A DNA stretch of 64,000 nucleotides from an uncultured Marinilabiliaceae bacterium. GTDB taxonomy: Bacteria; Bacteroidota; Bacteroidia; Bacteroidales; Marinilabiliaceae. A program made the translations under genes and the position numbers. This document shows, piece by piece, positions 1 to 64,000 of the stretch. The stretch is taken from assembly GCA_964521525.1 (NCBI GenBank), contig CAZFTD010000001.1:11630-75629 (forward strand), read 5' to 3'. The notes under the pieces were generated by a model. The model did not search any database. It was not told the origin of the DNA and saw only the letters and a list, made by a program, of their open reading frames with translations. Positions within the stretch are counted from its first letter, which is position 1. Each line of letters opens with the position of its first letter.

Positions 1-1
1 T

Positions 2-238
2 TATGTTTCGTCGGCCATAAACATGCGTAACAGTGGAGCCCTGATTCTCGACAAAGCCAAGCAAAAAAACAGTTTGATTATTGCAGAATCGGAAGGAGCA
101 ACCCAACATGGGGCAGCCATAAATTTTGTTGTCCGCGATGATGTTCTCAAATTTGAACTTCATAAAGCCAACGCCGCCAGAATGGGATTGCAGTTCAGTT
201 CCCGACTGGAAGGAATGGCTGCTGCAATTAATCTTTAA
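2..238 (+). CDS. C-terminal fragment of a YfiR/DUF4154-like periplasmic protein (5' end lies outside the window)
   Basis: The frame is open from the window edge. The tail GAAINFVVRDDVLKFELHKANAARMGLQFSSRLEGMA matches my memory of the conserved C-terminus of YfiR/DUF4154 proteins (..INF....v.FeiN...a...gl.isS.LL). Confidence 0.55.
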   Translation, partial: YVSSAINMRNSGALILDKAKQKNSLIIAESEGATQHGAAINFVVRDDVLKFELHKANAARMGLQFSSRLEGMAAAINL

Positions 239-267
239 ATAAATTAAACTGTTAGATTATAGTTATA

Positions 268-298
268 TAAGAAACCTGTCGTTTAAACAGGTTTCTTA
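268..298 (+). terminator. Stem-loop terminator candidate after the YfiR-like gene
   Basis: Perfect inverted repeat AAGAAACCTGT (269-279) / ACAGGTTTCTT (287-297) with a 7-nt loop, 31 nt after the stop codon. No strong T-tract follows. Confidence 0.5.
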
Positions 299-654
299 AA
301 TATTGAAATCCAGATAACAGTTTAATTTTAAATTTTTGATTAGTTTGCTGTATTGTAACAACACCTCATTTGTATAGAAGGTTCTAAATCCCTTTTTTAA
401 AGCTTTTTGTTCTGCTAAAATTTAATACATTTGAAAATCTTTGTTTTTAGTTGGTACAATACTTAAATATTTGCTAATTTGAGAAATATAAGCTGGATTG
501 AATTGATTATAGATGATTATTTTAGGCCATTATCTCAATTTGTTTTGGTTATAATATTATTTTGTTTATTTCCAGATAAAAATATGGCATAAGAGGCCTT
601 GATTCATTATATTGCAGGTTACTTAACAAAAAAGAGAAGCAACAGACAGAAAAA

Positions 655-958
655 AGGCCATGGTAGTGCGATTAATAATTATAAACGCCTTAACCTTTAT
701 GGCCATAACAAAAAAACTCTAAGCATATGAAACGAGCATGTGTTATCAGACATAAAAACAATACATCAACATGCGAGTTCCGTCATACCTTTTAAATTAA
801 TTTTATTATGATGAAACGAGCCATGAGGCACTTTTTCTCACCCAAGAGAATCGAAGATCGGCGCAGCCAAGGACTAACTGGCGAGTTCTCCCGATAAATC
901 GGGACAACCTGTTCCGCAGTGCGGAAAGCTATGTGACAATTAAAAATAAAACTTTAGA
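655..958 (+). repeat. Tandem array of the ATGAAACGAG/CGAGTTC structured intergenic repeat (locus A: 3' fragments, a short unit at 727-~805, a long unit at 808-958)
   Basis: Box ATGAAACGAG at 727-736 and 811-820. CGAGTTC at 774-780 and 882-888. Hairpins at 885-908 and 912-926. Clear nucleotide similarity to 41291-41400, 46435-46745 and the reverse complement of 52835-52951. Confidence 0.75.
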
Positions 959-961
959 CAC

Positions 962-2671
962 ATGAAAATAAAACTAAACATTGCTCAAAAACTGATTTAT
1001 GGCTTTGGCCTTATTCTGATTGTGGTATTCCTTAACAGTTTGTTGACACTGTTTACTGTTAACAGAAGTACAAGCCTTAACAACAGGGTAACTGGCATTT
1101 ATACTCCTACCGTTCAATCTCTGGGCGATTTGGGCATGCTTATTACCCAAAGCAAAATGCTTATCCGTAACTGGGTTTTTATCGACAAACAGCCAGGAAC
1201 ACCAGATAAGCTCAGGCTTGTGGAGCTCCATAACACAGATTTCTCTGCCATTAAAAACAGGTTGAACGAATTAACAAAACAGTGGAACAATGAAACCGAC
1301 CAGGAAGCACTTGGTTTAATCTTTCATAAAATTGACTCACTTTTTACCATGCATAAGTACATCATGAATAACCTCAACTCCTTTGATGCTTACGAAGATG
1401 CCTTTATCATGTTTGAAGTGGAAGATATGGTAATGGAAGGTGGAACCATCATAACTCTTACTGATGAAATTTCTGCCAATATTCTTGACCTTTCAACCAA
1501 ATATAACGAAGGCAACAATGTTGCTCTATCAAATATGAGGGGGGCCTTTTCAAGATTAACATGGGTAGTAATAATCATGGGTCTTATCTTGTTCGCCGCC
1601 TCTTTTGCCATCGCCTGGTTGCTTTATTCTTCTATTGTACATCCACTTATTAAGGGTGTTGATTTTGCCAAAGCCATTGGAGCAGGCAATCTGAATGCTA
1701 AAGTTGAAGTGAATCAGGATGATGAAATTGGGGTTTTAGCCAAAGAGTTGAGCAATATGGCTGAAAACTTGAAAAACACCGTGGTAACCATTAAAGATAA
1801 TGCCTTAAACCTTGTTAATTCAAGCGAGTTACTAAAAACCAGTTCTCTTCAGTTATCACGCGGATCGGCCGACCAGGCTGCTTCGGCTGAGGAAGTTTCT
1901 ACTTCTATAGAAGAAATGGTTGCCAATATTGATCAAAATACCGACAACGCTATTCAAACCGAGAAAATTACAGTCGAAACTGCTAAGGATGTTAACGTTG
2001 CAAACCAATTAAGTTCCGAAGCAGCCAAAGCTATGACCGCCATCTCTGAGAAAATATCCATGATTAGCGATATTGCTTTTCAAACCAATATTCTTGCGCT
2101 TAACGCTGCCGTTGAAGCAGCCAGAGCCGGAGAACATGGCCGTGGTTTCTCTGTTGTAGCCGCCGAAGTTCGCAAATTGGCCGAACGAAGCAAAACTGCT
2201 GCTGATGAAATTGTTACACTTGTTAACAAAGGGTTAAAAGTTTCTCAGGAAGCCGGCAACAAAACAAAACTGCTTGTTCCCGATATTGAGAAAACAACTG
2301 TACTGATTAAAGAAATTGCCGCTGCCAGTATGGAACAAAAAACCGGTGCCGACCAGATTAATCTGGCCATGCAGCAATTAAATATGATTACACAGGAAAA
2401 TGCCTCCTCGTCTGACCAGTTAACCCAAAGCTCCGACTTGTTATTGCGATTGGCGCAAAACCTACAGGAAGCTGTTAGCTATTTTACAATAGGTAACGAA
2501 GAAGCTGAAGGCAAAAAACGTTCAGCTGATTCAACCAAAACAGAAACTAAAACGCCGGAGCCTGATAAGCAAAAGACAACTAAAAAAACCACCTCGGCTA
2601 AACAACGCACGGTTCAGGACCTTTCAAATCTTGAAAAAGAATTTGACATGGATAATTATGAAAAGTTTTAA
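962..2671 (+). CDS. Methyl-accepting chemotaxis protein (2 TM segments, periplasmic sensor, HAMP, MCP signalling domain)
   Basis: Signalling hairpin motif [38 protein letters not shown]. Candidate methylation motifs [10 protein letters not shown] and [13 protein letters not shown] segments near residues 10-32 and 200-222. Confidence 0.95.
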
Positions 2672-2692
2672 CGCTTTTTCGTAACCTTTTTA

Positions 2693-3022
2693 ATGCTAAA
2701 ATGTATGACTGAAAACTTTAATATCAATTTTAAAGAAAATAAAGATCAATTAGAAATGGTTTTTAGCGGTCAGTTAACAATTAATTCAATTGCTAAGATA
2801 ACCGAAAGCGTTAAATCTCATTTGAAAAACCCAACCGTGGTTAACATTCAGGTTAAAGACGCAGATAACATTGATCTGACTTTTATTCAATTGTTGCAGG
2901 CAATCAAAAACAGCGGAAAGAAAAAAGGCTTCGACGTCAATGTCTCCTTTTCTGTATCGGACGACATTAAAACCCTGCTTAAAAATGCCGGATTTACAAA
3001 CTATTTAAACGATAAAAACTAA
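2693..3022 (+). CDS. STAS-domain (anti-sigma-antagonist-like) protein
   Basis: About 105 aa with a SpoIIAA-like pattern (...VKDADNIDLTFIQLLQAI...). The start could instead be the ATG at 2705. Confidence 0.6.
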   Translation: MLKCMTENFNINFKENKDQLEMVFSGQLTINSIAKITESVKSHLKNPTVVNIQVKDADNIDLTFIQLLQAIKNSGKKKGFDVNVSFSVSDDIKTLLKNAGFTNYLNDKN

Positions 3023-3036
3023 AACTCTATATTACT

Positions 3037-3402
3037 ATGGCTAAAACCGTTTTAATTGTTGATGACTCCGAAAGTATCCGTGAAGTCGTAAATTTTACTC
3101 TGCAAAACGAAGGGTATGACGTTCTGGTGGGCATAGATGGAGAAGATGCACTCAAATTTTTGGATGGTCGTCACATCGACATTATTATTACCGACTTGCA
3201 CATGCCTAACTTAGATGGGCTGGGTCTCATCAGAAAGGTTCGGGAGATGGATAACTACAAACATATACCCATTCTTTTTCTGACCACTGAATCGCAGGCA
3301 GCGAAAAAAATGGAAGCCAAAGAAGCCGGCGCCACCGGTTGGATTATAAAACCATTTGTACCTGCTAAACTTTTATCAGCTATTTCAAGGGTTATTAGAT
3401 AA
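3037..3402 (+). CDS. cheY: CheY-like single-domain response regulator
   Basis: Receiver motifs: VLIVDDSE, IIITDLHMPNLDG, FLTTES, IIKPF. Confidence 0.9.
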   Translation: MAKTVLIVDDSESIREVVNFTLQNEGYDVLVGIDGEDALKFLDGRHIDIIITDLHMPNLDGLGLIRKVREMDNYKHIPILFLTTESQAAKKMEAKEAGATGWIIKPFVPAKLLSAISRVIR

Positions 3403-3411
3403 TTTAAAGCT

Positions 3412-3750
3412 ATGCTTGAAAATATTAAAAAGCAATTCTACAACAATACCATTAAAGAATTGCTCTTTATAAATGCTAAATTATCTGAAGAATCAATACA
3501 TCCCAACGAAAGTATTTCGCTGGTAAACAGCGTTTTTTCAATTACCCATCAAATTAGCGGTACCGGGCCGATGCTTGGTTTTATGAACACATCAAAGATT
3601 TCAAAGAAAGTTGAAAAAACCTTTTATGAAATAAGAGCAGGCGAAAAAGAACTTACTGCACCCATTATTATGCAAACCAGGCGCGCCCTGGAATCCATAA
3701 TTGACTCCATGAATCAGGAGTTTAACAGCAGTTTGGTTATTTCAGAGTAA
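3412..3750 (+). CDS. Stand-alone Hpt-like phosphotransfer protein
   Basis: THQISGTGPMLGF fits the Hpt motif H-x-(L/I)-(K/S)-G-x-(G/A)-x-x-x-G. The predicted fold is small and helical. It sits directly upstream of cheA. Confidence 0.55.
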   Translation: MLENIKKQFYNNTIKELLFINAKLSEESIHPNESISLVNSVFSITHQISGTGPMLGFMNTSKISKKVEKTFYEIRAGEKELTAPIIMQTRRALESIIDSMNQEFNSSLVISE

Positions 3751-3793
3751 GTGTTTCTGGTTGTATTAATAATGCTATAAAGCTTCACATCTC

Positions 3794-5845
3794 ATGATAG
3801 ATAAGTTTAGAGCGAAGTTTGTTGAAGAGTCCACGGATAATATTCACGATCTGGAAGAAGCGCTGCTCCTTCTGGAAAAGGACATGAGAAATAAAGAACT
3901 TATTGAACGCATTTTCAGGGCCATGCACTCCCTGAAAGGCGGCGGAGCTATGTTTGGCTTTAACCATTTGAGTGAATTTACCCACCATCTCGAAACCATT
4001 TTCGATTATGTTCGTGGCGGAAAACTTCAGGTGAGCACGGAACTTATTTCACTTACATTCTCAGCTATTGACCAAATAAACTTCCTCCTTAAAACCGGAG
4101 ACCTTACCCGTGAAGAAGATTTAGCCGAGCAAAAAGCGTTTATAAAAAAACTGCAATCATTTTTATCAGGATTCGAATCATCCTCTCAAACGTTAGAAAA
4201 AAAGGAATCCCTTTCAGATGTTTCTTCTGCTCCTGAAACCAATGAGAAAACATATCTAATAAGTTTTCTACCACATGAAGATTTGTTGAAAAACGGTACC
4301 AACCCGTTTTATCTGCTGGACGACCTTCATGCTATGGGCAATGCCATTACTCTGGCGTTTGCTCATAAAACACCCTCGCTTGATTTGTTCGAAGTCTCTA
4401 CCAATTATTGTTTTTGGCAGGTAATTTTAAGCTCTGCTGAATCAATTAACGAAATCAGAGATGTTTTTATTTTTGTTGAAGATGAGTGCGAACTTCATAT
4501 TGACCTGATTTCTGAAACTTCAATTGTTAACCGACCCGAAGTAAAAGCCCTGATAGAAAAAGCTTTGCAAACAAACACCCAGCTATCTGTCGACGATTTT
4601 AAACAAAGCGAATGGACCCGAACCGAGGAACAAAAAGATACCGACGATAAAAAGAAAGCATTTTTAAAAGAACACAAAATAGCCAGTATCAGGGTTGCTT
4701 CGCATAAAATTGACGAGTTGGTAACTCTGGTAAGCGAAATGGTTACCATTCAGGCACAATTGTCGTTATATGCCGAAAATAGTGGAGACCCCACTATAAT
4801 GGCGCTTACCGAGAATATCCAGAAGCTTACCCGTCAGTTGCGCGATAACGCTTTCGATGTAAGCCTGATTCCTTTACAAAGCGAATTAATGCGATTTCAA
4901 AGGTTGGTACGCGACCTGTCGAAAGAACAGAAAAAGGATATTGATTTTATAATTGAAGGTGGCGATTTGGAATTGGACAAAAACATTGTAGAGCATTTAA
5001 CCGATCCCCTGCTTCATATTTTGCGAAATTCAATCGACCATGGAATTGAACTGCCACAAGAACGAATTGCAGCCGGCAAATCGCCCAAGGGAACTATAAT
5101 TTTTAAAGCCTACCACTCCGGAGCAAACGTAATTATTGAAATTACCGACGACGGAAAAGGGATTGACCCTGAATTTATTAAACAAAAAGCCGTTAGTAAA
5201 GGAATTATTGAACAGGGAGCAACCCTTGATAAAAAGGAAATTTTTGACCTGCTTTTCATCAGTGGATTCTCAACCCGCGAATCTGTCTCTGATTTGTCTG
5301 GCCGAGGCGTTGGTATGGATGTGGTCAGAAGAAAAATCGCAAACATAAGAGGAGAAGTTTCGTTGGAATCAGAAACCGGCAAAGGAACCATAATTACAAT
5401 TCGTCTGCCACTAACGCTTTCTATTATCGATGGATTATTGGTTAAAGTTGCCAACAATCAATATGTAATTCCTATTTCGGCCATAGAGCAAATTTTCGCT
5501 TTTGACCAATCACAAATGAAAAATACATTCAACAATGTGGTTGTTATCAACAACGAACAAATACCATATATTATACTGCGCAACCTTTTTAACGAACCAA
5601 AACACGATGACGATAAATTCCAGATGGTTTTGATTCGTAGCGAGGAGAAAAAACTAGGAATTATTGTAGATGCTGTAATTGGTGAATACCAAACAGTTGT
5701 AAAACCTTTGGGCCGGTACCTGAAAAAACAGGAAATTATTTCGGGAGCTTCCATTATGGGCGATGGAGCAATTTCCTTAGTAATTGATACCTCACGATTA
5801 TTCCAATCAAGGAGAAGCAGAAAAGCAGCTCACGTTGAAAACTAA
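3794..5845 (+). CDS. cheA: Chemotaxis histidine kinase CheA
   Basis: P1 Hpt motif RAMHSLKGGGAMFGF. HATPase motifs HILRNSIDHGIE, DDGKGID and GRGVGMDVV. C-terminal CheW-like domain. Confidence 0.95.
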   Translation: MIDKFRAKFVEESTDNIHDLEEALLLLEKDMRNKELIERIFRAMHSLKGGGAMFGFNHLSEFTHHLETIFDYVRGGKLQVSTELISLTFSAIDQINFLLKTGDLTREEDLAEQKAFIKKLQSFLSGFESSSQTLEKKESLSDVSSAPETNEKTYLISFLPHEDLLKNGTNPFYLLDDLHAMGNAITLAFAHKTPSLDLFEVSTNYCFWQVILSSAESINEIRDVFIFVEDECELHIDLISETSIVNRPEVKALIEKALQTNTQLSVDDFKQSEWTRTEEQKDTDDKKKAFLKEHKIASIRVASHKIDELVTLVSEMVTIQAQLSLYAENSGDPTIMALTENIQKLTRQLRDNAFDVSLIPLQSELMRFQRLVRDLSKEQKKDIDFIIEGGDLELDKNIVEHLTDPLLHILRNSIDHGIELPQERIAAGKSPKGTIIFKAYHSGANVIIEITDDGKGIDPEFIKQKAVSKGIIEQGATLDKKEIFDLLFISGFSTRESVSDLSGRGVGMDVVRRKIANIRGEVSLESETGKGTIITIRLPLTLSIIDGLLVKVANNQYVIPISAIEQIFAFDQSQMKNTFNNVVVINNEQIPYIILRNLFNEPKHDDDKFQMVLIRSEEKKLGIIVDAVIGEYQTVVKPLGRYLKKQEIISGASIMGDGAISLVIDTSRLFQSRRSRKAAHVEN

Positions 5846-5870
5846 AAGCGCCACCTGAATAAAAGACATT

Positions 5871-6323
5871 ATGGAAAAAGCCAATAAAACCATATTATCA
5901 TTTCAAATCAACCAGAACGAATTTGCCGTTGATGCGCTTCAGGTTGTTCATATTCTCGAAGTTCCACCGCTCATTACCAGAGTACCCAATACATCTGCTT
6001 TTATGAAGGGCGTTATCAACCTGCATGGAAACATTATTCCCGTGGTTGATATGAGATTAATTATGGAAGAAGAGATTGGGATTACAAATGCCGATAATGC
6101 CATAATCGTTATTAGCCCTGCTGACACACAGGACGCGCGCTTTGGCATAATGGTGGATATGGTAAAAGAAGTTTTAGAGATAGATACTGCCAACCTTAAA
6201 GAAACCATTCTGGAAGGGAAAAAAGGATTGATTGAATCATATGAGGGCACCTTATTGTATAATAATACCTTCATTCATATAATTGATATTAATCATTTGG
6301 CCGAAATAGTTGAAAACCAATAG
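5871..6323 (+). CDS. cheW: CheW coupling protein
   Basis: 150 aa with the CheW pattern FAVDALQVVHILEVPPLITRVPNTSAFMKGVINLHGNIIPVVDM. Confidence 0.9.
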   Translation: MEKANKTILSFQINQNEFAVDALQVVHILEVPPLITRVPNTSAFMKGVINLHGNIIPVVDMRLIMEEEIGITNADNAIIVISPADTQDARFGIMVDMVKEVLEIDTANLKETILEGKKGLIESYEGTLLYNNTFIHIIDINHLAEIVENQ

Positions 6324-6337
6324 GATAACCAAAAAAT

Positions 6338-6826
6338 ATGGCTTCTGTACTGAATTCATACCTCACGTTCAAAATCGGAGAAGAAGTTTTTGGCGTAAAC
6401 GTGGCAAAAGTAATGGAGATTCGAGAGTATCAGGCTCCAAAACCACTTCCACAAACCATGCCTTTTGTTTCCGGTGTAATTGAATACCGTGACGAGATTA
6501 TTCCATTAATTGATACTGGCATTAAGTTTGGCATGTCTCCCATCACTATACAATCTGGCACCTGCATCGTTATCCTGCAATTAATCAGCGATACGCTTGG
6601 AAAAACCTATAGAGTTGGTATTTTGGTTGATGCCGTTGCCGATGTATTGGAGTGTGACGATACAAACATGAAAAACATCAACGACGATTATAAGCCCCAT
6701 TATATCTATTCTACCTGCCAAACCGACAGCCATTTGGTTTTTATTCTGAATGCTGATGTGGTTTTCAGTCAGAAAGAAATTATTGGGATGCTTGATATGG
6801 TCAATAAATTAAAAAAACAGGCCTGA
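6338..6826 (+). CDS. cheW: CheW coupling protein (second paralogue)
   Basis: FGVNVAKVMEIREYQAPKPLPQTMPFVSGVIEYRDEIIPLID. Confidence 0.85.
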   Translation: MASVLNSYLTFKIGEEVFGVNVAKVMEIREYQAPKPLPQTMPFVSGVIEYRDEIIPLIDTGIKFGMSPITIQSGTCIVILQLISDTLGKTYRVGILVDAVADVLECDDTNMKNINDDYKPHYIYSTCQTDSHLVFILNADVVFSQKEIIGMLDMVNKLKKQA

Positions 6827-6829
6827 TAA

Positions 6830-7699
6830 ATGGAGAAAACCATAAATACATCGGGAAGCTTCGATTGCTTTAAAGCGGAACTTTCGGAAAGTGATTTCCA
6901 GGTTTTCAGCCGGTTTATATATTCAGAATACGGTATTAAAATGCCGCCCATTAAGCGAATTATGCTTCAAGGGCGGCTGTTGAAAAGAATCAGAGAGCTC
7001 AACATGAGTTCTTATTCTGAATACAAAGAATACTTTTTCAGTAAAGAAGGTCAGGATAAAGAATTACTACAGTTTTTAAACGTAGTAACAACCAATAAAA
7101 CAGATTTTTTCAGGGAACCGGTTCATTTTAATTTTTTAAATGATACCGTGCTTCCTGCTTTCAGAAGTCAAAACACAAGCGGCCAACCGTTTAAGGTTTG
7201 GAGTGCCGGTTGCTCAAGCGGCGAAGAACCATATACCATATCTGTTGTTCTTAACGAATTTGAACGGCTCAATCCTAACTTTAGGTTTGATATTCTTGGA
7301 TCTGACATCTCAACCCAAATGCTTGAAAAAGCGGCCAAAGGCATTTACCAGGCTAACAAGCTTGTTACAGTACCAATGGAACTGAAGAAACGATATTTTC
7401 TAAAAAGCAAAGATCCCCATAACCAAACAGTTAGGGTGCACCCGCTTTTGCAAAAAAATATTCGGTTAACCTATCTTAATTTGATGGATAACCTATACTC
7501 TATAAAAGAAACATTCGATGTGATTTTCTGTCGTAATGTGTTAATCTATTTCGACAGACAAACACAGGAAAGAGTAATTAACAAGCTTTGTTTGCAACTT
7601 AAACCGGGAGGTTATTTTTTTATCGGACATTCCGAGTCGCTGTCGGGCATGAATGTACCTCTTGAACACATCAAACCAACCATATTTAAAAAACTGTAA
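6830..7699 (+). CDS. cheR: CheR chemotaxis protein methyltransferase
   Basis: TTNKTDFFREPVHF, VWSAGCSSGEEPYT, GSDIS...AAKGIY, IFCRNVLIYFD. Confidence 0.92.
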   Translation: MEKTINTSGSFDCFKAELSESDFQVFSRFIYSEYGIKMPPIKRIMLQGRLLKRIRELNMSSYSEYKEYFFSKEGQDKELLQFLNVVTTNKTDFFREPVHFNFLNDTVLPAFRSQNTSGQPFKVWSAGCSSGEEPYTISVVLNEFERLNPNFRFDILGSDISTQMLEKAAKGIYQANKLVTVPMELKKRYFLKSKDPHNQTVRVHPLLQKNIRLTYLNLMDNLYSIKETFDVIFCRNVLIYFDRQTQERVINKLCLQLKPGGYFFIGHSESLSGMNVPLEHIKPTIFKKL

Positions 7700-7734
7700 G
7701 TATAACAATCAAGACGAAATAACACAGCAAAACT

Positions 7735-8634
7735 ATGACGAACATTTCTGACAAACAGCTTTTGAAAGAGTTAAAAACCAAACTCGAAGAGCGTAAGAAA
7801 TATGAGGAAGAGATTAGCCTGCTATCACAGGAGCTTCAAACCGTTACTCAACGTTTTAAAGAATCGGAAGCATTAAAAAGCCACTTTATCTCAAATATAT
7901 CCAATGAAATAGTAAACCCTTTTACGTCCATTCTTGGTTTATCCAAATCTATTCTTTCAGTTGAGAAAAACGACTGGAAAAAAGTGGTAAGCATGGTTGC
8001 ATTAATCCATAGCGAAGCCTTTAATCTCGACTTCCAGCTGAAAAACATTTTTGTGGCCGCAAAAATTGAAGCCGGCGAAGTGGTTCCAAACATTGCAAAG
8101 GTTAACGTTCGCAACATTGTTCAAACCATGATCGATTCATTCGGCCTTGTGGCACGCAAAATGGCCATCGACATCGAGTTTCAATTCAACATTGAATACG
8201 GATTTGGCAAAAACTTCTATTTTAAAACCGATAGCGAAAAATTAAAGCTTATACTGAGTAACCTCATGAATAATGCTTTAAAATACAGCTATAAGGATAG
8301 CAAAGTTATAATTACCGTTTGGGTAGATGAAGATATTCTAAATATTTCGGTACAAGACTTTGGCACAGGCATTTCTGAAAAAAATCAAAAAGTTATCTTC
8401 GAACGCTTCAAGCGACTGGATTCAGGCATTAACTCGATTAACCGTGGACACGGACTTGGGCTATCCATAACAAAAGCCTTACTGGATGTTATGGGCGGTA
8501 CCATTGAAATCGAAAGTAAAAAAGGAGAAGGGTCAACCTTCTATGTCAGAATTCCGGAAGCAAAAAATATTGTTGAAGGGTTCAGTGGTGAAGGAAATGA
8601 TATTTTCTTCGATGGAGATGATGAGATTTTTTAA
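7735..8634 (+). CDS. Soluble histidine-kinase paralogue (coiled coil, DHp-like and HATPase domains) with Asn in place of the phospho-acceptor His
   Basis: H-box region KSHFISNISNEIVNPFTSILG versus the canonical FLQNMSHEIRTPLNAVIG seen in the 55067-58780 kinase. N-box NLMNNALKYS, G1 DFGTGI and G2 GHGLGLSI are intact. Confidence 0.8.
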   Translation: MTNISDKQLLKELKTKLEERKKYEEEISLLSQELQTVTQRFKESEALKSHFISNISNEIVNPFTSILGLSKSILSVEKNDWKKVVSMVALIHSEAFNLDFQLKNIFVAAKIEAGEVVPNIAKVNVRNIVQTMIDSFGLVARKMAIDIEFQFNIEYGFGKNFYFKTDSEKLKLILSNLMNNALKYSYKDSKVIITVWVDEDILNISVQDFGTGISEKNQKVIFERFKRLDSGINSINRGHGLGLSITKALLDVMGGTIEIESKKGEGSTFYVRIPEAKNIVEGFSGEGNDIFFDGDDEIF

Positions 8635-8645
8635 GAAAGCATTAG

Positions 8646-9116
8646 ATGGACCAATATTTACAACATTTTTTGTATCCTTCTACGCTGTTTGCCAGTAAAG
8701 AACCTTACATGGTTAAAACCATTCTGGGCTCATGCGTGGCAATATGTCTGTACGATCCGGTACTGAAAGTTGGAGGCATCAATCATTATATGCTACCCAA
8801 CTGGAACGGTAACGATCTGGCATCGCCAAAGTACGGAAATATTGCCATTGAAAAGCTGATTGAACGGATGGTGTTTTATGGATGTAAAAAAGAAAACCTA
8901 CAGGCGAAAATATTCGGCGGGGGCGACCTCATTGCTGCCGACAGAAGCGCCATGATGATAGGAGAGCGCAATATTCGGGTAGCCAGGTTAATTCTGGAAG
9001 AAAAGAACATTCCCGTAGTTGCCTCAAGTACCGGAGGACGAAAAGGCCGTAAAATATTGTTTTTCACCGATACTGGCGAGGTTCGGCATAAGTTTCTGGA
9101 TAAAAAGGAGTATTAG
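8646..9116 (+). CDS. cheD: CheD chemoreceptor glutamine deamidase
   Basis: 156 aa. [13 protein letters not shown] (catalytic Cys region) and KIFGGG. Confidence 0.88.
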
Positions 9117-9135
9117 ATACCTGGCAAGTTCAGCT

Positions 9136-10215
9136 ATGGAGAAAAAAATCAGGGTATTAGTTGTTGATGATTCGGCAGTGGTTAGGCAGAGCCTCACCAC
9201 CATTCTGGAGTCGGACCCCCAGATTGAAGTTATGGGCACTGCCGCCGATCCGCTTATTGCCGTAAAAAAAATAATGAAAGAAGTCCCTGATGTAATTACC
9301 CTTGATATTGAAATGCCGCGAATGGATGGACTCACCTTCCTTCGTAAAATAATGTCGCAACACCCTATCCCGGTTGTCGTTATTTCATCGTTAACAAGCC
9401 AGGGAACCGAAGTTGCCATGAAGGCTCTTGAATATGGCGCTTCCGAAATTATTGGGAAGCCAGCCATGAATGCTGCACAGTTTTTTAACGAATCAAAAAT
9501 TATACTGTGCGATGCAGTTAAAGCAGCCTCTCAGGCTAAACTCTCTCGTCTGAAAATTGCTTCCTCACCTACAGTTGAGTTGGTTAAACCCAAGTATTCG
9601 GCCGACATAATTCTTGAGAAAGCCTCACTAAAAAGCAGGATCGTTGATACTGAAAAAATAATAGTATTGGGAGCTTCCACCGGCGGCACCGAAGCCATAC
9701 GTCTGTTATTACGTAATTTGCCTTCACGTATGCCCGGAATTGCCATTGTACAGCATATGCCCGAAGGATTTACCAAATCATTTGCCAACAGCCTTAATGC
9801 CAACTCAGAACTGGAAGTAAAAGAAGCCGAAGATGGCGACCGGCTCTATCAGGGTCGTGTGCTCATTGCTCCCGGAAATCATCATATGTTGCTTAAAAGA
9901 GTCGGAAAAGAATATTCAGTGGAAGTGAAGGAAGGCCCGCTGGTTAACCGACACCGCCCATCGGTTGATGTGCTTTTCCGCTCTGCCGCCAGGTACGCGG
10001 GCCAAAATGCCACTGGTATTTTGCTTACCGGTATGGGTGCCGATGGTGCAAAAGGGTTGTTAGAATTGAAAGAAGCTGGCGCCAATACTATTGCACAGGA
10101 CCAGCAAACATCCGTTGTTTTTGGTATGCCCAAGGAGGCTATTAAATTAGGTGCGGCTGATGAAATTCTAGGTATAGATGCCATTGTTCCATTCCTGATT
10201 AAAAAATTTCACTAA
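9136..10215 (+). CDS. cheB: CheB receiver-methylesterase
   Basis: Start reassigned to the ATG at 9136 ([13 protein letters not shown]), because the 9019 start would overlap cheD by about 100 nt. REC domain plus [24 protein letters not shown] and [11 protein letters not shown]. Confidence 0.92.
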
Positions 10216-10680
10216 CCTTTTCATTATATTTCCGTATTATTACAGACTTATTGTTTTACAAAAAAATATTTAAAAACGTTTTAAATGTTTGATTAGAATA
10301 CCGAATGCTAAATTAATTTGACTCTAATCATTTAAACATAAAATGCCATAAACAGTTGTTATTATGATATTTATATAACTTTTACGACACCAAATTCTCA
10401 AAATTAAAGGGGAAATTGTTTTAGATACTGTTTAAATTTAGATGTAAGATTGTTAGAGAAAATTTAGAAGTTTTTATAGAAGTTTTGGCATCTTTACCAG
10501 ACTTATCTATCCGTCAAATAATCTTAAATCTAAACATCTTAATAAAAATTTCAATATTAAATTTAAACAGGATATAAGTTGTTTATTGTTGGTAAAAGAT
10601 ATATAAAGCAAGAAAGTTAAATCCTTTGTTCATTTTAACCACCAGGCTGTTATCAAAAAACCTTAATAAATTTTTTAAGG

Positions 10681-12558
10681 ATGAAAAAAATTAAAATAAA
10701 ATCGCTGTTAACAAAATATAGTTTTCAAGGAGCCGTGCTAGGGGTTATTGTTTCCCTTATAATATTTCTTTTAAGCATGGACTCCCCTATTTATAAAACA
10801 ACCAACAGCTCGTTTATCGATCTGTTTACGCTTTTTCCTGCCTTATGGGCTGTGTTGCTGATACCCGTTGTTGGCGCCCTGTCTGGATATTTTGTTGCCA
10901 GGCGGTTTTCGTCCATTATTAAAAAGCAATCTAATAAATTAAAAAAAGAAGCCAGTCGTACCGAAATGGTTCTTTCGTTTATCGACAATTTAAGACAGGA
11001 CAAATTAGACGAGCCCATCAACGTCAAAGATAAAAACGATTCACTTACACAAGCCCTTTTAAACTTAAGGGGCTTTATGGTTCAAAGCAAGCAGGAGCAA
11101 CAACAGCGCCGGATTGAAGAGGAACAAAGAAACTGGGTTACGCAGGGGCTGGCTCAATTTGGTGAAATTCTGCGTCAAAATACAGATAACCTCGAAGAGC
11201 TTTCATACAATATTATTCGCTACCTTGTTACCTACCTCAAAGTTAATCAGGGTGGCGTTTTTCTGGTTAATCAAACCAAAGCCGGTGAAAAATATCTTGA
11301 GATGACCGCCTGCGTTGCCTATGACCGTAAAAAATTTGCCGATAAAGTTATTAATTGGGGTGAAGGCCTTTTAGGCCGCTGTGCTCTGGAAAAAGAAACC
11401 ATCTTTATAACCGATGTTCCTAACAACTATATAACCATCACATCCGGGCTGGGTGACTCCAACCCGGGAACTCTTCTTCTGGTTCCTTTAAAAACCAATG
11501 AAGAGTTGTTTGGGGTTATTGAGCTTGCTTCATTTCAAATACTTCAGAAATTTGAAATTGAATTTGTTGAAAAAACAGCTGAAAGCATTGCCTCTACCAT
11601 TGCCACGGTAAAAAACAACATTCAAACCACAAAATTGCTTCGGGAAACACAAATTCAGGCCGAAAAAATGTCGCAACAGGAAGAAGAACTGCGTCAAAAC
11701 CTTGAAGAAATGCGTGCCACTCAGGAGGAAAGCGATCGACGGGAAATTGAACGTAAGGGCATTCTGGATGCCATTGACCATGCTGCCATCTCTTGTGAAT
11801 TTGATACCACCGGAACACTTTTATCGGTTAACGAGAATTTCCTGAAAACTTTTAAATACAAGCCGGAGGAGGTTGAAGGGCAGCACCTTAAGATATTCTT
11901 TTTTAAAGATGACGTAAGCGAATTAGACCGCATATTGGCCGACCTTTCTAACGGTCATAACTTCCGTGGACGCGTGCGCAGAAGAACCAAAGCCGGCGAA
12001 GAAATTTACCTGTTAACCACCTATAGTCCTGTAATTGACCACAATGGCGAAATTTTGAAAATTCTTAGCCTCGAAAACGATGTAACAGAACAGGTTAAAA
12101 TGGAAGAGGCCCTCAAACATGCCAAAGAGGAACTCGGTTTACTGCTCGAGGAAGCACGAAACGAAGTGAAGGAACAGTTCAAGGAAATTGAATCAGTTAA
12201 AATAAGAAACGAAAAAACCCTTGAAGGAGCACTTGATGCCATTATTACAACAAACAGGGAGGGGGTTCTTGAATTCTTTAATGCTGCTGCCGAAAAACTA
12301 TGGGGTTATGACCGCAGCGAGGTGCTGGGTCAAAATGTATCAATGCTCTTCTCAAAAGAAACAGCCAAAACCAACATGTTTGTTTCTGGATTTATTTCAA
12401 GCGATGGACAAAAAATTGTGGGCGAGCGCCGTGAAATACCAATCCGCAACAAATATGGCGAAGATATACCCGTTCTATTTTTGCTTTCAGAAGCAAAAGT
12501 AGGCGACGACCATTCATTCACTGCTTTTATACAAAATGTTGAAGTAGAATTATTTTAA
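10681..12558 (+). CDS. Membrane sensor: 2 TM, coiled coil, GAF, E/Q-rich coiled coil, PAS, PAS; no output domain
   Basis: TM segments near residues 15-32 and 45-72. GAF signature ITSGLGDSNPGTLLLVPLKTNEELFGVIELASF. Two PAS-like blocks. The protein ends right after the second PAS. Confidence 0.85.
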   Translation: MKKIKIKSLLTKYSFQGAVLGVIVSLIIFLLSMDSPIYKTTNSSFIDLFTLFPALWAVLLIPVVGALSGYFVARRFSSIIKKQSNKLKKEASRTEMVLSFIDNLRQDKLDEPINVKDKNDSLTQALLNLRGFMVQSKQEQQQRRIEEEQRNWVTQGLAQFGEILRQNTDNLEELSYNIIRYLVTYLKVNQGGVFLVNQTKAGEKYLEMTACVAYDRKKFADKVINWGEGLLGRCALEKETIFITDVPNNYITITSGLGDSNPGTLLLVPLKTNEELFGVIELASFQILQKFEIEFVEKTAESIASTIATVKNNIQTTKLLRETQIQAEKMSQQEEELRQNLEEMRATQEESDRREIERKGILDAIDHAAISCEFDTTGTLLSVNENFLKTFKYKPEEVEGQHLKIFFFKDDVSELDRILADLSNGHNFRGRVRRRTKAGEEIYLLTTYSPVIDHNGEILKILSLENDVTEQVKMEEALKHAKEELGLLLEEARNEVKEQFKEIESVKIRNEKTLEGALDAIITTNREGVLEFFNAAAEKLWGYDRSEVLGQNVSMLFSKETAKTNMFVSGFISSDGQKIVGERREIPIRNKYGEDIPVLFLLSEAKVGDDHSFTAFIQNVEVELF

Positions 12559-12573
12559 TAACACCCCTTAAGC

Positions 12574-13422
12574 ATGCAGAATAGCGGAGAGGATATTACA
12601 TTTAAAGAATATCTGCAAATACTTAAGGATTCCTCACCTTACGATTTCAGTGAATATTCCGATAATTCGATATACAGGCGCATCCATAAGGTTATGCGCG
12701 ATTACCGGCTGAGCTTAAACGAATTAGTGGCAAAAACAAAATCAGACCAGGATTTTGTAGAGCAAATTGTTGAGGCAATTACAGTTAATACCACCGAACT
12801 ATTTCGTGACCCCTCGGTTTGGGTTTACATATTGCAAAAGCTGCTACCTCAATTTAAAAATAAACCTAACATAAATATTTGGCACGCAGGATGTTCATCA
12901 GGTCAGGAGGTTTATTCCAACCTAATTTTACTCAATCATCTGGGACTTTTAAAACAATCGACTGTTTATGCTACCGACATAAGTCAAAAAGTACTCGACC
13001 AAGCTAAAAAAGGAATATATAAGTATCGGTTTAATTTAAATTACATCGAAAACTTTAATCAGGTTTTGGGTGTTAACGAACCCAAAGTTGATTTTTCAAA
13101 GTATTTCGATATCAATGAATCAGAAGACAAAATTGTGGTTAAAGAATTCTTAAGAACATTACCTAAATTTATAAAGCATGATCTGGTTCAGGAAAAACTG
13201 CCGTTCTATAATAAATTTGACATCATTTTTTGCCGAAACGTATTGATTTATTTTAATCCGGACTTACAGTCGCGCATCATTCAACGATTTCACGATAATC
13301 TTTTTCCTGGTGGGTCTATGATTTTAGGCACGCACGAAGCCATAACCGGATTCTTTAAAACCAAGTTCGTTAAAAACGGTCCGGTATATTCAAAAAGCAA
13401 CGTATTTCATTTTAAATATTAA
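12574..13422 (+). CDS. CheR-type SAM-dependent methyltransferase (paralogue 2)
   Basis: TTELFRDPSVW, IWHAGCSSGQEVYS, ATDIS...AKKGIY, IFCRNVLIYFN. Confidence 0.88.
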   Translation: MQNSGEDITFKEYLQILKDSSPYDFSEYSDNSIYRRIHKVMRDYRLSLNELVAKTKSDQDFVEQIVEAITVNTTELFRDPSVWVYILQKLLPQFKNKPNINIWHAGCSSGQEVYSNLILLNHLGLLKQSTVYATDISQKVLDQAKKGIYKYRFNLNYIENFNQVLGVNEPKVDFSKYFDINESEDKIVVKEFLRTLPKFIKHDLVQEKLPFYNKFDIIFCRNVLIYFNPDLQSRIIQRFHDNLFPGGSMILGTHEAITGFFKTKFVKNGPVYSKSNVFHFKY

Positions 13423-13424
13423 AA

Positions 13425-14249
13425 GTGAACTTCAGTATAACTGATATCAAAGAATTGACCTTTTCCATGTTGGGCTATCCCAATATGGACTATACCAACT
13501 ATTCTTTATCGTTTTTAAAAAGAAGGTTGGCAATAGTTTTCACAAGCTTAAACATTAGGCGAAAAGATCAATTTCTTGAAATGCTGAAGAAAAAGGATTT
13601 CAGAGATCAGGTAATCACACGCATGTTGGTTGATAATACTGAGATGTTCAGAGACCCGGCTTTTTGGCGTATGCTAAGAGATAAAATTGTAAAGGATTTG
13701 CCCTCCAATAGCGCCATATGGTTTCCATGCGAAAGCAGTGGAGAGGAAGTTTATTCATTATCCATTATTCTTCACGAGCAAAATCTTGCATCCCGATTTA
13801 AATTAATTTGCAGCAACCCATCCATTGAAAAAGGTAATGCCATTAACCAAGGTAAGTTAAACGCAAAGCTCTTCGATTTAAATCACACAAATTACAGGCG
13901 TTTAGAAGAAAATGAATTATTCGATTCATATTTCACTATACAGAACGGTCATCTGTTTGTTTGCGAAAAATTAAGAGAAAATGTAAATTGTGTACACGGA
14001 AGTATTTCTGACACCATACCTTCAGGAGTTGTGTCGCTCATATTATTTAGAAATGTATCCATATATTATAATCATCGTCAGGCAGCCTCTGTTTTTGATA
14101 TATTATATGAAAAACTAATGCCGGGAGGTTTTCTCGTTATAGGAGTTAAGGAAAAACTCCCTGAAAAAATTGCCGACAAAATGATAGTAATCGACGAAAC
14201 AGAAAAAATTTACAAAAAACCTTTGCCGCGAACCAATGGATTATATTAA
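13425..14249 (+). CDS. Divergent CheR-like protein (paralogue 3, GTG start)
   Basis: NTEMFRDPAFW is retained, but IWFPCESSGEEVYS, CSNPS (in place of the (T/S)DIS motif: ATDIS / GSDIS), INQGKL (in place of KGIY) and LFRNVSIYYN have diverged. Confidence 0.75.
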   Translation: MNFSITDIKELTFSMLGYPNMDYTNYSLSFLKRRLAIVFTSLNIRRKDQFLEMLKKKDFRDQVITRMLVDNTEMFRDPAFWRMLRDKIVKDLPSNSAIWFPCESSGEEVYSLSIILHEQNLASRFKLICSNPSIEKGNAINQGKLNAKLFDLNHTNYRRLEENELFDSYFTIQNGHLFVCEKLRENVNCVHGSISDTIPSGVVSLILFRNVSIYYNHRQAASVFDILYEKLMPGGFLVIGVKEKLPEKIADKMIVIDETEKIYKKPLPRTNGLY

Positions 14250-14820
14250 ATCAGACAGAAATTTTAAACTCATAGTTTTGGGTGGTTCTGCAGGAAGTTT
14301 TTCTGTAGTATCAAAAATTTTGTCTCAATTAAAACCCGATTTTAAAATACCTTTGATTCTTTCGCTGCATCGGTTAAAACACCTACGGTCGGGGTTGGTG
14401 GAAAGCCTCAGTTATAAATCGGCCATTGAAATCATTGAACCCTGCGATAAAGACAAAATCAATAACAACTTTGCATATCTGGCCCCATCGAACTACCACC
14501 TGTTTGTTGAATTCGATGGAACACTGTCGTTATCAACAGAAGAGTCGAACAACCATAGCCGGCCATCTATCGACTATACTTTATCGTCGGCGGCCTATGC
14601 CTACCGTGATAAAACATTGGGAATTCTGCTTACCGGAGCCAATCGCGATGGGGCTCAGGGGCTAAAAGATATTGCCGATCACAACGGATATACCATTGTG
14701 CAGGATCCTAAAACCTGTGATATTGATACCATGCCACAGTCTGCATTACGGTTGTTCACACCCAACCAGATTCTGACACCCGACCAAATTGTGCAATTTT
14801 TAAATAGCCTACCACAATGA
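14236..14820 (+). CDS. Receiver-less CheB-type methylesterase
   Basis: 194 aa, catalytic domain only. LIVLGGSAGSF, SLHRLKH, PSIDYTLSSAA, LLTGANRDGAQG. Overlaps the preceding gene by 14 nt. Confidence 0.85.
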   Translation: MDYIKSDRNFKLIVLGGSAGSFSVVSKILSQLKPDFKIPLILSLHRLKHLRSGLVESLSYKSAIEIIEPCDKDKINNNFAYLAPSNYHLFVEFDGTLSLSTEESNNHSRPSIDYTLSSAAYAYRDKTLGILLTGANRDGAQGLKDIADHNGYTIVQDPKTCDIDTMPQSALRLFTPNQILTPDQIVQFLNSLPQ

Positions 14821-15590
14821 ACATACAACTACTTAAAAAAAAATCGCTGATGTTTTGGCTTTTTTTATTGGCAGGCATTATTTTTCTGCTGTCAATAACT
14901 CGTTATTTTCTTTTCGAGGTGAACGCCGAATCGTGGTTTTATTATTTTGAAGTGACATCGTTCTTTTTGCTGATAGTCATGTTAATTCTGGCCGAAAAAC
15001 TTTATCATAACTATAACAATCAAATAATCCGCCAAAAAGAAAAGTATGAAAGCGAAATCAACGAATTGCTTGAAAAAAATGTGTCGTTAACAAGTAAAAT
15101 TTCTTTCTACGAAAGAGCTGAATTCGAAGCTTATGAGCTTAGTGAAAAACAGGATAAATTATTAAGCAGCATTGTAAACATGGGGGGGGCATCCAATCAC
15201 AGCCGAAGTTTTCTCAGTTTGTTTTCAGATGCAACACAGGCCATGTCGGCAATTCTTTACACAGAAACACAACCCTCGGGCAATTTTATCGTACAAGAAA
15301 CTTACGGTATTCCCGAAGATTACACCCCAGCTCCGTTTTCTATATCTGAAGGATTAAATGGTCAGGTTGTTGCCGAAGGAAAACCATTGGTAATAGAGGA
15401 AATACCAGAAGATTATTTTAATGTGCAATCGGGATTGGGAAATTCCAGACCACGATTTCTCTATTTTTTACCGGTTATAAAAGATAAAACGTGTGTGGCT
15501 TTAATTGAATTAGCTACCTTTAAAAAAACTGATTTAGAAAAAATGTGGCACCATGTTTCGGCCAAAATAATTGAAAAAGGATTATTATAA
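14817..15590 (+). CDS. Membrane protein: 2 TM, coiled coil, GAF
   Basis: ATGA start/stop overlap with the preceding gene. GAF signature DYFNVQSGLGNSRPRFLYFLPVIKDKTCVALIELATF is paralogous to those of the 10681 and 15600 proteins. Confidence 0.8.
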   Translation: MNIQLLKKKSLMFWLFLLAGIIFLLSITRYFLFEVNAESWFYYFEVTSFFLLIVMLILAEKLYHNYNNQIIRQKEKYESEINELLEKNVSLTSKISFYERAEFEAYELSEKQDKLLSSIVNMGGASNHSRSFLSLFSDATQAMSAILYTETQPSGNFIVQETYGIPEDYTPAPFSISEGLNGQVVAEGKPLVIEEIPEDYFNVQSGLGNSRPRFLYFLPVIKDKTCVALIELATFKKTDLEKMWHHVSAKIIEKGLL

Positions 15591-15599
15591 CAGAACGAA

Positions 15600-18212
15600 A
15601 TGCCTGTTAATACCAACAAAATAAAGGAATGGAGGAAACTATTCTCCCTTAAGGAGGTTTCCTACTCACAGAAATTCATCCTGTTTTCTTCAGTGATTTT
15701 TCTGCTTATTCTAATCTGGTCGGGATTTCTGGCTTTAAAAGAATCCAAACTTTCATTATTAAATATTATTGCCCTGCATAAAACAGTTTTAGTCTGGTTT
15801 ACAGATTTTCTGGTACTTGCACTGGCATTTTCTGGTATTGTTTACTATAATTTGCTGAAAAACAAGACTCAAAAACTTAGAAATGAAATAGCCGTTTTAA
15901 ATGAACGCATTACACATAACATTAACCTGGCCAATAATTTAAAGCAGGCTAAATGGGATGCACTCAAATCAAACGGAGACAGTTTATCCCAAGCACTATT
16001 AGATTTGGGTGAAAATATAAAAGAAAGCAATAAAAGAGAAGAAGAACAAAACTGGATAACCCTGGGTAAAGACCAAATATCGGAACTCCTTCGCAATGCT
16101 CATAATCTGGAAGACCTTTCTGTTTCGGTATTGAAGGCGCTTATCAATTACATGGGTGGTATTCAGGGAGCATTTTATCTCGAACAAAATAATATTTTGA
16201 AGCGAACAGGTATGTATGCCTACGGCCGCCGCCGGTTCGAATACAATGAAATACCAATTGGAAAGGGATTAATTGGTGCTGCCGCCTACGAAAAAGCACT
16301 AATTTTTCGGTCTGAAATACCCGATGATTATTTTACCATTACCTCAGGTTTACTGGGTGAGCAAAAGCCCAAAAGTATTTTACTGATACCGCTTTTACAG
16401 GAAGAAACTCTTCAGGGAGTTTTGGAAATCGCATTTCTCGAAAACCGAATCCCCCGGTTTAAAATTAGTTTTGCCGAAGAAGTTGGTTCCATCATAGGCC
16501 AAACCATATACAACCTTAAGATTACCACCCGTACCGAAATGCTTTTGAAAGAATCGCAGGAAATGACTAGTACTCTCAAGAAAAATGAAGAGCAGCTGCG
16601 TCAAAATGCCCGCGAAATGATTGAAGCCCAGGAAGAATTGGAGCGCAGCAACCAAATGCTTGAAAAGCAGATACAAGAGGTAGCCAATTCGCAAAAGAAA
16701 CTGGAAGCGTTGCTCACCAATGCCTCTGAGTTTATTTCAATCTACGACGAAAATCAGGAGTTGGTATTCGAGAGTCCTTCAGTAAAACGAATATTGGGTT
16801 ATTCCGACAATGATATCGTAACTGGTATGGATCCTGAGGTTCTAACTCCCCGTGGACTAAAAACCATTAACCAGTTATTCCAATACCTGATTGATACTCC
16901 GGGAGGCGAGCAAACAGCACAATATACCTACCTAAGAAAGAACGGTGAAAAACTTTTCCTCGAAACCAAAGGAAAAAACCTCCTGCACGACCCTGCCATT
17001 CGCGGTATAATCTTTAACACTCAGGATATTACTGAGCGGAAGCGAGCCGAAAAAGAGGAGCGTATGAAAAGCCGTATGCAAAGTTTGTCTGAAAACTCTC
17101 CGGATATGATTATCCGTATCAACCTGTTTGGCAAACTAATTTATGTAAATCCGGCTGTTGCTAGTTTTATCGATCTGCCTGCTGCCGATCTGGTTAAGAA
17201 AAGAATTGTGGATCTTGAAATTGACCCGCGATTTATCGATTTCATGCAGGAAACGCTGGCCTATATTAAAGAACAACAACAACAAATAATTTCCGAAGTG
17301 GCCGTTAGTTCTCAAAATGGAGAACGAATAATGGAAATAAAGGCAATTCCTGAACTTGGCGAAGAAGGTGAATTAGAAACCATTCTTTTTGTTGCTCATG
17401 ATATGACCGAGTTCAAAAAAATAGAACAGGAAATAAAAGAGAAAAACAAAAAGATTTCTGATAGTATCAATTATGCCCAACGTATTCAAACGTCAATTTT
17501 ACCCGATACACGTCTGTTGCAGGAATTCTTCCCCCGATCGTTTATTTTCTATCGACCAAAGGATGTGGTGAGTGGCGATTTCCCCTGGTTTTTCCGTAAA
17601 GACAACATTTACTACATAGCTGCCGTAGATTGTACCGGACATGGTGTGCCCGGAGCTCTCATAAGTTTTATCGGGCACTTCCTGCTAAATAACATTGTAA
17701 GTTTGGAGCACAATCTCACAGCATCTCAAATTCTTGACAACCTCCATCTTGAAGTTAGAAGTACGCTAAAGCAAGACCAGGAAGGGGCTTTAGGCCGCGA
17801 TGGTATGGATTTGGCACTTTGTAAAATCGACCCTGATAACCAAACACTTGAATTCTCAGGAGCCCACCGTCCGCTTTATTTTTTACGGAAAGGAGAATTA
17901 ACCGAATATCAAGGCACACGAAAGGGCATTGGCGGTATTCCTTTGGCAAAAAAAGTAGAGAAAGACTTTGAAAATCATATCATTCATTACCAAAAAGGCG
18001 ACCAGATATTTATTTTCAGCGATGGATTACCCGACCAGTTAGGCGGCCCCGAGCGAAAAAAATATCAGGCCAAAAGGATACGTGAAGCTTTAACCGAAAA
18101 ACCAGATGCATCAATGGCGCATTTCTCACGCTACTTTTCAATGGACTTTTATGAATGGTTAGGCGATGAAAAACAAGTTGATGATGTACTTTTGATTGGA
18201 ATTGAATTGTAA
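15600..18212 (+). CDS. Membrane sensor phosphatase: TM, coiled coil, GAF, E/Q coiled coil, PAS, PAS, PP2C/SpoIIE (SiaA/RsbU-like)
   Basis: PP2C motifs YAQRIQTSILPD, SGDFPWF, AVDCTGHGVPGA, GRDGMDLAL, FSDGLPDQ, VDDVLLIG. The GAF and PAS blocks resemble those of the 10681 protein. Confidence 0.9.
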   Translation: MPVNTNKIKEWRKLFSLKEVSYSQKFILFSSVIFLLILIWSGFLALKESKLSLLNIIALHKTVLVWFTDFLVLALAFSGIVYYNLLKNKTQKLRNEIAVLNERITHNINLANNLKQAKWDALKSNGDSLSQALLDLGENIKESNKREEEQNWITLGKDQISELLRNAHNLEDLSVSVLKALINYMGGIQGAFYLEQNNILKRTGMYAYGRRRFEYNEIPIGKGLIGAAAYEKALIFRSEIPDDYFTITSGLLGEQKPKSILLIPLLQEETLQGVLEIAFLENRIPRFKISFAEEVGSIIGQTIYNLKITTRTEMLLKESQEMTSTLKKNEEQLRQNAREMIEAQEELERSNQMLEKQIQEVANSQKKLEALLTNASEFISIYDENQELVFESPSVKRILGYSDNDIVTGMDPEVLTPRGLKTINQLFQYLIDTPGGEQTAQYTYLRKNGEKLFLETKGKNLLHDPAIRGIIFNTQDITERKRAEKEERMKSRMQSLSENSPDMIIRINLFGKLIYVNPAVASFIDLPAADLVKKRIVDLEIDPRFIDFMQETLAYIKEQQQQIISEVAVSSQNGERIMEIKAIPELGEEGELETILFVAHDMTEFKKIEQEIKEKNKKISDSINYAQRIQTSILPDTRLLQEFFPRSFIFYRPKDVVSGDFPWFFRKDNIYYIAAVDCTGHGVPGALISFIGHFLLNNIVSLEHNLTASQILDNLHLEVRSTLKQDQEGALGRDGMDLALCKIDPDNQTLEFSGAHRPLYFLRKGELTEYQGTRKGIGGIPLAKKVEKDFENHIIHYQKGDQIFIFSDGLPDQLGGPERKKYQAKRIREALTEKPDASMAHFSRYFSMDFYEWLGDEKQVDDVLLIGIEL

Positions 18213-18254
18213 TTATATTTACGTAAATTTAGACACTATTTTGAAATAAACGTC

Positions 18255-18818
18255 ATGGAAAAAGAGAACCAAGGGTTTCTGGAGTTTGCTTATCAACTCT
18301 ACAAAACCATGAAAACCAATGAAATAAATTTGGTTTACGAAGGAGAAGTCACTCAGGAAATAACAAAAACCTTTACTTCTCTTACCGAAAAAAGCCTATC
18401 TAAAAGTGCGGAATCAAACACCGTGCAGAAAAAGGTATTTAATGTAATGGTAGAATGTTTACAAAACATCAGTAAACATGCCGATTCGTTAAACGATGAA
18501 GACGAAGAACGCAGAGGCATTGTAATGGTGAGTAAAGGGGAAGACAGTTACAACATCATTACCGGCAACGTTATTAAAAATGAAAAAGTTCCCGAGCTGA
18601 AAAAAAGCCTCGAGCTCATCAACAGTCTCGATAAAGAAGGTCTCTCAATCCTGTTTAAACAACAGATAAAAGAAACAACTATTTCGGATAAAGGAGGCGC
18701 CGGGCTTGGATTAATTGATATTGCAAAAAAGACAGGAAGTAAATTAACTTACCAGTTTAAAGAGCTTAACGAGAATGTATCCTTTTTCATTTTAACATCT
18801 ACCATTAAGAGAAACTGA
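18255..18818 (+). CDS. SiaB-like (GHKL-fold) Ser/Thr protein kinase
   Basis: N-box-like VMVECLQNISKHA and G-box-like DKGGAGLGLIDIAKK. Size and position match SiaB-family proteins, which sit between the PP2C and the DUF1987 partner. Confidence 0.7.
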   Translation: MEKENQGFLEFAYQLYKTMKTNEINLVYEGEVTQEITKTFTSLTEKSLSKSAESNTVQKKVFNVMVECLQNISKHADSLNDEDEERRGIVMVSKGEDSYNIITGNVIKNEKVPELKKSLELINSLDKEGLSILFKQQIKETTISDKGGAGLGLIDIAKKTGSKLTYQFKELNENVSFFILTSTIKRN

Positions 18819-18832
18819 TAAAATTAAGCACC

Positions 18833-19213
18833 ATGAACAATATAAACATCAAAGGTACCGATGATACCCCTTCTGTAATTCTTGACAAGGATAAGGGTTT
18901 GTTTGAAATTTCCGGAAGATCCTTACCGGAGGATGTAAATATGTTTTATGAACAAATTCTGGACTGGATTGACGAATATGCCAAAAGTCCCAACGACAGA
19001 ACAGAATTCAACTTTAAACTGGAGTATTTTAACACGGCTTCTTCAAAAGTCATTCTCGATATTCTTCTTAAATTTGAGGAGATTGTAGAAAATGGAAAAG
19101 AGGTGGTAATTAAATGGCATTACCATGAAGATGAGGAAGATATGCTGGAAGCTGGCGAAGAATATGCCGATATAGTAGAAATTCCTTTTGATTACGTGGT
19201 TTATAATCAATAA
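18833..19213 (+). CDS. DUF1987 / SiaC-like partner-switch phosphoprotein
   Basis: 126 aa. IKGTDDTPSVILDKDKGLFEISGRSLPED...FNFKLEYFNTASSK...VIKWHYHEDEEDMLEAGEEY matches my memory of DUF1987 family hallmarks. Confidence 0.7.
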   Translation: MNNINIKGTDDTPSVILDKDKGLFEISGRSLPEDVNMFYEQILDWIDEYAKSPNDRTEFNFKLEYFNTASSKVILDILLKFEEIVENGKEVVIKWHYHEDEEDMLEAGEEYADIVEIPFDYVVYNQ

Positions 19214-19237
19214 ACCTGTTTGATTGACGTTTAAAAA

Positions 19238-22200
19238 ATGAGCGAAGAAATTCTTAAAGCCCTAATGCAACTGTTTGGCTTGCTGACCAAACAGGACGGC
19301 GGTGTGGAATCCAATGAAACCGAGTACGTGCGTACTTTTCTGAAACAGCAGCTTAATAGCGAGGCGGTTGAAGAGTACTTCTCTCTTTTTTTAAGTTTTA
19401 CCGAAGAGGATAATAAAAGCCGCAATGGCGAGGAGGAAGGAAAAGTTCAACTTACTTCCATGAAAGACTCGGTAAAGATTCTCGGCATTTGCAAAAAAAT
19501 TAATAAGCAGCTCAACCGCGAACAAAAAGTAGTGGTACTGGTTCGGCTCTACGAACTTATCAGCATGGACATGAAGCTGACCGACCAGCGCATGGCCATC
19601 ATCAATACGGTTGCCGATGTTTTTAAACTGCCTAAAAACGAAATTCTTGCCATTGAGGCTTTTGTTCTTCAAAACGACCCCGAAAAACTCGGCTTCCCGG
19701 ATATTTTAATTGCCAACGACCGCGAAGTAGATAACGTTCATTATAAACACATTACCACCACAGGCCTACATGGAGCCATTCTGGTTTTAAACGTTAAAAG
19801 TGCCGATTTGTACTTTATGCGGTATACCGGCAATCAGGACGTTTTTCTAAATGGTCTTATTATCAGCAACAAAAGAATTTATCTGTTCCCCAAAGGAAGT
19901 TTTATCAGAATCCCCAAAGGCAAACCAATTTATTACACCGATGTTGTAAGCCGTTTTCTTGAAGATGCTGATTCTCCAAAGATTTCGTACGAAGTTAAGA
20001 ACGTTCATTTCCGCTTTAAAACCGGCGATGTTGGATTGCGTAACATCAATATTGCTGAAGAACAAGGGCGACTGATTGGAATAATGGGTGCATCGGGCGC
20101 CGGCAAAACCACCCTTCTCAATGTTTTATCGGGCATAGAAAAGCCAACCGAAGGCGAAGTTCTCATAAACAATTATAACCTGCACACCGATAAGGAAGAA
20201 CTTAATGGTGTTATCGGTCTAATTCCACAGGACGACCTGCTCATTGAAGAACTTACGGTTTTTGAGAACCTCTATTACAACGCCAAACTTTGTTTTAAAG
20301 ATAAGGGAGAAGAGGAATTAACCAACCTTGTTAACGAAACCCTTCAAAACCTCGGACTTTTCGAGCGCCGGCACCTGAAAGTTGGTTCGCCACTCAATAA
20401 AATGATTAGTGGTGGCCAAAGAAAACGATTGAATATTGCGCTTGAGCTCATCCGCCAACCCTCAGTATTGTTTGTTGATGAGCCAACATCAGGGCTTTCA
20501 TCGCGCGATTCGGAAAACGTGATGAACCTGCTTCAGGAATTGGCACTTAAAGGGAAATTGATTTTTGTTGTTATTCACCAGCCATCATCGGACATTTATA
20601 AAATGTTCGATAAAATGTTTATTCTCGATACCGGCGGGTACCCCGTGTATTATGGCAACCCCGGCGAATCGCTTATTTATTTTAAACAACTCGATGCCCA
20701 GATTAACAGCGATCAGGGTGAATGCCCAACATGTGGGAACCTTAATCCCGAATTAATTTTCAATATTATCGATGCCAATGTTATTGATGAATATGGAAAT
20801 TATACCAACAAACGAAAAGTGACTCCTGAAGAGTGGTTCCATCATTACGAAAAAACCCATTCCGTACCTGTTGTTAAAACCATTCAAACATCTCCACCAA
20901 AAAGCCTGAACATTCCTTCGTGGTTTAATCAGTTTAAAATTTACACCTTACGCGATTTTTTTTCAAAAATCAGTAATACGCAATATATTGCGTTGAACCT
21001 GCTGGAAGCGCCTTTGCTGGGTTTTATTCTTGCTTATTTGGTGCGTTACATCGCCGACCCAACCTCCAGCATTTATATTTTCCGCGAAAACGAAAACATC
21101 CCGCCCTATATTTTTATGGGCATTGTGGTGGCTTTGTTTTTTGGATTGATTATTAGCGCCGAGGAAATTTTTAAAGATGCCAAAATATTAAAAAGAGAGT
21201 CGTTCCTGAATTTGAGCCGCTCCAGCTATTTGAGTTCTAAAATTTTACTGTTGTTTACCATTTCTGCCATTCAGATGGTTCTGTTTGTATTGGTAGCCAA
21301 TAGTGTGCTGGGTATCAAAGATATGTACTTTGAATTTTGGATTGCACTCTTCTCCATTTCGGCATTTGCTAATATTCTGGGTTTGATTTTATCGGCTTCG
21401 TTTAATTCAATTGTTACCATATATATTCTTATTCCACTGGTAATGATACCCCAGATGGTTTTAGGCGGCGCCATGTTTACTTTCGATAAGTTAAACAAAG
21501 ATTTCACAAGCGTTGATAAAGTTCCGGCGGTGGCTGAATTTATGCCATCGAGGTACGTTTACGAAGGATTAATTGTGCACCAGTATAAACACAATAATTT
21601 TAAAAAGAACATTTTTGACGTTGAACTTGAAGAGAGCAAAAGTGATTTCAAGCAGGTACATTATATACCTGAATTGCGACAGATTTTAAACGAATGCTCT
21701 ATTCACGTAATTAATGGCAAAGCAAAAAATGATAAAACGTTTGTCAATAACCTTCAGTTAATTCGGAATGAGATTTCAAAAGAAATGATGCGGGTTCCTG
21801 ATTTGCCATTTGCATCGATGGATAAACTATCGCCCGAATATTTCGATACAGCTGTTGCGGCTAGTGTAGACAACTACCTTAACGATTTGCTAAAATACTA
21901 CAGAGGTGTATTTTCAAAAGCAAACTCCTTAAAAGATAGGTTTATCAGCACCAATCTCGATCAGGATGCTGCCCGCTTTAACCGCATTAAGGACGATTAT
22001 TTTAACGAGAGTATTTCTTCAATAGTACGAAAAGAGTTTGAGAAAAATAAAATTCTTCGCCAGGGAAATAATCTGGTACAAATGGCCGATCCTATTTACC
22101 AGATTCCTGAGCCATCGGGCTTTTTATCGTTCAGAACGCACTTTTTTGCACCGGTTAAACACTTAGGTGGGCACTTTTTTGAAACCCTCTGGTTTAACAT

Positions 22201-22306
22201 AACAATTGTTTGGATTTTAACTGCACTGCTTTATGCTGTACTCTACTTTGATCTTCTTAAGAAGGGGCTTAACCTTTTGGGATCAATTAAATGGAGAAAA
22301 AAGTAA
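19238..22306 (+). CDS. ABCG-type ATPase-permease fusion with a TerB-like and an FHA-like N-terminal region and a long C-terminal extension
   Basis: Walker A GASGAGKTTLLNVLSG, signature ISGGQRKRLNIA, Walker B VLFVDEPTSGL. An ABC-2-type membrane domain of roughly 5-6 TM segments follows, then about 270 aa and a final TM. Confidence 0.85.
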   Translation: MSEEILKALMQLFGLLTKQDGGVESNETEYVRTFLKQQLNSEAVEEYFSLFLSFTEEDNKSRNGEEEGKVQLTSMKDSVKILGICKKINKQLNREQKVVVLVRLYELISMDMKLTDQRMAIINTVADVFKLPKNEILAIEAFVLQNDPEKLGFPDILIANDREVDNVHYKHITTTGLHGAILVLNVKSADLYFMRYTGNQDVFLNGLIISNKRIYLFPKGSFIRIPKGKPIYYTDVVSRFLEDADSPKISYEVKNVHFRFKTGDVGLRNINIAEEQGRLIGIMGASGAGKTTLLNVLSGIEKPTEGEVLINNYNLHTDKEELNGVIGLIPQDDLLIEELTVFENLYYNAKLCFKDKGEEELTNLVNETLQNLGLFERRHLKVGSPLNKMISGGQRKRLNIALELIRQPSVLFVDEPTSGLSSRDSENVMNLLQELALKGKLIFVVIHQPSSDIYKMFDKMFILDTGGYPVYYGNPGESLIYFKQLDAQINSDQGECPTCGNLNPELIFNIIDANVIDEYGNYTNKRKVTPEEWFHHYEKTHSVPVVKTIQTSPPKSLNIPSWFNQFKIYTLRDFFSKISNTQYIALNLLEAPLLGFILAYLVRYIADPTSSIYIFRENENIPPYIFMGIVVALFFGLIISAEEIFKDAKILKRESFLNLSRSSYLSSKILLLFTISAIQMVLFVLVANSVLGIKDMYFEFWIALFSISAFANILGLILSASFNSIVTIYILIPLVMIPQMVLGGAMFTFDKLNKDFTSVDKVPAVAEFMPSRYVYEGLIVHQYKHNNFKKNIFDVELEESKSDFKQVHYIPELRQILNECSIHVINGKAKNDKTFVNNLQLIRNEISKEMMRVPDLPFASMDKLSPEYFDTAVAASVDNYLNDLLKYYRGVFSKANSLKDRFISTNLDQDAARFNRIKDDYFNESISSIVRKEFEKNKILRQGNNLVQMADPIYQIPEPSGFLSFRTHFFAPVKHLGGHFFETLWFNITIVWILTALLYAVLYFDLLKKGLNLLGSIKWRKK

Positions 22307-22364
22307 CTTTTATTTTTCATAATAGTATAAAAGACAATATTTGAAAACTTTAAATCGCTTTATC

Positions 22365-23282
22365 ATGTTGAAGAATTTATTTTATTTTTTGTTAATACTA
22401 TCCGGAACACAGTTATTTATCAGCTGCGGCGGTTGTTCGGATAAAAAATCAAAAAGCGGCGATGCGCTTACTCTCAATGATTCACTAATTAGTGATGCGC
22501 CGTTGAAATTATCGGAAGATATTATGGGAGAAGTTATCCAAAACATCTCTTCGCCTGTTGAAATGGCTAATCTTATTAAATCATCGGGAGCAGAATTTTC
22601 GCAGCGCATTTTAAATAATCCAGATAATGTATCCCGCTATGAGACCTCTTATAAAAGAGCTTTAAACCTGGGCGTTTTTAGTGCCGATTTGGGTTACATT
22701 AACATTTACGATAAAAATAATGTGGTAGTATCGTACCTTTTGGCGGTAAAAAACCTGGCCGATGGTATCAGAGTTGGGCAATTTTTCGATTTTAATGCAC
22801 TGCGCCGTATGGCGTCCAACTCAACCAACCTTGACTCGCTGATGGAAATGTCGGTAACCAGTTTCAATAAAATGGACTCTTACCTGCGCGACCAGAACCG
22901 CAGCAACGTTAGTACACTAATTGTAACCGGAACCTGGATTGAAGGGCTATATATTGCTTCAAGCGTTGTTAAAGAAACAAAAAGTAAGGAGTTGGCTATT
23001 CGTATTGCCGAGCAAAAAAATATTATCGATATTCTTGAAATCATCTTAAGTAACTATATTAGCGAGCCTAATTTTGCTACATTGGTTGAAGATATTCGCG
23101 AGTTAAAGGCTGCTTATGCCCCTATCAGAATAACAACTGAGCTGGCAGAGCCAAAGAGAATTGAGAAAGATGGTACGCTTATTGTTATTCAGGATGAAAT
23201 AAGCACAGTTCACTATACTGAGGAGCAACTGGCTACTATTATGGAACTTATTTCTAAAATCCGTAATAGAATTATTGAATAG
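22365..23282 (+). CDS. Lipoprotein of unknown function
   Basis: Start moved to the ATG at 22365. Signal peptide with lipobox (LFISC). I recognise no family. Confidence 0.65.
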   Translation: MLKNLFYFLLILSGTQLFISCGGCSDKKSKSGDALTLNDSLISDAPLKLSEDIMGEVIQNISSPVEMANLIKSSGAEFSQRILNNPDNVSRYETSYKRALNLGVFSADLGYINIYDKNNVVVSYLLAVKNLADGIRVGQFFDFNALRRMASNSTNLDSLMEMSVTSFNKMDSYLRDQNRSNVSTLIVTGTWIEGLYIASSVVKETKSKELAIRIAEQKNIIDILEIILSNYISEPNFATLVEDIRELKAAYAPIRITTELAEPKRIEKDGTLIVIQDEISTVHYTEEQLATIMELISKIRNRIIE

Positions 23283-23393
23283 TTTTGCATAAATATCCAT
23301 GCAAAAAGTTAGAAGATAAAATTGTGAAATTAAAGCCGGCTGTTACATGTAACCGCTTGTTTTATTTTACCTTAACAAACAAATTTTGACAAT

Positions 23394-23846
23394 ATGAAAA
23401 AAGTATTATTGGGCTTAATACTTGTACTTTCAATAAGTTCTTTCAGCGCCTCGGCACAACAGTGTGATGAATCGCTTAAGAAACAGGCTTTGAAAGAAAT
23501 GGGAGACAGCCAATACATTAAAGACTTTTCCATTGATTTGCGAAAAGCCAAAAAAGATATGAAAACAGGCTTTGTAAAATTCTCTGTGATTTTGCACAGT
23601 CGCAACCAATATAGATTTACAGTTGTTAACCACCCCGGTAATCCCGAAGAGGTTGTGATGCAATTGTTTGATGGTGACCGTTTGCTAATCAGCAATTTTG
23701 AAGGTGGAAAAATATCAAAAGCCCCTGATTTTGTTTGCCGTACCACCAAGGTTTACCACCTCACCTTTTCGTTCCGAAGTGGTGAAGAGGGTTGTGCCGA
23801 GGCTGTAATTTCTTTAGTGAAACAGTATGCAGAAGGTGAATTATAA
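23394..23846 (+). CDS. Small secreted protein of unknown function
   Basis: Signal peptide MKKVLLGLILVLSISSFSASA. I recognise no family. Confidence 0.6.
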   Translation: MKKVLLGLILVLSISSFSASAQQCDESLKKQALKEMGDSQYIKDFSIDLRKAKKDMKTGFVKFSVILHSRNQYRFTVVNHPGNPEEVVMQLFDGDRLLISNFEGGKISKAPDFVCRTTKVYHLTFSFRSGEEGCAEAVISLVKQYAEGEL

Positions 23847-23864
23847 TAATCCTTTACCACAAAC

Positions 23865-23899
23865 AAAAAGCGTTCGGTTAAGTTAACCGAACGCTTTTT
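23865..23899. terminator. Bidirectional stem-loop terminator between convergent genes
   Basis: AAAAAGCGTTCGGTTAA-G-TTAACCGAACGCTTTTT: 17-nt perfect arms with an A-run on one side and a T-run on the other. Confidence 0.8.
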
Positions 23900-23938
23900 A
23901 CTTTATATCAATTATTCTGGATTATTTTCCTTAGGTCG

Positions 23939-25210
23939 TCAGTCTCTGGCTTTTTTAATCATACCCAAAGTCAGCCAGCCCAATAAAAGAATTATTACCA
24001 CCATTACTCCCCAAAGCCATAATTCATTTATTACACTTGGTTTTTGAGTAAATTCATCACTTCGAAGGCTAATTTCATCTCCCAGTAGAATCGTTCCGGC
24101 ATTATCAGGAATATTCTCAGGGAAACGCTCAATATCATAAGAAACTTTATAAGCCTGCTTATTCCCATAATACAAAAAATAGGTGGCTTGAGGCTGAAAA
24201 CGGGCAATTAAATAATGATAGTACCCTTTTACTTCAACAGAATCTATAGTTAATGGCTGATTGTTCTGATTCTCTATTACCAGCTTCATGCGGGAAACCA
24301 TTGTATTTGGTAATGAAAACACATTGTTCTCAAAAGAAGAGACTGTACCATTGGCAACAGTTACATAATTATATCTCCACCCCTGCTCCGTTTTAATACT
24401 GTCGGTTAAACTGCGAATTGCAACCGGGCGGTAAAAATCAAAATTATTACCTATATAAATCTTTACAAGAGCAACAGGAACCTTGTTTTCAAATTCTAAA
24501 TCAATAATGGTTTGCTTTCGTTCCTTATCATCCCAAATTTCCTTATTCTTAACCTTAACAGAATTATAAACTCCCCCTTCAACCTGATTGAAGCTTACTT
24601 TAGCATATGAAAATAGAGGATTCTCACTACTTTTTACACATAAACGATAAAACTGGTATCGGGAATCTGGAATGGCAACGCGGGTGAATTTATAATCAGT
24701 ATGGTCATTTTGTATCGACAAAATGCGATAATTATTTACAATACTAAACCATTCCTTTTGATTGTGACTACCTTCGAGCGAAACATTCCAATCAAAATTA
24801 GTACGACCAAAACTTAAGTCTATTTGGTTAATTAATTCGTCGGATTTCAAATCAAAAGTAAAATAATAGCCATCGGAATTATGAGATTTATTCACCAGCT
24901 GAAATGGTACATCTGTATAAACAATTTTACCTGAAGAGCGCCTTAAAATGTAGGGTGCTTCAATTGTATCTCCTTCATCAGTAAAACCATATATTCGTAT
25001 ATCTGATAAATCATTATTTAGCTTCGAAAATATGTCCTCCGGTAAAGGAACCTTATGCCATTGACCATCGACTCCGTTTAATGGTCGTTTAAAGCTATAA
25101 TTAGTTATCTGGCCTTGCAGGTTAAGAGAAACAGCTATAAAACTTATTGCGAATAAAAACTGAATCAATTTCGTCATCATAAAATATTGTTTAATTATTG
25201 GAGTAGTCAA
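23939..25210 (-). CDS. DUF3999-like protein (signal/anchor, beta-rich ectodomain, C-terminal TM)
   Basis: Architecture and pairing with the upstream polytopic protein. The family assignment is from memory and has not been searched. Confidence 0.5.
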   Translation of the reverse strand: MTTPIIKQYFMMTKLIQFLFAISFIAVSLNLQGQITNYSFKRPLNGVDGQWHKVPLPEDIFSKLNNDLSDIRIYGFTDEGDTIEAPYILRRSSGKIVYTDVPFQLVNKSHNSDGYYFTFDLKSDELINQIDLSFGRTNFDWNVSLEGSHNQKEWFSIVNNYRILSIQNDHTDYKFTRVAIPDSRYQFYRLCVKSSENPLFSYAKVSFNQVEGGVYNSVKVKNKEIWDDKERKQTIIDLEFENKVPVALVKIYIGNNFDFYRPVAIRSLTDSIKTEQGWRYNYVTVANGTVSSFENNVFSLPNTMVSRMKLVIENQNNQPLTIDSVEVKGYYHYLIARFQPQATYFLYYGNKQAYKVSYDIERFPENIPDNAGTILLGDEISLRSDEFTQKPSVINELWLWGVMVVIILLLGWLTLGMIKKARD

Positions 25211-25216
25211 AAAAAA

Positions 25217-27595
25217 TTAACCCATTTTCTCTTCCTCAGATATTAGGTGCCGGTATTTGTTGTACAAAAATGAAATTCCCAGTAACAATAAGCCCAACGA
25301 AACAAAAACAATGGTTTTAGCGATTGTATCAAGATGGGCGATATCGTAGAAAAACAGTTTTAAGAGAGTACCTCCAAATAAAACAATGGCAGCCACACGT
25401 AAATAAGATTTTTTCTTCCAAATGCCTAGAGCTACCATCAATAACGCATAAACACCCCATAATATGCTTAATCCAAGTTTATAGGATTGGGTTGACCCCG
25501 CCAAATCCATCCAATGAAGAAGTTCACTGCTTGCAACCCACAATACTGCTAAATAAGTTAATAAAATAAACGGTTTATTTAAGTTTTCACGAATCACATT
25601 TGCTCGAATCGTTTTGTAAAATGCCATCATTAATAACCCAAAGAAAAGTAATGATATATAACGAATTGCAATGTGCATTATTCCCCTGTTATAATATTCG
25701 CCCAAGGTTTTATTAATATAGGTTTCGCGTAAATCGCTTAAGTAATAAAGACTGCTAAATAAAAACACAAACACAAGCAGGAAGTTAATAATCAGGGTTA
25801 AATATGTTAAGACCTGACTTTTAATTTTAGATATATTAATAAACGAAACCAGCGCAAAAAACAACAAACTATAATTAATAAGCCAAACTACTTTAAAATC
25901 TCTTAAACTATAATTGTAGTAATAACTTGGATAATCTTGATTTTCATTATTTATAACCAATGATGAATCGGTAAATAATTGTTCCCAATAGTTTGCTATT
26001 TCAAGCCGGAATGAAAAATAAGAAACTATAACCAGAATAGCACCCATCATAAAACCGGCCATAATTTTTAAGGTGTCGTTGGTCAAAGCTGAATGATATT
26101 GTGCTTTTCGGTTAAAATAGTTCATAAAGGCAAAGGCCATCATGAATAAAACTGAGGACAAAAATTGAATGTTGAGCAAAAAGGAAACTCTAGTATCGGG
26201 ATAGTCAGGGTTATAATTATCGTATACCAAAGCCCAGTCGTGTATAATGCTGAAAAAAGCCAAAATCATTAATGGATAAGCAATTTTCTCATATACTTTG
26301 ATGGCATAAGCACGTCCTATCCAGAAAAGCAACGCGGCCTCTCCTACCCATAAAAGGGTTACCCAATTACCATCTAATTGAACAGGAATGGCTATGGTTA
26401 TGAAAATTAAAACCAGACCTGAAACGAAGTACAAAAGCTGTTTATCGCCTAAATTCTTTCGGTAAATAAGAGCTGCCACAATAAAATGAATTACGGCATT
26501 GGCGAGAGTAAAAAAGCCCAGCAATTTTTCTCCACCGGCAATATCGTTTACAAGCGAATAGCCAAAACCGTAAAAAATAAAAGAGTTCGACAAAACCAAC
26601 AGCACGTCTCCAATATTGAGTTTCTCCTTTTGTAAAACTTTAAATGCTAAGAAAATAAGATAAAAAATAAGGAAAAATACGGTCAAGAAACTAAACGCAA
26701 GGGCTATTTGCTTTTGAGCGCTAAATCGGAATAAGAACCACGAAGCATAAATTAACCAGGTAAAAATAAACGCAGAATAATAAAGCGGTTTCCAATATTT
26801 ATGAAATGCTATTATTAAAATTCCAATATTGATGATGGCAGTATAAGTAAATAAAACTGCCACCCGGCCTGAGCCATCGCTTAACAAAAAAGGTACGGCA
26901 TAGGCACCCACCAAGCCAATAAGGGCAATAACCTGTCGGTTATAATTTAACGATGCAGCCACAGCAAACGAAGTAAAAACCACCATCATTGCAAAGGCTA
27001 AAACCTGAGGAATTAACTGGTAAAAACTGTAACTGGCAAAAGTAATAAAATACATAATGGCCAATGCCCCACTCACCAAAACAGCACTAAAATTCAGAAA
27101 GTTCTTTTTCAAATAAACTCCTGTACCCAGCATGGCCAAACCAAAAATATAACCTAAAATTATTCGTGCCAGCGGACTTATAATTTGGTGATCGATGGCA
27201 TATTTTGCTCCAATGGCAACACCAATTACTGTAATAACAATTCCTATTTTACTAATTAAATTCTCGCCAATAAACTTTTCAAGATTAGATTTTGAAGAAG
27301 GCGTGGTGGTTGTTGACGGCTTAATTCTTTTGGGCTCATTGTAAGGTTTTGAAACTCTCTCCTGCTCAATTACAGGGCCTTTAACACTTAAAGTTGGTGG
27401 TTGCTGACTCAGAACTTCAGATATAACAACTGTTTCATCGGGAAAAGAGGATGCAATATCCTCATTACCTTTAAGTTCAATTTTTTTTATCTCTTGTTTT
27501 AAATTATCAACTTCTTTAAAAAACTCGACTTGTTTCTTTTCAAGATATTCAAGTCGGGTTAAAAGTTGATTCAGTTTTTCTTGATTGTTATTCAT
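25217..27595 (-). CDS. DUF2339-like polytopic membrane protein
   Basis: N-terminal coiled coil (LNQLLTRLEYLEKKQVEFFKEVDNLKQEIKKIE), a Pro/Thr-rich linker, then roughly 20 or more hydrophobic segments. Confidence 0.55.
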   Translation of the reverse strand: MNNNQEKLNQLLTRLEYLEKKQVEFFKEVDNLKQEIKKIELKGNEDIASSFPDETVVISEVLSQQPPTLSVKGPVIEQERVSKPYNEPKRIKPSTTTTPSSKSNLEKFIGENLISKIGIVITVIGVAIGAKYAIDHQIISPLARIILGYIFGLAMLGTGVYLKKNFLNFSAVLVSGALAIMYFITFASYSFYQLIPQVLAFAMMVVFTSFAVAASLNYNRQVIALIGLVGAYAVPFLLSDGSGRVAVLFTYTAIINIGILIIAFHKYWKPLYYSAFIFTWLIYASWFLFRFSAQKQIALAFSFLTVFFLIFYLIFLAFKVLQKEKLNIGDVLLVLSNSFIFYGFGYSLVNDIAGGEKLLGFFTLANAVIHFIVAALIYRKNLGDKQLLYFVSGLVLIFITIAIPVQLDGNWVTLLWVGEAALLFWIGRAYAIKVYEKIAYPLMILAFFSIIHDWALVYDNYNPDYPDTRVSFLLNIQFLSSVLFMMAFAFMNYFNRKAQYHSALTNDTLKIMAGFMMGAILVIVSYFSFRLEIANYWEQLFTDSSLVINNENQDYPSYYYNYSLRDFKVVWLINYSLLFFALVSFINISKIKSQVLTYLTLIINFLLVFVFLFSSLYYLSDLRETYINKTLGEYYNRGIMHIAIRYISLLFFGLLMMAFYKTIRANVIRENLNKPFILLTYLAVLWVASSELLHWMDLAGSTQSYKLGLSILWGVYALLMVALGIWKKKSYLRVAAIVLFGGTLLKLFFYDIAHLDTIAKTIVFVSLGLLLLGISFLYNKYRHLISEEEKMG

Positions 27596-27664
27596 AAATA
27601 TAGGTTAAGGCCCTGTTTTGCTATGTGTCTTTTGTAATGTATCCTCATAATTCTGCATCAAAGA

Positions 27665-27978
27665 TTATTCAACTATTAAATAACCCACAACATTTAACAT
27701 TATGAACATCATGCCGCTAATAAACATTAAAAATAAGATAACGGTTTTAACTTCAATCAACTCCCGTCCCTCTTTTAAAATCAACTTGTGAAAATTTGGC
27801 AATACAATGGTTAACAATCCTAACAAAAAAATGGATGAAGTACCAATTTTCCACCAATACCTAATGGAAATGTCTGGTTATGACCGGTAAAAAAATAGTA
27901 AATATCGTGGATAACCACCGAATTTCAAAAAACAATAACATCAACAACAGCGCTCCAACGAATTTGTAGTTGTTTCAT
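27665..27978 (-). pseudogene. Possible frame-disrupted small membrane protein gene
   Basis: The ATG at 27978 opens 17 codons and then stops. Hydrophobic reading frames continue in other phases after A/T homopolymers of 6-7 nt. The last 70 codons (27877-27665) are open but have no plausible start. Confidence 0.25.
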
Positions 27979-28237
27979 AGTTTTGGTTATTAGGTTAATA
28001 CAAATATAACAAAGTAACTCAAATAAACCAGGTTCTTTTTAAGTTGGCTTAATTTGCAAAAAATGAAAAGCCCTTTCATTAATTTACATATAATAATTTG
28101 CTATTCAGGAATAGATTTTGTAACATCAAAGCATTATAAATCGTAGAAATACTAAGCCGTTTGGATACGTACAGGGAGATGACTTCGAAGTTTTGGACGG
28201 TTATACAAAAGAAATAACATCAACAAATTTTTGAGAC

Positions 28238-29206
28238 ATGGGGAACTATACTAACAACTCATATATCAGGCTCTTGTCGGTTTCAACAACTGTTATTGCC
28301 ACAGTAATGGTTATCGGCCTATTTATTCATTCGGCCGACCCTATAGTGAAAACATATGGAGAACAAAATCCTCCAACCGAAAACTTCGTAAAAAGTTATG
28401 CGATTCATGCCTTACCTATTCCTAAACAAATGACATTTGCCAACGAAGAGGTACCACTCAATAAAACCTACGTTCGCGAAAGTTTCGACCGTGAGGTGCT
28501 AGTTAACACTTACTGGCAATCGCAGACATTATTACTGATTAAACGCGCCAACAGATATTTTCCTGTTATAGAGCCAATTTTAAAGGAACAAGGCATTCCC
28601 CAAGACTTTAAATACCTGGCACTGATTGAAAGCGGATTAATGCCTCGCATTGTTTCTCCTGCCGGAGCTGCCGGTATATGGCAATTCATGCCAAATACAG
28701 CCAAGGATTATGGTTTGGAGGTAAATAAGGAAGTTGATGAGCGTTACCATTTAGAAAAATCAACGGTTGCGGCTTGCCGCTACCTTAAAAAAGCTTACGA
28801 AAAATATGGTTCGTGGGCTCTGGCTGCTGCAGCATATAATGCTGGTCCTGCCGGAATTGAACGTCAACTGGGAAAACAAAAATCAACAAGCTATTACGAG
28901 TTGTTATTAGGAGAAGAAACCGGCAGATATGTATTCCGCATTCTGGCTATTAAGCAAATTATTGAAGACCCGCAAAGCTATGGCTTTTATTTTACCGCCG
29001 ATGATTTGTACTACCCTATTCAATATAATGAGATAGAAATTAACGGATCCATTGCAAATATTGCAGATTTTGCAAGCGAAAACGGAATCACATACCGCGA
29101 ACTTAAAGATATGAATCCCTGGCTGCGTGAAACATTTTTAACCAACGCAACCGGTAAAAAATATACGCTTAAAATTCCCAAACCGGGAGCTTTTATCGTG
29201 GATTAA
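28238..29206 (+). CDS. Membrane-anchored lytic transglycosylase (SLT domain)
   Basis: ALIESGLMPRIVSPAGAAGIWQFMPNTAKDYGL and AAYNAGP. Confidence 0.85.
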   Translation: MGNYTNNSYIRLLSVSTTVIATVMVIGLFIHSADPIVKTYGEQNPPTENFVKSYAIHALPIPKQMTFANEEVPLNKTYVRESFDREVLVNTYWQSQTLLLIKRANRYFPVIEPILKEQGIPQDFKYLALIESGLMPRIVSPAGAAGIWQFMPNTAKDYGLEVNKEVDERYHLEKSTVAACRYLKKAYEKYGSWALAAAAYNAGPAGIERQLGKQKSTSYYELLLGEETGRYVFRILAIKQIIEDPQSYGFYFTADDLYYPIQYNEIEINGSIANIADFASENGITYRELKDMNPWLRETFLTNATGKKYTLKIPKPGAFIVD

Positions 29207-29211
29207 TGACG

Positions 29212-30105
29212 TTATAACAACTCAGCATTATTATTGCTATTGCCTTCATCTTCGGTGTCGACATGAATGGTGACTGTTAATCCCATTTTTTCTTCAATTA
29301 TTTTTTCGTACCGGCTGGCAATATTGTGTGCCATTTCAAGGCTGTAGTTTCCGGGCAACATTATATGGAACGTGAGCTCAGTATGATTTCCATAATGATG
29401 TATTTTAAAATGATGAGGATTAAGCGGAACTTGTGCTTCAACTAAGGTTCCGCATTGAATTACCTGCTTTTCGGTTTCCTTGTTAATGCCCTCTCCCAGC
29501 AGTAAACTAACCGAATCTTTCATTATTCCGTAAGTTGTATAAAAAATAAACAGCGAAACTAAAAATCCCAGAAAACTGTCGATCCACCATATCCTATTCC
29601 CAACAAAAATTCCAAAAAGAATAATAACACTTGAAATGGCATCTGAACGGTGATGCCAGCCGTCGGCTATAAGAGAGTTATATCTGTATGCTTTTCCTAT
29701 GATGAGCGAATATCTGGCCATAATCTCTTTTACAATTACCGATGTAACAGTAACCCATATGGCAACAGCACCAAAAACACCTTCCGACTTTTCGCGAAAC
29801 TTTACAATTGATTCAATAAGAAAGTTAAATCCAACAACCGCCAAAAGCACACCCACAACAATGGAAGCTATAAGCTCGGCTCTTCCGTGCCCGTATGGAT
29901 GATTCTTATCGGCTGGGGATTGTGAATATTTAATGCCTACCAAAACAGCCACTGAAGAAACCGAATCGGACAAAGTATGCCATGCATCAGCTATCAATGC
30001 TACAGAGTTTGAAATAATACCTGCCCAAATTTTTAAGGCAAACAGAGCAGTATTTAAAATAATCGAAAGCCAGGTGGCTACTAATGGTTTTTTACTATTT
30101 TTCAC
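29212..30105 (-). CDS. Cation diffusion facilitator (CDF) family transporter
   Basis: 6 TM segments. HTLSDSVSS and HHRSDAISS metal-site motifs. C-terminal cytoplasmic domain. Confidence 0.88.
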   Translation of the reverse strand: MKNSKKPLVATWLSIILNTALFALKIWAGIISNSVALIADAWHTLSDSVSSVAVLVGIKYSQSPADKNHPYGHGRAELIASIVVGVLLAVVGFNFLIESIVKFREKSEGVFGAVAIWVTVTSVIVKEIMARYSLIIGKAYRYNSLIADGWHHRSDAISSVIILFGIFVGNRIWWIDSFLGFLVSLFIFYTTYGIMKDSVSLLLGEGINKETEKQVIQCGTLVEAQVPLNPHHFKIHHYGNHTELTFHIMLPGNYSLEMAHNIASRYEKIIEEKMGLTVTIHVDTEDEGNSNNNAELL

Positions 30106-30145
30106 CGAATTATTAAATATATATCAGGTTTAGACGATTATGGTA

Positions 30146-30526
30146 TTAATAGCTTTTATCAACCGGAAAACCTTGCTTAACCCAGTTTATAAAACCACCA
30201 TCAAGTTCGTAGACCTTTTTGTATTTCATTTTACTTAACAAGGCGATTACTTCTTTTGACCGAACGCCTTTTTCACAATAAATAAATATTGGTGTGTTAG
30301 TATCAATCTTTGCTAACAGGGCTTCCAAAGCATCTTTTTCACCTGCCCATTGAGCATTTGCAATGCGACTTTTCAAAAATTCTTCCTCAACCCTGACGTC
30401 TAATAAAACAGGGTTCTCAGCTTTTTGTAACTCTTGATAAAAATCGGCAGGGCTAAGCTTTATAATTATTATTGCTATGGTAAAAACCCATAAAAGCAAA
30501 ATCTTTGCACAATACATAATCAACAA
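30146..30526 (-). CDS. Rhodanese-domain protein with N-terminal TM anchor
   Basis: LLDVRVEEEF and the active-site loop YCEKGVRS. Confidence 0.8.
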   Translation of the reverse strand: MLIMYCAKILLLWVFTIAIIIIKLSPADFYQELQKAENPVLLDVRVEEEFLKSRIANAQWAGEKDALEALLAKIDTNTPIFIYCEKGVRSKEVIALLSKMKYKKVYELDGGFINWVKQGFPVDKSY

Positions 30527-31635
30527 ATTAAAAAATCTTCAATTATTCTATCAACCTGAAACCAATGCTCTTCTTTACAAATTAAATGGTTGTTTAATAC
30601 TGTTAACCAACCTCTGTCAATCCACTTTTCTGCAGTTTGGTTAAAACCTTGAAAATACTCCGTAAAATTGTTATTACAATGCTCTATATTAATTCCCCAC
30701 ATGGTGCGCAATCCTAGCATTATCATTTCATTGTAACGCTCAGCCCGGCTTAATGTTTCTTCTTCGTGCAATAAATCAAAACGGCCGGTAAGATATTGTT
30801 TAAGATTCGACTTATTCCAAAAGCGTTTATTTTCAACAAACGAATGACTCCCAGGGCCAAAACCCAAATAAGGAACATTTTTCCAGTAAGACGTATTATG
30901 TTGTGAAAAGTATCCCGGGCTACAAAAGTTAGATACTTCGTAATGAACCTTACCGACCTTACTAAGCCCGTAGCAAAGCAGTAAATACTGCTCCAAACTT
31001 TCAACATCGCTCAATTCATTCAAAAAACCATTTCGTTTCAGGCTGAAAAAAGATGTTCCTTTTTCGATGGTTAAATGGTAAGCCGAGATATGTTGTACAG
31101 GCAGACTTTGAAAAACAGCCAGGTTTTCTCGAAAACTTTGTCTGTTGCTCCAGGGTAAGCCATAAATAAAATCAACGCCAATATTATTAAATCCAACTTT
31201 TATAGCATTATCAATTGCCATTTTAGCCTGATGCGAATTATGACGACGTTGCATTTTTTGTAAATCCAAATCATTAAAACTTTGAATCCCTATACTTAAC
31301 CTGTTAAACCCACGGTTAAATATTTCGTTGAGATAAGAAACCGATAAATCGTCAGGGTTGCATTCAACAGTAATTTCAGCTTTATCAGATATAATAAAAA
31401 AGTTTTTAAAAGCATTTAAAATCTCGGTTAAATGCTCAGGCTTGAGTAGTGATGGCGTACCACCTCCGAAATAAATGGTATTAATAGGGTAATTAAAATC
31501 AGTTGCACGTAAAGCTATTTCGCTTTTTAAATTCTCAACAAATTGAGGAATTGACCTCAATTGAGTGGTTTTAAAAAAATCACAATAACCACATCGCGAA
31601 AAACAAAACGGAATATGAATATAAAGTCCGGCCAT
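30520..31635 (-). CDS. hemW: Radical SAM heme chaperone HemW (HemN-like)
   Basis: Start moved to the ATG at 31635 (MAGLYIHIPFCFSRCGYCDF, a CxxxCxxC motif). The 31728 start adds 31 non-conserved residues. Confidence 0.88.
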   Translation of the reverse strand: MAGLYIHIPFCFSRCGYCDFFKTTQLRSIPQFVENLKSEIALRATDFNYPINTIYFGGGTPSLLKPEHLTEILNAFKNFFIISDKAEITVECNPDDLSVSYLNEIFNRGFNRLSIGIQSFNDLDLQKMQRRHNSHQAKMAIDNAIKVGFNNIGVDFIYGLPWSNRQSFRENLAVFQSLPVQHISAYHLTIEKGTSFFSLKRNGFLNELSDVESLEQYLLLCYGLSKVGKVHYEVSNFCSPGYFSQHNTSYWKNVPYLGFGPGSHSFVENKRFWNKSNLKQYLTGRFDLLHEEETLSRAERYNEMIMLGLRTMWGINIEHCNNNFTEYFQGFNQTAEKWIDRGWLTVLNNHLICKEEHWFQVDRIIEDFLIC

Positions 31636-31644
31636 GCTATAGAT

Positions 31645-31660
31645 TGTTTCACGTGAAACA
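31645..31660. promoter_or_regulatory. 16-bp perfect palindrome TGTTTCACGTGAAACA, 10 nt upstream of the hemW start
   Basis: Read directly from the sequence. A near-identical palindrome lies at 46391-46406. Confidence 0.35.
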
Positions 31661-31833
31661 TTCAAAAACAGAAAGTTAAAGGGGTTTATCAACAGTTTTT
31701 CAACAGAAACAAACAGTTTTATTAACAACTTTCAATGGTTATTTGTTAATAAACCAACAAAAATGAATACAAATTCATTTTTTACCAATAATTTTTAAAT
31801 TATAAAGTAAAAGCGTTATTTTGCCAGAAAAAA

Positions 31834-32220
31834 ATGCAAGTAATCGCTTATCTAAAAAAATATCCATTTACCGTTATCAGTGTATCCATAATTCTTTACC
31901 TAAGTTTTATGTCGGTAGGCGGAATTCCCGATAATAAGTTTTTTCAATTTCGTCGTTTCGATTTGATTGTCCATTTTTTAATGTATGCCTTTCTCTCAGT
32001 GGTATTCTTTAGTGAAAGATATAAAAACATCAGGAATGAAAATATTAAGTTGATATGGAAAATATTTCTGGTTTTGATTTGCTTTGGCGCTACCATTGAA
32101 ATTCTTCAACCCGTTTTATCGAACAGAAGCTGTGAATTTTTTGATTTCATGGCCAACATACTTGGCGTTTTTGCAGGCTTTTTCACCCATAGGTTATGGG
32201 TGAAAGTACTAAAGCGATAA
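31834..32220 (+). CDS. VanZ-like membrane protein
   Basis: 128 aa with 4 TM segments. The pattern D...H...Y..L...F....E..Q is typical of VanZ-like proteins. Confidence 0.55.
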   Translation: MQVIAYLKKYPFTVISVSIILYLSFMSVGGIPDNKFFQFRRFDLIVHFLMYAFLSVVFFSERYKNIRNENIKLIWKIFLVLICFGATIEILQPVLSNRSCEFFDFMANILGVFAGFFTHRLWVKVLKR

Positions 32221-32655
32221 AAACAGTTTTTCCTGCTTTTCATAATTGGCGGCTATTGAGCCAATGGTTTCGCTGGTAAAAAACTGCTCTACCTCGCTCC
32301 TAATCTTACTGTACTGCTCGTGAACAGTACATTTTTTTGAACTGTTATCCTTACAATAACACGGACGTGCACCAATAATACAATTATCGAATAACTCACG
32401 ACCATCAATAATGATAATAATATCGAATAATGTAACTTCAAATGGGTCTTTATTAAACGAAAAACCTCCGTTTGGACCACGTAAACTCGACAAAATACCT
32501 TTTCGAACAAAAACCTGCAAAATTTTACTTAAAAATTGCATAGGAATTTCCAGCTCCGAAGCCATTCGCCTCACATTCACTTTTGTTCCTGAAGCCGCTT
32601 TTATTCCAATGTAAATTATAGAACGCAAAGCGTATTTGCATGTCATCGAAAGCAT
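32209..32655 (-). CDS. Rrf2-family transcriptional regulator
   Basis: MTCKYALRSIIYIG..., a winged helix, and a Cys cluster CYCKDNSSKKC. Confidence 0.85.
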   Translation of the reverse strand: MLSMTCKYALRSIIYIGIKAASGTKVNVRRMASELEIPMQFLSKILQVFVRKGILSSLRGPNGGFSFNKDPFEVTLFDIIIIIDGRELFDNCIIGARPCYCKDNSSKKCTVHEQYSKIRSEVEQFFTSETIGSIAANYEKQEKLFLSL

Positions 32656-32660
32656 AATTC

Positions 32661-34046
32661 CTATGTTTTAATTTGCTTGTATTTACACCATTCCTTTCTG
32701 AATGATGATTTTGTATTTATTTGAAATTTACGCTTTTTACCAAAAACATTCATAATAAACGGTGAAAATAATCGTGATTTAAAAAAACTTCCAACGCTAT
32801 TAAACTTAGCCGGTGATTTCATAACCCACTGAAACATTCTAAAAGCTTCTCTATCCTTTAACCCGGTCATATTTTGCTCCACAGCTTGTTTGCGATTGTA
32901 AAGCAATAATTGTGGCAAGTTAATTTTTACCGGACAAACTTCATAGCACCTGCCGCACAAAGAACTGGCAAAGCTCAGATGCTTATAATCGCTGAACGCC
33001 TTTAAATGCGGTGTGATAACTGATCCTATTGGTCCTGAATATACCGCGTTATAAGTATATCCTCCAACATTTTTGTAAATAGGACAAGCATTTAAACAAG
33101 CCCCACACCTGATGCAGGCAAGCGCTTCTGATTGGTGTGGTTTGGAATAAAGATTGGTTCGACCATTATCCAATAAAATAACCACCATTTTCTCAGGGCC
33201 ATTTTTTTCATCGGGTTTGCGCGGCCCTGTTATAAACGAATTGTAAACAGAAACCTGTTGTCCGGTACCATGACAAGCCAATAAAGGCCAAAATAAATCA
33301 AGATGTTTAACACTTGGAATTATTTTCTCGATACCTGCAATTACAATATGAATTTTTGGGTAAGCAATGGTAAACAATCCATTTCCTTCGTTTTCGGTTA
33401 AAGCAATACCACCTTCCTGCGCAATAAGAAAATTGGCACCGCTTATTCCCATACCCGACTCTTCAAATTCCAACCGGAGTTTATCCCTAACATAAGCCGT
33501 TAATCCTTCGGCTGTTTCATCGGGCGAAAGATTAAAAAGTTTATTAAAAAGATTGGCTACATCCTGTCTCGATTTATGCATGGCAGGCGTGAGAATATGG
33601 TACGGCTTCTCCCCGGCTTTCTGAACAATAAATTCGCCAAGATCGGTTTCAATGGCCTCCACTCCTGCTTTTTCAAGTTCTTCATTTAAATGAAGTTCTT
33701 CAGAAGTCATTGATTTACTCTTAACCACCTTTTTTATATTGGCATCTTTTGCAATATCGGTAATAAAGTTAACAGCTTGTTGAGGAGTTTCGGCCCATAA
33801 AACTTCAATGCCATTATTGGTGGCTGCAGTTTCAAATTGCTCCAGATATGCCGGCAGATTTTTTAAAACCGAACGTTTAATAGCAGCGGCTATACTTTTA
33901 GCTCTATTAAGATCATCATATCTATTTAAGCCAAGCTCAAAGGCTGCATCATATTTCGATATATTATAGGCAATAGTATTACGGTGCTTTAAATTAAAAG
34001 CAACATTATCCGAATCGGCTAAAAATTGTTTATGATTACTGTGCAT
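32661..34046 (-). CDS. lutB: LutB-like iron-sulfur protein (LUD domain plus 2x 4Fe-4S)
   Basis: CIRCGACLNACPIY and CGRCYEVCPV clusters. LUD-type region IVIAGIEKIIPS. Confidence 0.8.
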   Translation of the reverse strand: MHSNHKQFLADSDNVAFNLKHRNTIAYNISKYDAAFELGLNRYDDLNRAKSIAAAIKRSVLKNLPAYLEQFETAATNNGIEVLWAETPQQAVNFITDIAKDANIKKVVKSKSMTSEELHLNEELEKAGVEAIETDLGEFIVQKAGEKPYHILTPAMHKSRQDVANLFNKLFNLSPDETAEGLTAYVRDKLRLEFEESGMGISGANFLIAQEGGIALTENEGNGLFTIAYPKIHIVIAGIEKIIPSVKHLDLFWPLLACHGTGQQVSVYNSFITGPRKPDEKNGPEKMVVILLDNGRTNLYSKPHQSEALACIRCGACLNACPIYKNVGGYTYNAVYSGPIGSVITPHLKAFSDYKHLSFASSLCGRCYEVCPVKINLPQLLLYNRKQAVEQNMTGLKDREAFRMFQWVMKSPAKFNSVGSFFKSRLFSPFIMNVFGKKRKFQINTKSSFRKEWCKYKQIKT

Positions 34047-34054
34047 TCAATATT

Positions 34055-34498
34055 TTATCGGCAAAGCGGTATTTTATTGATACGTTGTTCATGGCGCCCA
34101 CCTTCAAAAGGTGTTTCCAGAAACAAGTCAACAACCTTTTTGGCATCATCTACAGAAATAAATCTACCCGGTAAACTACAAATATTGGCATTGTTATGAG
34201 CACGCGCCAACATTGAAATTTCAGGAATCCAACATAAAGCAGCTCTGATGCCCTGATGTTTATTGGCTGTAATATTAATACCATTGCCACTGCCACAAAT
34301 TGTAAAGCCAATTTCGCACTCACCTGTTTCAACAGCACTGGCCAAAGGATGTGCATAATCGGCATAATCAACACTATCAGGTGAATTGGTACCAAAATCA
34401 ACAACTTCAATTCCCTTATTTTGCAAATATTCCTTAAGAATAATCTTTAACTCGTACCCTGCATGGTCACAACCAATTGCAACTTTTTTAAATGTCAT
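34055..34498 (-). CDS. rpiB: Ribose-5-phosphate isomerase B
   Basis: VAIGCDHAGYELK and ICGSGNGI. Confidence 0.9.
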   Translation of the reverse strand: MTFKKVAIGCDHAGYELKIILKEYLQNKGIEVVDFGTNSPDSVDYADYAHPLASAVETGECEIGFTICGSGNGINITANKHQGIRAALCWIPEISMLARAHNNANICSLPGRFISVDDAKKVVDLFLETPFEGGRHEQRINKIPLCR

Positions 34499-35006
34499 TC
34501 CGCTTCAAAATTTTTAGGTTGATGTTTTATTAATTGCGTTCCAAAGATACTAATTATCAGTTCAAAAGTAAAAGCAGTAAATGTGCAAATATTAAAAGTA
34601 TTGCAACCAATAGGTTAATAACAACAAATGGTTAAAATGGTGTTAATAATTTGTGAACTATTAAAAATAACTTTTTAAAAATTTGTGTTGATTTATTCGA
34701 TTTTTTTTTGAACGTTCTTTTATAAAACAGATGTCAAGTTTATTTTTATAGAAAATGTTGATTTTTTTAAACAGCTTTAATCTTAAAAAACACTTTTGAT
34801 TTTAAGGAAAATAATAACTTTGAAATCAATTAACAGTTTGTGAATAACCTAACGTTTCGCTTCATTTTCAAAACATTGTAATTATAATAACTGTTAATAG
34901 AGAGGTTATAAAATAATGCAATGTAAATTTTCAAGGTTTTTGTAGCTTTTTTGTCAACAGTATTAACAGTATAGTATCATCATCATATTATTTTAAAATT
35001 AAATAT

Positions 35007-36002
35007 ATGAATAATAATAGTGAGTGGATAAAAGCGGGGTTTGTTACTGATGATGTTCCTGCTAAAATTAACCTGGTTGAAGAAATAAATCGAATTAAAA
35101 AGGAGAAAAATGCCATAATAATGGCTCATTATTATCAGGTTAAAGAAATACAGGATATTGCCGATTTTGTTGGCGATAGCTTAGCTTTAGCTCAGCATGC
35201 TGCTAAAACATCTGCAGATATTATATTATTGGCTGGTGTATTGTTTATGGGTGAAACGGCTAAAATTCTTTCACCCGACAAAAAGGTTATAGTTCCCGAT
35301 TTAAATGCCGGATGTTCTTTGGCTGATAGCTGTCCGGGCGATGAATTTGAAAAATTTGTAAAACAATATCCCAATCATGTTGTAGTAACCTATGTTAATA
35401 CATCTGCAGCTGTTAAAGCTTTATCTGATATTGTTGTTACAAGTACCAACGCGGTTGGTGTAATTAACAGCATTCCAAAGGATAAACCTATATTATTTGG
35501 TCCCGATAAAAATTTGGGCAATTATTTACAAAGTTTAAGCGGACGCGAAATGGTTTTATGGGATGGAGCTTGTCATGTACATGAAAAGTTTTCAGTGGAG
35601 AAAATTTTGGAATTAAAAGAGCAAAATCCATATGCAAAAATTATAGCACATCCCGAATGTAAGAAACCATTATTGCTTTTGGCCGATTTTGTTGGTAGTA
35701 CAGCTGCTTTATTAAAGTATACCATCGAAAGCAACGAGAATGAGTTTATTGTAGCAACCGAAGCTGGTATTTTGCATCAAATGCAAAAAGCATCACCTCA
35801 TAAATTGTTTATACCTGCCCCACCAATGGATTCAACTTGCGGTTGCAACGATTGTGAGTTTATGAAGTTGAATACATTAAAAAAAGTATATTTATCTTTG
35901 AAGAATGAGTTTCCATTAGTGGAAGTGAATGAAGATGTTCGTAAAAAGGCTTTAATTCCTATACAAAGAATGTTGGAAATATCAAAAGAATTAAAACTTT
36001 AG
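35007..36002 (+). CDS. nadA: Quinolinate synthase
   Basis: IMAHYYQ, DFVGDSL, GVLFMGETAKIL, VTYVNTSA, AHPEC. Confidence 0.92.
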   Translation: MNNNSEWIKAGFVTDDVPAKINLVEEINRIKKEKNAIIMAHYYQVKEIQDIADFVGDSLALAQHAAKTSADIILLAGVLFMGETAKILSPDKKVIVPDLNAGCSLADSCPGDEFEKFVKQYPNHVVVTYVNTSAAVKALSDIVVTSTNAVGVINSIPKDKPILFGPDKNLGNYLQSLSGREMVLWDGACHVHEKFSVEKILELKEQNPYAKIIAHPECKKPLLLLADFVGSTAALLKYTIESNENEFIVATEAGILHQMQKASPHKLFIPAPPMDSTCGCNDCEFMKLNTLKKVYLSLKNEFPLVEVNEDVRKKALIPIQRMLEISKELKL

Positions 36003-36153
36003 CCGATAATAGTTATTTTTCAATATGATTTATAATTTTGAATTTCCTGATTTTTTGTAAAACTTGTAAGCTATAATTTTTAAATTAAGCTGTGTTGTTT
36101 TACTTAAATTATACAAATAATTAACTTTAGCTCAATAAACTAATTATTTTCTG

Positions 36154-36540
36154 ATGAATGAACTATCTTTACTCCTTGTTGAGGATAATATTTTAAATCA
36201 GAAGCTTATATTTTTAAATCTGGTAAAACAGGGTTTTAAGATTGATGTGGCCAATAATGGTTTGGAAGCGGTTGAAAAATTTAGGGAAAGGAAATATAAT
36301 CTGATACTTATGGATTTAATAATGCCCGTAATGGATGGTTTGGAAGCAACAAAGCATATCAGGCATATTGAATCGATTAGTGGAGGCCATACGCCAATTG
36401 TTGGACTTACAGCCAATACGTATGACGCTGATAGGGAAAAGTGTTTGGCAAGCGGAATGGATGAATTTATGACAAAGCCTTTTGACATAGAAATTTTCCA
36501 GGAAATTATTAAAGAGCTTGGCATTGAAATAAACAGTTAA
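36154..36540 (+). CDS. Orphan single-domain response regulator
   Basis: LLLVEDN, ILMDLIMPVMDG, GLTANT, MTKPF. Confidence 0.88.
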   Translation: MNELSLLLVEDNILNQKLIFLNLVKQGFKIDVANNGLEAVEKFRERKYNLILMDLIMPVMDGLEATKHIRHIESISGGHTPIVGLTANTYDADREKCLASGMDEFMTKPFDIEIFQEIIKELGIEINS

Positions 36541-36553
36541 TGCCTCATATTGA

Positions 36554-37573
36554 ATGAGTATTGATATTAGGAAACTTGAAAACAGCATAAATGCTGATAA
36601 AGAAATTGAACAAAAATTACGGCCATTAACTTTTAAAGATTTTAAAGGTCAGTATAAGATTGTAGAAAATCTGGAAGTTTTTGTTAAAGCTGCTTTAATG
36701 CGGGGTGAGGCACTCGACCATGTTTTACTGCACGGACCTCCCGGATTGGGTAAAACTACCCTTTCGAATATTTTAGCTAACGAATTAAATGTAGGGTTTA
36801 AAATTACAAGTGGACCTGTTTTAGACAAACCTGGCGATTTAGCTGGTATTTTAACCAGTTTAGATGATAATGATGTTTTATTTATTGATGAAATACATCG
36901 TTTAAGCCCTGTGGTTGAAGAGTATTTATACTCAGCAATGGAAGATTTTAAAATTGATATTGTTATTGATAAAGGTCCCGGTGCAAAATCTATTCAAATT
37001 GAATTAAATCCATTCACTTTAATTGGTGCTACTACTCGGAGTGGTTTGTTAACCAGTCCGTTACGTGCCAGGTTTGGAATAAATTGTCATTTAGAGTATT
37101 ATGATACCGATATTTTAAGTGCAATTATTGTACGTTCATCAAAAATATTGAATGTTGATATTGTGGATGATGCTGCTAAAGAAATTGCGCGACGAAGTCG
37201 GGGTACACCACGTATTGCCAATGCATTGTTACGAAGAGTACGCGATTTTGCCATGGTTAAAGGCGAGGGATTTATTGACCTTGACATTACAAAGTATTCA
37301 TTAAAAGCATTGAATATTGATGAATATGGGCTTGATGAAATGGATCATAAAATTTTGTTAACCCTTATGGATAAGTTTCAGGGTGGGCCTGTTGGTTTAA
37401 ATACTATTTCTACTGCTATTGGTGAAGACTCAGGTACTATTGAAGAGGTTTATGAACCCTTTTTAATTAAGGAGGGTTTTTTAAAACGTACGCCTCGGGG
37501 ACGTGTTGTTACTACTTTAGCTTATAATCATTTTGGGAGAAATCCTGGAACTATACAAAATTCCTTGTTTTAA
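36554..37573 (+). CDS. ruvB: Holliday junction helicase RuvB
   Basis: [38 protein letters not shown]. Confidence 0.97.
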
Positions 37574-37577
37574 ATTT

Positions 37578-39059
37578 ATGAGTGGAAGTTTAAGAGGTCT
37601 TGCCGGTGAAACCATTATCTACGGCGCCACTACTATGTTAGGACGGTTTTTAAACTGGCTATTAATGCCATTGTATATTAGAACTGTTTTACCCGAAGAA
37701 TATGGTGTTGTAGTTAATATTTATAGTGTAATATCCATATTACTTGTGGTTTTTACCTATGGTTTGGAAACGGGTTTTTTTAGATATGCCCGAAAGGGAG
37801 AACAGGAAAACGTTTATAAAACCTCGTTAGTAATGATTGGTAGTACAAGTTTGTTATTAATTGTGCTAACTTTTTTCATGGCTGGTAGTATTAGCGATTA
37901 TTTCTATGACGGAAAATACAGTAATACTTTAATTTTAGTAAGTATTATAGTTGCTTTTGATAGTTTTTTAGCCATTCCATTTGCCAATTTACGGTTACAA
38001 AACAAAGCTCTTCGCTTTGGAATAGTCAAAATAACCAATATCTTATTGAATATTGGATTTAATTTACTCTTTTTATTAGTTATTCCACTTTTAATTCGTA
38101 ATAATTTAATAAGTAATTATTGGCAAGAAGTTTATAATAAAGGTAATGGGGTTTTTTATATTATTCTTAGTAATGTTTTAAGCAGTGTTTTAATAGTACT
38201 TTTCTTTGTTAACGAATTCAGAAGATTAAAAGGTAGCTATGATTATTCTTTATTGGTTAGCTTATTTAAATATTCCTGGCCTGTTTTGGTTGTAGGTATA
38301 ACCGGGATGGTTATTCAAAACAGCGATAAAATACTAATGCCTAAATTATTAGGTGAGAATGGTTTTAAGGAATTAGGAGTTTACGGAGCCAATTTTAAGA
38401 TTGGTGTTTTAATGAGTTTGTTTACACAATCGTTTCGTTTTGCTTTTGAGCCTTATTTTTTTAAAATTCAGGAAAAAGGAAAACAATCCTATGCCAAGGT
38501 AATGGAATATTTTCTGTTTTTTGGAGGTATTATTTTCCTTGGTGTTATGCTATTTATTGATATTATTAATCTGCTTTTAACTAAAGAGTATCTTTATGGA
38601 AATATTATAATTCCGTATGTTTTGTTAGGGCAGTTGTTTTATGGCATTTATTTTAATTTATCGCTTTGGTATAAATTATCAGATAAAACCATTTATGGAG
38701 CGATTTTTGGAATTATGGGAACTGTTATTACAGTATTGTTGAATTTTATATTAATTCCTGAATATGGAATTATTGGTGGTGCTTTAGCAATAATGGCTGG
38801 TTATGGAACCATGATGGTTGTTTCTTTTTTTGTTGGTCAAAAATATTATCGGGTACCTTACTCGTTAAAACAATTGACTTTTATAACCATCGGTATTTTT
38901 TTGGTTTTTATTGTTGATAAAATGGTTTATTTTGATAATCTGATATATAGATTTACTTTTAAAGGAGTTATATTTGTTTCCTTTATAGTTTATTTTCTTA
39001 TCATTAATGGTAATTTAAATTTTTTAATAGGGAAAAAATGGTTGAAATTAAAGTTATAA
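37578..39059 (+). CDS. MOP/Wzx-type polysaccharide flippase
   Basis: Start moved to the ATG at 37578, just after the ruvB stop. About 12-14 TM segments, typical of the oligosaccharide flippase family. Confidence 0.7.
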
Positions 39060-39475
39060 ATAAAAGCAATAATATTTTACCTCAATTTAGTACAGAACAT
39101 TCGGCCGGAGTTGATTTACGTGCATTTTTGAATGAGCCTATCGTAATAAAACCGTTTCAGCGTGTTTTAGTGCCTACCGGTTTATATATTGAAATTCCTC
39201 ACGGATACGAAGCTCAAATTAGACCTCGTAGTGGATTGGCCATTAATCATGGTATTTCTGTTTTAAATTCTCCAGGAACCATTGATTCAGATTATAGGGG
39301 AGAGGTAAAAGTTATTTTAATTAATCTTTCTGATTCCGATTTTGTTATAGGAGATGGAGACAGGATTTGTCAGATGGTTATTAATAAATATGAACGATTT
39401 GAATGGAGTTTAGTTGAAAAACTATCTGATACCGAGCGTGGTGCCGGTGGTTTTGGTCATACGGGTAAGTTGTAG
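39038..39475 (+). CDS. dut: dUTP diphosphatase
   Basis: [39 protein letters not shown]. Confidence 0.95.
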
Positions 39476-39506
39476 GAAGTAATTTTTTTATTTTTAATTT
39501 TTAAGG

Positions 39507-41285
39507 ATGAATAAGAATAGCATTTTATATTACCTCATTTTCTTAAGTATAGGTATACTTTCTGGTTGTAAATCAACTAATAATGTAACGTCATTTGAGA
39601 ACATATTGTATCCCAATGGGCGTTTTTTTATAGTTAAACCAGTTGATGAAGCAACAACCAAACGATTTGAATATTTTTTACTTGAAGCCAGCAGGTTTAA
39701 AATGTTGGGTGATTTTAATAAAGCCGTGTTATATTATAAAGAAGCTATTGGTGTTGATACAACTTGTGCCACATGTTATTTTGAGTTGGCGCAGTTAATA
39801 TTTCAAAGTGGCGATTCAAAAAATGCTGAATCTTTGGCTTTTAAAGCAGTTCAGTTAGACCCTTCAAACGAATGGTTTTTATCTTTATTGTCAAAAATTT
39901 ATCATAACAATAAAAAGCCAGAATTGGCTTTGCAGGCATCTAAATTTTTGGTAAAACAAAAACCAAATAACGTTGAATACATTTATAATTTGGCACAATT
40001 TCAATATTCATTAGGTCAGTACAAAGAAGCTATAGAATCACTTAATAAAATAGAAAAATTACTTGGTAAAAACGAATTTTTAAGTCTTGAAAAGCATAGT
40101 GTTCATATACAAAATAAAGATTTTAAAAGTGCAGAAAAAGAGCTTCGTTCATTGATAAATGCTTTCCCAGCTAATCTTGATTATAGAGTTTATTTGGGCG
40201 ATTTTTTTACTCAACGGCGTAAATTAAAAGAAGCCTACGAGCAATATAACATCGTCATTAAAGGCGATCCTAATAATAGCATGGCCTATTTTAGTCTTGC
40301 CAATTACTATTTATTAATCAATGATATTCCAAATTTTAAATCTTCTTTTCAAAAGGGGTTCGGCAGTTCAGGAGGCGAATTTGAAGCTAAATTTCAACGC
40401 TTAATGCCTTTTTTAATGAATATGGATGATACCGGAAATCCACTTAATGACTCTGATTTTGAATCTATTTTTCAAACTTTTATTGCAACACACCCTCACG
40501 AAAGTAAAGTATATTTATTGTATGCCAATTATTTATCTCATAAAGGAAAGGTAAATGAGGCATTGTTGGCATACGAGAATTCGTTATTATTAGATGAAAA
40601 ACAAGAAGATGTTTGGCAGGATTTCTTATTTCAATCATTAAATAATCATGAAAAAGAAGTTTTTTTAACTCATTGTCAAAACGGTGTAAAAGCTTTTCCT
40701 GAAAACCCAATTATTCACTATTTAACCGGAATAGCTTATTCTTTTAACAACAATAGAAATAAAGCTATTTTTCACCTTAATGAAGTAATAAAGTATAGTA
40801 AAGATAATATACGTTTAGAAGCTCAAACATATGGCTTTTTAGGCGATTTGTATTATCAGGAAGGAGATAGGGATAAAAGCTTTGAAAGCTACCAAAAATC
40901 AATTGATTTAGACGATAAACAAGTTGGCATTCTTAATAATTACGCATACTATTTAAGCGTTGAAGAGATTAATTTAGATAAAGCAGAGCGTATGATATCA
41001 AAAGTAATTGAGCTTGAACCTCGCAATGCAACTTATCTCGATACCTATGCCTGGGTTTTATTTAAACGTGAAAGGTATTTTGAAGCACTTTTTATAATTG
41101 AACAAGCCATTACTTACGGAGGCGATAAAAATGGAGTAATTCTTGAACATTACGGCGATATTCTTTACAAAAACGGTAATGTTGAAAAAGCTGTTGAATT
41201 TTGGATAAAAGCTTCTGAAACAAATGATGAAGATTTATCTGAGAATTTAAATAGAAAAATTAAAGAGCAACGTTTCATTAAATAG
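39507..41285 (+). CDS. TPR-repeat lipoprotein
   Basis: Lipobox ILSGC followed by multiple TPR-like repeats. Confidence 0.8.
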   Translation: MNKNSILYYLIFLSIGILSGCKSTNNVTSFENILYPNGRFFIVKPVDEATTKRFEYFLLEASRFKMLGDFNKAVLYYKEAIGVDTTCATCYFELAQLIFQSGDSKNAESLAFKAVQLDPSNEWFLSLLSKIYHNNKKPELALQASKFLVKQKPNNVEYIYNLAQFQYSLGQYKEAIESLNKIEKLLGKNEFLSLEKHSVHIQNKDFKSAEKELRSLINAFPANLDYRVYLGDFFTQRRKLKEAYEQYNIVIKGDPNNSMAYFSLANYYLLINDIPNFKSSFQKGFGSSGGEFEAKFQRLMPFLMNMDDTGNPLNDSDFESIFQTFIATHPHESKVYLLYANYLSHKGKVNEALLAYENSLLLDEKQEDVWQDFLFQSLNNHEKEVFLTHCQNGVKAFPENPIIHYLTGIAYSFNNNRNKAIFHLNEVIKYSKDNIRLEAQTYGFLGDLYYQEGDRDKSFESYQKSIDLDDKQVGILNNYAYYLSVEEINLDKAERMISKVIELEPRNATYLDTYAWVLFKRERYFEALFIIEQAITYGGDKNGVILEHYGDILYKNGNVEKAVEFWIKASETNDEDLSENLNRKIKEQRFIK

Positions 41286-41290
41286 CAAGG

Positions 41291-41400
41291 ATGAAACGAG
41301 TTATGAGAATGAGTTTTCACAACGGAGTATTACTATTGTAGCGAGTTCTCCCGATTAATCGGGACTGGCTATATGGCCGTTAAAAATCAAATTATAAACA
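41291..41400 (+). repeat. Single short unit of the ATGAAACGAG/CGAGTTC repeat (locus B)
   Basis: ATGAAACGAG at 41291. GCGAGTTCTCCCGATTAATCGGGAC at 41341-41365, with the palindrome TCCCGATTAATCGGGA at 41349-41364. The 3' end AAAAATCAAATTATAAACA resembles 46548-46569. Confidence 0.75.
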
Positions 41401-41401
41401 G

Positions 41402-42238
41402 ATGAATAATTGGTTTAAAGTTCTGATACATATTTTGTTATTTATCACTTTTTTATTTAGTTCTTGTAAAAGCAAGGATAAATTGCTTCGCTATGAAACC
41501 ATCAAATCAATTGATGAGGATGTGTTGGTGAATAATATTTTGGTGAATGAACTAAATTATAATGCTCTTTATTTTAAGCGATTAACTATTGATTTTGATG
41601 AGAATGGAAATTCCCGATCTGTTAGGGCTAGTATGTATATTAAAAGGGATTCTTCTATTATTATTTCTATAGTGCCTTTAATGGGTATTGAGATTTTCAG
41701 AGTTTCACTCAGTAAAAGCGAGATTAAGGTTATAGATCGTCTTAATCGGAAGGTTATGGTTTCTGATTACAAAAAATTATCAGAACGTTTTTTTGTTGAA
41801 ATTAACTATAATATTATTGAGGGATTATTAACCAATTCTCTTTTTTCTTATCCAAACTATAATCCTGAGTTGATAAAGGATTACGCTGCATATCATCAAG
41901 ATTCTTTTTATTCACTCCGTTCGATTAATATGCTTCAATACGAGCGGTTATCAAAACGGAATTCTGATTTATTTCTTCATCAGGTAAATATATTACCAGG
42001 TATTTATAAAATTAATGAAAACCGAATTACTAAAACATTGAATCAGATGTTGTTTGTTACTGAATATAAAAATTTTAGTACTTTGGGGAATACACAATTT
42101 CCTTATTCTGTTAATATAAGTGCAAAACAGGGAAACAATAACTTTAAACTTAATTTTACTTTTTCCGATATTGAGGTTGATGGTTCCAATTCACTGAATT
42201 TCAGAATTCCAGATAAATATGAAATTGTATCTTTCTAA
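41402..42238 (+). CDS. DUF4292-like (LolB-fold) lipoprotein
   Basis: Lipobox FSSC. Conserved position between the TPR lipoprotein and the M23 peptidase. The family assignment is from memory. Confidence 0.5.
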   Translation: MNNWFKVLIHILLFITFLFSSCKSKDKLLRYETIKSIDEDVLVNNILVNELNYNALYFKRLTIDFDENGNSRSVRASMYIKRDSSIIISIVPLMGIEIFRVSLSKSEIKVIDRLNRKVMVSDYKKLSERFFVEINYNIIEGLLTNSLFSYPNYNPELIKDYAAYHQDSFYSLRSINMLQYERLSKRNSDLFLHQVNILPGIYKINENRITKTLNQMLFVTEYKNFSTLGNTQFPYSVNISAKQGNNNFKLNFTFSDIEVDGSNSLNFRIPDKYEIVSF

Positions 42239-43382
42239 ATATTTGATAGTATTATTTATCTTGTGCATAACGAGTTCTGTTCAACCTCAGAATGTTGATA
42301 ATTTACGTTCTGAAAGGGAACTTCTGTTAAAAGAAATTGAATCAACCAATAAATTATTACAATCCAAGCGACAGTCACGTGAAGCAACATTTCAGCAAAT
42401 CAATATTTTAAACAAAGAAATTGCTGTAAGAGAGCGATTAATCGATAACTTCAAAATTGAAATTGAAGCGCTTGAGAATAGAATAGAAACCAATCAGTTG
42501 GTTATTAATCAGCTTGAAGCTGATATAAAATCAAGCAAGGATGAATATAGTAAATTAATTCGTGATTCATATAGGCGCCGGAATTCGCTTGATGAACTTG
42601 TTTTTTTTCTGAGCGCTTCAGGATTTTCCGATGCTTATAATCGGTATCGGTTGGTTAAAGAATATTCAAGATACAGAAAAAATCAGGTTCAAAATTTAAT
42701 TGATAATCAGGTTCGGTTAAAAGCCTATTTAACCGAAGTTCAATCACAAATGGAGCAAAAAGAAAATGCTCTTAAACAACAGGAAAAGGAATATAGTCAA
42801 CTTAACAATAATCAACAGCAAAAGAAACTGTTAATAACTGAATTACAAAAGGAGGAAAAGTGGCTTCTATCAACAATTAAGGATAAAGAAAAGAAGGCCA
42901 AGGAGCTTGAGAATCGCATACTGGAAATAATTCGTGCAGCTCGTACATCATCAACAACATCGGTTACTGGTAACGATTTTAATAGGTTCATGGGAAAGTT
43001 AATTTGGCCTGTGCATAAAGGTGTTATTGTAAGCAAGTTCGGCGAGCATGAGCATCCTGTACTTAAAAATGTGTTGGTTAAGAATAATGGCATCGACATT
43101 CAAACCATTGGAAGTGAAGATGTTTTAGCTGTTCATCCGGGTGAAGTAAGTCGGGTAATTAGTATTCCGGGTTATAATAATGCGGTTATAATACGGCATG
43201 GAACCTTTTTAACCGTTTACGCCAATTTAAAGGATGTTATGGTTAAACAAGGTCAAAAAGTTAGTTCAGGGGAGTTTTTAGGTAAAGTATTTAAAGAAAG
43301 TAATGATGCTGGAGGCATTCTTCATTTTGAAATTTGGAACGAAAACCAAAAGCTTGATCCATCAAAATGGTTGTTACCCTGA
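42219..43382 (+). CDS. EnvC-like murein hydrolase activator / M23 peptidase
   Basis: Signal peptide, a long coiled coil, and a C-terminal M23 domain (NNGIDIQT...AVHPGEVS...IIRHG...HFEIW). Confidence 0.88.
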   Translation: MKLYLSKYLIVLFILCITSSVQPQNVDNLRSERELLLKEIESTNKLLQSKRQSREATFQQINILNKEIAVRERLIDNFKIEIEALENRIETNQLVINQLEADIKSSKDEYSKLIRDSYRRRNSLDELVFFLSASGFSDAYNRYRLVKEYSRYRKNQVQNLIDNQVRLKAYLTEVQSQMEQKENALKQQEKEYSQLNNNQQQKKLLITELQKEEKWLLSTIKDKEKKAKELENRILEIIRAARTSSTTSVTGNDFNRFMGKLIWPVHKGVIVSKFGEHEHPVLKNVLVKNNGIDIQTIGSEDVLAVHPGEVSRVISIPGYNNAVIIRHGTFLTVYANLKDVMVKQGQKVSSGEFLGKVFKESNDAGGILHFEIWNENQKLDPSKWLLP

Positions 43383-43497
43383 AAAATAATTGTTAAATTA
43401 GGAAACTCTTTTTGTGTTTTTTAGTATAAGTGTTTTAGTCAGGAACAATATTGAATTAGTATCCTGCTAATCTTATAAATATTGAAAAGTGGATAGA

Positions 43498-43884
43498 ATG
43501 GTTATTAAATCTGAAATACAAAATATTAATCTCGTTGAGAGATTAATTGATGATTTATCTGTTAAATATCAAATTCATTCAGATGTTTATGGAAAGCTTC
43601 TACTTGCTGTGGTTGAGGGAGTTAATAACGCTATTGTACACGGAAATAAACTCGAAAAGGATAAGGATGTAGTTGTTGAGTATGCGGTATCTGATAAACA
43701 GATAGAATTTTTTATAAGTGATTGTGGTAATGGTTTTGATTATAAGAACCTGCCTGATCCTACCAAACCAGAAAATATTGAAAGAACACACGGTCGTGGT
43801 ATATTTCTAATGAACCATTTAGCCGATGAGTTAGAGTTTAATGATACAGGTAATAAAGTAAAAATGGTATTTTATCTGGCGTAA
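43498..43884 (+). CDS. RsbW/SpoIIAB-like GHKL ATP-binding protein (putative anti-sigma-type Ser kinase)
   Basis: LAVVEGVNNAIVHGN (N-box), DCGNGFD, HGRGIFLM. A GTG at 43489 is an alternative start. Confidence 0.65.
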   Translation: MVIKSEIQNINLVERLIDDLSVKYQIHSDVYGKLLLAVVEGVNNAIVHGNKLEKDKDVVVEYAVSDKQIEFFISDCGNGFDYKNLPDPTKPENIERTHGRGIFLMNHLADELEFNDTGNKVKMVFYLA

Positions 43885-43886
43885 TT

Positions 43887-44345
43887 GTGAATATTCTATA
43901 TTACTCCCAAGACATTGATTTTCCTTCAATTAATAAATTAGTTATCACCCAATGGGTAGAAAATGTTATTTGTCATTATAAACAAAAAGGAGGTAATATA
44001 AACTTTATTTTTTGTAACGATAATTATATACTCGATATTAACAAGAAATTTCTGAATCACGATTATTATACCGATATTATTACTTTTAATTATTCTAACT
44101 CTAAGCAAATCTCCGGTGACTTGTTTATAAGTCTTGATACTGTTCTTTCAAATTCAGAAAAATTTAAATCTTCTTTTTTTACCGAATTGCACAGGGTAAT
44201 GATTCATGGTGTTCTGCATCTATTAGGTTTTAACGATAAATCTAAAGAAGAAGAATTATCAATGAGGGAAAATGAAGATTATTGTTTAAAGCTTCTGGAT
44301 GAAGTTTTGAACGATAAAGAAAATAATTGTTTATTAGCTACTTAG
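43887..44345 (+). CDS. ybeY: rRNA maturation endoribonuclease YbeY
   Basis: HRVMIHGVLHLLGFND zinc motif. GTG start. Confidence 0.9.
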   Translation: MNILYYSQDIDFPSINKLVITQWVENVICHYKQKGGNINFIFCNDNYILDINKKFLNHDYYTDIITFNYSNSKQISGDLFISLDTVLSNSEKFKSSFFTELHRVMIHGVLHLLGFNDKSKEEELSMRENEDYCLKLLDEVLNDKENNCLLAT

Positions 44346-44512
44346 ATTACCAAACTCTTATAGGTTACTTTTTCTTCATGGTTATATTACGCATAAGTTG
44401 AATATTAAGCCCACGTGCCTTTAATTATGTTTAATAAACCAATATAATTATTGCTTGTTTTATTAGTGTTTTTATTTCTTCTTTTTATTTTTGCTGTTTA
44501 TTATTATTTGCG

Positions 44513-46390
44513 ATGAAATTTGTTTACGATATTATTGTTGTTGGGGGAGGTCATGCTGGTTGTGAAGCTGCATCGGCTGCGGGGAATTTAGGGCTTAAAG
44601 TTCTTTTAATTACCATGGATTTAAACAAACTTGCTCAAATGAGTTGTAATCCTGCAGTTGGAGGAATTGCTAAAGGCCAAATTGTTCGTGAAATTGACGC
44701 TTTAGGTGGATATATGGGCATTGTTACCGATGCAGCCTCCATACAATTTCGAATGCTTAATCGGTCAAAAGGTCCTGCCATGTGGAGTCCCAGGTCGCAA
44801 TGCGACAGGATGGTCTTTTCAAATAAATGGCGGCAAGTACTTGAAGATAATCCGAATGTTTCTTTTTGGCAAGACTCAGTAGTTGATTTGGTGTTAAATA
44901 ACAATACGGTTACCGGAGTAATTACAAAAATGGGGGTAACCTTTTCTTCAAAAGCAGTTGTTCTTACTACAGGTACTTTTCTAAATGGCTTAATGCATAT
45001 TGGCTCTGTTAAAATGGAAGGGGGGCGTATTTCTGAACAGGCATCCTATGGAATTACCGAAAAGTTGTTTAAAGCCGGCTTTAATACCGGCCGAATGAAA
45101 ACTGGAACTCCCGTTAGAATTGATGCTCGTACTATTAACTTTTCTGTGTTAACAGAACAGGCAGGAGAGGATGGTTTTCATAAATTCAGCTATTTGAATG
45201 TGAGTAACAAGGTACTTAAACAAAGAAGCTGCTACATAACTTATACTAATAATTTGGTTCATGAAGCTATTCAAGAAGGGCTAAGTGAAAGCCCAATGTA
45301 TAATGGAACCATTCAAAGTTTAGGGCCAAGGTATTGCCCAAGCATCGAAACTAAAATCGTAACCTTTTCTGATAAGGACAAGCATCAATTATATTTGGAA
45401 CCGGAAGGTGAAACCACCATCGAATATTATCTTAACGGTTTTAGCAGTTCGTTACCTTTAAAAATTCAACTTGATGCGCTTAAACATATTCCAGGACTTG
45501 AGAATGCCTCTATTTTCCGACCGGGCTATGCTATTGAGTATGACTTCTTCGATCCAACTCAGCTTAACCACACACTTGAAACTAAGTTGATATCAGGGTT
45601 GTATTTTGCCGGGCAAATTAATGGAACCACAGGATACGAAGAAGCCGGTGCTCAAGGTTTAATGGCCGGCATTAATGCAGCATTAAAAATTAAAGGGCAT
45701 AATCCTTTTGTTTTAAACAGAGATGAAGCTTACATTGGTGTATTAATTGATGATTTAGTTACAAAAGGCGTTGATGAACCCTATCGCATGTTTACCAGTA
45801 GGGCCGAATACAGGATTTTATTACGTCAGGATGATGCCGACCAACGTTTAACACCTAAAGGTTTTTCTATTGGATTGGCATCAAAGAGTCGCATGGATTA
45901 TTTAGAACAAAAAATTCAATTGCGCGATGAACTTATCGCTTTTCTTAAAACTAAGAGTGTTAAAAAGGAAGAGTTGAATCCGTTACTTATGGCCAAAGGA
46001 ACCACCCCTTTAACGCAAGGCATTAAATTGTTTGATGTTGTAACACGTCCACAAATTACCCTAATTGATTTAATCGATTTTTATAAACCACTGTATACGT
46101 ATTGTAACATTTTGCCCGATGATAGGAGGGAGGAGATAATTGAGTCAGCTGAAATATTAATTAAGTATGACGGCTATATTGAAAGGGAGCGATTAATGGC
46201 CGATAAACTGAAGCGACTTGAGAATATAAAAATTAAAGGAAAATTCGATTATAAAAGCATACACACCATTTCTACTGAAGGACGGCAAAAACTAGAGAAA
46301 ATTGATCCTGAAACAATTGGTCAAGCCTCACGGATAAGTGGCGTTAGCCCTAGTGACATTAATGTGCTTTTGGTATTATTAGGTCGGTAG
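44513..46390 (+). CDS. mnmG: tRNA uridine 5-carboxymethylaminomethyl modification enzyme MnmG
   Basis: [41 protein letters not shown]. Confidence 0.97.
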
Positions 46391-46406
46391 TGTTCCACGT
46401 GGAACA
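46391..46406. promoter_or_regulatory. 16-bp perfect palindrome TGTTCCACGTGGAACA directly after the mnmG stop codon
   Basis: Read directly from the sequence. It differs from 31645-31660 only at the symmetric positions 5 and 12. Confidence 0.35.
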
Positions 46407-46434
46407 AGGTTGATGGCAACTTAATTTGGCGAAT

Positions 46435-46745
46435 ATGAAACGAGTCTTCAGTACGAGTTCTCATAAAGACGATACACTGAGTTTAGTCGAAATGAGCATA
46501 ACTAATATAACGAGTTCACCCGGTAAGACAGGACAGGCAATGCGATGGTTAATAATCAAATTATAAACACATGAAACGAACATGTTTGCGAAAAAAACAC
46601 AACTAGTCCCGACTTTTTTGGGGAAACAGCAATGAATTGAAAATCGGCGGAGCCAAAATAGCAAACATGGAGTTGCCCCGATAACTTGGGGCAACCTGTT
46701 CCGGAGTGCGGAAAGCAATCTGACCTTAAACTATAAATTATTTAC
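46435..46745 (+). repeat. Two tandem units of the ATGAAACGAG/CGAGTTC repeat (locus C: unit 1 at 46435-46569, unit 2 at 46571-46745)
   Basis: Boxes at 46435 and 46571. Hairpins GTTGCCCCGATAACTTGGGGCAAC (46672-46695) and TTCCGGAGTGCGGAA (46699-46713). Unit 1 contains an intact 43-codon ORF (46435-46566). Confidence 0.75.
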
Positions 46746-46747
46746 GG

Positions 46748-48391
46748 ATGAATAGCTATTCAATTAAAGGGAATGTTGTTGATGTTTTTAACCGCAATAT
46801 CTATAAGGGAGAGGTTTTTGTAGAACAAGGAAAGATTGTTCGAATAAAAGAAAACAGTTCTGTTCCCGATGTATTTATTCTCCCAGGTTTAATCGATGCG
46901 CATGTTCATATTGAAAGTTCCATGCTCATCCCATCGCGTTTTGCCCAGATGGTTGTTCCACATGGAACAATTGGAGTTGTTTCAGATCCGCACGAAATTG
47001 CCAATGTGTTAGGAGAGGAGGGGGTACTCTTTATGATTGAGGATGGCAAATCGGTGCCTTTTAAGTTCTTCTTTGGTGCGCCTTCATGTGTTCCGGCAAC
47101 ATCGTTCGAAGCTTCAGGCGCTGAACTGGATTCTGCCGCTGTTGAGAAACTTCTGAACAATCCCGACATCTATTTTTTGTCGGAAATGATGAATTTTCCC
47201 GGTGTAATTCATAACGACTCTGGTGTGATTGGTAAAATTGAAGTGGCAAAAGCACTCAATAAGAAAATTGATGGACATGCGCCCGGACTATCAGGAGAGG
47301 CGCTAATGAGGTATGTTGCCGCTGGCATAGAAACCGACCATGAGTGTGCAACACTTGCCGAGGCTCAGGAGAAAATTGCCCTTGGCATGAAAATCCAAAT
47401 CCGTGAGGGAAGTGCAGCCCGAAACTTTAAAGCCCTGGCCCCGCTGTTACCGCTCTCACCAAATTCGGTAATGCTTTGTACCGACGACAGTCATCCCGAT
47501 GAAATTTTAAACCACGGGCATATTAACCGAATCATTCGGTTGGGTTTAAAGATGGGTTATAATCTTTTTGATTTGTTGCAAGCGTGTACCATTAACCCGG
47601 CGCTTCATTATAACCTGCCAGTTGGATTGTTGCGGGTGGGCGATGCGGCTGATTTTATAGTTGTAGATAGTTTTGAGCATTTCAATGTTCAGCAAACATA
47701 TATTAATGGAGTTTGTGTCTTTGACGTCGGCCAGGGAGTTCTTTTTCCTCTTCGTCCGGTTACTGCCATAAATAAATTTCGAACCGAAGAAATATTCGAA
47801 GGGCAATTAAAAGTTGTTATGCCTGAAAATAAATCGAAGGTTAAAACAATTGTGGTTGAAGACGGAGAGCTTCTGACAGGCTCCGATGGTTATGAGCCGA
47901 AATTGGCAACTAATAGAGAAGTGCAGTCTGACACCAATGCTGATGTGTTAAAGTTGGTGGTGGTTAACCGTTATAACAATACTCCTCCAAGTGTTGGCTT
48001 TGTGAAAAACATAGGGTTAAAACAGGGTGCACTTGCCAGCTCGGTGGCTCACGATAGTCATAATATTGTTGCTGTGGGTACTGATGATCAAGCGTTGCTA
48101 AAGGCTATTAATGCTTTGATTAATACAAATGGCGGAATAGTGGCGGTTAACAATTCCTCTGTTGATGTTCTGGAGTTGCCCGTGGCTGGCATAATGAGCC
48201 TTGACGATGGAGAAACAGTAGCCAAACAATATCAAAATCTGAACAAAATTGCACATTCACTTGGCACTCCGCTTAAAGCTCCATTTATGACATTGAGCTT
48301 TTTGTCCCTTTTAGTCATACCATCTCTTAAGTTGGGCGACAGAGGTTTGTTTGACGTGAATTCATTCTCCTTTACCTCGTTGTTCGAATAA
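46748..48391 (+). CDS. ade: Adenine deaminase
   Basis: PGLIDAHVHIESSM, SDPHEIANV, DGHAPG, TDHE. About 547 aa. Confidence 0.9.
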   Translation: MNSYSIKGNVVDVFNRNIYKGEVFVEQGKIVRIKENSSVPDVFILPGLIDAHVHIESSMLIPSRFAQMVVPHGTIGVVSDPHEIANVLGEEGVLFMIEDGKSVPFKFFFGAPSCVPATSFEASGAELDSAAVEKLLNNPDIYFLSEMMNFPGVIHNDSGVIGKIEVAKALNKKIDGHAPGLSGEALMRYVAAGIETDHECATLAEAQEKIALGMKIQIREGSAARNFKALAPLLPLSPNSVMLCTDDSHPDEILNHGHINRIIRLGLKMGYNLFDLLQACTINPALHYNLPVGLLRVGDAADFIVVDSFEHFNVQQTYINGVCVFDVGQGVLFPLRPVTAINKFRTEEIFEGQLKVVMPENKSKVKTIVVEDGELLTGSDGYEPKLATNREVQSDTNADVLKLVVVNRYNNTPPSVGFVKNIGLKQGALASSVAHDSHNIVAVGTDDQALLKAINALINTNGGIVAVNNSSVDVLELPVAGIMSLDDGETVAKQYQNLNKIAHSLGTPLKAPFMTLSFLSLLVIPSLKLGDRGLFDVNSFSFTSLFE

Positions 48392-48399
48392 ATTCGTTT

Positions 48400-50229
48400 A
48401 TGGCCGGCAATCATTCATATTATATTGAAGTTTTACGAGAACAGGTAAAAAACCTTCCGAACAACCCGGGTATTTACCAGTTCTTTGACGATGCCGGAAA
48501 AATTATTTATGTTGGCAAAGCTAAAAATCTAAAAAAAAGAGTGGCCTCTTATTTTAACCGTGAGCCTGACAATGGAAAAACCCGGGTGTTGGTAAAAAAG
48601 GTGAGAGAGATTCAACATTTCGTTGTCGATTCGGAAGAGGATGCGCTTTTATTGGAAAACAATCTTATAAAGAAATATCAGCCCCGGTATAATGTTCTTT
48701 TAAAGGACGACAAAACGTTTCCGTGGATTGTGGTGCGCAACGAACCGTTCCCGAGAGTATATCAAACCCGGCAATTGATTAAGGATGGCAGCCATTATTT
48801 TGGACCGTATACTTCGGGGATGATGGTACGCACATTGTTGGATTTGTTTCGTCATCTTTATCCAATCAGAACTTGTAATCATAATTTGTCTCCCGAGAAC
48901 ATTGCCAGGCGTAAGTTTAAATTATGCCTGGAATACCATATTGGAAATTGTAAAGGTCCATGCGAAGGATTACAAAACGAAGTGGAGTACCAGAGTCCGA
49001 TTGACGACATCAAGGCCATTTTGAAAGGTAATATTGGCTCGGTTATTCGGTATCTCAAGGAACGAATGATGCAATTAGCTGCCGAGTATAAATTTGAAGA
49101 GGCGGAGGCCTTAAAGCAGCGATTAAAGACTCTTGGCAACTTTCAGAGTAAATCAACCATCGTTAATCCCAAAATTGATAATGTTGATGTGTTTTCAATT
49201 CTGAGCGACGACCAATCGGCCTATATTAACTTCTTAAAGATTTTAAATGGAGCAATTGTTCAGGCCCACACCATTGAATATAAAAAGATTTTAAATGAGT
49301 CGGAATCCGAATTGCTGGCATTGGCCATGGTTGAATTGCGTGAACGCTTTCAAAGCAATGCAGGCGAAATAATCATCCCTTTTATACCGGATATTAAACT
49401 TAAAGGAGTAGAGTTTATAGTTCCACGAATTGGAGATAAAAAGAAATTGCTGGAGTTGTCGGAAAGAAATGTGAAGTTTTACAGGCTCGAGAAGCTTAAA
49501 CAGGAATCTAATCAAACCAAGTTGCCACCCTCGGTGCGTATTCTTGAAACGCTTAAAAACGATTTGCACTTAAACAAACTCCCGGTGCATATTGAATGTT
49601 TTGATAACTCAAACATCCAGGGAACTCATCCGGTTGCGGCATGTGTTGTTTTTAAGAATGGAAAACCGGCAAAAAAAGATTATCGGCATTTCAACATAAA
49701 AACGGTTGAAGGCCCCAACGACTTTGCTTCCATGGAAGAAGTTGTTTATCGCCGGTATAAACGAATGATGGAGGAGGGGTCACCGTTACCGCAACTTATC
49801 ATTATTGATGGGGGAAAAGGGCAGTTGGGGTCTGCCGTATCTGCTTTAAATGAGTTGGGCATTAGTGCTGATGTTAAAATAATTGGAATTGCAAAACGAT
49901 TGGAAGAAATATTCTTCCCCGACGACCCTGTTCCCATTTATCTCGATAAAACTACTCCTTCGTTAAAACTCATTCAACATCTGAGGAACGAAGCCCATCG
50001 GTTTGGAATTACTTTCCATCGCAACAAACGGAGCAATACCTTTTTGAAGTCACAAATGGAAACCATTGCGGGTATAGGGCCAAAAAGTATGGAAGCGTTG
50101 CTTCGGAAATTTAAATCCATTTCAGGGATAAAAGACGCTTCGCATGAGGAGATTGTTGCTGTTGTTGGAACCTCCAGGGCAAAATCTATTAGGGAGTTTT
50201 TTAAAACACAAAGCAACCCTGTTGATTAA
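48400..50229 (+). CDS. uvrC: Excinuclease ABC subunit C
   Basis: GIY-YIG motif (PGIYQF...IIYVGKAKNLKKR), a UVR domain, and a C-terminal HhH. Confidence 0.96.
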   Translation: MAGNHSYYIEVLREQVKNLPNNPGIYQFFDDAGKIIYVGKAKNLKKRVASYFNREPDNGKTRVLVKKVREIQHFVVDSEEDALLLENNLIKKYQPRYNVLLKDDKTFPWIVVRNEPFPRVYQTRQLIKDGSHYFGPYTSGMMVRTLLDLFRHLYPIRTCNHNLSPENIARRKFKLCLEYHIGNCKGPCEGLQNEVEYQSPIDDIKAILKGNIGSVIRYLKERMMQLAAEYKFEEAEALKQRLKTLGNFQSKSTIVNPKIDNVDVFSILSDDQSAYINFLKILNGAIVQAHTIEYKKILNESESELLALAMVELRERFQSNAGEIIIPFIPDIKLKGVEFIVPRIGDKKKLLELSERNVKFYRLEKLKQESNQTKLPPSVRILETLKNDLHLNKLPVHIECFDNSNIQGTHPVAACVVFKNGKPAKKDYRHFNIKTVEGPNDFASMEEVVYRRYKRMMEEGSPLPQLIIIDGGKGQLGSAVSALNELGISADVKIIGIAKRLEEIFFPDDPVPIYLDKTTPSLKLIQHLRNEAHRFGITFHRNKRSNTFLKSQMETIAGIGPKSMEALLRKFKSISGIKDASHEEIVAVVGTSRAKSIREFFKTQSNPVD

Positions 50230-51206
50230 AAATACAGGATGATTAGTTCCTCTGGGTTTATACCCGAAAGGCTGGCTGGTGGTATTTTTGATAATGCTTT
50301 TTTTATATGAGTTTTTTCGTGGTATATATTTTTGGTGGCATTTGCTATTTCTTCAGGAAGGTGCTTGTCTGCGTGGTTCGATAATATTTTAACCTCTGCA
50401 ATTCTTCCTTTAACAACCTCCATGTCAATGGTAAAAATTGCACCGCCTGTCTGAACTCTTTTCTTAAATCCGTAAGATGGACTGTAACCATAATTCCACT
50501 CCCAGGTGTGGTATTTTTCCGTTTTTAATTTCTCAATAGCCAGAATTTCTTCTGCAGTAAAAGTATAAATTTCTGAATTGCTCTTCTCGCGGAGGGCTTG
50601 TTCAAGGTTTATTAAAAACTCATTAGCCGTCCATCCTTTATTTATTTCGTCCACCAGATTAACTACCTGGCTTCGAACCGACTTTACAGCCTTATCTCTA
50701 AACCGAAGAGCATCACTTTTTAAGCTTTCTGTTAAAACATTCAGATTTGAATTGTATAGCAACGTTCCGTGATGCATAACTCTGTTTTTAAACACATGAC
50801 AAGCATTACCCGAAATTTTTTTGTAATGAACCAGCAAGTCGTTTCTTTGGCCACTTCGGGCAGGTACGCCCCATTGATTTAAAACCGCTGTAATGGGTTG
50901 CGTTGCTTTTTTAAAATTTACCAAATCTCCGCTTTCCCCATTTTTAATAAAGCAGTAGTTAATATTTCCTTCGTCGTGATAAACCGTTCCTCCACCTGAT
51001 AATCGCCGAAACAATGGAATATCTCTTTTTTCAATATAGGGGAGGTTTACTTCAGCTAATGCATTTTGATGCTTCCCAATAATGACAGATGGCGAATTGA
51101 TATAAAAAAATTGAATATCCTCCGATTTATGTTTAAGCAAATATTCTTCAGCGGCCAGGTTAAAACCGGGTTCGTTTGACATACTAATTATTGACAGGGG
51201 AGACAT
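50226..51206 (-). CDS. lplA: Lipoate-protein ligase A
   Basis: RRLSGGGTVYHDEGNINY and HHGTLLY. Confidence 0.88.
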   Translation of the reverse strand: MSPLSIISMSNEPGFNLAAEEYLLKHKSEDIQFFYINSPSVIIGKHQNALAEVNLPYIEKRDIPLFRRLSGGGTVYHDEGNINYCFIKNGESGDLVNFKKATQPITAVLNQWGVPARSGQRNDLLVHYKKISGNACHVFKNRVMHHGTLLYNSNLNVLTESLKSDALRFRDKAVKSVRSQVVNLVDEINKGWTANEFLINLEQALREKSNSEIYTFTAEEILAIEKLKTEKYHTWEWNYGYSPSYGFKKRVQTGGAIFTIDMEVVKGRIAEVKILSNHADKHLPEEIANATKNIYHEKTHIKKALSKIPPASLSGINPEELIILYF

Positions 51207-51325
51207 TTACAAATTATTTTTTGAAAGTTAAGTTGTCGATTCTATAAAATACAAACAGATGCTGTTTAGTATTGTTTCGTTGCTAAACCTTTAAATAGTC
51301 AATTTATACAGTTATTTAATATAGC

Positions 51326-52414
51326 TTAGTTTATCATTTTTTGTGTTTGTATGGTATCATCGTTAAAAAGAATTTCAACAATATAGTATCCCTTGTTCAG
51401 GTGCCCGGTGCTGATGCTTTGGCCTGAGAAAGCCTTCTTATAAACAGCAAGGCATCGGCCACTCAAATCATAAAGCGAAATGGTTGTTGTTTCATTATTA
51501 TTCCAGGTAACAGTGATGGTTTTTTCCTGTTTATTTTGGTAAAGCTGAATGGTGAGCCTTGCTGACTGGGTAATTATACCGTTAGGATTGCATTGATTAA
51601 GCCAGATACATTCAACCAAATGAGGATAATCAATGAATGGATTTCGATTCTGTTGAATGTTATAAATGGCATTGTTCCGGTCGGTTTCTTTTTGGCTAAC
51701 AGGGTCTTGTTGATGCCATTTCAATAGTAAATTTAATGCCCATTGTTCGAAAACCTGATTGGAAGTGCCATTTAAAACAACATCACCTTGCGAAGAATGC
51801 TTTTCCCAGTTTGCAATTACATTTTGATATCGCGTAGCCATGTAAAAATAGGTTCTGGCTAAATCTCCTTTATAAGCGTCAATGGGTTCGAATACGGTTC
51901 CTGAATAACCGATTGTTGAGTTGGGTCCAAGTTTACTGCCATTTAATGACACCCTGGTTGGAGTCATCACTTCGCCATAAGGATAATTGTCGCGCATGCC
52001 GTTAACCTGACCGTCGGTAGGATAGATGTGAAAAAGGTCGGTATATGCCGGGGCAACACCTCCAAACCAACTTTGTGGCACTGAATGCTCCCGGTTATAA
52101 CATGTTCCCTCGGGGCCCACGTTACCACATTGGTCGGTTATAAATGTATATTCATAAGGCAAACTTCCGCCTGGATTATCAGAATATATGTCCCATACTT
52201 TTCCATTGCTTTTCTTATCTGTATTTACGAAATGGTTCCACAAACTCGAATACGATTGTGGTGTGTGGTTGGCTGAAATAATAATGTGAAGAGCTGTTTT
52301 AAGCTCAAAACCTGTTTTATCCGAGGCATCGTTGTAATAACCTTCCGGAACTTGTCCTCTGGTATAAGAAAATATACTTATTAGTATGTATAAAATAATC
52401 AACCTTAAACTCAT
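51326..52414 (-). CDS. Secreted endonuclease I family nuclease with a T9SS C-terminal sorting domain
   Basis: Signal peptide. NREHSVPQSWF and DLFHIYPTDG...N nuclease motifs. The C-terminal ISLYDLSGRCLAVYK...LNKGYYIVEI resembles a type A T9SS tail. Confidence 0.85.
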   Translation of the reverse strand: MSLRLIILYILISIFSYTRGQVPEGYYNDASDKTGFELKTALHIIISANHTPQSYSSLWNHFVNTDKKSNGKVWDIYSDNPGGSLPYEYTFITDQCGNVGPEGTCYNREHSVPQSWFGGVAPAYTDLFHIYPTDGQVNGMRDNYPYGEVMTPTRVSLNGSKLGPNSTIGYSGTVFEPIDAYKGDLARTYFYMATRYQNVIANWEKHSSQGDVVLNGTSNQVFEQWALNLLLKWHQQDPVSQKETDRNNAIYNIQQNRNPFIDYPHLVECIWLNQCNPNGIITQSARLTIQLYQNKQEKTITVTWNNNETTTISLYDLSGRCLAVYKKAFSGQSISTGHLNKGYYIVEILFNDDTIQTQKMIN

Positions 52415-52834
52415 GAGTATCTTTAATTAAATTAATTGTTTATTTAAATTCAACAACTTATTAACCGATTTAAATGTATAATTGTTTTGTTTCGATAGTG
52501 TTTTAAGTACCGTTTTATTGATACTATAAATTTTGATGTTTCAGCCATATCAGCAACAACGATATAGATTGGTCCTTTCTTAAACTGATGTCAGGCAACC
52601 TGATTCATTTATAGTTTTGCTAAAAGTCCATTTCTTTAGGCACATATGCAAACTTAATTGCTAAAGGTGCTTTTGGCCTAAACAATTTATATAAACGATA
52701 TAAAATCAACAATATAAACTAAACGGCTGCAGGTTTTGATGAATAAGCCTGCTGTTTTTATCAAATTTATACATAATTTTTGCTTGAGTGAGAAAACTCT
52801 TCGGTAACTTTAAAATTTCATCGGTTAATAATTT

Positions 52835-52951
52835 TTAAAAGAAAGCAGGATTGCCTTCCGCGCTATGGAACAGTTGTCCCGATTTATCAGGAGAATTCGC
52901 ATGATGAATTTTAATCTGTGTGTCTCCGCCCTTGGCAAATGCTCGTTTCAT
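52835..52951 (-). repeat. Single long unit of the ATGAAACGAG repeat on the reverse strand (locus D)
   Basis: The reverse complement reads ATGAAACGAGCA...GCGAATTCTCCTGATAAATCGGGACAACTGTTCCATAGCGCGGAAGGC. It contains an intact 38-codon ORF. Confidence 0.7.
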
Positions 52952-53151
52952 GTTTATATTTAGCTATTAAAAAATGAGTAATTATTAAATTAATGATTTC
53001 GATAACCTTGTTTAGTATTTTTATTTTGAGATTATAAAAGAAATAAATACATATTGATTTTTCTATAACTGGTCAAGTTCCCGCTGGTTAGTCAAGTTTG
53101 GCGTTATAAGGTTGACGGGTCACAGAAAACCATAAAAATTGTTTTGTTATA

Positions 53152-53604
53152 ATGAGAGTATTAATACAGCGAGTAAGTAAAGCAAGGGTAACCACTCCCG
53201 AAGGTCACAGCAATTCGATTGAAAATGGGCTGCTTCTTTTTGTGGGTGTTGAACATACCGATACTTCAGACGATGCTGAGTGGTTGGCATCTAAAATTGC
53301 TAATTTGCGTATCTTTAACGATGAAAATGGTGTTATGAATAAATCGGTGGTAGACGTTGATGGCAATGTAATGGTTATTAGTCAGTTTACTTTACACGCC
53401 CGCACTAAGAAAGGTAATAGGCCATCTTATATGGACGCTGCGCCACCGGAAGTTTCAATACCATTGTACGAATATTTTATAACCCAAATTGAAGCAATTA
53501 TTATGAAAAAAGTGGCTACTGGTATTTTTGGTGCCAATATGCAGGTTGAACTTATTAACGACGGGCCAGTAACCATTTGGATAGACTCGAAGCAAAAATA
53601 TTAA
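53152..53604 (+). CDS. dtd: D-aminoacyl-tRNA deacylase
   Basis: MRVLIQRV..., SQFTL, GNRPS, and DGPVT at the C-terminus. Confidence 0.93.
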   Translation: MRVLIQRVSKARVTTPEGHSNSIENGLLLFVGVEHTDTSDDAEWLASKIANLRIFNDENGVMNKSVVDVDGNVMVISQFTLHARTKKGNRPSYMDAAPPEVSIPLYEYFITQIEAIIMKKVATGIFGANMQVELINDGPVTIWIDSKQKY

Positions 53605-53607
53605 ATT

Positions 53608-53931
53608 ATGACTTTAGATGAGGTACAACATATAGTTGATTCATGGATAAATGAACATGGCGTTCGATACTTCAGCGAATTAACCAATACTGCGGTTTTA
53701 ATGGAAGAGGTTGGCGAACTGGCTCGCATTATGGCCCGAAAATTTGGTGACCAATCGTTTAAAGAAGGAGAGAACGACCTTCAGATGGCCGACGAAATGG
53801 CCGATATTCTATGGGTATTAATTTGTTTGGCAAACCAAACCAATGTTAATCTTACAGAGGCTTTTAAAAAGAATTTAGAAAAAAAAACATCCAGAGACAA
53901 AAACCGACATAAAAGTAATCCTAAACTGTAA
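53608..53931 (+). CDS. MazG-like nucleotide pyrophosphohydrolase
   Basis: EEVGELARI and DEMADILWVLICLAN helices. Confidence 0.8.
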   Translation: MTLDEVQHIVDSWINEHGVRYFSELTNTAVLMEEVGELARIMARKFGDQSFKEGENDLQMADEMADILWVLICLANQTNVNLTEAFKKNLEKKTSRDKNRHKSNPKL

Positions 53932-53953
53932 TTGAACGTTTAAAATTATAAAT

Positions 53954-54826
53954 ATGAATCCGTTATTTGATTTATTTGAAGAGGACTTTAAAAATATGCA
54001 GGCCTGGACGCCAGCCTCTGTTTCAGTAAAGGCATCGGATATTGAGTTGCTTAAAAAAATATTTGGATGCATCGATTTAACATCCTTAAATACAACCGAT
54101 AGCAGCAACCAAATTGAAGACTTCTGCGAGAAAGTTGTAAATTTTCCTAAGCATTTTCCCGATATGCCGAATGTTGCTGCTGTTTGTGTTTTCCCTGTAT
54201 TTGCTTCTATTCCAGCTAAATACTTGAACAATACTGATGTTCAACGGGCAGTTGTTTCAGCCGGATTTCCTTCGTCGCAAACCTTTTTAGATGTTAAGGT
54301 GGACGAAACCAAAAGGGCCTTGTTTTTTGGCGCCAATGAGGTTGATATTGTGATTTCTGTGGGTGAATTTCTCGAAGGCAATTTTGAATTTGTGGCCGAA
54401 GAAATTAGAACTATTAAAAGTGTTATGGGTGAGGCTCATTTAAAAGTAATTATTGAATCAGGAACACTTGCATCACCCGAAAATATTTGGAAAGCCAGCC
54501 TGGTTGCTATGGAAGCTGGTGCCGATTTTATTAAAACCTCAACCGGAAAGTTAACACCTGCCGCAACTCCCGAAGCCGCCTGGGTAATGACACATGCCAT
54601 CAAAGCTTTCGAAAGGCGCAGCAAAAAAACAATTGGCTTTAAACCCGCAGGAGGCATAGTAACGGTTGACGATGCCAAACTTTATTGGGAAATAGTGGAA
54701 ACCGTTTTGGGCGACAAGTGGCTAAACCCCTCGTTATTCCGAATAGGCGCCAGCCGACTGGCGAACAATCTGTTAACCGAAATTGAAAAACTATCAGGCA
54801 ACGATAAAACTGTGAGTTATTTCTAA
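53954..54826 (+). CDS. deoC: Deoxyribose-phosphate aldolase (long form)
   Basis: IDLTSLN, VCVFP, EVDIVI, and FIKTSTGK (Schiff-base Lys). Confidence 0.85.
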   Translation: MNPLFDLFEEDFKNMQAWTPASVSVKASDIELLKKIFGCIDLTSLNTTDSSNQIEDFCEKVVNFPKHFPDMPNVAAVCVFPVFASIPAKYLNNTDVQRAVVSAGFPSSQTFLDVKVDETKRALFFGANEVDIVISVGEFLEGNFEFVAEEIRTIKSVMGEAHLKVIIESGTLASPENIWKASLVAMEAGADFIKTSTGKLTPAATPEAAWVMTHAIKAFERRSKKTIGFKPAGGIVTVDDAKLYWEIVETVLGDKWLNPSLFRIGASRLANNLLTEIEKLSGNDKTVSYF

Positions 54827-55066
54827 AGGCAACTTTTGCCTGAACAAATGGATTACCAAATATTGACCTTATTTGTAAATTTTAAAAACTTTTAAATTCA
54901 TCCAATGACCTCAAATTCATTGGATGAATACAATCAAATATTAGACGTATCTTTAATCTTCGTAAAAAGTTTAAATATATTCAAATCGTATTGCACTAAA
55001 TGCCTTTTCCCAATTCTGGGTACTACTCTTTTAAACATCCTATACAACTCCCTAATAATATTTAGG

Positions 55067-58000
55067 TTATACTACATTTTCAATATTATCAATTGAAACA
55101 GGCAATTCAAAATAGAAGGTTGAGCCCTTGCCCTGTTCCGACTCAACCCAGATGGTTCCGCCCATCAGTTCAACATGCCCCTTACTAATAGCAAGGCCCA
55201 GCCCGGTTCCTCCATAAATTGAAGAGTTGTTATTGGGGGCTTGCCGGAACCTCTCAAAAACCACATCCAACGAATCCTTAGGAATCCCAATACCAGTGTC
55301 TTCCACAAAAAACAGAACCTTTTGTTCCTTCAATTGGTACCCAAACCGAACAAACCCTTCGGAAGTAAATTTTATAGCATTGGAAATAAGGTTGTTTAAA
55401 ACCTGTTTAAGTTTCATCTCATCAGCCTCAATAACGAGCTCTTCGTTGTTATTTGGAATGATGGCATCCAAGGCAATCTCCTTAGATAAAGCACGTGGAG
55501 AAAAAACAGTTTCGAGCTCTTTCATTAAAGGGCTGAGCGGTACAGGAGCAAAATTGACTTTTTCCTGACGGGTTTCAAGGGTAGAAATGGTTAATATATC
55601 GTTAACGATACTCAACAATTGTCGGCTGCTGTTAACTATAATTTCGGCATAATCATGTTTGTCGTCATCCAATAAATCAGTTAAGGTCAGCATTTCAGAG
55701 AAACCAATAACTGCATTAAGCGGTGTGCGTATTTCGTGCGACATATTCTGAAGGAATGCCGTTTTCAGGTTTTCGCTTTCTTTTGCCTTTTCAATGGCTT
55801 GAATTAATTCCTCGTTGGTGCAACGAAGCTCTTCATTCAATGCCATATACTCTTCGTTGAGCATGGCGTATTCTTCGTTCTGATGCTGGAGTTTAACCCG
55901 GCTTTCTTCAATCTGCTTTTCGTAATTCTTCTGTTGAGTAATATCGCGACCCACTCCCATAAACCCGGCGATTTCACCTTTGCTGTCGAATAAAGTATTG
56001 TTTTTCCAGGCCATCCACCGCCAACCCATCACTGTTTTAACTCTTTGTTCAAAATAAACTTTGAAGGGAGGTTTCTGTAAATCCTGAATAGCTTTTAATG
56101 ATGGGGCCACATCATCTTCGTGCATTTGAGGCATAAAAACACTGCCAATTATCTCATGCTCTTCTTTTCCAAAAGTTTCGTAAAACGATGGGCTTGCATA
56201 AAGGTATTTACCCTCACTATCCACAGTGATTACCAAATCCTGCTGATTTTCAATGAGCATCCGGTATTTCAACTCGCTCTCTTCAAGCGCTTTTCGGGCT
56301 TTAATATTTTCGGTGATATCACGTGTAACACCAAGAATTTCGTTTACCTTCCCGTATTCATCAGGCAAAAGAGTGGTTACTACTTCGGTGTATATTATCT
56401 CTCCGTCTTTATTAATTTGTTCCAGAATACTCACACTTACCACATCAGAAGATTGGCCATCTTCAAACGCCTTTAATCTTATTTTAATACGCTCCATCGA
56501 ATATTCGAGCGATTGAGGCGCGAGCAGGTCTTTTAGTCCCATTTGCGATGCTTCTTCAGGGGTATATCCAAACACCTTTTGCATTGAAGGACTAAAATAG
56601 GTAAACCTGTCGGTTGGTAAATTGTAAATCCAGATAACATCGCCCACATTTTCTGAAATCATACGGTATTTTTCTTCACTCATTTTCAGAGCCTGTTGTG
56701 CCATGATTCGTTCAGTAATATCAGAAAAAATTCCGGCAAAACCATTATCACCCCATGGGATAAAAGATATATGAAAATGCTTGTTGAGCGATGAGTGATA
56801 ATACTCCTGTTCGACCGGGATTTTTGATTCAACCACATAACCAACGAGGCTCATTTTTACAGGGCCATCGGAGCCGAAAATTTCAAAATATCCTTTACCA
56901 ATTACTTCATCCCGGTTTTTATTCCATTGGTCGAGATAAGCCTTGTTGGCTTCAACTATTAAAAAGTCTATTGTTTGCCCCATTGAATTCCTGACAATCT
57001 CATGCAAGGCAACCCCTTCGGTCATTGAGGAAAAAAGTTGGGCAAACCGGTTTTCGCTTTGTTCCAGCATCTGGGTACGGGCTTCAACTTCTTTCTGAAG
57101 CCTTGCCTTTCGTGTATTTATTGTACCAACCACAAATGTTAACAATAACGACAAAATAAAACCAATAATGGGCGCAAATGTAGAAGCTATGGCAGGATGG
57201 TTTTCAAGAAATTGCCCACCTTCAAAAAAAGAATAATTAAAAACTCTGCCAAATATAAAGTGCGGATAAACAGCTTCAAGGTCAGATCTCCGTTTTTCAT
57301 GTTCGAAACCGGCAGGGAAAGAGGCTACAACTTGGCCGTTTGTCCGCCCGGTTTCAAATTGTTGCTGAATTTCGAAAAAAGCCTTTACAGGACCTTGTAC
57401 AGCAATGGCTTCGGCCAGCAACCGATTAGGTTCGGCTAAAACAAAGAACAGAGCCGCCTGAGGTTCTGGGGTGGCAATGGCAACAGGGTAAAAAAAACAA
57501 ATGGCCTCCTTTGAGCTTACAGGCAAATAAAAAGGCCCGTCAAAATGAATTAGATTTTGTTTTAATGTTGATTTTATTGTCGATTCTGTTTCTCTGGTTA
57601 CATTTGGAATCGGAGAGCCCTCAATAAAAGGGAACTCAAAAGTTGGCTCCATAAACTTTAATACAGCCGATGGTGTAAATGCCCGGTTGTAGTTTTCGTT
57701 CCAAACGGCCAATCCGGTTTTAAGAATAAAATGATTACTCAATAAAGAGGCTGAAATGGATTGAAACTGCTGTTCGTTGAGTTGAGGTGTGTTTTGTATG
57801 GTTTGCGCCACCGTTCCCAATCTGTAATCCAGGTTACGTATATAGCTTCGGATTTGCGTTGCCTGCACCGAAGACATCTGATCGAAAATTGCTTTTCTGA
57901 AATTTCTCTCTATGGATATCAGATACATTGAAATGATGGCTGTAACTATAAGGCTAAATAGAAAAGTAAAAATCGCTGCCGGACTCTTCCACCAGATAAT

Positions 58001-58780
58001 TCCTGAGAATTCAATCACTCTTTTTCGGGACAGGACAATAAATCCAATCCACAAAATGCCCATGAATACCAAAGCAAACAAAAGCGGTAACAACCGAGCC
58101 TTCATAATCTCGTTGTTCCATTTACTTGCAGGCATACTCACACCTAAAATCAGAATGGGTTCAGTGGAACGAGGAATTAATACTGCCGAAAACCCTGTGA
58201 TTACCTCCGTGCTGCCATTAAAATAAGGTCCAAAGGAGATATAATCGCCTCCGGCAAAAATAGACTCCAAAACAGAATCAGGTCCTTTGAAAAGGGTTCC
58301 GGGTAGAGGAGAAAAAAGAGAATCGTTAATCAAAACTGATGGCCCATAAACAAAATTGTCGTTGTGTTGATATATTGTTAAAATCTCGCAACTATCCAAT
58401 TTAAGAGAAGTAAGGTATAATTGATTGATGAGCCTTTGATAATCAGGCGTTGTTAAGTCTTCCACGGAGAAAGAAAATGCAGGTAGGGTTCTGGGATTTA
58501 ACCCATTGGCAATTTTCGTTGATAGATTAACCAAATCAGCCCGGAAGTCACGGTCGGCAACCTTCCCCCAATAGGCACTTATTATCCATCCGGATACAGC
58601 ACACAGGAAAAAAACCAGCATAATGAATTTCTGCGCTCTCAATTGACGCCTGGGGATTCCCATAATTCTGGCATTCTTATGACTCCTGCTGATAAAAACC
58701 AACGAAGTATAAGTGAAAGCCGCCAGTACCACAAATAACGCTACTGTGATTCCTAAAAAGAGCACTTCATAATTAACCAT
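55067..58780 (-). CDS. Large membrane sensor histidine kinase (two TM-bounded extracytoplasmic regions, about 4 PAS domains, HisKA, HATPase)
   Basis: Canonical H-box FLQNMSHEIRTPLNAVIG, N-box NLISNAIKFT, DTGIGI, GGTGLGLAISKG. Several PAS blocks followed by DIT(E/Q) ends. Confidence 0.9.
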   Translation of the reverse strand: MVNYEVLFLGITVALFVVLAAFTYTSLVFISRSHKNARIMGIPRRQLRAQKFIMLVFFLCAVSGWIISAYWGKVADRDFRADLVNLSTKIANGLNPRTLPAFSFSVEDLTTPDYQRLINQLYLTSLKLDSCEILTIYQHNDNFVYGPSVLINDSLFSPLPGTLFKGPDSVLESIFAGGDYISFGPYFNGSTEVITGFSAVLIPRSTEPILILGVSMPASKWNNEIMKARLLPLLFALVFMGILWIGFIVLSRKRVIEFSGIIWWKSPAAIFTFLFSLIVTAIISMYLISIERNFRKAIFDQMSSVQATQIRSYIRNLDYRLGTVAQTIQNTPQLNEQQFQSISASLLSNHFILKTGLAVWNENYNRAFTPSAVLKFMEPTFEFPFIEGSPIPNVTRETESTIKSTLKQNLIHFDGPFYLPVSSKEAICFFYPVAIATPEPQAALFFVLAEPNRLLAEAIAVQGPVKAFFEIQQQFETGRTNGQVVASFPAGFEHEKRRSDLEAVYPHFIFGRVFNYSFFEGGQFLENHPAIASTFAPIIGFILSLLLTFVVGTINTRKARLQKEVEARTQMLEQSENRFAQLFSSMTEGVALHEIVRNSMGQTIDFLIVEANKAYLDQWNKNRDEVIGKGYFEIFGSDGPVKMSLVGYVVESKIPVEQEYYHSSLNKHFHISFIPWGDNGFAGIFSDITERIMAQQALKMSEEKYRMISENVGDVIWIYNLPTDRFTYFSPSMQKVFGYTPEEASQMGLKDLLAPQSLEYSMERIKIRLKAFEDGQSSDVVSVSILEQINKDGEIIYTEVVTTLLPDEYGKVNEILGVTRDITENIKARKALEESELKYRMLIENQQDLVITVDSEGKYLYASPSFYETFGKEEHEIIGSVFMPQMHEDDVAPSLKAIQDLQKPPFKVYFEQRVKTVMGWRWMAWKNNTLFDSKGEIAGFMGVGRDITQQKNYEKQIEESRVKLQHQNEEYAMLNEEYMALNEELRCTNEELIQAIEKAKESENLKTAFLQNMSHEIRTPLNAVIGFSEMLTLTDLLDDDKHDYAEIIVNSSRQLLSIVNDILTISTLETRQEKVNFAPVPLSPLMKELETVFSPRALSKEIALDAIIPNNNEELVIEADEMKLKQVLNNLISNAIKFTSEGFVRFGYQLKEQKVLFFVEDTGIGIPKDSLDVVFERFRQAPNNNSSIYGGTGLGLAISKGHVELMGGTIWVESEQGKGSTFYFELPVSIDNIENVV

Positions 58781-58889
58781 CTTAACTACACTTTATTACC
58801 TGCTGACTTTTTTGCTTTAAAGCGGTTAAATTAATCTATTTTTGATAGTTATACAATACAGCCCGAAAGAAAGGCATATTGGTAGCTAA

Positions 58890-60347
58890 TTACTTTTTAT
58901 AACCCCTGAGTTTTTGCAAAACAGAAAACATCTCCTTATTTACAAAGCCAAATAAAAACAATACACCGATAAAGAGAATAAGTACAACTCCTTTAACGAG
59001 CCATCCGGTTAACAAAGGCAAATGTTGCAACTGGATAGCACCATAACAAATAGCACCCCAAACCACAACAAGTAACAAATACTTCACAGCAGGGAAAGAG
59101 ATGTTTTCAAGTTTTTTAACCGCATAAATAAACCAGAGAAGTGCAAACAATTGAGAAAACAAAGTGGATACAGAGGCTCCGGTTTTTCCATATTCCGGAA
59201 CCAGTAAAAAATTGGCAGCTATATTGATAACAGCGCTCAGCACCAAAATAAATGATATAATTCTGGTTTTTTTGTGTTTATTAAGCGGCAATGTAAACAA
59301 TTGGCGCAAACCGGAGAAAATAAGGCCGGCAATTATAATGGGCACTAAAAAAACCGAAGCCTGAAAAAATTCACTTCCCATTGAGACCACATAAACAATT
59401 TCGGGCGAAAACAGAACAATTCCAAGGCCTCCAATGGTTAACAAAACAATATAAAGATTTGTAAACTTCCGGAAAAAGGCCATACTATCACTGTTGTGCA
59501 GGGTTTTAAAAAAATAGTTGGAGTAGGAAGTTATCAAACTGGCCACCACCACCATCTGTAACAAATTGGCTACTTTAAAGGCCATGCCGTAACCGGCCAC
59601 TTCGCCCAGGTTTTGGTATTGATTAATGATGTGCCTGTCGCTCAGCGTTAAAACGGTGGTTAAAATATTGGAAATGGCCAGAGGCAACCCGTACTGAATC
59701 ATTTCTTTTAAAATGCCTTTTAAAAACAGAGGCTTCATATTGGCCACCATCATGGGTAGCATGGCCAGTAAGGTTATCAAATGTGCCAGCATTTGTGCCT
59801 GATAAATGCCTTTAATGCCAGCCTCCCTAACTTCCAGAAAATAGAATGTAAAACCAAGCAGTAAAACAATGTTGAGTGTAGTCCAAACAGTTTGTTGAAC
59901 CGCCTTTTGTTCCAATTTAAGCTGATAAAAAGGGACATCGTACAACAATCGGAAAAATGTTCCACTTAAGAAATAAAAAATAGTGGACGATTCTATGCTG
60001 TATTGGAAAATGACATCGCTAAAAAAATAAATGGCGGTTCCTGTAATTAAAACAGAGATGAAACTTGTGAAAAAATTAAAACTCCAGGCAGTAAAAAAAA
60101 GTTGTTTTTTTTCGAGGCGTGTTTTCATTTCGTGGTACCAACGGGTGAATCCACCTTTTACGCCCCATCCCGAAAGAATTAAAATAAACTGAAAAATGGT
60201 TTCAAACAGGGTAACAACTCCAAATTCATCATCATTTATATAATTCAGATAAAGTGGGATAAGAATAACGCCGCTCAGCTTGGTAATAGTATTGCCAATG
60301 CTGTATATGAACGATTGCTTAAATACAAAGCGGGTTTGATTTTGCAT
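58890..60347 (-). CDS. MOP/Wzx-type polysaccharide flippase
   Basis: 485 aa with about 12-14 TM segments. N-terminal FIYSIGNTITKLSGVILIPLY is typical of the polysaccharide biosynthesis protein family. Confidence 0.7.
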   Translation of the reverse strand: MQNQTRFVFKQSFIYSIGNTITKLSGVILIPLYLNYINDDEFGVVTLFETIFQFILILSGWGVKGGFTRWYHEMKTRLEKKQLFFTAWSFNFFTSFISVLITGTAIYFFSDVIFQYSIESSTIFYFLSGTFFRLLYDVPFYQLKLEQKAVQQTVWTTLNIVLLLGFTFYFLEVREAGIKGIYQAQMLAHLITLLAMLPMMVANMKPLFLKGILKEMIQYGLPLAISNILTTVLTLSDRHIINQYQNLGEVAGYGMAFKVANLLQMVVVASLITSYSNYFFKTLHNSDSMAFFRKFTNLYIVLLTIGGLGIVLFSPEIVYVVSMGSEFFQASVFLVPIIIAGLIFSGLRQLFTLPLNKHKKTRIISFILVLSAVINIAANFLLVPEYGKTGASVSTLFSQLFALLWFIYAVKKLENISFPAVKYLLLVVVWGAICYGAIQLQHLPLLTGWLVKGVVLILFIGVLFLFGFVNKEMFSVLQKLRGYKK

Positions 60348-60454
60348 CAGGAGTTGTTTATTGCTACAAAATTAAAACTTTTGTGGTTATCTTTACATCT
60401 GTTTTTACTCTATACCCGTATTTGATAATTATTATCTGTTAACCAATTGTTTTG

Positions 60455-61471
60455 ATGACTCAATCTCCCATTCGTTTTGGAATTATTGGCTGTGGCCGTA
60501 TAGCCCAGCGTCATGCCCAGCATATTGCCAACAACGGCCGGTTAGTGGCCGCCTGCGACATCATTCCCGAGAAATCCCAATTACTGGCTTCCCAGTATCA
60601 GGCTCAGGCATTCAATAATTTAGAGCAGTTTTTAACTGCCAACCAGGGGAAAATGGATGTGGTTTCTATTTGTTCGCCCAACGGTTTGCACGCCGAACAA
60701 ACCATTGCAGCCTTGCGTGCCGGTTATCATGTATTGTGCGAAAAACCCATGGCCATTACTGTGGAAGATTGCGGGCGCATGATTAATGAGGCCGAACGAG
60801 CCAACAAACGACTGTTTATTGTTAAGCAAAACCGTTTTAATCCGCCCATTGAAGCGTTAAAACAGGCTATTGAGGAGAATCGTTTGGGAAAAATATACAG
60901 CGTACAGCTCAGCTGCTTCTGGAACCGCAACGAAAAATACTACAGCGAAAGCAATTGGAAAGGAACGAGCGCCATGGATGGCGGAACACTGTTTACCCAG
61001 TTCAGCCATTTTATTGATTTGCTTTATTGGCTTATTGGCGATATTAAAAAGGTTTATCCCATTGTACGCAATTTTGCACATCAGCAAATTATCGACTTTG
61101 AAGATACCGGTGTGGTAGCCGTTGAGTTTTACAATGGCGCCATTGGAACCATTAATTACACTGTTAACAGCTACAAAAAGAATATGGAGGGCTCCATTAC
61201 GCTTTTTGGTGAAAAGGGAACGGTAAAAGTTGGGGGGCAGTACCTGAACGAATTGGAATACCAGAATATTGAGGGGTATACCATTGAAAACCTGCGCGAA
61301 AGCGGTAAACCCAACGATTATGGCGACTACCAGGGTTCTATGTCGAACCACGATAAGGTTTATGAAAATCTGGTGGCCGTACTTACCCATCACGGAATTA
61401 TTGCCACTAACGGGTTCGAAGGTTTGAAAACCGTTGAAATTATTGATAAAATATATTCATCAGCCAAGTAA
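60455..61471 (+). CDS. Gfo/Idh/MocA-family sugar-nucleotide dehydrogenase (WbpB-like)
   Basis: IRFGIIGCGRIAQRH Rossmann motif and EKPMA. Sits next to an LbH acetyltransferase and a DegT aminotransferase. Confidence 0.75.
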   Translation: MTQSPIRFGIIGCGRIAQRHAQHIANNGRLVAACDIIPEKSQLLASQYQAQAFNNLEQFLTANQGKMDVVSICSPNGLHAEQTIAALRAGYHVLCEKPMAITVEDCGRMINEAERANKRLFIVKQNRFNPPIEALKQAIEENRLGKIYSVQLSCFWNRNEKYYSESNWKGTSAMDGGTLFTQFSHFIDLLYWLIGDIKKVYPIVRNFAHQQIIDFEDTGVVAVEFYNGAIGTINYTVNSYKKNMEGSITLFGEKGTVKVGGQYLNELEYQNIEGYTIENLRESGKPNDYGDYQGSMSNHDKVYENLVAVLTHHGIIATNGFEGLKTVEIIDKIYSSAK

Positions 61472-61472
61472 A

Positions 61473-61937
61473 ATGGCCCAACCGATTCTTTTAAAAACGG
61501 GCATACGCCAAGTGTTGTTTGGCGATAATGTTAAGGTGGTAGAACCTGCTAACCTTTACGAATGTACCATTGGCGATAACTGCTTTATTGGCCCATACAC
61601 CGAAATTCAAAAAGGCGTTGAAATTGGTGCGTACACCAGAATACAATCGCATACCTTTATTTGCGAGTTGGTTTCCATTGGCAATCATTGCTTTGTTGGG
61701 CATGGAGTTATGTTTATTAACGATTTATTTCAGTCGGGTGCTCCGGCAGGTGGCGACCAGTTGAAATGGAAAGCCACCAAAATTGGCAACCATGTTTCAA
61801 TAGGTTCCAATGCCACCATTCTTCCTGTTTCCATTTGCGACCATGTGGTGATTGGTGCCGGGGCTGTTGTTACCAAAGACATTGACAAACCGGGTATTTA
61901 TGCAGGTAACCCTGCCAGGTTTTTGCGCCCTGTTTAG
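61473..61937 (+). CDS. Left-handed beta-helix acetyltransferase (WbpD-like)
   Basis: Start moved to the ATG at 61473. Hexapeptide repeats (IGDNCFIG, IGAYTRIQ, IGNHCFVG, IGSNATI, IGAGAVV). Confidence 0.75.
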   Translation: MAQPILLKTGIRQVLFGDNVKVVEPANLYECTIGDNCFIGPYTEIQKGVEIGAYTRIQSHTFICELVSIGNHCFVGHGVMFINDLFQSGAPAGGDQLKWKATKIGNHVSIGSNATILPVSICDHVVIGAGAVVTKDIDKPGIYAGNPARFLRPV

Positions 61938-61977
61938 CCCTATTTATTCATTTGCCATTCTATTTAATTTCATTTTA

Positions 61978-63093
61978 ATGCAAAAGATACTGCTTACCGA
62001 CCTACACCGCCAATACAACGAATTAAAATCTGAAATAGATGAAGCAATACATCAGGTAATTGCTCAAAAAAGCTTTATTAGAGGCCCTTTTGTTGACCAA
62101 TTTGAAGCCAACTTTGCCAAAGCAACCGGTATAAAGCATGTGGCAGGCGTAGGCAATGGAACCGATGCCTTGTTTATAGCCCTGAAAATTCTCGGAATTA
62201 AACAAGGCGATGAAGTAATTACTGCTGCCAACTCATTTATAGCTACTTCAGAAGCTATTACTATGACCGGAGCTAGTGTTGTATTTGCCGATTGTGACGA
62301 TTATTACACTATTGACCCAATTGATATTAAACAGAAAATAACATCAAAAACCAAGGCCATTGTGCCGGTTCATTTGTATGGGCAACCGTCCAATATGGAT
62401 GCCATAATGGAAATTGCCAAACAACACAATCTTTTTGTAGTTGAAGATGCTGCCCAATCGGTACTGGCCGAATACAACGGTTTACAAACAGGTAATTTTG
62501 GCGATTTTGCTACTTTCAGTTTTTTCCCTGGTAAAAATTTGGGCGCATATGGCGATGCCGGGGCACTTGTTTCCAATAATGATGAGCTGTTTCAGAAAGC
62601 AAAAATGTTTGCCAATCATGGGCGTATCAATAAATACGACCACGAGTTTGAAGGCATAAACAGCAGAATGGATGGCATTCAGGGGGCCATATTGAATGTA
62701 AAACTTAAATACCTGCCTCAATGGACTAACCGCAGACGAACCATTGCGGCTTTGTATTCAGAGCTGCTGGCATCGGTGCCCGAAGTTGTGTTACCAGGCG
62801 AGCGTCCTGACACCAAACATGTTTATCATATATACCCCATCAGGGTTGAGGCTGCAGTGCGCGGTGCCCTGTTGACATTTTTAAAGGATAAGGGCATTGA
62901 AGCAGGCGTTCATTACCCCATTGCGTTGCCAAATTTGCAGGCTTATCGGCATCTCAACCATCGTCCCGAAGATTTTCCAAAATCAACACAGTTTTCGAAG
63001 CAATTAATCAGTTTGCCCATTTTTGCCGAACTTACCAATGAAGAGGTAGAATACATAACTGTTCAGATAAAGAAATTTTTCAATCGCCAATGA
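61978..63093 (+). CDS. DegT/DnrJ/EryC1-family PLP aminotransferase (WbpE-like)
   Basis: Start moved to the ATG at 61978 (MQKILLTDLHRQY). FIRGPFV, GNGTDAL, DAAQS, and SFFPGKNLGAYGDAG (PLP Lys). Confidence 0.85.
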   Translation: MQKILLTDLHRQYNELKSEIDEAIHQVIAQKSFIRGPFVDQFEANFAKATGIKHVAGVGNGTDALFIALKILGIKQGDEVITAANSFIATSEAITMTGASVVFADCDDYYTIDPIDIKQKITSKTKAIVPVHLYGQPSNMDAIMEIAKQHNLFVVEDAAQSVLAEYNGLQTGNFGDFATFSFFPGKNLGAYGDAGALVSNNDELFQKAKMFANHGRINKYDHEFEGINSRMDGIQGAILNVKLKYLPQWTNRRRTIAALYSELLASVPEVVLPGERPDTKHVYHIYPIRVEAAVRGALLTFLKDKGIEAGVHYPIALPNLQAYRHLNHRPEDFPKSTQFSKQLISLPIFAELTNEEVEYITVQIKKFFNRQ

Positions 63094-64000
63094 GCATTCG
63101 TTTCCTGAAAATATCTAATTACTACCGCGATTTTCTGGATGATTATTACAACAGGCATCCGCAGGTAAAAAATTTAAGCTATGCCGATCAATACCAGCAC
63201 CTAATGCATCAGTATTTTGCGTGGTCCGACAATTATGGCAGACTATTGAAATCTAAAGGATTGGAAACCATGGAAATTATCGGCAACGCCGGTTGGATGC
63301 AAAAAGCCTGGGCGGCTGAAAATGGAGTTAATCCAATGGCCACGGCCGAAGAAATAGTATTGAACCAAATATTTAAGTTTAATCCTGAAGTGATATATTT
63401 TCAGGATAGTATAACTTACAATGGTGCTTTTATTGCTCGTTTAAAGAGCCAATTGCCACAATTAAAACTTTGTATAGGTAATATTTGTGCCCCTTTTGGT
63501 TCTGGGCAGATAGAAGCATTTCAAGCTTTTGATTACTTCACCGTTTGTTCTCCATTCTTTAAAAGTCAGTTATCGCGCTTTGGCATTGATAGTGTCATAA
63601 TCCCTCATGCCTTTGATGCGCGCATTTTGCCGGCCATGGCACATGATAATTCTTATCCTGAAACGCCACTCATTTTTTTGGGCTCTCTGTTTGCCGATGA
63701 AGGCTTTCATAGTTTGCGCCGTCAAATTCTTGAAAGTTTGGTTAAAGAAAATATTCCCTTTAGTTTTTATGGTAATCTGCCCGACCGAAGCCGCATTGGA
63801 TTGTTGAAAAAGCAGGCCTCGTTTATAGCTTCACGATTACTCGATAATATGGGGCTAAAACGTGTCACCGATTCGATACATTTGTTGCGTAAAGGCCGAA
63901 ACCATGACTCTATGCCCCGTTCCTTGAAAATCTCCAACCAGTTGTACAAAATGGCGCAGCGTCCACTTTTCGGACTTGAGATGTTTAAGGCCTTATCAAA
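63090..64000 (+). CDS. Putative CgeB-like glycosyltransferase, 3' end outside the window (missing from the supplied ORF track)
   Basis: ATGA overlap with the preceding stop. I translated 303 codons to the window edge without a stop (MSIRFLKISNYYRDFLDDYY...IFLGSLFADEGFHSLRRQILESL...). The product call is tentative. Confidence 0.6.
   Translation, partial: MSIRFLKISNYYRDFLDDYYNRHPQVKNLSYADQYQHLMHQYFAWSDNYGRLLKSKGLETMEIIGNAGWMQKAWAAENGVNPMATAEEIVLNQIFKFNPEVIYFQDSITYNGAFIARLKSQLPQLKLCIGNICAPFGSGQIEAFQAFDYFTVCSPFFKSQLSRFGIDSVIIPHAFDARILPAMAHDNSYPETPLIFLGSLFADEGFHSLRRQILESLVKENIPFSFYGNLPDRSRIGLLKKQASFIASRLLDNMGLKRVTDSIHLLRKGRNHDSMPRSLKISNQLYKMAQRPLFGLEMFKALS

Follow-up and report, generated by a model that had tools for sequence, protein, structure and literature searches.

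Transposons of the IS200/IS605 group and the gene-less PATEs share one layout, with a TAM motif in the left flank, a TEM at the right end, and pairing by a 'DNA guide' (bioRxiv 10.1101/2023.03.14.532601). PATEs, which are moved in trans by a Y1 TnpA, lack terminal inverted repeats and insert in one orientation, without duplication, 3' of a fixed left motif of 4-5 nt; the repeats described here share the lack of inverted repeats and the oriented insertion beside a short motif. They also resemble PATEs in an internal segment that pairs with the boundary, ends folded on one strand, and gene-less copies of ~100 nt, and they may share with them a right-end motif similar to the left one that is encoded by the element. 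REP/BIME elements (PMC2817692, PMC8266576) are numerous, intergenic mosaics of modules with GC-rich hairpins that form tandem stacks. Copy number, intergenic placement, GC-rich hairpin modules, and tandem stacks are all found in the present family as well. Classical bacterial MITEs include Correia/CREE, RUP, and the P. gingivalis MITE with minisatellite (PMC4596501). The likeness to these lies in being small, abundant, non-coding, and mobile, in landing in UTRs, and in the capacity to alter expression.

The BOX elements of pneumococcus are modular (boxA-boxB(n)-boxC), structured, and located near gene starts, as are the units discussed below; we know of no mobilising enzyme for them. However, the two share no sequence similarity, and BOX elements are not known to depend on start codons or on any fixed hexamer. 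Integron attC sites carry RYYYAAC and GTTRRRY boxes, cross over at G|TT, and conserve structure more than sequence. The first helix of our units, P1, looks similar when folded: an unpaired spacer separates an AAC/GTT 'R box' from another paired box, and the tip varies. Nevertheless, the unit sequences ATGAAAC and GTTC(C/T)CC do not fit the attC consensus, their boundaries are formed by ATGAAA and not by G|TT, and the units occur without a cassette array and without an integrase.

The DNA analysed here, called the window, is a stretch of 64,000 nucleotides from an uncultured Marinilabiliaceae bacterium, in which an initial annotation had noticed repeats before a chemotaxis (MCP) gene and at three other loci. 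These repeats probably form a family of small, non-autonomous, structure-dependent mobile elements that target ATGAAA in a single orientation. At its loci, insertion is oriented and occurs at ATGAA(A), the start codon is regenerated, inverted repeats are absent, units accumulate by tandem and nested insertion, and copies later decay. In kind, the family is a bacterial non-autonomous intergenic repeat that falls outside the classical MITEs, the REP/BIME elements, attC sites, and the families of Rfam. What is unusual is that the strict ATGAAA target coincides with start codons, that the element brings its own replacement start region, and that a multi-copy selfish element shows strong structural covariation.

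Units in the window and their anatomy

Six units are present at four loci in the window, together with two older 3' relics at 655-726. Each unit opens with ATGAAACGA and closes with ...ACA(C/G)ATGAA(A/T). Exact matches to ATGAAACGAR also number six (727, 811, 41291, 46435, 46571, and 52951 on the minus strand), all within these four loci. An alignment of the six units and a covariance model run with filters off over the 64 kb reveal no other convincing copy; the model finds exactly these six. A weak match to the model at 23324-23399 (E=1.8) looks like an ordinary A-rich start region and was left uncounted. The second-hairpin motif CTGTTCCGNAGTGCGGAAAG, with up to 3 mismatches, occurs 3 times in the window against 0.02 expected, and GAGTTCNCCCGRT, with up to 2 mismatches, 10 times against 3.4 expected. 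The strings quoted in the initial annotation are present where it placed them, and its description of structured, oriented, multi-copy repeats holds for all six units, each of which is directed at the next downstream gene. That annotation does not mention the terminal ATGAA(A/T) of each unit, the ATG of which opens the downstream gene at three loci out of four: MCP at 962, DUF4292 at 41402, and adenine deaminase at 46748.

The chemotaxis leader carries both relics and two units, all on the plus strand. Relic a (655-686) is a degenerate 3' half of an older unit, seen by local alignment to the 3' half of the unit at 46435 (score 32; the shuffle maximum is 30, and 0/500 shuffles score as high). 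Relic b (695-726), also a degenerate 3' half of an older unit, ends ...ctaagcat directly before the insertion point; its positions 695-725 align to the 3' half of the unit at 41291 with a score that 3/500 shuffles equal or exceed. The 3' fragments that had been reported at 655-715 therefore stand. Relic a is also found, and relic b conserved, in a relative, L068, whose site is otherwise 'empty'. Unit 1 (727-810) is a short form without the P3 hairpin; it opens with ATGAAACGAG and matches covariance model R2 with E=0.002. Its P1 helix is AAC-GA-GCATG / CATGC-GA-GTT, and its MFE fold shows P1 and P4. Unit 2 (811-961) is a long form that matches model R1 with E=3e-10. It contains P1 (815-824/879-887), the optional P3 hairpin (889-904), an optional second hairpin, TTCCGCAGTGCGGAA (912-926), and P4 (931-935/959-963), which extends into the start codon. 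The ATGAAA at 962-967, the 3' boundary repeat of unit 2, is the start codon and codon 2 of the 569-aa MCP gene. Upstream of the stack, at 406-433 on the plus strand, is a candidate Bacteroidetes-type promoter, with TTTG at 406 and TACATTTG at 426, which was located as a match to a consensus (the pattern TAnnTTTG with an upstream TTTG). Given this candidate, the stack is probably transcribed as a 5' UTR.

At the other plus-strand loci, a single unit (41291-41401; R1, 111 bits) occupies the spacer between a TPR gene and the DUF4292 gene and is followed by ATGAAT (41402-41407), the start of the latter. Before the adenine deaminase gene, an older unit (46435-46570), orthologous to single units of the relatives L061 and L063, is followed by an extra long unit with P3 and the second hairpin (46571-46747). 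The extra unit is inserted where the older unit meets the gene, at an ATGAA junction, and the gene itself starts with the ATGAAT at 46748. This extra unit is absent in L061 and L063, and it belongs to a subfamily shared with L012 and L032 of another genome. The one minus-strand unit (52816-52951) has its 5' end at 52951 and its terminal ATGAAA at 52821-52816. No gene begins there; the endonuclease I gene follows 400 nt downstream in the same orientation, and the promoter candidates of the neighbouring gene also lie downstream of the unit.

The anatomy of the basic unit was drawn from a metagenome sample collected with a search pattern that lacks the hairpin. The unit consists of 88 nt plus ATGAAA and reads ATGAAA CGAGCCATGAGAATTACTTCTCACACAGGAGAATGATTATTGGCGAGTTC CATCTG ACAATTAAAAAACAAATTATAAA CAG ATGAAA. 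Its layout is ATGAAA|CGAGCCATG, a hairpin, CACAGGAGnATGATTATTGGCGAGTTC, CATCTG, an A-rich stretch, and CAG|ATGAAA, with ATGAAA bounding both sides. There are three covarying helices. P1, in which AAC-GA-GCCA pairs with TGGC-GA-GTT, contains a tandem G·A. The CGAGTTC box that had been pointed out in each unit is present, and the two 'CGAG' boxes prove to be the two strands of this helix. The P2 hairpin lies directly inside P1; its sequence varies between copies while pairing is kept, with stems such as GAGAG/CTCTC, GTGAA/TTCAC, GTCGAA/TTCGAC, CCCGAT/ATCGGG, and others. P4 pairs CATCTG with CAGATG, the start codon included, and covaries as CATGTG/CACATG, ATACG/CGTAT, and ATCCG/CGGAT.

Covariation was counted on MAFFT alignments that were not fitted to the structure, and a model-fitted alignment agrees. 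Paired cells make up 90-92%, compared with 21-44% when the partners are slid (21-41% for shifts of one to three columns), and there are 22-31 double-sided changes compared with 8-12 in shuffles (0/500). When units are folded individually, P1, P3, and P4 reappear in several of them; the z-scores range from 0 to -4. Stems contain 26 G·U and 16 A·C, a weak excess that is too small to separate RNA from single-stranded DNA.

Two hairpins had been taken as the end of the long unit. Their sequences are indeed there; however, the P3 hairpin CCCGATAAATCGGG and the TTCCGCnnnGCGGAA hairpin are optional modules outside the unit core. P3 is missing from 34/35 units with parsable ends in the metagenome sample, and a single subfamily occurs both with and without it (L039 at 398 and at 6324). 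The P3 slot, between GAGTTC and CATCTG, holds other hairpins in L099, L108, and L111; the module of P3 and second hairpin is reversed inside other units (L026, L029); and in L030, P3 stands in place of P2. The A-rich 3' part of the unit has stops in all three frames in 52/63 units.

Target site and filled and empty loci

The clearest view of insertion comes from relatives in which a site is empty. L068 has an MCP with 97% protein identity and 93.5% DNA identity, and its leader is collinear with that of the window except that it lacks 727-961: ...ctaagcat joins ATGAAAATAAAAC directly. The L068 sequence reads ...aaaaaactctaagcat|ATGAAAATAAAACTAAAC, and the window adds 235 bases, the two units of 727-961, at the bar, with ATGAAA on both sides. 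Removal of 727-961 from the window leaves the L068 sequence, with one mismatch in the 30 nt upstream and 24/24 identities downstream. Occupancy of this start codon differs among other relatives: there are two different units in L071 (79% identity), relics only in L070 (84%), and no unit in Alkalitalea saponilacus. The proposal that the repeats are a dedicated leader of the chemotaxis operon is thus not supported, since relatives carry other units, remnants, or nothing at this position.

The start of mnmG provides a second clean empty/filled pair, exactly at the start codon. The ATGAAA at 44513-44518 of the window, on the plus strand, is an unoccupied target: the window and L063 read ...cgATGAAATTT, and L061, which has a 91-nt unit, reads ...cgATGAAA[85 nt]ATGAAATTT. 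ATGAAA stands at both junctions of the mnmG and MCP insertions, and it is always this hexamer. One unit precedes the adenine deaminase gene in L061 and L063, and two precede it in the window, the second inserted at the ACAC|ATGAA junction. A unit occupies the DUF4292 site in the window, L061, and L063; in L065, L066, and L067, relatives with 52-54% identity, it is empty and consists of a stop codon, 4-5 nt, and the ATG. In all four comparisons, units are gained or missing precisely at a start codon. Their presence or absence varies between relatives whose orthologous proteins are 86-97% identical. Activity has been recent, with 19 distinct loci at 0-8 mismatches from one 94-nt consensus. ENA and Logan metagenome contigs carry identical MCP genes, and two of the Logan contigs break inside the repeat.

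Units are not confined to gene starts. In a sample of mixed age, 24/50 end on the ATG of a long ORF, and among young, near-identical units the count is 25/33 (about 76%). The terminal ATGAAA is kept even where no gene follows, which indicates that the hexamer belongs to the element or its target rather than to the gene. When the elements are masked, ATGAA occurs in the window at 14 gene starts, 21 other intergenic positions, and 206 coding positions; for ATGAAA, the numbers are 5, 6, and 75. If insertions within coding sequence are purged, this census gives an expected share of 40-45% of surviving copies at gene starts. The start-codon placement of about half or more of the surviving copies thus largely follows from ATGAA(A) being a common start plus second codon and from the expected loss of insertions within genes, and target sequence and purifying selection account for most of the pattern. 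Similarly, the single orientation follows from the fact that ATGAAA is not palindromic.

The excess of young copies at start codons (about 76% against 40-45%) implies either a target longer than ATGAAA or selection for start-codon copies, both of which would allow for a benefit to the host; a preference for genuine start regions is also hinted at. Several 5' flanks end with ...ATAAACAC, which resembles the 3' end of the element itself. Past ATGAAA, the target flanks of different loci are unrelated, and thus there is no programmable guide, of the kind of an IS110-type bridge/seek RNA, to look for; IS110-type elements have a DEDD recombinase gene and an ncRNA whose loops complement the flanks of target and donor. 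At the adenine deaminase gene, the 3' hexamer has changed from ATGAAA to ATGAAT, and the same T is present in the related copy L012. This one case of a single base favours a right motif that would be encoded by the element over a true 6-bp target duplication.

Decay of the copies and rival explanations

Once inserted, copies decay nearly neutrally, at roughly the synonymous rate, and there is no sign of constraint at the level of the host. Orthologous units of the window, L061, and L063 agree in 73-87% of their ungapped columns; for the third codon positions of the neighbouring genes the range is 67-79%. The units also differ by 4-46 gap columns, which include loss of P3 and of the 5' motif. 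The ORF that starts at the 5' ATG of a unit has 4-51 codons, falls into the three frames as 21:14:10, and ends before or at the ATG of the gene; across units, no conserved frame or length of this upstream ORF was found. Since the helices covary even though copies at a given locus decay, the covariation probably reflects constraint on the source copies, which would have to fold in order to propagate, rather than regulation of host genes.

These observations bear on the idea that the units are conserved cis-regulatory RNAs, such as a riboswitch-like leader, a thermometer, or a protein-binding 5' UTR element, in which P4 sequesters the start codon to control translation. Covarying helices, pairing of P4 with the start codon in single-sequence MFE folds, the location of units in 5' UTRs co-oriented with genes, and the over-representation of young copies at true gene starts relative to the site count would all be consistent with such a role. 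However, the genes that follow are housekeeping genes without a common function (MCP, DUF4292, adenine deaminase, MnmG, and endonuclease I), and the initial annotation had also called those downstream of the copies in the window unrelated. Units come and go among the close relatives described above, orthologous loci decay near-neutrally and with large indels, six units per 64 kb extrapolates to hundreds of copies per genome, P4 is just 5-6 bp over a loop of ~25 nt, and the units match no Rfam family. A regulatory RNA is therefore quite unlikely. The mobile-element reading explains the conspicuous 'structured leader' without regulation, and it carries a caution: covariation in multi-copy elements does not equal host function. 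A related idea, that the units are independent small-RNA or small-protein (MKR...) genes duplicated around the genome, is suggested by the ATG AAA CGA that opens every unit and, in Roseimarinus sediminis, by a -7 box, TAGATTTG, that lies ~35 nt 5' of two units. It is extremely improbable, given that neither the frame nor the peptide of the upstream ORF is conserved, the 5' triplet has variants that include ACG and CTG, no terminator follows the units, and no promoter-like box (TAnnTTTG, sense strand) occurs within them. A hammerhead or other self-cleaving ribozyme, considered by eye from the arrangement GAAAC...GUU, was rejected, as there is no CUGANGA and no match to an Rfam ribozyme.

Among mobile elements, a classical MITE, that is, a deletion derivative of an IS with a DDE transposase, terminal inverted repeats, and a true target-site duplication, would account for the small size, the many copies, the direct repeat of ATGAAA at both ends, and the tandem and nested arrangement. 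Yet MITEs have terminal inverted repeats and short target duplications that are non-specific or TA, and the present family lacks the former and has no duplication that varies. The 5' end, CGAGCCATG..., is not complementary to the 3' end, ...TTATAAACAG, just as PATEs lack inverted repeats; the target is non-palindromic and units enter it in one orientation only; and the sequence of the 'duplication' never varies. This origin is accordingly given very little probability. The initial annotation had allowed that the repeats might prove to be an ordinary mobile-element relic; the duplication-like ATGAAA and the clear mobility point that way, but no match to a known IS or MITE was found. We consider it just as improbable that the whole is a REP/BIME-type mosaic, in which a RAYT or Y1 transposase would move the CCCGATAAATCGGG hairpin as a REP and the remainder would be linker. 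The hairpin is modular, occurring at several positions and in both orientations within units (L026, L029, L030), it is found alone in other phyla, and unit-bearing contigs contain Y1 genes. However, the basic, recently active unit has no hairpin, as is seen from its rarity in the metagenome sample, units caught inserting (mnmG) are hairpin-less, and the Y1 and RAYT genes that were found have different flanking hairpins. For the whole unit, REP/BIME is thus already contradicted by hairpin-less active copies; the P3 add-on itself may have a REP-type origin. Other features differ as well: the unit core is a multi-helix structure of 88 nt, compared with the 20-40 nt palindrome of a REP, and units lie at gene 5' ends in an orientation that does not alternate, with a hairpin that is dispensable. 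Nor was a RAYT gene flanked by the same palindromes found; the RAYT-like gene of L058 has other hairpins beside it.

Movement, likenesses, and range of the family

In the favoured reading of a mobile element, insertion occurs in one orientation at ATGAA(A), and the gene keeps an intact ATGAA(A/T) start. Repeated insertion at the regenerated ATGAAA builds tandem stacks such as that of the chemotaxis leader, and the A-rich, stop-laden spacer 5' of the regenerated start probably serves as a translation initiation region. To move, source copies would need the fold of P1 (with its tandem G·A), P2, and P4. Such a need would imply a single-stranded, folded intermediate and an enzyme that is encoded elsewhere and acts in trans.

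If the element is mobile, 'peel and paste' in the style of IS200/IS605 would be the geometry that fits best, a tentative analogy to which we assign somewhat less than an even chance. The fit lies in the lack of inverted repeats, the fixed left-flank motif that recurs at the right end, and the internal segment that pairs with the right boundary. The family nonetheless matches the IS200/IS605 definition only in part. The end structures of the unit are unlike, with P1/P2 at the left and P4 at the right, where similar subterminal hairpins, recognised by TnpA, would be expected; P4, a helix of 6 bp, is long-range and not subterminal; the target ATGAA(A) coincides with start codons; the pairing at the right boundary varies between subfamilies; and among fragments totalling ~1 Mb, no TnpA/TnpB partner with matching ends was found. 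Pfam searches of 37 ORFs of the window detected no transposase, recombinase, or reverse transcriptase, which agrees with the initial annotation; its view that clear terminal inverted repeats are lacking holds as well. IS200/IS605 elements are biased in orientation relative to replication, by way of the lagging-strand template, and GC skew in the window carries no clear signal of replication direction. The ~1 Mb of sampled DNA fragments contained no cargo-bearing copies or solo 5' or 3' ends, and a crude motif screen detected no TnpB-like ORF. A crude screen for Y1 genes found two that are IS200-like (L051, L108) besides the RAYT-like gene of L058; all three are flanked by other hairpins, without ATGAAA ends. 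A bolder and doubtful proposal is that of a new kind of mobile element that in effect targets the start of translation: a folded single strand of ~90 nt, either RNA or DNA, that homes to ATGAAA at gene starts and carries with it a replacement start codon and spacer, which would make it harmless even on essential genes. Its mover would be a still-unrecognised enzyme or a Y1/TnpB system, with the unit doubling as a guide-RNA scaffold and the start of the downstream gene as the guide.

A mobile element of this kind has an unusually precise and benign niche, as it rebuilds the start codon and supplies an A-rich spacer. In Bacteroidia, translation initiation does not depend on Shine-Dalgarno pairing. 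The consequences of such insertions are rewritten 5' UTRs, separation of operon genes that had been tightly coupled (a spacer of 4-5 nt becomes one of 116 nt), and breaks in short-read assemblies. For the chemotaxis operon, the predicted effects are a short upstream ORF from the old initiation site, a new A-rich spacer, and a weak P4 over the start codon; in this model they are likely to be incidental, and the effect of units at the level of the host is probably incidental in general.

The family, whose hosts are marine Bacteroidia, is large, limited to one lineage, and abundant in Marinilabiliales genomes and metagenomes. The covariance model and the searches of Rfam and related genomes that the initial annotation had suggested yielded no Rfam match and many further copies. 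In the window, Rfam gives no match at the gathering threshold; under permissive settings, only chance-level matches appear in 500-1100 (E up to 10) and nothing in 41200-46800 (E up to 1). A literature search by sequence string returned a primer for E. coli metY as its sole match, a coincidence, and searches by string and topic found no description of this repeat family. The covariance models, run on 0.5-0.8 Mb of fetched DNA, give 70 matches for R1 (E below 1) and 85 for R2 (E below 0.01), the latter counted in 819 kb. A metagenome scan with the pattern that lacks the hairpin added 51 loci.

By the MCP, the closest isolates are Alkalitalea and Alkaliflexus, with 72% identity. A scan of GTDB representative genomes with a degenerate hairpin pattern found 54 stretches, of which ~40, all carrying the full unit, are in MAGs of Marinilabiliaceae, Prolixibacteraceae, or 'Bacteroidales' and in an isolate, Roseimarinus sediminis (Marinilabiliales). 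Through its strain DSM 28824, this isolate offers a tractable system in which to find the mover of repeats that lack inverted repeats, and its units are a route to measuring the effect of a transposon-delivered 5' UTR on translation. The remaining GTDB matches are mostly lone hairpins in other phyla. Four of these lone hairpins, three in Pyrinomonadaceae and one in Avisuccinivibrio, lie in protein-coding sequence, where, as judged by eye, they encode a serine-protease active-site motif.

Repeats that contain or resemble the unit

Roseimarinus sediminis DSM 28824, an isolate that carries units (folded repeats of ~88 nt bounded by ATGAAA), has a paralogous pair of repeats of ~250 nt each, located at 330-580 and 6260-6530 of its sequence L039. 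In both, the unit is accompanied by a -7 box of the Bacteroidetes type (TAGATTTG) and by an ORF of 35 aa whose ends are conserved (MNIPxYSK...HKIMMPMEK); a comparison of this ORF with Pfam gave no match. A distinct repeat family is present on the minus strand of contig L054, at about 1976 and 2374. Its 5' start, CTGAAACGAGTTCC, is the AAC...GTT core of P1, the outer helix of the unit, with an empty interior, and the same CCCGATAAATCGGG hairpin is present in one of the two repeats and absent from the other.

Two Logan short-read contigs, L003 and L006, whose MCP gene is identical to that of the window, end inside unit 2, at about 872-878 of the window, consistent with the idea that the repeat collapses assemblies.

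The P3 hairpin and Y1 transposase genes

In a Neomarinimicrobiota contig (L018, SCKK01000067), the region 1445-2300 holds a tandem pair of GIY-YIG nuclease genes (Pfam PF01541) with the hairpin GAGTTCCCCCGATAAATCGGGGC 3' of each gene, and a tRNA-like sequence is nearby. This hairpin is identical in sequence to P3, the optional add-on hairpin of the units. It is seen again in an Ignavibacteria MAG (L056), including the flanks GAGTTC...CAGGCT. The hairpin may be a separately mobile module or a widely convergent one.

Two unit-bearing contigs also carry IS200-like Y1 transposase genes (MANTYTQ...HIH...YIMNQE), at 3721-4110 (-) of L051 and 972-1449 (+) of L108. These genes are flanked by short hairpins of their own, GTCCC-GATA-GGGAC and GGTGCAGCGCACC, and their ends are unlike the units.

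Spacers and the chemotaxis cluster of the window

A perfect palindrome, GTTCCACGTGGAAC, lies directly 3' of the mnmG stop codon (window 46393-46406) and at the equivalent position in the relatives L061, L063, and L066. It is kept as far as relatives of 52% identity, whereas the adjoining units are not so conserved. L061 also has an additional insert of ~240 nt (2520-2700) with a GTCCCGGTTTATCGGGA hairpin in the spacer between nadA and a response-regulator gene; this insert is missing in the window (36003-36153) and in L063.

In window 962-19213, STAS and HATPase_c_2 (anti-sigma-like) genes are interspersed among the che genes of the chemotaxis cluster. Next, 3' of the cluster, come genes for CheR and CheB, the second such pair, and for a GAF/PAS-SpoIIE phosphatase, DUF6272, and SiaC. 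This arrangement looks like a chemosensory pathway that feeds a partner-switch module, rather than motility.

What the first reader, a model, noticed from the sequence alone, without database searches (positions are those of the whole stretch)
10681..23846. Candidate undescribed signalling system: CheR/CheB-type methylation enzymes coupled to GAF-PAS sensors, a SiaABC-like partner switch and an ABCG transporter, with no MCP, CheA or GGDEF
A 465-nt AT-rich spacer precedes nine co-directional genes that are packed or overlapping. The junctions are 15 nt, 2 nt, a 14-nt overlap, an ATGA overlap, 9 nt, 42 nt, 14 nt and 24 nt. In order they encode: TM-GAF-PAS-PAS with no output; a CheR-type methyltransferase; a divergent CheR-like protein; a receiver-less CheB-type esterase; TM-GAF; TM-GAF-PAS-PAS-PP2C; a SiaB-like kinase; a DUF1987/SiaC-like protein; and a 1022-aa ABCG-type transporter. 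A lipoprotein and a small secreted protein follow, ending at a strong terminator (23865-23899).

Established knowledge covers two separate pieces. CheR and CheB act on MCP glutamates. In Pseudomonas aeruginosa, SiaA (PP2C) and SiaB (kinase) toggle SiaC phosphorylation to control the diguanylate cyclase SiaD. This block has no MCP signalling domain, CheA, CheW, receiver domain or GGDEF/EAL domain. My inference is that reversible methylation of the GAF-PAS sensors themselves tunes a Ser/Thr partner switch, whose output is something other than c-di-GMP synthesis, possibly the adjacent transporter. I do not know of a described pathway with this wiring.
Basis: partly seen in the sequence, partly recalled or inferred. 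Interest (0 to 1): 0.88.

Follow-up and report, generated by a model that had tools for sequence, protein, structure and literature searches.

The report
Conserved Bacteroidota CheR/CheB–SiaABC–ABC exporter cassette
This is a real gene cassette conserved in hundreds of Bacteroidota species, in which a SiaABC-type phosphorylation switch sits next to a specialised ABC exporter instead of a c-di-GMP synthase and usually carries chemotaxis-type methylation enzymes with no chemoreceptor, a wiring I found described in no paper.

Summary
All eleven ORFs, all eight junctions, the domain calls, the 465-nt AT-rich spacer and the terminator are as described.

The neighbourhood is strongly conserved. The exporter's N-terminal module is encoded in at least 563 stretches of a one-genome-per-species collection. 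Among 61 loci with enough upstream DNA:
- 60 have SiaB-SiaC directly before the ABC gene.
- 55 have the GAF-PAS-PP2C phosphatase.
- 51 have CheR, CheR', receiver-less CheB and TM-GAF.
- Only 9 abut a Che cluster.

No GGDEF motif occurs in the window or in 87 loci.

- In this genome a complete Che cluster lies directly upstream (962-10215), so "no MCP/CheA" holds only inside the block.
- The second CheR lacks the SAM-ribose Asp in all 61 orthologues, so it is probably not a normal enzyme.

One new finding: the exporter starts with a TerB-like domain plus an FHA-like β-sandwich. That makes it a plausible docking target for SiaC, whose Thr68 is kept in 83 of 84 orthologues.

The methylation substrate is unresolved. 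No cassette protein carries a conserved MCP-type methylation motif. TM-GAF co-occurs strictly with CheB.

Verdict: a new variant of a known kind. Interest 0.65.

The parts
962..10215 (+). Adjacent complete Che cluster: MCP 962-2671, CheY 3037-3402, CheA 3794-5845, CheW 5871-6323, CheW 6338-6826, CheR1 6830-7699, small HisKA/HATPase kinase 7735-8634, CheD 8646-9116, REC-CheB1 about 9139-10215. This is context, not part of the core cassette.
   Evidence: Pfam. The MCP has two canonical methylation-consensus sites, at aa 306 and 454. Adjacency to the cassette is conserved only in Marinilabiliaceae-type loci (L001, L002 and 9 of 61 surveyed).
10216..10680 (.). 465-nt AT-rich spacer (about 22% GC) between CheB1 and the cassette. 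It is the likely promoter region of the cassette in this genome.
   Evidence: The equivalent gap has a median of 60 nt (range 16-509) in 11 related loci, so separate transcription is not a conserved feature.
10681..12558 (+). GafPas: 2TM, HAMP-like linker, GAF, coiled coil, PAS, PAS, with no output domain. Optional member of the cassette.
   Evidence: 33.5% identical to the N-terminal 343 aa of the SiaA-like protein. Present in 38 of 61 loci, in two alternative positions.
12574..13422 (+). CheR2: CheR-type SAM methyltransferase with intact SAM motifs and a CheR_N domain.
   Evidence: Pfam 134 bits. Aligns to CheR structures 5xly and 1af7. GCSSGQEVYS, ATD (D135) and CRNVxIYF are conserved in at least 90% of 57 orthologues.
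13425..14249 (+). CheR3: divergent CheR paralogue, probably catalytically impaired or an adaptor.
   Evidence: Pfam CheR 70 bits. The position of the conserved ATD Asp is S/H/T/Y/V/N, and never Asp, in 61 orthologues, while SSGEE and RN..IY are kept. The family is essentially restricted to this cassette.
14236..14820 (+). CheB2: receiver-less CheB-type methylesterase/deamidase with an intact catalytic triad.
   Evidence: Pfam 153 bits. Aligns to 3sft and 1chd. S18, H45 and D138 are conserved in at least 90% of 66 orthologues.
14817..15590 (+). TMGAF: 2TM, Glu-rich linker and GAF. It is translationally coupled to CheB2 (ATGA overlap) and is the best candidate partner or substrate of CheR/CheB.
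   Evidence: It follows CheB2 in 66 loci with a median gap of 3.5 nt. It is present in all 51 CheB2-positive loci and in none of the 10 CheB2-negative loci. The linker is 20% E+Q against a 12% background.
15600..18212 (+). SiaA-like sensor phosphatase: 2TM, HAMP-like linker, GAF, coiled coil, PAS, PAS, PP2C (SpoIIE).
   Evidence: NCBIfam SiaA C-terminal match, 164 bits. The PP2C metal-site motifs GDF, DCTGHG, DGMD, SDG and DD are conserved in at least 93% of 71 orthologues.
18255..18818 (+). SiaB-family protein kinase (DUF6272).
   Evidence: NCBIfam SiaB_fam_kinase 170 bits against a cut-off of 85. Aligns to P. aeruginosa SiaB, 6kko_A.
18833..19213 (+). SiaC-family phosphoprotein (DUF1987) with the Thr68 phosphosite.
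   Evidence: Pfam SiaC 144 bits. Colinear alignment to 6kko_C/6k4f with YFNT68ASSK against YLNT68SSIK. Thr68 is present in 83 of 84 orthologues.
19238..22306 (+). ABCG/ABC-2-type exporter, 1022 aa. From the N terminus: cytoplasmic TerB-like helical domain (aa 1-145), FHA-like β-sandwich (aa about 156-245), NBD, 6-TM ABC-2 domain, then a roughly 220-aa C-terminal extension ending in a TM helix. Proposed output of the switch.
   Evidence: AF2 model with pLDDT 85. Foldseek top hits are almost all FHA domains. SiaC to ABC adjacency in 84 loci. The β-domain family has 363 representatives, all in such transporters.
22341..23282 (+). Conserved lipoprotein. The true start is probably 22365 (305 aa). 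Helical bundle plus a small sheet, function unknown.
   Evidence: 1095 homologue clusters, all annotated as hypothetical. Invariant lipobox Cys. Present downstream in 71 of 80 loci. No structural match.
23394..23846 (+). Small secreted protein (150 aa, signal peptide), function unknown.
   Evidence: Present in 69 of 80 loci directly after the lipoprotein, median gap 11 nt. No Pfam or PDB match.
23865..23899 (+). Intrinsic-terminator-like hairpin (16-bp stem) closing the cassette.
   Evidence: The genes beyond it (DUF3999, DUF2339) are on the opposite strand.

Best explanation
The block is one conserved signalling-plus-export cassette of Bacteroidota.

Core (inferred mechanism). A SiaB-family kinase and a membrane-anchored GAF-PAS-PP2C phosphatase (SiaA-like) set the phosphorylation state of a SiaC-family protein on Thr68. 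One phospho-state of SiaC then docks on the cytoplasmic TerB/FHA-like N-terminal module of the adjacent ABCG-type exporter and gates it. The exporter takes the place that the diguanylate cyclase SiaD holds in Pseudomonas. It works with a dedicated envelope lipoprotein and a small secreted protein; its substrate is unknown.

Accessory input layer, present in about 84% of cassettes (more speculative). It comprises an active CheR-type methyltransferase (CheR2), a degenerate CheR paralogue (CheR3, probably an adaptor), a constitutively active receiver-less CheB-type esterase/deamidase, and a small 2TM-GAF protein. These most likely act on the paralogous membrane GAF sensors, with TM-GAF the first candidate, then GafPas or SiaA-like. 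The effect would be to reset the phosphatase's sensitivity, by analogy with receptor adaptation.

What is shown and what is not:
- Shown: gene content, conserved order and tight junctions, intact catalytic and phospho-acceptor residues, absence of GGDEF, and the FHA-like fold of the exporter module.
- Inferred: the SiaC-exporter contact, the direction of regulation, and the identity of the methyl acceptor.
For: (1) The cassette is conserved far beyond this genome.
- At 32-49% marker identity the same order recurs with the Che cluster (L001, L002) and without it (L003-L006, L088).
- A one-genome-per-species scan found at least 563 relatives of the exporter N-terminus.
- In 61 loci with at least 8.5 kb upstream: SiaB+SiaC 60, SiaA 55, CheB2 51, CheR3 50, CheR2 50, adjacent CheB1 only 9.

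(2) Junctions are short across loci. Median gaps: SiaB-SiaC 13 nt, CheB2-TMGAF 3.5, CheR3-CheB2 3, SiaC-ABC 38.

(3) The minimal form, in Carboxylicivirga, is SiaB-SiaC-ABC-Lipo-Sec. Draconibacterium has SiaA-SiaB-SiaC-ABC without CheR/CheB. The switch-exporter pair is therefore the core, and the methylation genes are an add-on.

(4) SiaC Thr68 is conserved in 83 of 84 orthologues. SiaB scores above the NCBIfam family cut-off. The PP2C motifs are conserved.

(5) The exporter N-terminus models confidently (pLDDT 85) as TerB-like helices plus a β-sandwich whose best PDB matches are FHA domains: MEK1, CEP170, Rad53, KIF1A, EmbR, EssC and DgcB. This β-domain occurs only in such transporters.

(6) No RxGGDEF motif occurs in the 64-kb window or in 87 loci.

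(7) The CheB2 triad and the CheR2 SAM motifs are conserved. TMGAF is present in 51 of 51 CheB2-positive loci and 0 of 10 CheB2-negative loci.

(8) The literature proposes that DUF1987 proteins generally modulate the adjacent protein (PMC8457831).
Against: - No experiment and no interaction prediction supports a SiaC-exporter contact.
- The FHA similarity is at fold level only. Foldseek E-values are 0.02-0.5, Pfam gives no FHA hit, the profile search reaches no canonical FHA protein, and there is no invariant Arg of the FHA 'GR' motif.
- In Pseudomonas it is unphosphorylated SiaC that binds its target, which an FHA-type pThr reader would not explain.
- No cassette protein carries a conserved MCP-type methylation consensus.
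- The Glu-rich GAF-PAS linker is just as conserved where CheR/CheB are absent.
- The strict TMGAF-CheB2 co-occurrence rests on only two or three independent loss events.
- In this genome, and in one rumen MAG, an MCP gene is next to the cassette.
- The exporter's substrate and the roles of the two envelope proteins remain unknown.
Confidence: 0.55

Rival explanations
1. CheR2/CheR3/CheB2 are ordinary chemoreceptor-modifying enzymes. They methylate and demethylate classical MCPs: the MCP at 962-2671 here, and MCPs elsewhere in other genomes. They are merely co-located or co-regulated with an independent SiaABC-exporter operon. The GAF proteins are not methylated.
For: - A complete Che cluster with an MCP carrying two canonical methylation sites lies directly upstream and is co-oriented. 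In Alkalitalea the gap is only 60 nt.
- One Bacteroidales MAG has a dCache-HAMP-MCP gene right after the cassette.
- CheR2 keeps the CheR_N domain and conserved basic residues (R35, R36, K39) typical of receptor-binding CheRs.
- No MCP-type methylation consensus is found in any cassette protein.
Against: - Only 9 of 61 cassettes abut Che genes. The rest are flanked by unrelated housekeeping genes.
- The Che cluster already has its own CheR1, CheB1 and CheD.
- CheR2, CheR3 and CheB2 form lineages 25-34% identical to CheR1 and CheB1. CheR3 homologues were found only inside the cassette.
- CheB2-TMGAF translational coupling and strict co-occurrence are conserved over deep divergence.
- Whether the stand-alone-cassette genomes encode any MCP could not be tested here.
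Confidence: 0.2
2. The SiaABC-like switch controls a target encoded elsewhere, such as a distant diguanylate cyclase, a transcription factor or another enzyme. The ABC exporter, lipoprotein and secreted protein are a co-transcribed but mechanistically separate module, or are themselves upstream of the switch, for example reporting transport load.
For: - In Pseudomonas, SiaC acts by protein-protein contact, so physical gene adjacency is not required.
- The exporter-Lipo-Sec trio occurs without SiaB/SiaC in at least two loci, L007 and L009.
- The FHA similarity is weak and lacks the canonical pThr-binding Arg.
Against: - SiaB-SiaC immediately precede the exporter in 60 of 61 loci, across Marinilabiliales, other Bacteroidales and Cytophagales.
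- The exporter occupies the position of siaD in the siaABCD order.
- The exporter has a conserved 250-aa cytoplasmic regulatory module found only in this transporter family.
- No GGDEF is present in any of 87 loci.
Confidence: 0.15
3. The CheR/CheB-type enzymes modify a non-sensor component, such as SiaC, SiaB or the exporter's acidic TerB module, rather than the GAF proteins.
For: - Nothing in the sequences singles out the GAF proteins chemically.
- The TerB module and the SiaC C-terminus are acidic.
Against: - Cassettes lacking CheR/CheB keep SiaB, SiaC and the exporter unchanged but lose TM-GAF.
- CheB2 is translationally coupled to TM-GAF, not to those genes.
Confidence: 0.07

Closest known systems
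SiaABCD partner-switch system of Pseudomonas aeruginosa: SiaA PP2C phosphatase, SiaB kinase, SiaC DUF1987 phosphoprotein, SiaD diguanylate cyclase. Sources: PMC7647112, PMC8457831; PDB 6kko, 6k4f.
   Same: - Same three protein families in the same order (phosphatase, kinase, SiaC).
- SiaB family score above the NCBIfam cut-off.
- SiaC aligns colinearly with Thr68 conserved.
- The phosphatase is membrane-anchored with a PP2C C-terminus matching the SiaA model.
-.
   Different: - There is no SiaD or GGDEF anywhere nearby. The fourth position is an ABCG-type exporter with a TerB/FHA-like regulatory head.
- The phosphatase's sensor part is GAF-PAS-PAS. NCBIfam SiaA matches only the C-terminal 260 residues, at 164 bits against a cut-off of 700.
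- Extra GAF paralogues and CheR/CheB-type genes are present.
- The host phylum is Bacteroidota, not Pseudomonadota.
Chemosensory adaptation module (CheR methyltransferase and CheB methylesterase acting on MCP glutamates), including ACF pathways such as Wsp. From my own knowledge of the field.
   Same: - CheR2 has a CheR_N domain, a CheR fold and intact SAM motifs.
- CheB2 has the Ser-His-Asp triad.
- The two enzymes are paired, as in adaptation systems.
   Different: - There is no MCP signalling domain, CheA or CheW in the cassette, and in most genomes none nearby.
- CheB2 has no receiver domain, so there is no CheA feedback.
- The second CheR lacks the SAM-ribose Asp.
- No MCP-type methylation consensus occurs in neighbouring proteins.
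CheR with receiver-less CheB embedded in non-chemotaxis sensor clusters. Examples: the Pseudomonas bmsA-cheR-cheB-hybrid-HK cluster (PMC8175716, mechanism stated there as not elucidated); CheB-CheR-PAS_10-PAS fusion proteins of Bacteroidota; the CHASE3-HK-CheR-CheB-HK cluster seen in L089.
   Same: - The CheR/CheB pair lacks MCP and CheA and sits beside PAS or GAF-type cytoplasmic sensors.
- The function of the methylation enzymes is equally unknown.
   Different: - Those clusters signal through histidine kinases and receivers. This cassette has no HK or receiver and signals through a Ser/Thr partner switch to a transporter.
- The enzymes are only 23-30% identical to the fusion protein's domains.
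FHA-domain-regulated ABCG-like exporter Rv1747 of Mycobacterium tuberculosis, regulated by the Ser/Thr kinase PknF. From my own knowledge; not checked in the paper library.
   Same: - An ABC-2/ABCG-type exporter with an N-terminal cytoplasmic β-sandwich of FHA-like fold.
- Genetically coupled to Ser/Thr phosphorylation.
   Different: - The FHA likeness here is detectable only by fold, not by Pfam or profile search.
- The module is preceded by a TerB-like domain.
- The kinase is a SiaB-type (GHKL-like) enzyme acting on a small partner protein, not a Hanks kinase acting on the transporter's own linker.

Membership tests
SiaABCD system | PP2C-type phosphatase (SiaA) with intact metal-binding motifs | tested here: met
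   SpoIIE Pfam 70 bits. NCBIfam SiaA C-terminal match 164 bits, below the equivalog cut-off of 700. The GDF, DCTGHG, DGMD, SDG and DD motifs are conserved in at least 93% of 71 orthologues.
SiaABCD system | SiaB-family kinase | tested here: met
   NF038262 SiaB_fam_kinase 170 bits against a cut-off of 85. The equivalog model NF038264 gives only 87 bits against 225. Aligns to 6kko_A.
SiaABCD system | SiaC (DUF1987) with the Thr68 phospho-acceptor | tested here: met
   PF09345 144 bits. T68 aligned to P. aeruginosa SiaC and present in 83 of 84 orthologues. The NCBIfam equivalog gives 91 bits against a cut-off of 150, so this is a family member, not an orthologue.
SiaABCD system | GGDEF diguanylate cyclase (SiaD) as the co-encoded output | tested here: not met
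   No GGDEF domain in any cassette ORF. No RxGG[DE]EF motif in six frames of the 64-kb window or of 87 related loci.
Chemosensory (Che) pathway | MCP signalling domain, CheA and CheW within the system | tested here: not met
   Absent from 10681-23846. Present in the separate upstream cluster 962-10215. Only 9 of 61 related cassettes abut Che genes.
Chemosensory (Che) pathway | CheR with an intact SAM-binding site | tested here: met
   Met for CheR2. Not met for CheR3, in which the ATD Asp is replaced in all 61 orthologues.
Chemosensory (Che) pathway | CheB with the Ser-His-Asp triad and a regulatory receiver domain | tested here: inconclusive
   The triad (S18, H45, D138) is conserved. The receiver domain is absent: the protein is 194 aa and consists of the CheB_methylest domain only.
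Chemosensory (Che) pathway | Methyl-accepting substrate with the consensus [ASTG][ASTG]xx[EQ][EQ]xx[ASTG][ASTG] | tested here: not met
   Zero sites in the window's cassette proteins, against two in the upstream MCP. Across orthologues the sites are sporadic and not conserved. Actual methylation is not testable with these tools.
FHA-regulated ABC exporters (Rv1747-like) | ABC-2/ABCG-type NBD-TMD exporter | tested here: met
   ABC_tran 109 bits, ABC2_membrane 68 bits, TIGR00955 243 bits (below its cut-off). Six TM helices plus a C-terminal TM helix.
FHA-regulated ABC exporters (Rv1747-like) | FHA domain recognisable by sequence, with the pThr-binding Arg/Ser/Asn residues | tested here: not met
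   No Pfam FHA hit even at E=5. The profile search finds only 363 proteins, all of this transporter family. N205-G206 are invariant and S188 nearly so, but there is no invariant Arg.
FHA-regulated ABC exporters (Rv1747-like) | FHA fold | tested here: inconclusive
   AF2 pLDDT is above 90 over aa 180-240. The Foldseek top 30 hits are almost all FHA domains with probability about 1.0, but E-values are 0.02-0.5 and TM-scores 0.4-0.54.
CheR/CheB pairs in non-MCP sensor clusters | CheR with receiver-less CheB adjacent to cytoplasmic PAS/GAF sensors, without MCP or CheA | tested here: met
   Comparable contexts are seen in L078 and L089 and in the Pseudomonas bms cluster.
CheR/CheB pairs in non-MCP sensor clusters | Histidine-kinase/receiver phosphorelay as the signalling backbone | tested here: not met
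   No HisKA, HATPase_c histidine kinase or receiver domain in the cassette.

The most novel reading that the evidence does not exclude
CheR2 and CheB2 reversibly methylate, or deamidate, glutamyl residues of membrane GAF sensors that have no MCP signalling domain: TM-GAF first, possibly GafPas and the SiaA-like phosphatase. This would give a Ser/Thr partner switch an adaptation or memory layer, and the switch's SiaC protein would directly gate an ABC exporter through its FHA-like head. It would be the first methylation-adaptation system shown to operate outside MCP/CheA arrays, and the first SiaC-type switch with a transporter as its output.
Probability: 0.3. Interest if true: 0.85.

Novelty: new variant of a known kind. 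Interest (0 to 1): 0.65.

Why it matters
- SiaABC-type switches are known from one output, a diguanylate cyclase in Pseudomonas. This cassette shows the same switch fixed to an ABC exporter in hundreds of Bacteroidota species, which gives a concrete second output to test.
- Bacteroidota are a phylum without flagella, and the role of their CheR and CheB homologues is a long-standing puzzle. This cassette offers a compact, genetically tractable place to ask what those enzymes do when no chemoreceptor is present. There is one active CheR, one degenerate CheR, one receiver-less CheB and a strictly co-occurring small GAF protein.
- If the GAF sensors are the methyl acceptors, adaptation by reversible glutamate methylation would not be exclusive to MCP arrays.
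- The exporter family, with its TerB/FHA-like head, lipoprotein and secreted partner, is uncharacterised and widespread in anaerobic digesters, sediments, rumen and marine Bacteroidota.

Tried and rejected
- Sequence evidence for an FHA domain. Pfam at E=5 gave nothing. A profile of the β-domain searched against 1.84 billion representatives found only its own transporter family. Only fold similarity remains.
- Function of the lipoprotein and the secreted protein. There were no Pfam, NCBIfam or PDB sequence hits. The AF2 model of the lipoprotein (pLDDT 71) has no significant Foldseek match. This was a dead end.
- Search for the methyl-accepting site.
  - The canonical MCP consensus is absent or not conserved in all cassette families.
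  - The conserved Glu-rich heptad linker NEEQLRQNAEEMRATQEEL looked attractive, but it is equally conserved in SiaA orthologues from genomes without CheR/CheB, so it gives no specific support.
  - The TM-GAF linker is Glu/Gln-rich but not positionally conserved.
- Defence-system reading. PADLOC gives only generic methyltransferase and ABC-ATPase similarities. Rejected.
- Literature. No paper in the library links DUF1987/SiaC with CheR, or describes SiaABC homologues in Bacteroidota or with ABC transporters.
- Whether stand-alone-cassette genomes lack MCP and CheA altogether.
- Sigma-70 promoter scan. It is uninformative: 52 sites found against 40 expected, and Bacteroidota use a different promoter consensus.

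Full report
**1. Observation**

The preceding spacer (10216-10680) is 465 nt at about 22% GC. The 16-bp-stem hairpin at 23865-23899 is the strongest terminator-like site in the region. The genes beyond it (DUF3999, DUF2339) are on the other strand.

Profile searches confirm every domain call:

| Coordinates | Length | Domains |
|---|---|---|
| 10681-12558 | 625 aa | 2TM-GAF-PAS-PAS, no output domain |
| 12574-13422 | 282 aa | CheR_N + CheR |
| 13425-14249 | 274 aa | Divergent CheR |
| 14236-14820 | 194 aa | CheB_methylest only |
| 14817-15590 | 257 aa | 2TM protein with a weak GAF |
| 15600-18212 | 870 aa | 2TM-GAF-PAS-PAS-SpoIIE/PP2C |
| 18255-18818 | 187 aa | DUF6272 / SiaB-family kinase (170 bits, cut-off 85) |
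| 18833-19213 | 126 aa | SiaC-family protein |
| 19238-22306 | 1022 aa | ABC_tran + ABC2_membrane, with an N-terminal TerB hit |
| 22341-23282 | 313 aa | Lipoprotein, no family |
| 23394-23846 | 150 aa | Signal-peptide protein, no family |

**2.

A complete chemosensory cluster lies directly upstream on the same strand (962-10215). It encodes MCP, CheY, CheA, two CheW, CheR1, a small HisKA/HATPase kinase, CheD and REC-CheB1. Its MCP carries two canonical methylation-consensus sites. 'No MCP, CheA' is therefore true inside the block only.

**3. Conservation**

Homologues of the divergent CheR form a tight family of about 54 clusters. The named members are all Marinilabiliales (Alkalitalea, Thermophagus, Anaerophaga); below that family the hits are generic CheR proteins.

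Contexts of the marker gene:
- Alkalitalea saponilacus (49% identity) and Thermophagus xiamenensis (39%) have the entire 20-gene arrangement, Che cluster included. In Alkalitalea only 60 nt separate cheB1 from the first cassette gene.
- Three metagenomic relatives at 32-35% identity carry CheR, an optional HAMP-GAF-PAS, CheR', CheB', TM-GAF, GAF-PAS-PP2C, SiaB, SiaC, TerB-ABC, a 305-aa protein and a 145-aa protein. Unrelated housekeeping genes flank them on both sides.
- Fulvivirga maritima (Cytophagales) has a one-CheR version.
- A further contig has a variant with a duplicated SiaB.

I then aligned the exporter's first 255 residues and scanned one genome per species. The best 80 loci are all Bacteroidota, apart from two MAGs labelled Chlorobiota. 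One of them, an uncultured Marinilabiliaceae MAG, is 96-100% identical to the window's proteins, which identifies the source organism.

I assigned ORFs in all 87 loci by BLASTP to the window's proteins. The counts for the 61 loci with at least 8.5 kb upstream are:

| Gene upstream of the exporter | Loci (of 61) |
|---|---|
| SiaB + SiaC | 60 |
| SiaA-like | 55 |
| CheB2 | 51 |
| CheR3 | 50 |
| CheR2 | 50 |
| GafPas | 38 |
| Adjacent CheB1 | 9 |

The lipoprotein follows the exporter in 71 of 80 loci and the secreted protein in 69 of 80.

Junctions are short everywhere. Median gaps are CheR3-CheB2 3 nt, CheB2-TMGAF 3.5, TMGAF-SiaA 10, SiaB-SiaC 13 and SiaC-ABC 38.

Informative reduced forms:
- Carboxylicivirga has only SiaB-SiaC-ABC-Lipo-Sec, preceded by a stand-alone TerB protein.
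- Draconibacterium has an optional GafPas, then SiaA-SiaB-SiaC-ABC, without CheR, CheB or TM-GAF.
- Two loci have the exporter without SiaB/SiaC (L007, L009).

The architecture is therefore layered. The core is SiaB-SiaC-exporter-Lipo-Sec. The sensor phosphatase is usually present. A methylation/TM-GAF layer is present in about 84% of cassettes. A Che cluster is adjacent only in one family.

**4. State of the parts**

- SiaC aligns colinearly with P. aeruginosa SiaC (6kko, 6k4f), with Thr68 in YFNT68ASSK. Thr68 is kept in 83 of 84 orthologues.
- SiaB aligns to 6kko_A.
- The PP2C metal-site motifs are conserved in at least 93% of 71 SiaA-like sequences.
- CheB2 aligns to CheB catalytic domains (3sft, 1chd). 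Its Ser18-His45-Asp138 triad is conserved in at least 90% of 66 orthologues.
- CheR2 keeps the CheR SAM motifs, including the ATD aspartate and CRNVxIYF.
- CheR3 keeps SSGEE and RN..IY, but the ATD aspartate position is S/H/T/Y/V/N, and never Asp, in 61 orthologues. From general knowledge of class I methyltransferases and the CheR structure, that residue binds the SAM ribose. I therefore infer that CheR3 is a pseudo-enzyme or adaptor.
- CheR2, CheR3 and CheB2 are each only 23-34% identical to CheR1/CheB1 and to a CheB-CheR-PAS fusion protein found next to one cassette. They are separate lineages.
- The three GAF proteins are paralogues. GafPas and SiaA-like share 33.5% identity over their N-terminal 343 residues. 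All three have a two-TM hairpin with a minimal outside loop and the same GAF subtype, with the EGLxGQ, IPxxY, SGLG and IELAxF motifs.

**5. The exporter head**

An AlphaFold2 model of residues 1-255 (pLDDT 85, pTM 0.83) shows a seven-helix TerB-like domain followed by a β-sandwich at residues 156-245. In Foldseek against the PDB, the top 30 or so matches to this model are almost all FHA domains: MEK1, CEP170, Rad53 FHA1, KIF1A, EmbR, EssC and DgcB. Probability is about 1.0, but E-values are 0.02-0.5 and TM-scores 0.4-0.54.

Sequence methods do not see an FHA domain:
- Pfam gives no hit at E=5.
- A profile of the β-domain finds only 363 representatives among 1.84 billion proteins. All lie at residues about 150-250 of roughly 1000-aa transporters, or are fragments of them.
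- N205-G206 are invariant and S188 is nearly so, but no Arg is invariant.

The fold call is moderately supported. pThr binding remains open.

**6. Mechanism**

By position, the exporter replaces siaD in the siaABCD order. It carries a conserved cytoplasmic regulatory head that is private to this family. SiaB-SiaC precede it in 60 of 61 loci, and no GGDEF motif exists in the window or in any of the 87 loci. The eLife study of SiaC-SiaD proposed that DUF1987 proteins generally modulate the adjacent protein (PMC8457831). I therefore take the exporter to be the switch's output. This step is an inference.

For the methylation layer, the evidence in favour of a cassette-internal substrate is:
- independence from Che genes in 42 of the 51 loci that carry CheB2;
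- the presence of a separate CheR1/CheB1/CheD set where a Che cluster is adjacent;
- the strict co-occurrence (51 of 51 against 0 of 10) and translational coupling of TM-GAF with CheB2.

The evidence against is:
- No cassette protein has a conserved MCP-type methylation consensus.
- The highly conserved Glu-rich linker between GAF and PAS is just as conserved in Draconibacterium proteins that lack CheR/CheB.
- The co-occurrence reflects few independent events.
- MCP genes are adjacent in this genome and in one rumen MAG.

I could not test whether stand-alone-cassette genomes lack MCPs altogether.

**7. Comparison with known systems and novelty**

The cassette works like a SiaABC partner switch and passes three of the four SiaABCD membership features. 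It fails the GGDEF output.

It is not a Che pathway. MCP, CheA and CheW are absent, CheB has no receiver, and one CheR is degenerate.

CheR with receiver-less CheB next to non-MCP sensors is a known but unexplained genomic pattern. Examples:
- the Pseudomonas bmsA-cheR-cheB-hybrid-HK cluster, whose mechanisms are described as 'yet to be elucidated' (PMC8175716);
- a CHASE3-HK-CheR-CheB-HK cluster in L089;
- CheB-CheR-PAS fusions.

All of those use histidine kinases, whereas this cassette uses a Ser/Thr partner switch.

An FHA-bearing ABCG-like exporter regulated by Ser/Thr phosphorylation is known from M. tuberculosis Rv1747. That comparison comes from my own knowledge, and here only the fold resembles it.

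Searches of the paper library found nothing that links DUF1987/SiaC to CheR, to ABC transporters or to Bacteroidota.

I classify the finding as a new variant of a known kind. All the parts are familiar, but the conserved wiring and the output are new.

**8. Verdict**

| Item | Assessment |
|---|---|
| Observation | Confirmed |
| Interpretation | Partly supported |
| Best explanation (SiaABC-type switch gating the adjacent exporter, with an accessory CheR/CheB/TM-GAF input layer) | Confidence about 0.55 |
| Specific claim that GAF sensors are methylated | Probability about 0.3 |
| Interest | 0.65 |

Interest would rise to about 0.85 if non-MCP methylation were demonstrated.

Noticed in passing
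window 962-10215: Complete Che cluster in a Marinilabiliaceae genome, a phylum without flagella. It includes CheD and an unusual small HisKA/HATPase kinase (7735-8634) inserted between cheR and cheD. The gene order is conserved in Alkalitalea and Thermophagus. Its output is unknown.
   Followed up: partly
L089:6993-14702: A different non-MCP context for CheR and receiver-less CheB: CHASE3 hybrid HK, CheR, CheB, REC-PAS-HK, REC, Hpt-REC. It resembles the Pseudomonas bmsA-cheR-cheB cluster mentioned in PMC8175716.
   Followed up: partly
L078:15299-19018: A 1239-aa CheB-CheR-PAS_10-PAS fusion protein lies immediately downstream of a cassette. Its coiled coil of NEELQxxNEEL heptads contains one exact MCP methylation-consensus match (GTSNEELQAT at aa 693), which hints at self-methylation in that family.
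   Followed up: partly
L067:14648-16480: A dCache-HAMP-MCP gene directly follows the cassette in a goat-rumen Bacteroidales MAG. It is the only such case among about 80 loci.
   Followed up: partly
L019:8271-8645 (also L015-L018): In Carboxylicivirga the cassette is reduced to SiaB-SiaC-ABC-Lipo-Sec. A stand-alone 124-aa TerB-domain protein sits just upstream of SiaB. No phosphatase lies within 9 kb.
   Followed up: partly
L088:14041-15145: A cassette variant with two tandem SiaB-family (DUF6272) genes, a single CheR, and a 151-aa GAF protein in place of TM-GAF.
   Followed up: no
window 23939-27595 (- strand): A convergent DUF3999 + DUF2339 (large predicted membrane protein) gene pair lies right after the cassette's terminator. 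Its function is unknown.
   Followed up: no
window 13062-13089: A 10-pair terminator-like hairpin on the + strand lies inside the CheR2 coding sequence. It is probably a chance match, since 18 sites were found against 13 expected in the region.
   Followed up: no
window 22341 vs 22365: The mechanical TTG start of the lipoprotein ORF is probably 8 codons too early. Homologues are 305 aa and align from MLKNLFYF.
   Followed up: partly
window 55067-58780 (- strand): A 1237-aa multi-PAS histidine kinase lies elsewhere in the window. It was not examined for any relation to the cassette.
   Followed up: no

Follow-up and report, generated by a model that had tools for sequence, protein, structure and literature searches.

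Which proteins are modified by CheR and CheB enzymes that are encoded beside, and not within, a chemotaxis operon? The question is raised by a stretch of 64,000 nucleotides from an uncultured Marinilabiliaceae bacterium (the window; contig CAZFTD010000001.1), in which a canonical che operon (962-10215, + strand, as are all features given here) is followed, after a gap of 465 bp, by a second set of CheR and CheB genes and by GAF-domain sensors. A sequence-only reading had proposed the E/Q-rich helices of two of these sensors as the substrates. Here we argue that the helix following the GAF domain of the first, protein A, is likely to be methylated by the neighbouring CheR2 and demethylated by CheB2, acting, in the manner of RsbK, as a methyl-accepting signalling helix.

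The che operon encodes an MCP (962-2671), STAS, CheY, Hpt, CheA, two CheW, CheR1, a kinase, CheD and REC-CheB, in that order. The kinase, a 299-residue sensor-less histidine kinase (7735-8634), lies between cheR1 and cheD, a place that is kept in related loci. Beyond the gap follow protein A (10681-12558), CheR2 (12574-13422), CheR3 (13425-14249), CheB2 (14236-14820), a GAF-only paralogue with two transmembrane segments (14817-15590), protein B (15600-18212), a SiaB-family protein kinase (DUF6272; 18255-18818; NF038262, 170.5 bits against a cut-off of 85), a SiaC-family phosphoprotein (PF09345; 18833-19213), an ABCG-type transporter with a weak TerB-like N terminus (19238-22306) and two further genes. 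The gap holds 4 promoter-like sites against 4.4 expected, and no terminator was found in it. In every cassette seen, the GAF-only paralogue ends just short of the helix; it could be an unmethylatable partner subunit. The transporter is a recurrent member of the cassette; the two genes after it (313 and 150 residues, within 19238-23846) have no Pfam or NCBIfam match, accompany the cassette together with the transporter in several families (loci L031, L033, L041 and L045) and have counterparts that flank a che operon in L139. The genome as a whole encodes three clear MCPs and two canonical CheRs, having a second canonical CheR/CheB.

Protein A (625 residues) comprises two transmembrane segments, a GAF domain (residues 170-307), the helix and two PAS domains, with no output domain. 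The peptide singled out earlier is in frame at 11641-11745 (residues 321-355, that is, R321 and the quoted peptide), and its paralogue in protein B is likewise in frame from 16551 onward (residue 318 onward); both lie, as had been stated, between homologous GAF domains (phmmer E 5e-38) and a PAS domain. The helix as we delimit it in protein A runs from L319 to E355 (11635-11745) and carries Glu-Glu pairs at 335/336, 342/343 and 349/350, plus E328, at a spacing of 7 residues. An AlphaFold2 model of the GAF-helix fragment gives one continuous helix over residues ~290-360 (mean pLDDT 91). From hydrophobic periodicity we infer that M330/L337/M344/S351 and A327/E334/L341/Q348 form the core of a coiled coil and that the pairs at 328/329, 335/336, 342/343 and 349/350 face outward.

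Conservation of the helix exceeds that of the domains on either side. Among the best 120 of 3839 homologues of protein A, which are 65-97% identical to it and whose named close members are Marinilabiliaceae, every Glu and Gln from E322 to E350 is invariant; as the sequence-only reading required of a methylation site, 17 E, Q, A and T positions (E322, Q324, Q326, E328, Q332, Q333, E334-E336, Q339, E342, E343, A346, T347, Q348, E349 and E350) are the same in 120 of 120. Mean column conservation in these rows is 0.94 for the helix, compared with 0.81 for the GAF domain, 0.83 and 0.82 for the PAS domains and 0.84 for the coil before the GAF domain. Within this pattern, E342-E343-M-R-A-T (11704-11721) fits the CheR consensus given, with Tsr methylation sites spaced 297/304/311, in the accessible part of PMC1079850; it is a better match to that consensus than A-T-Q-E-E-S, one of the segments that had been put forward. 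A Glu pair followed by x-x-A-(S/T) occurs for 32 of 3735 Glu pairs in the genome (0.9%) and, at the helix site, for 133 of the 150 representatives of the family, a figure that is partly circular and leans upward because the profile used to find the representatives included the helix. The Gln-Glu deamidation that had also been suggested fares poorly: the inferred register places Q348 in the core, which makes its deamidation unlikely, and within the loci fetched CheD occurs only beside che operons.

Database searches gave the helix little company. No Pfam family was found for it (best match 0.007, in one member), nor any related solved structure (best match a designed coil, E 0.014), and PDB matches to the GAF-helix module span the GAF domain only. 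Run against the ORFs of its own genome, the helix profile did not retrieve the methylation helices of the MCPs, so that homology between the two is not established.

The closest precedent is the kinase RsbK, which the accessible part of PMC4574943 describes as CHASE3-HAMP-GAF-S-helix-HK-REC; there, purified RsbM, a CheR-like protein unpaired with a cognate methylesterase, moves 14C-methyl from SAM to RsbK, and the methylation site is placed on the S-helix with reference to an earlier paper. As a reference we used the RsbK of a Bacillus cereus-group record (NZ_CP093325.1), in which H505 and D827 match the numbering of PMC4574943, as far as that source could be consulted, and which carries an rsbK-rsbM-rsbY-sigB cluster. 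(This 5.5-Mb record is filed as a plasmid; as it holds the chromosomal sigB cluster, it is probably the chromosome.) The GAF-helix modules of protein A and RsbK are 27% identical (E 4e-28), and the two helices align without gaps from RsbK L422, opposite L319 of protein A, bringing the RsbK pairs 431/432, 438/439, 445/446 and 452/453 into register with 328/329, 335/336, 342/343 and 349/350. Chen and colleagues are said to have identified, in 2012, E439 of RsbK as the main methylation site and E446 as a minor one. These residues would, we presume, correspond to E336 and E343 of protein A and to Q332 and E339 of protein B. A literature search, supplements included, gave no confirmation of E439 as the site, turned up no other methylated kinases and yielded nothing relevant on a CfcA/CheR3 lead. 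By this alignment the pair E335-E336 (11683-11688), in register with E438-E439 of RsbK, is a second candidate site. The sequence-only reading had looked instead to kinases fused to CheB and CheR as its precedent; the helix profile, run over 251 genomes, hit none of these, and RsbK/RsbM is closer.

Protein A and RsbK share a sensor-HAMP-GAF-helix layout with pairs in equal register, a stand-alone CheR gene next to the sensor gene (the two CheRs belonging to one broad group) and a pathway with a PP2C, which lies downstream of RsbK and within the cassette. They differ in that RsbK holds a histidine kinase and a C-terminal receiver in the same chain whereas protein A has neither; in the helix motif itself, QN(L/M)EE(L/M)xATQEE in protein A and repeats of Q(S/A)EELxxQ in RsbK; in output, a SiaB/SiaC switch compared with RsbV/RsbW/sigma-B; and in the reuse of the helix across many proteins in Bacteroidota. 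The cassette, moreover, includes a CheB, whereas RsbM is described as unpaired in the accessible text of PMC4574943.

The candidate writer resembles RsbM more than the chemotaxis enzymes. CheR2 is a stand-alone protein with intact SAM-binding motifs, 36% identical to an RsbM orthologue (E 3e-50) and 28% identical to CheR1 of the window (E 2e-27); a profile of cassette CheRs scores RsbM at 299 bits versus 140 bits for CheR1. A quick tree built from 130 CheR domains, in which six cassette CheRs had been labelled automatically as chemotaxis proteins and were reassigned by eye, places the cassette CheRs together (56 rows, support 85) beside RsbM-type CheRs; fused CheRs lie apart, as do the chemotaxis CheRs, a separate group of 18 rows with support 100. 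CheB2, the proposed eraser, lacks a receiver domain and carries Ser, His and Asp motifs, which a strict pattern finds in 46 of 64 stand-alone CheBs. A complex prediction of CheR2 with a dimer of the GAF-helix fragment returned a score of 0.00 and is given no weight in either direction.

Both CheR paralogues had been taken for enzymes, a view that stands for CheR2 and falters for CheR3. The SAM site of CheR proteins includes the acidic Asp of the A-T-D-I motif. In CheR3 this residue is absent from 14 of 14 orthologues and the glycine motif is degraded; on its sequence, CheR3 is a probable pseudo-enzyme that looks inactive. A CheR with a degenerate SAM site beside an intact one (this window, L125, L128, L129, L137 and L197) is found in Marinilabiliaceae and, on a separate branch, in family f41, which suggests that a pseudo-methyltransferase partner evolved repeatedly. 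That a degenerate CheR3 is kept in all 14 orthologues of its clade implies a non-catalytic role for some CheR, and with it an alternative in which CheR2, CheR3 and CheB2 dock on or recognise the helix without modifying it, with CheR, for example, as SAM sensor or scaffold and the methyl acceptor elsewhere. We regard this as unlikely: most cassettes in genomes without an MCP contain one CheR with intact motifs and a CheB with Ser, His and Asp motifs, the conserved residues of the helix are those of the consensus acceptor with its flanking small residues, and the homologous helix of RsbK is methylated according to the accessible part of PMC4574943.

If CheR2 and its relatives act on the helix, the two should travel together. 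We searched 251 Bacteroidia genomes (sample 1; absence here stands for no match in the assemblies searched; the unpublished genomes G088 and G166 enter the tallies and denominators only) with a helix-only profile of 44 columns, calling a genome strong at a best E of 2.5e-9 or lower; 6 of the 19 strong genomes, that of the window included, had contributed to the profile. Matches occur in 21 of 251 genomes, 19 of them strong and spanning 8 families, and the 2 weak ones are RsbK-type kinases. A strong helix is present in 19 of 20 genomes with a CheR of the cassette clade and in 0 of 231 others (19/1/0/231), for which the Fisher p (1e-27) is overstated because the genomes are related and kin are not independent. 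G079 has a cassette CheR and CheB and no helix was found in it even at E<=1; G051 has a CheR fragment-CheB-GAF array at a contig end with no helix match, and counting it gives 19/21. Three genomes of family f41, which have a clade CheR without a GAF neighbour and lack the full GAF module, were predicted to have the helix and do, with 6-7 matches each. In a second sample of 331 genomes, partly overlapping the first, the 4 strong helix genomes are those with the 4 top cassette-CheR scores (at least 360 bits, the next being 331), only G520 among them being new; a weak helix match (6.8e-6) occurs in G309, which has no cassette-type CheR. Gene context was read from a contig scan that picked loci by a helix-derived pattern and was used for context, not for conservation at those positions. 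Co-occurrence of this kind cannot tell a substrate from a docking site, for which it accounts equally.

It does bear on an ordinary acidic coil, kept for dimerization or signalling structure or for pairing of paralogues and with no link to methylation. The plain long helix given by AlphaFold is what such a coil would look like, and E/Q-rich coils after the GAF domain are found in 29 kinases without an adjacent CheR. We nevertheless hold this account to be quite unlikely, since the specific motif is found in 0 of the 231 genomes without the CheR clade, the inferred outward positions vary no more than the core, and RsbK-type kinases away from CheR have fewer Glu pairs: they have 1.45 EE(L/M) units (n = 29), as against 3.6 in those with a CheR at <=1.5 kb (n = 29), the kinases near CheR also having longer helices.

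The same genomes speak to the part played by chemotaxis. The neighbouring CheR and CheB had been called MCP-less, which is untrue of this genome with its three clear MCPs and of the window with one at 962-2671; what holds is that the cassette CheR-CheB-GAF-PP2C-SiaB-SiaC recurs in genomes where neither an MCP nor CheW was found. MCPs over the cut-off occur in 9 of 251 genomes and in 3 of the 19 strong helix genomes, and none was found in the other 16. Stand-alone CheRs are present in 60 of 251, with an MCP in only 6 of these genomes and none in the other 54; GAF-helix matches occur in 65 of 251, and in 41, 4 of them with an MCP, such a gene lies <=8 kb from a stand-alone CheR. Proximity to chemotaxis genes could mean that CheR2 and CheB2 serve the MCPs of the upstream operon, or that CheR1, CheB1 and CheD modify the helix: protein A directly follows the che operon in Marinilabiliaceae loci, two MCPs bear the helix, and in L190, L198 and L201 A-type genes adjoin cheY-cheA-cheW(-cheR-cheD-cheB), with no MCP inside the stretch fetched. 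With 16 of 19 helix genomes lacking an MCP over the cut-off, a CheW domain found in 0 of the 10 MCP-less cassette genomes tested and CheR2 grouping apart from the chemotaxis CheRs, we find either version very improbable.

Another modification of the helix would be phosphorylation of T347, with the SiaB-family kinase adding the phosphate and the PP2C removing it. T347 is conserved in 99% of the 150 family representatives, and SiaB and SiaC, besides belonging to the cassette, are likewise encoded by those f41 and f64 genomes that were tested. We give this almost no credence: SiaB is present in 142 of 251 genomes and the helix in 19, so that the distribution of the helix follows the CheR clade rather than SiaB; the CheR consensus accounts for the threonine; and the known target of SiaB is SiaC, according to the accessible part of bioRxiv 2022.03.11.484041.

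Methylation by CheR2, which we favour, applies less well to protein B (870 residues: two transmembrane segments, GAF, helix, two PAS domains and a SpoIIE/PP2C domain as SiaA-like output). Its helix (16542-16660) is a degenerate paralogue with E331-Q332, R338-E339 and E345-E346 in place of the pairs, and scores 19.9 bits with the helix profile. Across 30 GAF-PP2C rows the helix is deleted in 4, its motif is unrecognisable in 9 (register uncertain), Glu pairs are in register in 5 and misregistered in 2, and in the remaining rows, 10 of 30, consisting of close relatives and this window, the first residue of the key pair is not Glu. Because the helix is degenerate or missing among the PP2C rows, protein B is a weaker candidate than protein A, and the earlier view of both helices as the most plausible substrates for CheR and CheB is upheld for protein A and weakened for the copy in protein B. 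In Geofilum rubicundum JCM 15548 (L151) the orthologue of protein B is apparently split into two open frames of 367 and 433 codons.

Proteins of the A type form an output-less family. A profile search found a kinase, PP2C, receiver or MCP domain in 0 of the 150 top representatives, and in the 25 of these scanned with Pfam no output domain was found, their inputs being dCache, Cache3-Cache2, PilJ and HAMP. The helix occurs in up to nine copies, after GAF, after PAS or in tandem, with its motif kept throughout, and the genes occur as scattered paralogues and as tandem arrays of four or five; in Chondrinema litorale, nine listed replicons give A-type matches. Beyond this family the helix is also found in histidine kinases, PP2Cs and one MCP of helix-bearing genomes, and in one Persicobacter MCP. 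These two MCPs (L228:940-4119 and L247:584-3262) are cytoplasmic multi-PAS proteins in which it lies between PAS domains, with SpoIIE phosphatase genes nearby; the CheR of L228 has a long branch and falls outside the chemotaxis CheRs. A 59-codon open frame near an A-type gene of genome G184 (L257:1617-1793) contains an isolated helix copy and is probably a gene remnant.

Three known systems invite comparison. In the accessible parts of bioRxiv 2022.05.07.491037 and PMC6943060, MAC proteins combine receptor and kinase with CheB/CheR that are fused (MAC1) or associated (MAC2), the MAC2 concept being credited to Wuichet and Zhulin 2010; the 2022 preprint, in the part accessible, describes MAC proteins as experimentally uncharacterised. 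MAC2 shares with the cassette a coiled-coil protein, separate CheB and CheR and independence from CheW; by that description it is set apart by a receptor and kinase in one chain, where A is output-less and B a phosphatase. In MAC1, CheB and CheR are fused with coil and output, whereas here they are separate ORFs and fused CheRs fall in another group of the tree. The A helix has the CheR consensus and heptad spacing of the E. coli MCP Tsr (accessible part of PMC1079850) but lacks the signal hairpin (PF00015); MCP systems use CheA and CheW, of which none was found in the MCP-less cassette genomes tested, and MCP-type CheB has the receiver that CheB2 lacks. With neither kinase nor hairpin, the A helix stands outside the RsbK, MAC and MCP families. 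SiaABCD of Pseudomonas aeruginosa has PP2C, SiaB-family kinase and SiaC in the order of the cassette; there, however, the diguanylate cyclase SiaD adjoins siaC where the window has the ABCG transporter, there is no coupling to CheR/CheB as in the window, and protein B scores 163.9 bits against a SiaA cut-off of 700, below equivalog level. A literature search, with most subscription papers outside its scope, found no paper on the Bacteroidota cassette. By analogy, the cassette most likely works like the RsbK S-helix and MCP adaptation, as a variant of the RsbK/RsbM-MAC principle.

In the mechanism that we propose, protein A would dimerize through its GAF domain and a parallel coiled coil, and CheR2 would use SAM to methylate the second Glu of the pairs, most likely E343 and E336, the methyl groups being removed by the receiver-less CheB2. 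Neutralization of charge may then alter the packing of the coil and reset signal flow, as in chemoreceptor adaptation. The helix would act as a portable tag, allowing one CheR/CheB pair to tune many sensors. How the output-less protein A reaches an output is a matter for a guess, and a tentative one: it may control the PP2C/SiaB/SiaC switch by forming mixed dimers or clusters with protein B. More doubtful still, though conceivable, is a second chemoreceptor-like network in Bacteroidota that is free of CheA and CheW, in which output-less sensor-HAMP-GAF receptors with one to nine portable tags would signal through GAF and coil contacts to PP2C-SiaB-SiaC, with one CheR/CheB pair writing and erasing genome-wide on receptors, kinases, phosphatases and some MCPs.

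Reversible methylation of glutamate outside chemoreceptors rests on few tested cases, and this cassette, which would supply the writer and probably the eraser as well and for which the residues can be named (E336 and E343), makes a long-standing prediction directly testable. Were the tag real, it would provide a short module by which engineered sensors could be given adaptation and would explain why many Bacteroidota keep CheR and CheB without chemoreceptors, as in the 54 of 60 genomes above. The presence of the helix on many signalling proteins of chemoreceptor-poor bacteria points to a putative chemotaxis-like adaptation system.

What the first reader, a model, noticed from the sequence alone, without database searches (positions are those of the whole stretch)
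46435..46745. Repeat family shows RNA-like covariation in one unit but a protein-like substitution pattern in another
RNA signal. The first hairpin is GTTCTCCCGA-TAAA-TCGGGACAAC in the long unit at locus A (885-908) and GTTGCCCCGA-TAAC-TTGGGGCAAC here (46672-46695). A C-C mismatch becomes a G-C pair, a T-A pair becomes C-G, and a G-C pair becomes a G-T wobble. Locus D has a T-G wobble at another position. Both wobbles are allowed only if the strand co-oriented with the downstream gene is transcribed.

Coding signal. Unit 1 here is an intact 43-codon ORF (46435-46566, MKRVFSTSSHKDDTLSLVEMSITNITSSPGKTGQAMRWLIIKL). Locus D is an intact 38-codon ORF (MKRAFAKGGDTQIKIHHANSPDKSGQLFHSAEGNPAFF). Across the hairpin region the two differ as TCA CCC GGT AAG ACA GGA CAG versus TCT CCT GAT AAA TCG GGA CAA. 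That is four synonymous third-position changes plus the replacements Asp/Gly and Ser/Thr, while the hairpin itself is lost in unit 1. The other units are out of frame or stopped. The family may therefore mix small-protein genes, their decayed copies and structured RNA, or it may be dual-function.
Basis: seen in the sequence. Interest (0 to 1): 0.7.

Follow-up and report, generated by a model that had tools for sequence, protein, structure and literature searches.

The report
Mobile repeat that targets start codons
The flagged stretch holds two tandem copies of a small mobile DNA repeat, common in Marinilabiliales/Bacteroidales genomes, that lands exactly on ATGAAA start codons and rebuilds the gene's leader and start codon inside a base-paired helix. 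Its short 'MKR...' reading frames are by-products, not conserved protein genes.

Summary
The interpretation changes once about 150 related copies are collected.

The basic unit is about 95 nt: ATGAAACGAG, a covarying stem (P1) with a variable top, GGCGAGTTC, CATnTG, an A-rich arm, CAn'ATGAAA. The last ATG is the start codon of the downstream gene in 88 of 117 informative units. It pairs with the CATnTG box, with strong covariation (C:G 32, G:C 28, A:T 21).

The unit is mobile. Four filled/empty site pairs among close relatives show insertion exactly at ATGAAA start codons. These include unit 2 of the finding (46571-46747) and units A1+A2 at locus A.

Its arms are identical in 28 of 33 copies, so it shows little covariation.

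The coding signal does not hold. The conserved block is read in all three frames. Orthologues show no third-position excess. The locus D orthologue in one relative lacks the ATG and is frame-shifted.

No match was found in Rfam, plasmids, phages or my literature searches. Whether the structure acts in mRNA or in single-stranded DNA during transposition is unresolved.

The parts
46435..46570 (+). Unit C1 (unit 1 of the finding). An old, decayed copy. It has the 5' ATGAAACGAG at 46435, an inserted module ACACTGAG..GTCGAAATGAG at 46474-46496, AACGAGTTC at 46509-46517, and a decayed palindrome at 46518-46533. The decayed anti-start box is at 46538-46548 and the A-rich arm ends at AACAC (46566-46570).
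   Evidence: Orthologous single units sit at the same site in L134 and L135. The predicted fold is no better than shuffles, z = +1.4. The covariance model finds only its 3' part at 46492-46576, 22 bits. There is no third-position excess against the orthologues.
46571..46747 (+). Unit C2 (unit 2 of the finding). A lineage-specific insertion of the long subfamily. P1 arms are at 46581-46589 and 46661-46669, followed by GAGTTG at 46670-46675. The nested palindromes are listed as separate parts. The anti-start box CAATCTGACC is at 46716-46725 and the A-rich arm runs to 46747.
   Evidence: It is absent from L134 and L135, where unit C1 abuts the adenine deaminase ATGAAAAGC directly. Window and L134 are sisters, with L135 as outgroup. 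The fold shows the 9-bp P1 and the 10-bp hairpin.
46672..46695 (+). It is an optional nested palindromic module of the TCCCGA-loop-TCGGGA type.
   Evidence: Most units lack it. The same palindrome sometimes replaces the P2 hairpin and also occurs outside units. Its arms are nearly invariant across copies.
46699..46713 (+). Second nested palindrome (TTCCGGAGTGCGGAA), part of the module CTGTTCCGnAGyGCGGAAAG.
   Evidence: It is found only in window units A2, C2 and D, and in inverted orientation inside a unit in L004.
46748..48391 (+). Adenine deaminase gene. Its ATG (46748-46750) is the terminal ATG of unit C2.
   Evidence: Pfam Adenine_deam_C and Amidohydro_1. The N-terminus MNSYS matches MKSYS in relatives that lack C2.
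727..810 (+). Unit A1, a basic unit. P1 is GCATG/CATGC. The anti-start box CGTCATA (781-787) pairs with TATGATG (807-813).
   Evidence: Covariance-model hit of 51.9 bits, E = 4e-8. Fold. It is absent from the close relative L141.
811..961 (+). Unit A2, a long unit. TGGCGAGTTC is at 879-888, palindrome 1 at 889-904, palindrome 2 at 912-926, and the anti-start box CTATGTGAC at 929-937. GACAC (957-961) precedes the MCP gene ATG at 962.
   Evidence: In L141 the 235 bp at 727-961 are missing and the MCP gene follows ...CTCTAAGCAT|ATGAAAATAAAAC directly.
600..726 (+). Older decayed 3' arms of earlier units (A0) upstream of A1. An example is TTTATGGCCATAACAAAAAAACTCTAAGCAT.
   Evidence: Read from the sequence. 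Shared with L141. This is an inference by resemblance and is not scored by the model.
41291..41401 (+). Unit B, with palindrome 1 at 41349-41364. Its terminal ATG at 41402 starts the DUF4292 gene.
   Evidence: Covariance-model hit of 40.9 bits. The empty site in L137 reads TAG-AAGA-ATGAAG. Orthologous units in L134 and L135 differ by block indels of 25 and 21 nt.
52816..52951 (-). Unit D, an old orphan copy. Palindrome 1 is at 52877-52892 and palindrome 2 at 52856-52870. The terminal ATGAAATTTTAA is not a gene start.
   Evidence: Orthologues exist in L138 and L139. L138 has AAG in place of the ATG and 1-nt indels. Each orthologue's hairpin carries one defect.
23347..23399 (+). Possible remnant of a unit's 3' arm, ending on the ATG of ORF 23394-23846.
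   Evidence: Weak covariance-model hit of 21.4 bits, E = 0.066. Not followed up.

Best explanation
The finding covers two tandem copies (C1 old, C2 recent) of a non-autonomous mobile element.

Shown:
- The element inserts in the sense orientation exactly at an ATGAAA start codon.
- The resident ATGAAA stays at the element's 5' end, still behind the gene's native initiation region. It becomes the start of a short, unconserved upstream ORF (the 'MKR...' frames).
- The element's 3' end supplies a new A-rich, Bacteroidia-type initiation region plus a new ATGAAA, from which the gene is read.
- Each insertion re-creates the target, so arrays grow in tandem.
- The element has conserved ends and a variable middle that accepts nested palindromes such as TCCCGA-loop-TCGGGA.
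- Two helices are kept by compensatory change. One is stem P1, flanked by CGAG/CGAG. The other is a 6-bp helix, CATnTG:CAn'ATG, that contains the new start codon.

Inferred:
- The element is moved in trans by an unidentified transposase that is strand-specific and sequence-specific. A single-strand (HUH-type) enzyme seems most likely, because the ends are asymmetric, the target is fixed, and an internal box pairs with both ATGAA ends.
- In the mRNA the same helix probably damps initiation at the new start, or couples it to ribosomes arriving from the old start.
For: Family and anatomy:
- More than 130 copies were found in Bacteroidota MAGs and metagenomes.
- A 94-sequence alignment and consensus fold were built.

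Start-codon helix:
- The central pair is C:G 32, G:C 28, A:T 21, with 10 not forming a standard pair. Overall 94% of cells pair, against 19-34% when one strand is slid. The covariation score exceeds all 500 shuffles.
- The pair differs between nearest-neighbour units in 29 of 73 cases.

P1 covariation in copies not selected by my search pattern: GCATG/CATGC, GTTAT/GTAGC, CATGTTTGC/GCAAACATG, CTACTCTAAT/ATTAGAGTAG.

Link to genes:
- The terminal ATG opens an ORF of at least 60 aa in 88 of 117 informative units.
- The terminal hexamer is ATGAAA in 88% of units, against about 18% of window gene starts.

Mobility, four filled/empty pairs, all at ATGAA(A):
- MCP start: window filled, L141 empty.
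- mnmG start: L134 filled, window and L135 empty.
- C2: window only.
- DUF4292 start: empty in L137.

Old start retained: the upstream flanks show the Bacteroidia initiation signature, with A at 75%/71% at -12/-11 and 61% at -6. This agrees with PMC6847099.

No shared function: 78 downstream proteins hit 96 Pfam families, with at most 4 proteins per family.

Not coding.

Old copies decay: C1 folds no better than shuffles, and each locus D orthologue carries a hairpin defect.
Against: - No transposase or autonomous partner was identified.
- The ends are not terminal inverted repeats.
- The basic unit has no strong hairpin at its 3' end, unlike IS200/IS605 ends.
- A 6-bp target duplication cannot be told apart from insertion 3' of ATGAAA by an element that ends in ATGAAA.
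- G.U and A.C cells are equally frequent in the start helix, about 8 each. Strand specificity therefore rests only on the domain-1 energy asymmetry: the forward strand is lower in 89 of 123 units.
- The metagenome set was selected with a fixed 5' pattern, so the invariance of ATGAAACGAGCCAT and GGCGAGTT is by construction.
- Units are related by descent, so counts of covarying cells overstate the number of independent events.
- No expression data were available.
Confidence: 0.6

Rival explanations
1. The element is a host-beneficial cis-regulatory leader RNA. It works as a translational attenuator, thermometer or protein/sRNA-responsive switch by sequestering the start codon. Mobility is only how the module spreads, and the conserved structure is selected in the mRNA.
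For: - The helix contains the start codon of real genes and always lies in the sense orientation.
- The 23-nt loop carries the A-rich determinants used by Bacteroidia ribosomes, and C at -3 is kept for pairing although A is the better base there.
- mRNA structure tunes initiation in this phylum (PMC6847099).
- Domain 1 is more stable on the sense strand.
- An orthologous pair keeps the helix through a G.U wobble (L005 against L010).
Against: - Downstream genes share no function.
- The internal 'core' is dispensable (L073).
- Old copies at working gene starts have 1-2 mismatches in the helix, and C1 has lost its structure.
- There is no excess of G.U over A.C.
- About 20% of units are orphans with no gene behind them.
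Confidence: 0.3
2. Specifically, the element is a palindrome-associated derivative of an IS200/IS605-type element, or a REP/RAYT-type element. It is moved as single-stranded DNA by a Y1 HUH transposase. The GTTCCATnTG box acts as the guide that pairs with both cleavage sites (ATGAAA at the left, CAn'ATGAAA at the right).
For: - There are no terminal inverted repeats, and the target and orientation are fixed.
- Empty sites are clean.
- There is a hairpin next to the left junction, and an internal box is complementary to both ends.
- IS608 recognises its target by base pairing with an internal sequence (PMC5934647 abstract).
- At the ade site, ATGAAA|AGC becomes ATGAAA[...ATGAAT]AGC. This fits insertion 3' of ATGAAA without needing an extra mutation.
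Against: - No TnpA or RAYT gene was looked for or found.
- The right end of the basic unit lacks a compact hairpin.
- Known guides are 4-5 nt, lie 5' of the hairpin foot and use partly non-canonical pairs (my knowledge of the family).
- The nested TCCCGA palindromes lack the GTAG signature of REPs.
Confidence: 0.25
3. The units are small-protein genes, or dual-function RNA/protein genes, encoding MKR... peptides. Other copies are pseudogenes.
For: - The ORFs in C1 and D are intact.
- The L134 orthologue of C1 keeps a 43-codon ORF in the same frame.
- The 5' ATG sits behind a native initiation region, so these ORFs are probably translated.
Against: - The conserved nucleotide block is read in all three frames.
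- ORF lengths range from 5 to 43 codons.
- Length variation in the variable region is not in multiples of three.
- Substitutions are not enriched at third positions, and second-position changes are as common.
- L138 lacks the ATG and is frame-shifted. L135 has GTG and a stop in the hairpin loop.
Confidence: 0.03
4. The element is a metabolite-binding riboswitch or another already described RNA family upstream of the adenine deaminase gene.
For: It lies in the 5' leader of a purine-metabolism gene and shows conserved structure.
Against: - Rfam 15 gives no match at gathering scores, and nothing relevant at E up to 10.
- The same unit precedes 96 unrelated gene families.
- There is no conserved ligand-pocket core (L073).
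- C2 is absent from close relatives that carry the same gene.
Confidence: 0.02

Closest known systems
Bacterial MITE-like small interspersed repeats (Correia/NEMIS, ERIC, RUP, BOX; reviewed in PMC2229807 and PMC3184786)
   Same: Short (about 95-180 bp), non-coding, multi-copy and intergenic. They are polymorphic between close relatives, can fold into a stem-loop, are co-transcribed with neighbouring genes, and can carry nested modules.
   Different: - The ends are not inverted repeats of each other.
- Insertion is at one fixed hexamer that is a start codon, always in the sense orientation.
- The element brings its own initiation region and start codon.
IS200/IS605-derived palindrome-associated elements and REP/REPIN elements (HUH single-strand transposition; PMC6006769, PMC5934647, PMC3597680)
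   Same: Asymmetric ends, a fixed short target with a fixed orientation, clean empty sites, a hairpin plus an internal sequence complementary to the junctions, and small nested palindromes.
   Different: - There is no compact hairpin at the right end.
- The pairing is 6-9 Watson-Crick bp across a 23-nt loop.
- No TnpA or RAYT has been linked to the element.
- The target is 6 nt and coincides with start codons.
MIRUs of Mycobacterium (from my own knowledge: Supply et al. 1997)
   Same: Tandem 40-100-bp units between genes of operons, oriented with the genes, carrying small ORFs that abut the neighbouring genes' start and stop codons.
   Different: - MIRU ORFs are in-frame multiples thought to give translational coupling.
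- Here frames are not conserved, the units are not minisatellite-like, and there is a defined stem plus a start-codon helix.
Start-codon or ribosome-binding-site sequestering leaders (RNA thermometers, translational riboswitch platforms)
   Same: A helix that buries the initiation codon while leaving an upstream loop single-stranded.
   Different: - Those are single-locus, gene-specific and not mobile.
- No sensor domain is conserved here.
- No Rfam family matches.
Enterobacterial RU-1/RU-2/RU-3 repeats that carry ORFs (PMC2759123)
   Same: Small mobile repeats in which open reading frames can be read.
   Different: Here the test could be run, and the ORFs fail it.

Membership tests
Classical MITE | Terminal inverted repeats at both ends | tested here: not met
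   The 5' end ATGAAACGAGCCATG is complementary to the internal CATGGCGAGTTCCAT, not to the 3' end ...AAACAnATGAAA.
Classical MITE | Short, non-coding, multi-copy, with presence/absence variation between relatives | tested here: met
   Units are about 95-180 bp, with more than 130 copies found. Four filled/empty pairs were found. No conserved frame exists.
Classical MITE | Target-site duplication of fixed length and variable sequence | tested here: inconclusive
   ATGAA(A) is present at both junctions in every case. It is always the same sequence, so a duplication cannot be told from a fixed target plus an element-borne copy.
IS200/IS605-derived element (PATE) | Insertion 3' of a specific short target, no inverted repeats, no duplication, precise empty sites | tested here: inconclusive
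   The data are compatible with this, and the ade site fits it best. They do not exclude a 5-6-bp duplication.
IS200/IS605-derived element (PATE) | Subterminal hairpins at both ends | tested here: inconclusive
   There is a strong stem next to the left junction. At the right end there is only a 6-bp helix closing a 23-nt loop.
IS200/IS605-derived element (PATE) | A Y1 HUH transposase (TnpA) in the same genomes | not tested
   Only 20 of the window's ORFs were scanned, and none is a transposase. No whole genome was available.
REP / REPIN | A 20-40-nt GC-rich palindrome with a conserved GTAG-type head, linked to a RAYT gene | tested here: inconclusive
   The nested TCCCGA-loop-TCGGGA module is a short palindrome found inside and outside units. 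It has no GTAG head. RAYT was not looked for.
Described structured RNA family (Rfam 15), including riboswitches, thermometers and ribozymes | Match to a curated covariance model | tested here: not met
   There are no hits at gathering scores in the window or in 25 loci. Only chance-level hits appear at E up to 10.
Riboswitch | A conserved ligand-binding core and association with one pathway | tested here: not met
   The core is dispensable (L073). Downstream of the units lie 96 Pfam families.
Small-protein / leader-peptide gene | Conserved reading frame and purifying selection on the peptide | tested here: not met
   Frame spread is 37/36/50. Codon-position counts are 8/15/15 and similar. Orthologues lose the start or the frame.
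MIRU-like coupling repeats | Unit ORFs in frame, with stop and start overlapping the flanking genes | tested here: not met
   The upstream ORF ends before GGCGAG in 41 units, inside the 3' arm in 55, and at or after the ATG in 16. There is no fixed overlap.
Integron attC site | RYYYAAC...GTTRRRY boxes with an unpaired spacer, arranged in cassette arrays | tested here: not met
   Only the AAC...GTT resemblance exists. The flanking genes are syntenic housekeeping genes, not cassettes.

The most novel reading that the evidence does not exclude
This is a previously undescribed class of bacterial mobile element that homes to start codons. It turns the resident start into a throw-away upstream ORF. 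It re-creates the gene's start about 90 nt downstream, behind a portable Bacteroidia-type initiation region and inside a conserved helix. In effect it is a transposable translational-control cassette. It could place hundreds of unrelated genes per genome under a common post-transcriptional input, such as temperature, ribosome traffic or a trans-acting factor. It is possibly moved by a guide-pairing single-strand transposase whose 'guide' doubles as the anti-start-codon sequence.
Probability: 0.3. Interest if true: 0.85.

Novelty: new variant of a known kind. Interest (0 to 1): 0.62.

Why it matters
If the reading is right, a selfish element has solved the 'safe landing' problem in an unusual way. 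It lands on the start codon itself and replaces the translation initiation region.

This would matter for three reasons:
- It gives a natural, repeated experiment on what a Shine-Dalgarno-less Bacteroidia ribosome needs to start.
- It points to a possible new target-recognition mechanism for a transposase, in which an internal box pairs with ATGAA.
- It warns annotators that in these genomes the first in-frame ATG, or a short 'MKR' ORF, can be the fossil of a displaced start codon.

It also shows that a covariation-plus-ORF pattern in a handful of repeat copies can mislead.

Tried and rejected
- Rfam at gathering and at permissive thresholds, on the window and on 25 loci. It found nothing but tRNAs.
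- BLAST of a consensus unit against plasmids and phages. No match.
- Literature searches for the sequence and for start-codon-targeting repeats in Bacteroidetes. Nothing relevant was found. The closest in spirit was the intergenic TAACTGA repeats of Beggiatoaceae.
- A hammerhead-like reading of the CACUGAG...GUCGAAG module. No Rfam support.
- An attC-like reading of AAC...GTT. The flanking genes are not cassettes.
- A bistable switch in which the 5' AUGAAAC and the gene's AUGAA compete for GUUCCAU. The minimum-free-energy folds let both domains form together, and the few 5' variants (ACG, CTG, AGG, GTG) are not compensated.
- A longer target duplication that includes the base before the ATG. 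The bases differ.
- G.U against A.C asymmetry to decide between RNA and DNA. Inconclusive: 8 against 8 in the start helix and 6 against 3 in the palindrome.
- A search for an autonomous copy among the held loci. All model hits are full short units.

Full report
**The observation.**
- 46435-46566 is an intact 43-codon ORF (MKRVFSTSSHKDD...). A second unit starts at 46571.
- The hairpin GTTGCCCCGA-TAAC-TTGGGGCAAC lies at 46672-46695. Its counterpart GTTCTCCCGA-TAAA-TCGGGACAAC lies at 885-908.
- Locus D, on the minus strand from 52951, is an intact 38-codon ORF with a T.G wobble in the hairpin.
- ATGAAACGA occurs six times in the window against 0.84 expected. The units form repeat families D1, D3 and I4.
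- Window units: A1 727-810, A2 811-961, B 41291-41401, C1 46435-46570, C2 46571-46747 and D 52951-52816 on the minus strand.

**Collecting relatives.**
- A scan of species-representative genomes with the hairpin pattern gave 12 loci. All are in Bacteroidota MAGs (Marinilabiliaceae, Prolixibacteraceae, Bacteroidales).
- These showed a common 5' part. I used that part, leaving the hairpin free, to scan metagenomes.
- The TCCCGA-loop-TCGGGA hairpin is an optional insert after GAGTTC. It sometimes replaces the variable hairpin and also occurs outside units.
- The second hairpin module (CTGTTCCGCAGyGCGGAAAG) occurs only in window units A2, C2 and D, and in inverted orientation inside a unit in L004. 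This points to a DNA-level nested palindrome rather than an RNA domain.

**Structure.**
- On 94 basic units, RNAalifold predicts AAC:GUU plus GCC:GGC, and a helix CAUnUG:CAn'AUG.
- The central pair of that helix is C:G in 32 units, G:C in 28 and A:U in 21, with 10 not forming a standard pair. The next pair is U:A in 74 and C:G in 10.
- Overall 94% of cells pair, against 19-34% when one strand is slid by 1-3 columns. The covariation score exceeds all 500 shuffles.
- The pair state is almost uncoupled from overall similarity. In 29 of 73 nearest-neighbour pairs the two units carry different Watson-Crick pairs, for example at 93-94% identity elsewhere.
- P1 was fixed by my search pattern. Copies found only by the covariance model R1 show it covarying: GCATG/CATGC (A1, L018, L120), GTTAT/GTAGC (B), CATGTTGC/GCAACATG (L098), CATGTTTGC/GCAAACATG (C2) and CTACTCTAAT/ATTAGAGTAG (L125).
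- P1 is flanked on both sides by CGAG, which can form tandem G.A pairs.
- L073 lacks the whole internal CACACAGG...ATGATTAT segment, so there is no conserved pocket.
- Minimum-free-energy folds give the stem and the start-codon helix side by side, with z-scores from -2.3 to -5.0 for good units. Unit C1 is no better than shuffles, at +1.4.

**The terminal ATG is a gene start.**
- It opens an ORF of at least 60 aa in 88 of 123 units. Six more run off their contig. Of the 29 short cases, 5 are the next unit of a tandem pair.
- In the window the genes are a methyl-accepting chemotaxis protein (MCP), a DUF4292 protein and adenine deaminase.
- Across 78 non-redundant downstream proteins, 96 Pfam families are hit and none by more than four proteins. 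This is not a regulon or a riboswitch-type association.

**Mobility.**
Close relatives were found through the neighbouring proteins. Four presence/absence pairs resulted.
1. MCP start. L141 (97% protein identity, 93% nt in the gene) reads ...CTCTAAGCAT|ATGAAA|ATAAAAC. The window has 235 bp (A1+A2) between two ATGAAA copies.
2. mnmG start. L134 carries a 65-bit basic unit: TATCG ATGAAA[CATCC...GACAC ATGAAA]TTTGAT. The window and L135 are empty.
3. Adenine deaminase start. L134 and L135 have only the orthologue of C1, directly before ATGAAAAGC. The window has C2 in addition. Window and L134 are sisters (92%) and L135 is the outgroup (86-87%), so C2 is a gain.
4. DUF4292 start. L137 is empty, reading TAG-AAGA-ATGAAG.

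All four insertions sit exactly at ATGAA(A) of a start codon, in the sense orientation. Orthologous units also differ by whole-block indels of 25 and 21 nt.

**What the 5' ATG is.**
- The 25 nt upstream of the units' 5' ATGAAAC are not conserved in sequence. They do show A at 75%/71% at -12/-11 and 61% at -6.
- This is the initiation signature described for Bacteroidia (adenines at -11 to -14, -6 and -3; PMC6847099).
- The 5' ATGAAA is therefore the hit gene's original start codon. The 'MKR...' frames are what a ribosome reads when it starts there and runs into the element.
- The element's own arm has A at -13 to -11 and at -6, but C (89%) at -3, where it pairs with the G of CATnTG.
- The terminal hexamer is ATGAAA in 88% of units, against about 18% of window gene starts.
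- In the window, ATGAAA occurs at 5 gene starts, 6 other intergenic places and 75 intragenic places. Fixed-target insertion plus loss of disruptive insertions would explain much of the preference for starts. It would not explain all of it: roughly 45% expected against 75-80% observed, on a small census.

**Coding test.**
- The distance from the 5' ATG to GGCGAGTT is 0, 1 or 2 mod 3 in 37, 36 and 50 units. The most conserved block is therefore read as WRVP, MASS or GEFH.
- The ORF ends before that block in 41 of 123 units. Lengths scatter from 5 to 43 codons.
Substitutions by codon position are 8/15/15, 14/12/18 and 9/16/15, so second positions change as often as third.
- L135 has GTG and a stop in the hairpin loop.
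- Locus D is orthologous in L138 and L139. L138 has AAG for the ATG and two 1-nt indels.
- The quoted 21-nt comparison has 5 of 7 differences at third positions. P is 0.045 uncorrected (my calculation), on a hand-picked paralogous pair.

**The flagged hairpin.**
Among 33 copies in sense orientation, 28 have identical arms. There are 176 Watson-Crick cells, 6 G.U, 3 A.C and 13 other. It is a conserved palindrome with one or two compensated variants (CCCCGA/TCGGGG, as in C2 and L134). This is not enough to argue for RNA-level selection or for a transcribed strand.

**RNA or DNA?**
- Domain 1 is more stable on the sense strand than on its complement (89 of 123 units, P = 2e-8). The whole unit is not.
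- G.U and A.C are equally common in the start helix.
- Old copies (B, C1, D and their orthologues) carry 1-2 helix or hairpin defects, and C1 has lost its fold. Recent copies (A1, A2, the L134 mnmG unit) are nearly intact.
- On balance this fits structure needed when the element moves better than structure maintained by the host. The sample is small.
- I therefore rank 'selfish element whose cis-signals also fold in the mRNA' first. A host-used translational module comes second, and a specific IS200/IS605-like mechanism is a plausible but untested version of the first.

**Comparison with known families.**
- Rfam 15 has no match. Plasmid and phage collections have none.
- My literature searches found no description of this element.
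- It resembles MITE-like repeats in size, copy number and polymorphism, but lacks terminal inverted repeats.
- It resembles IS200/IS605 derivatives in asymmetric ends, fixed target and internal pairing with the junctions, but lacks a right-end hairpin and a linked TnpA.
- It resembles MIRUs in lying between operon genes in tandem with small ORFs, but lacks frame conservation.
- I file it as a new variant of the small non-autonomous mobile repeats. It is distinguished by targeting start codons and replacing the initiation region.

**Caveats.**
- The metagenome set was chosen with a fixed 5' pattern.
- The units are related by descent.
- Genome-wide copy number is an extrapolation. The window holds six units at four loci in 64 kb.
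- No transposase, transcript or ribosome data were available.

Noticed in passing
window 962-10215: Locus A sits in front of a complete che-like operon in a Bacteroidota genome: MCP, STAS, CheY-like, a 112-aa ORF with no Pfam match in the window (its counterparts in relatives have weak Hpt hits), CheA, two CheW, CheR, a histidine kinase-type ATPase, CheD and CheB. The operon is syntenic in Alkalitalea saponilacus (L144).
   Followed up: partly
L134 about 430-690 (NadA to response-regulator spacer): A different insertion of about 240 bp is absent from the window (36003-36153) and from L135. It has inverted ends (AGACAATTAGAAG...GACGTGTCCCGG / CCGGAACACGTGTC...TCTATTGTCT) and a TCCCGG-TTTA-TCGGGA palindrome. 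It is probably a second MITE family in the same lineage.
   Followed up: no
alignment A1, columns 74/109 (the n:n' pair of CATnTG:CAn'ATG): The covarying pair is C:G, G:C or A:T but never T:A (0 of 94). A at -1 of the gene start is almost absent (2%). It switches between near-identical units far more often than double point mutation would suggest. Some conversion-like process or strong selection on master copies may be at work.
   Followed up: partly
window 46474-46496; L134 and L135 units at the B and C loci: A module of about 25 nt (GCGATGCACTGAG...GTCGAAGTGAG) is present or absent as a block between orthologous units. It contains a small ACU/AGU stem. Its origin is unknown and it has no Rfam match.
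   Followed up: partly
window 46391-46407: The perfect palindrome GTGTTCCACGTGGAACA lies immediately after the mnmG stop codon. It is conserved in L134 and L135 and is not followed by a T-run.
   Followed up: no
window 23347-23399: A weak match (21 bits, E = 0.066) to the unit's 3' arm ends on the ATG of ORF 23394-23846, which has no Pfam family. It is possibly an old remnant.
   Followed up: no
L004 2415-2552: A unit carries the composite 'half palindrome 1 + palindrome 2' module of the window's long units in reverse orientation inside its variable region.
   Followed up: partly
L013 184-281 (IMG/VR UViG 3300033562_001108): One basic unit lies on a contig classified as viral. The context was not examined.
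   Followed up: no
L141 about 1270-1300 compared with window about 505-520: A TGATGAT-type microsatellite (GATTGATGATTGATGATTGATGATT) upstream of the MCP gene is expanded in L141 relative to the window.
   Followed up: no
L143 1409-1509 compared with window 727-816: A distant relative (MCP 77% identical) carries a unit of the same A1-like subfamily at the same gene start. A 97% relative (L141) is empty there. This means either repeated insertion at a hot spot or precise excision in L141.
   Followed up: partly
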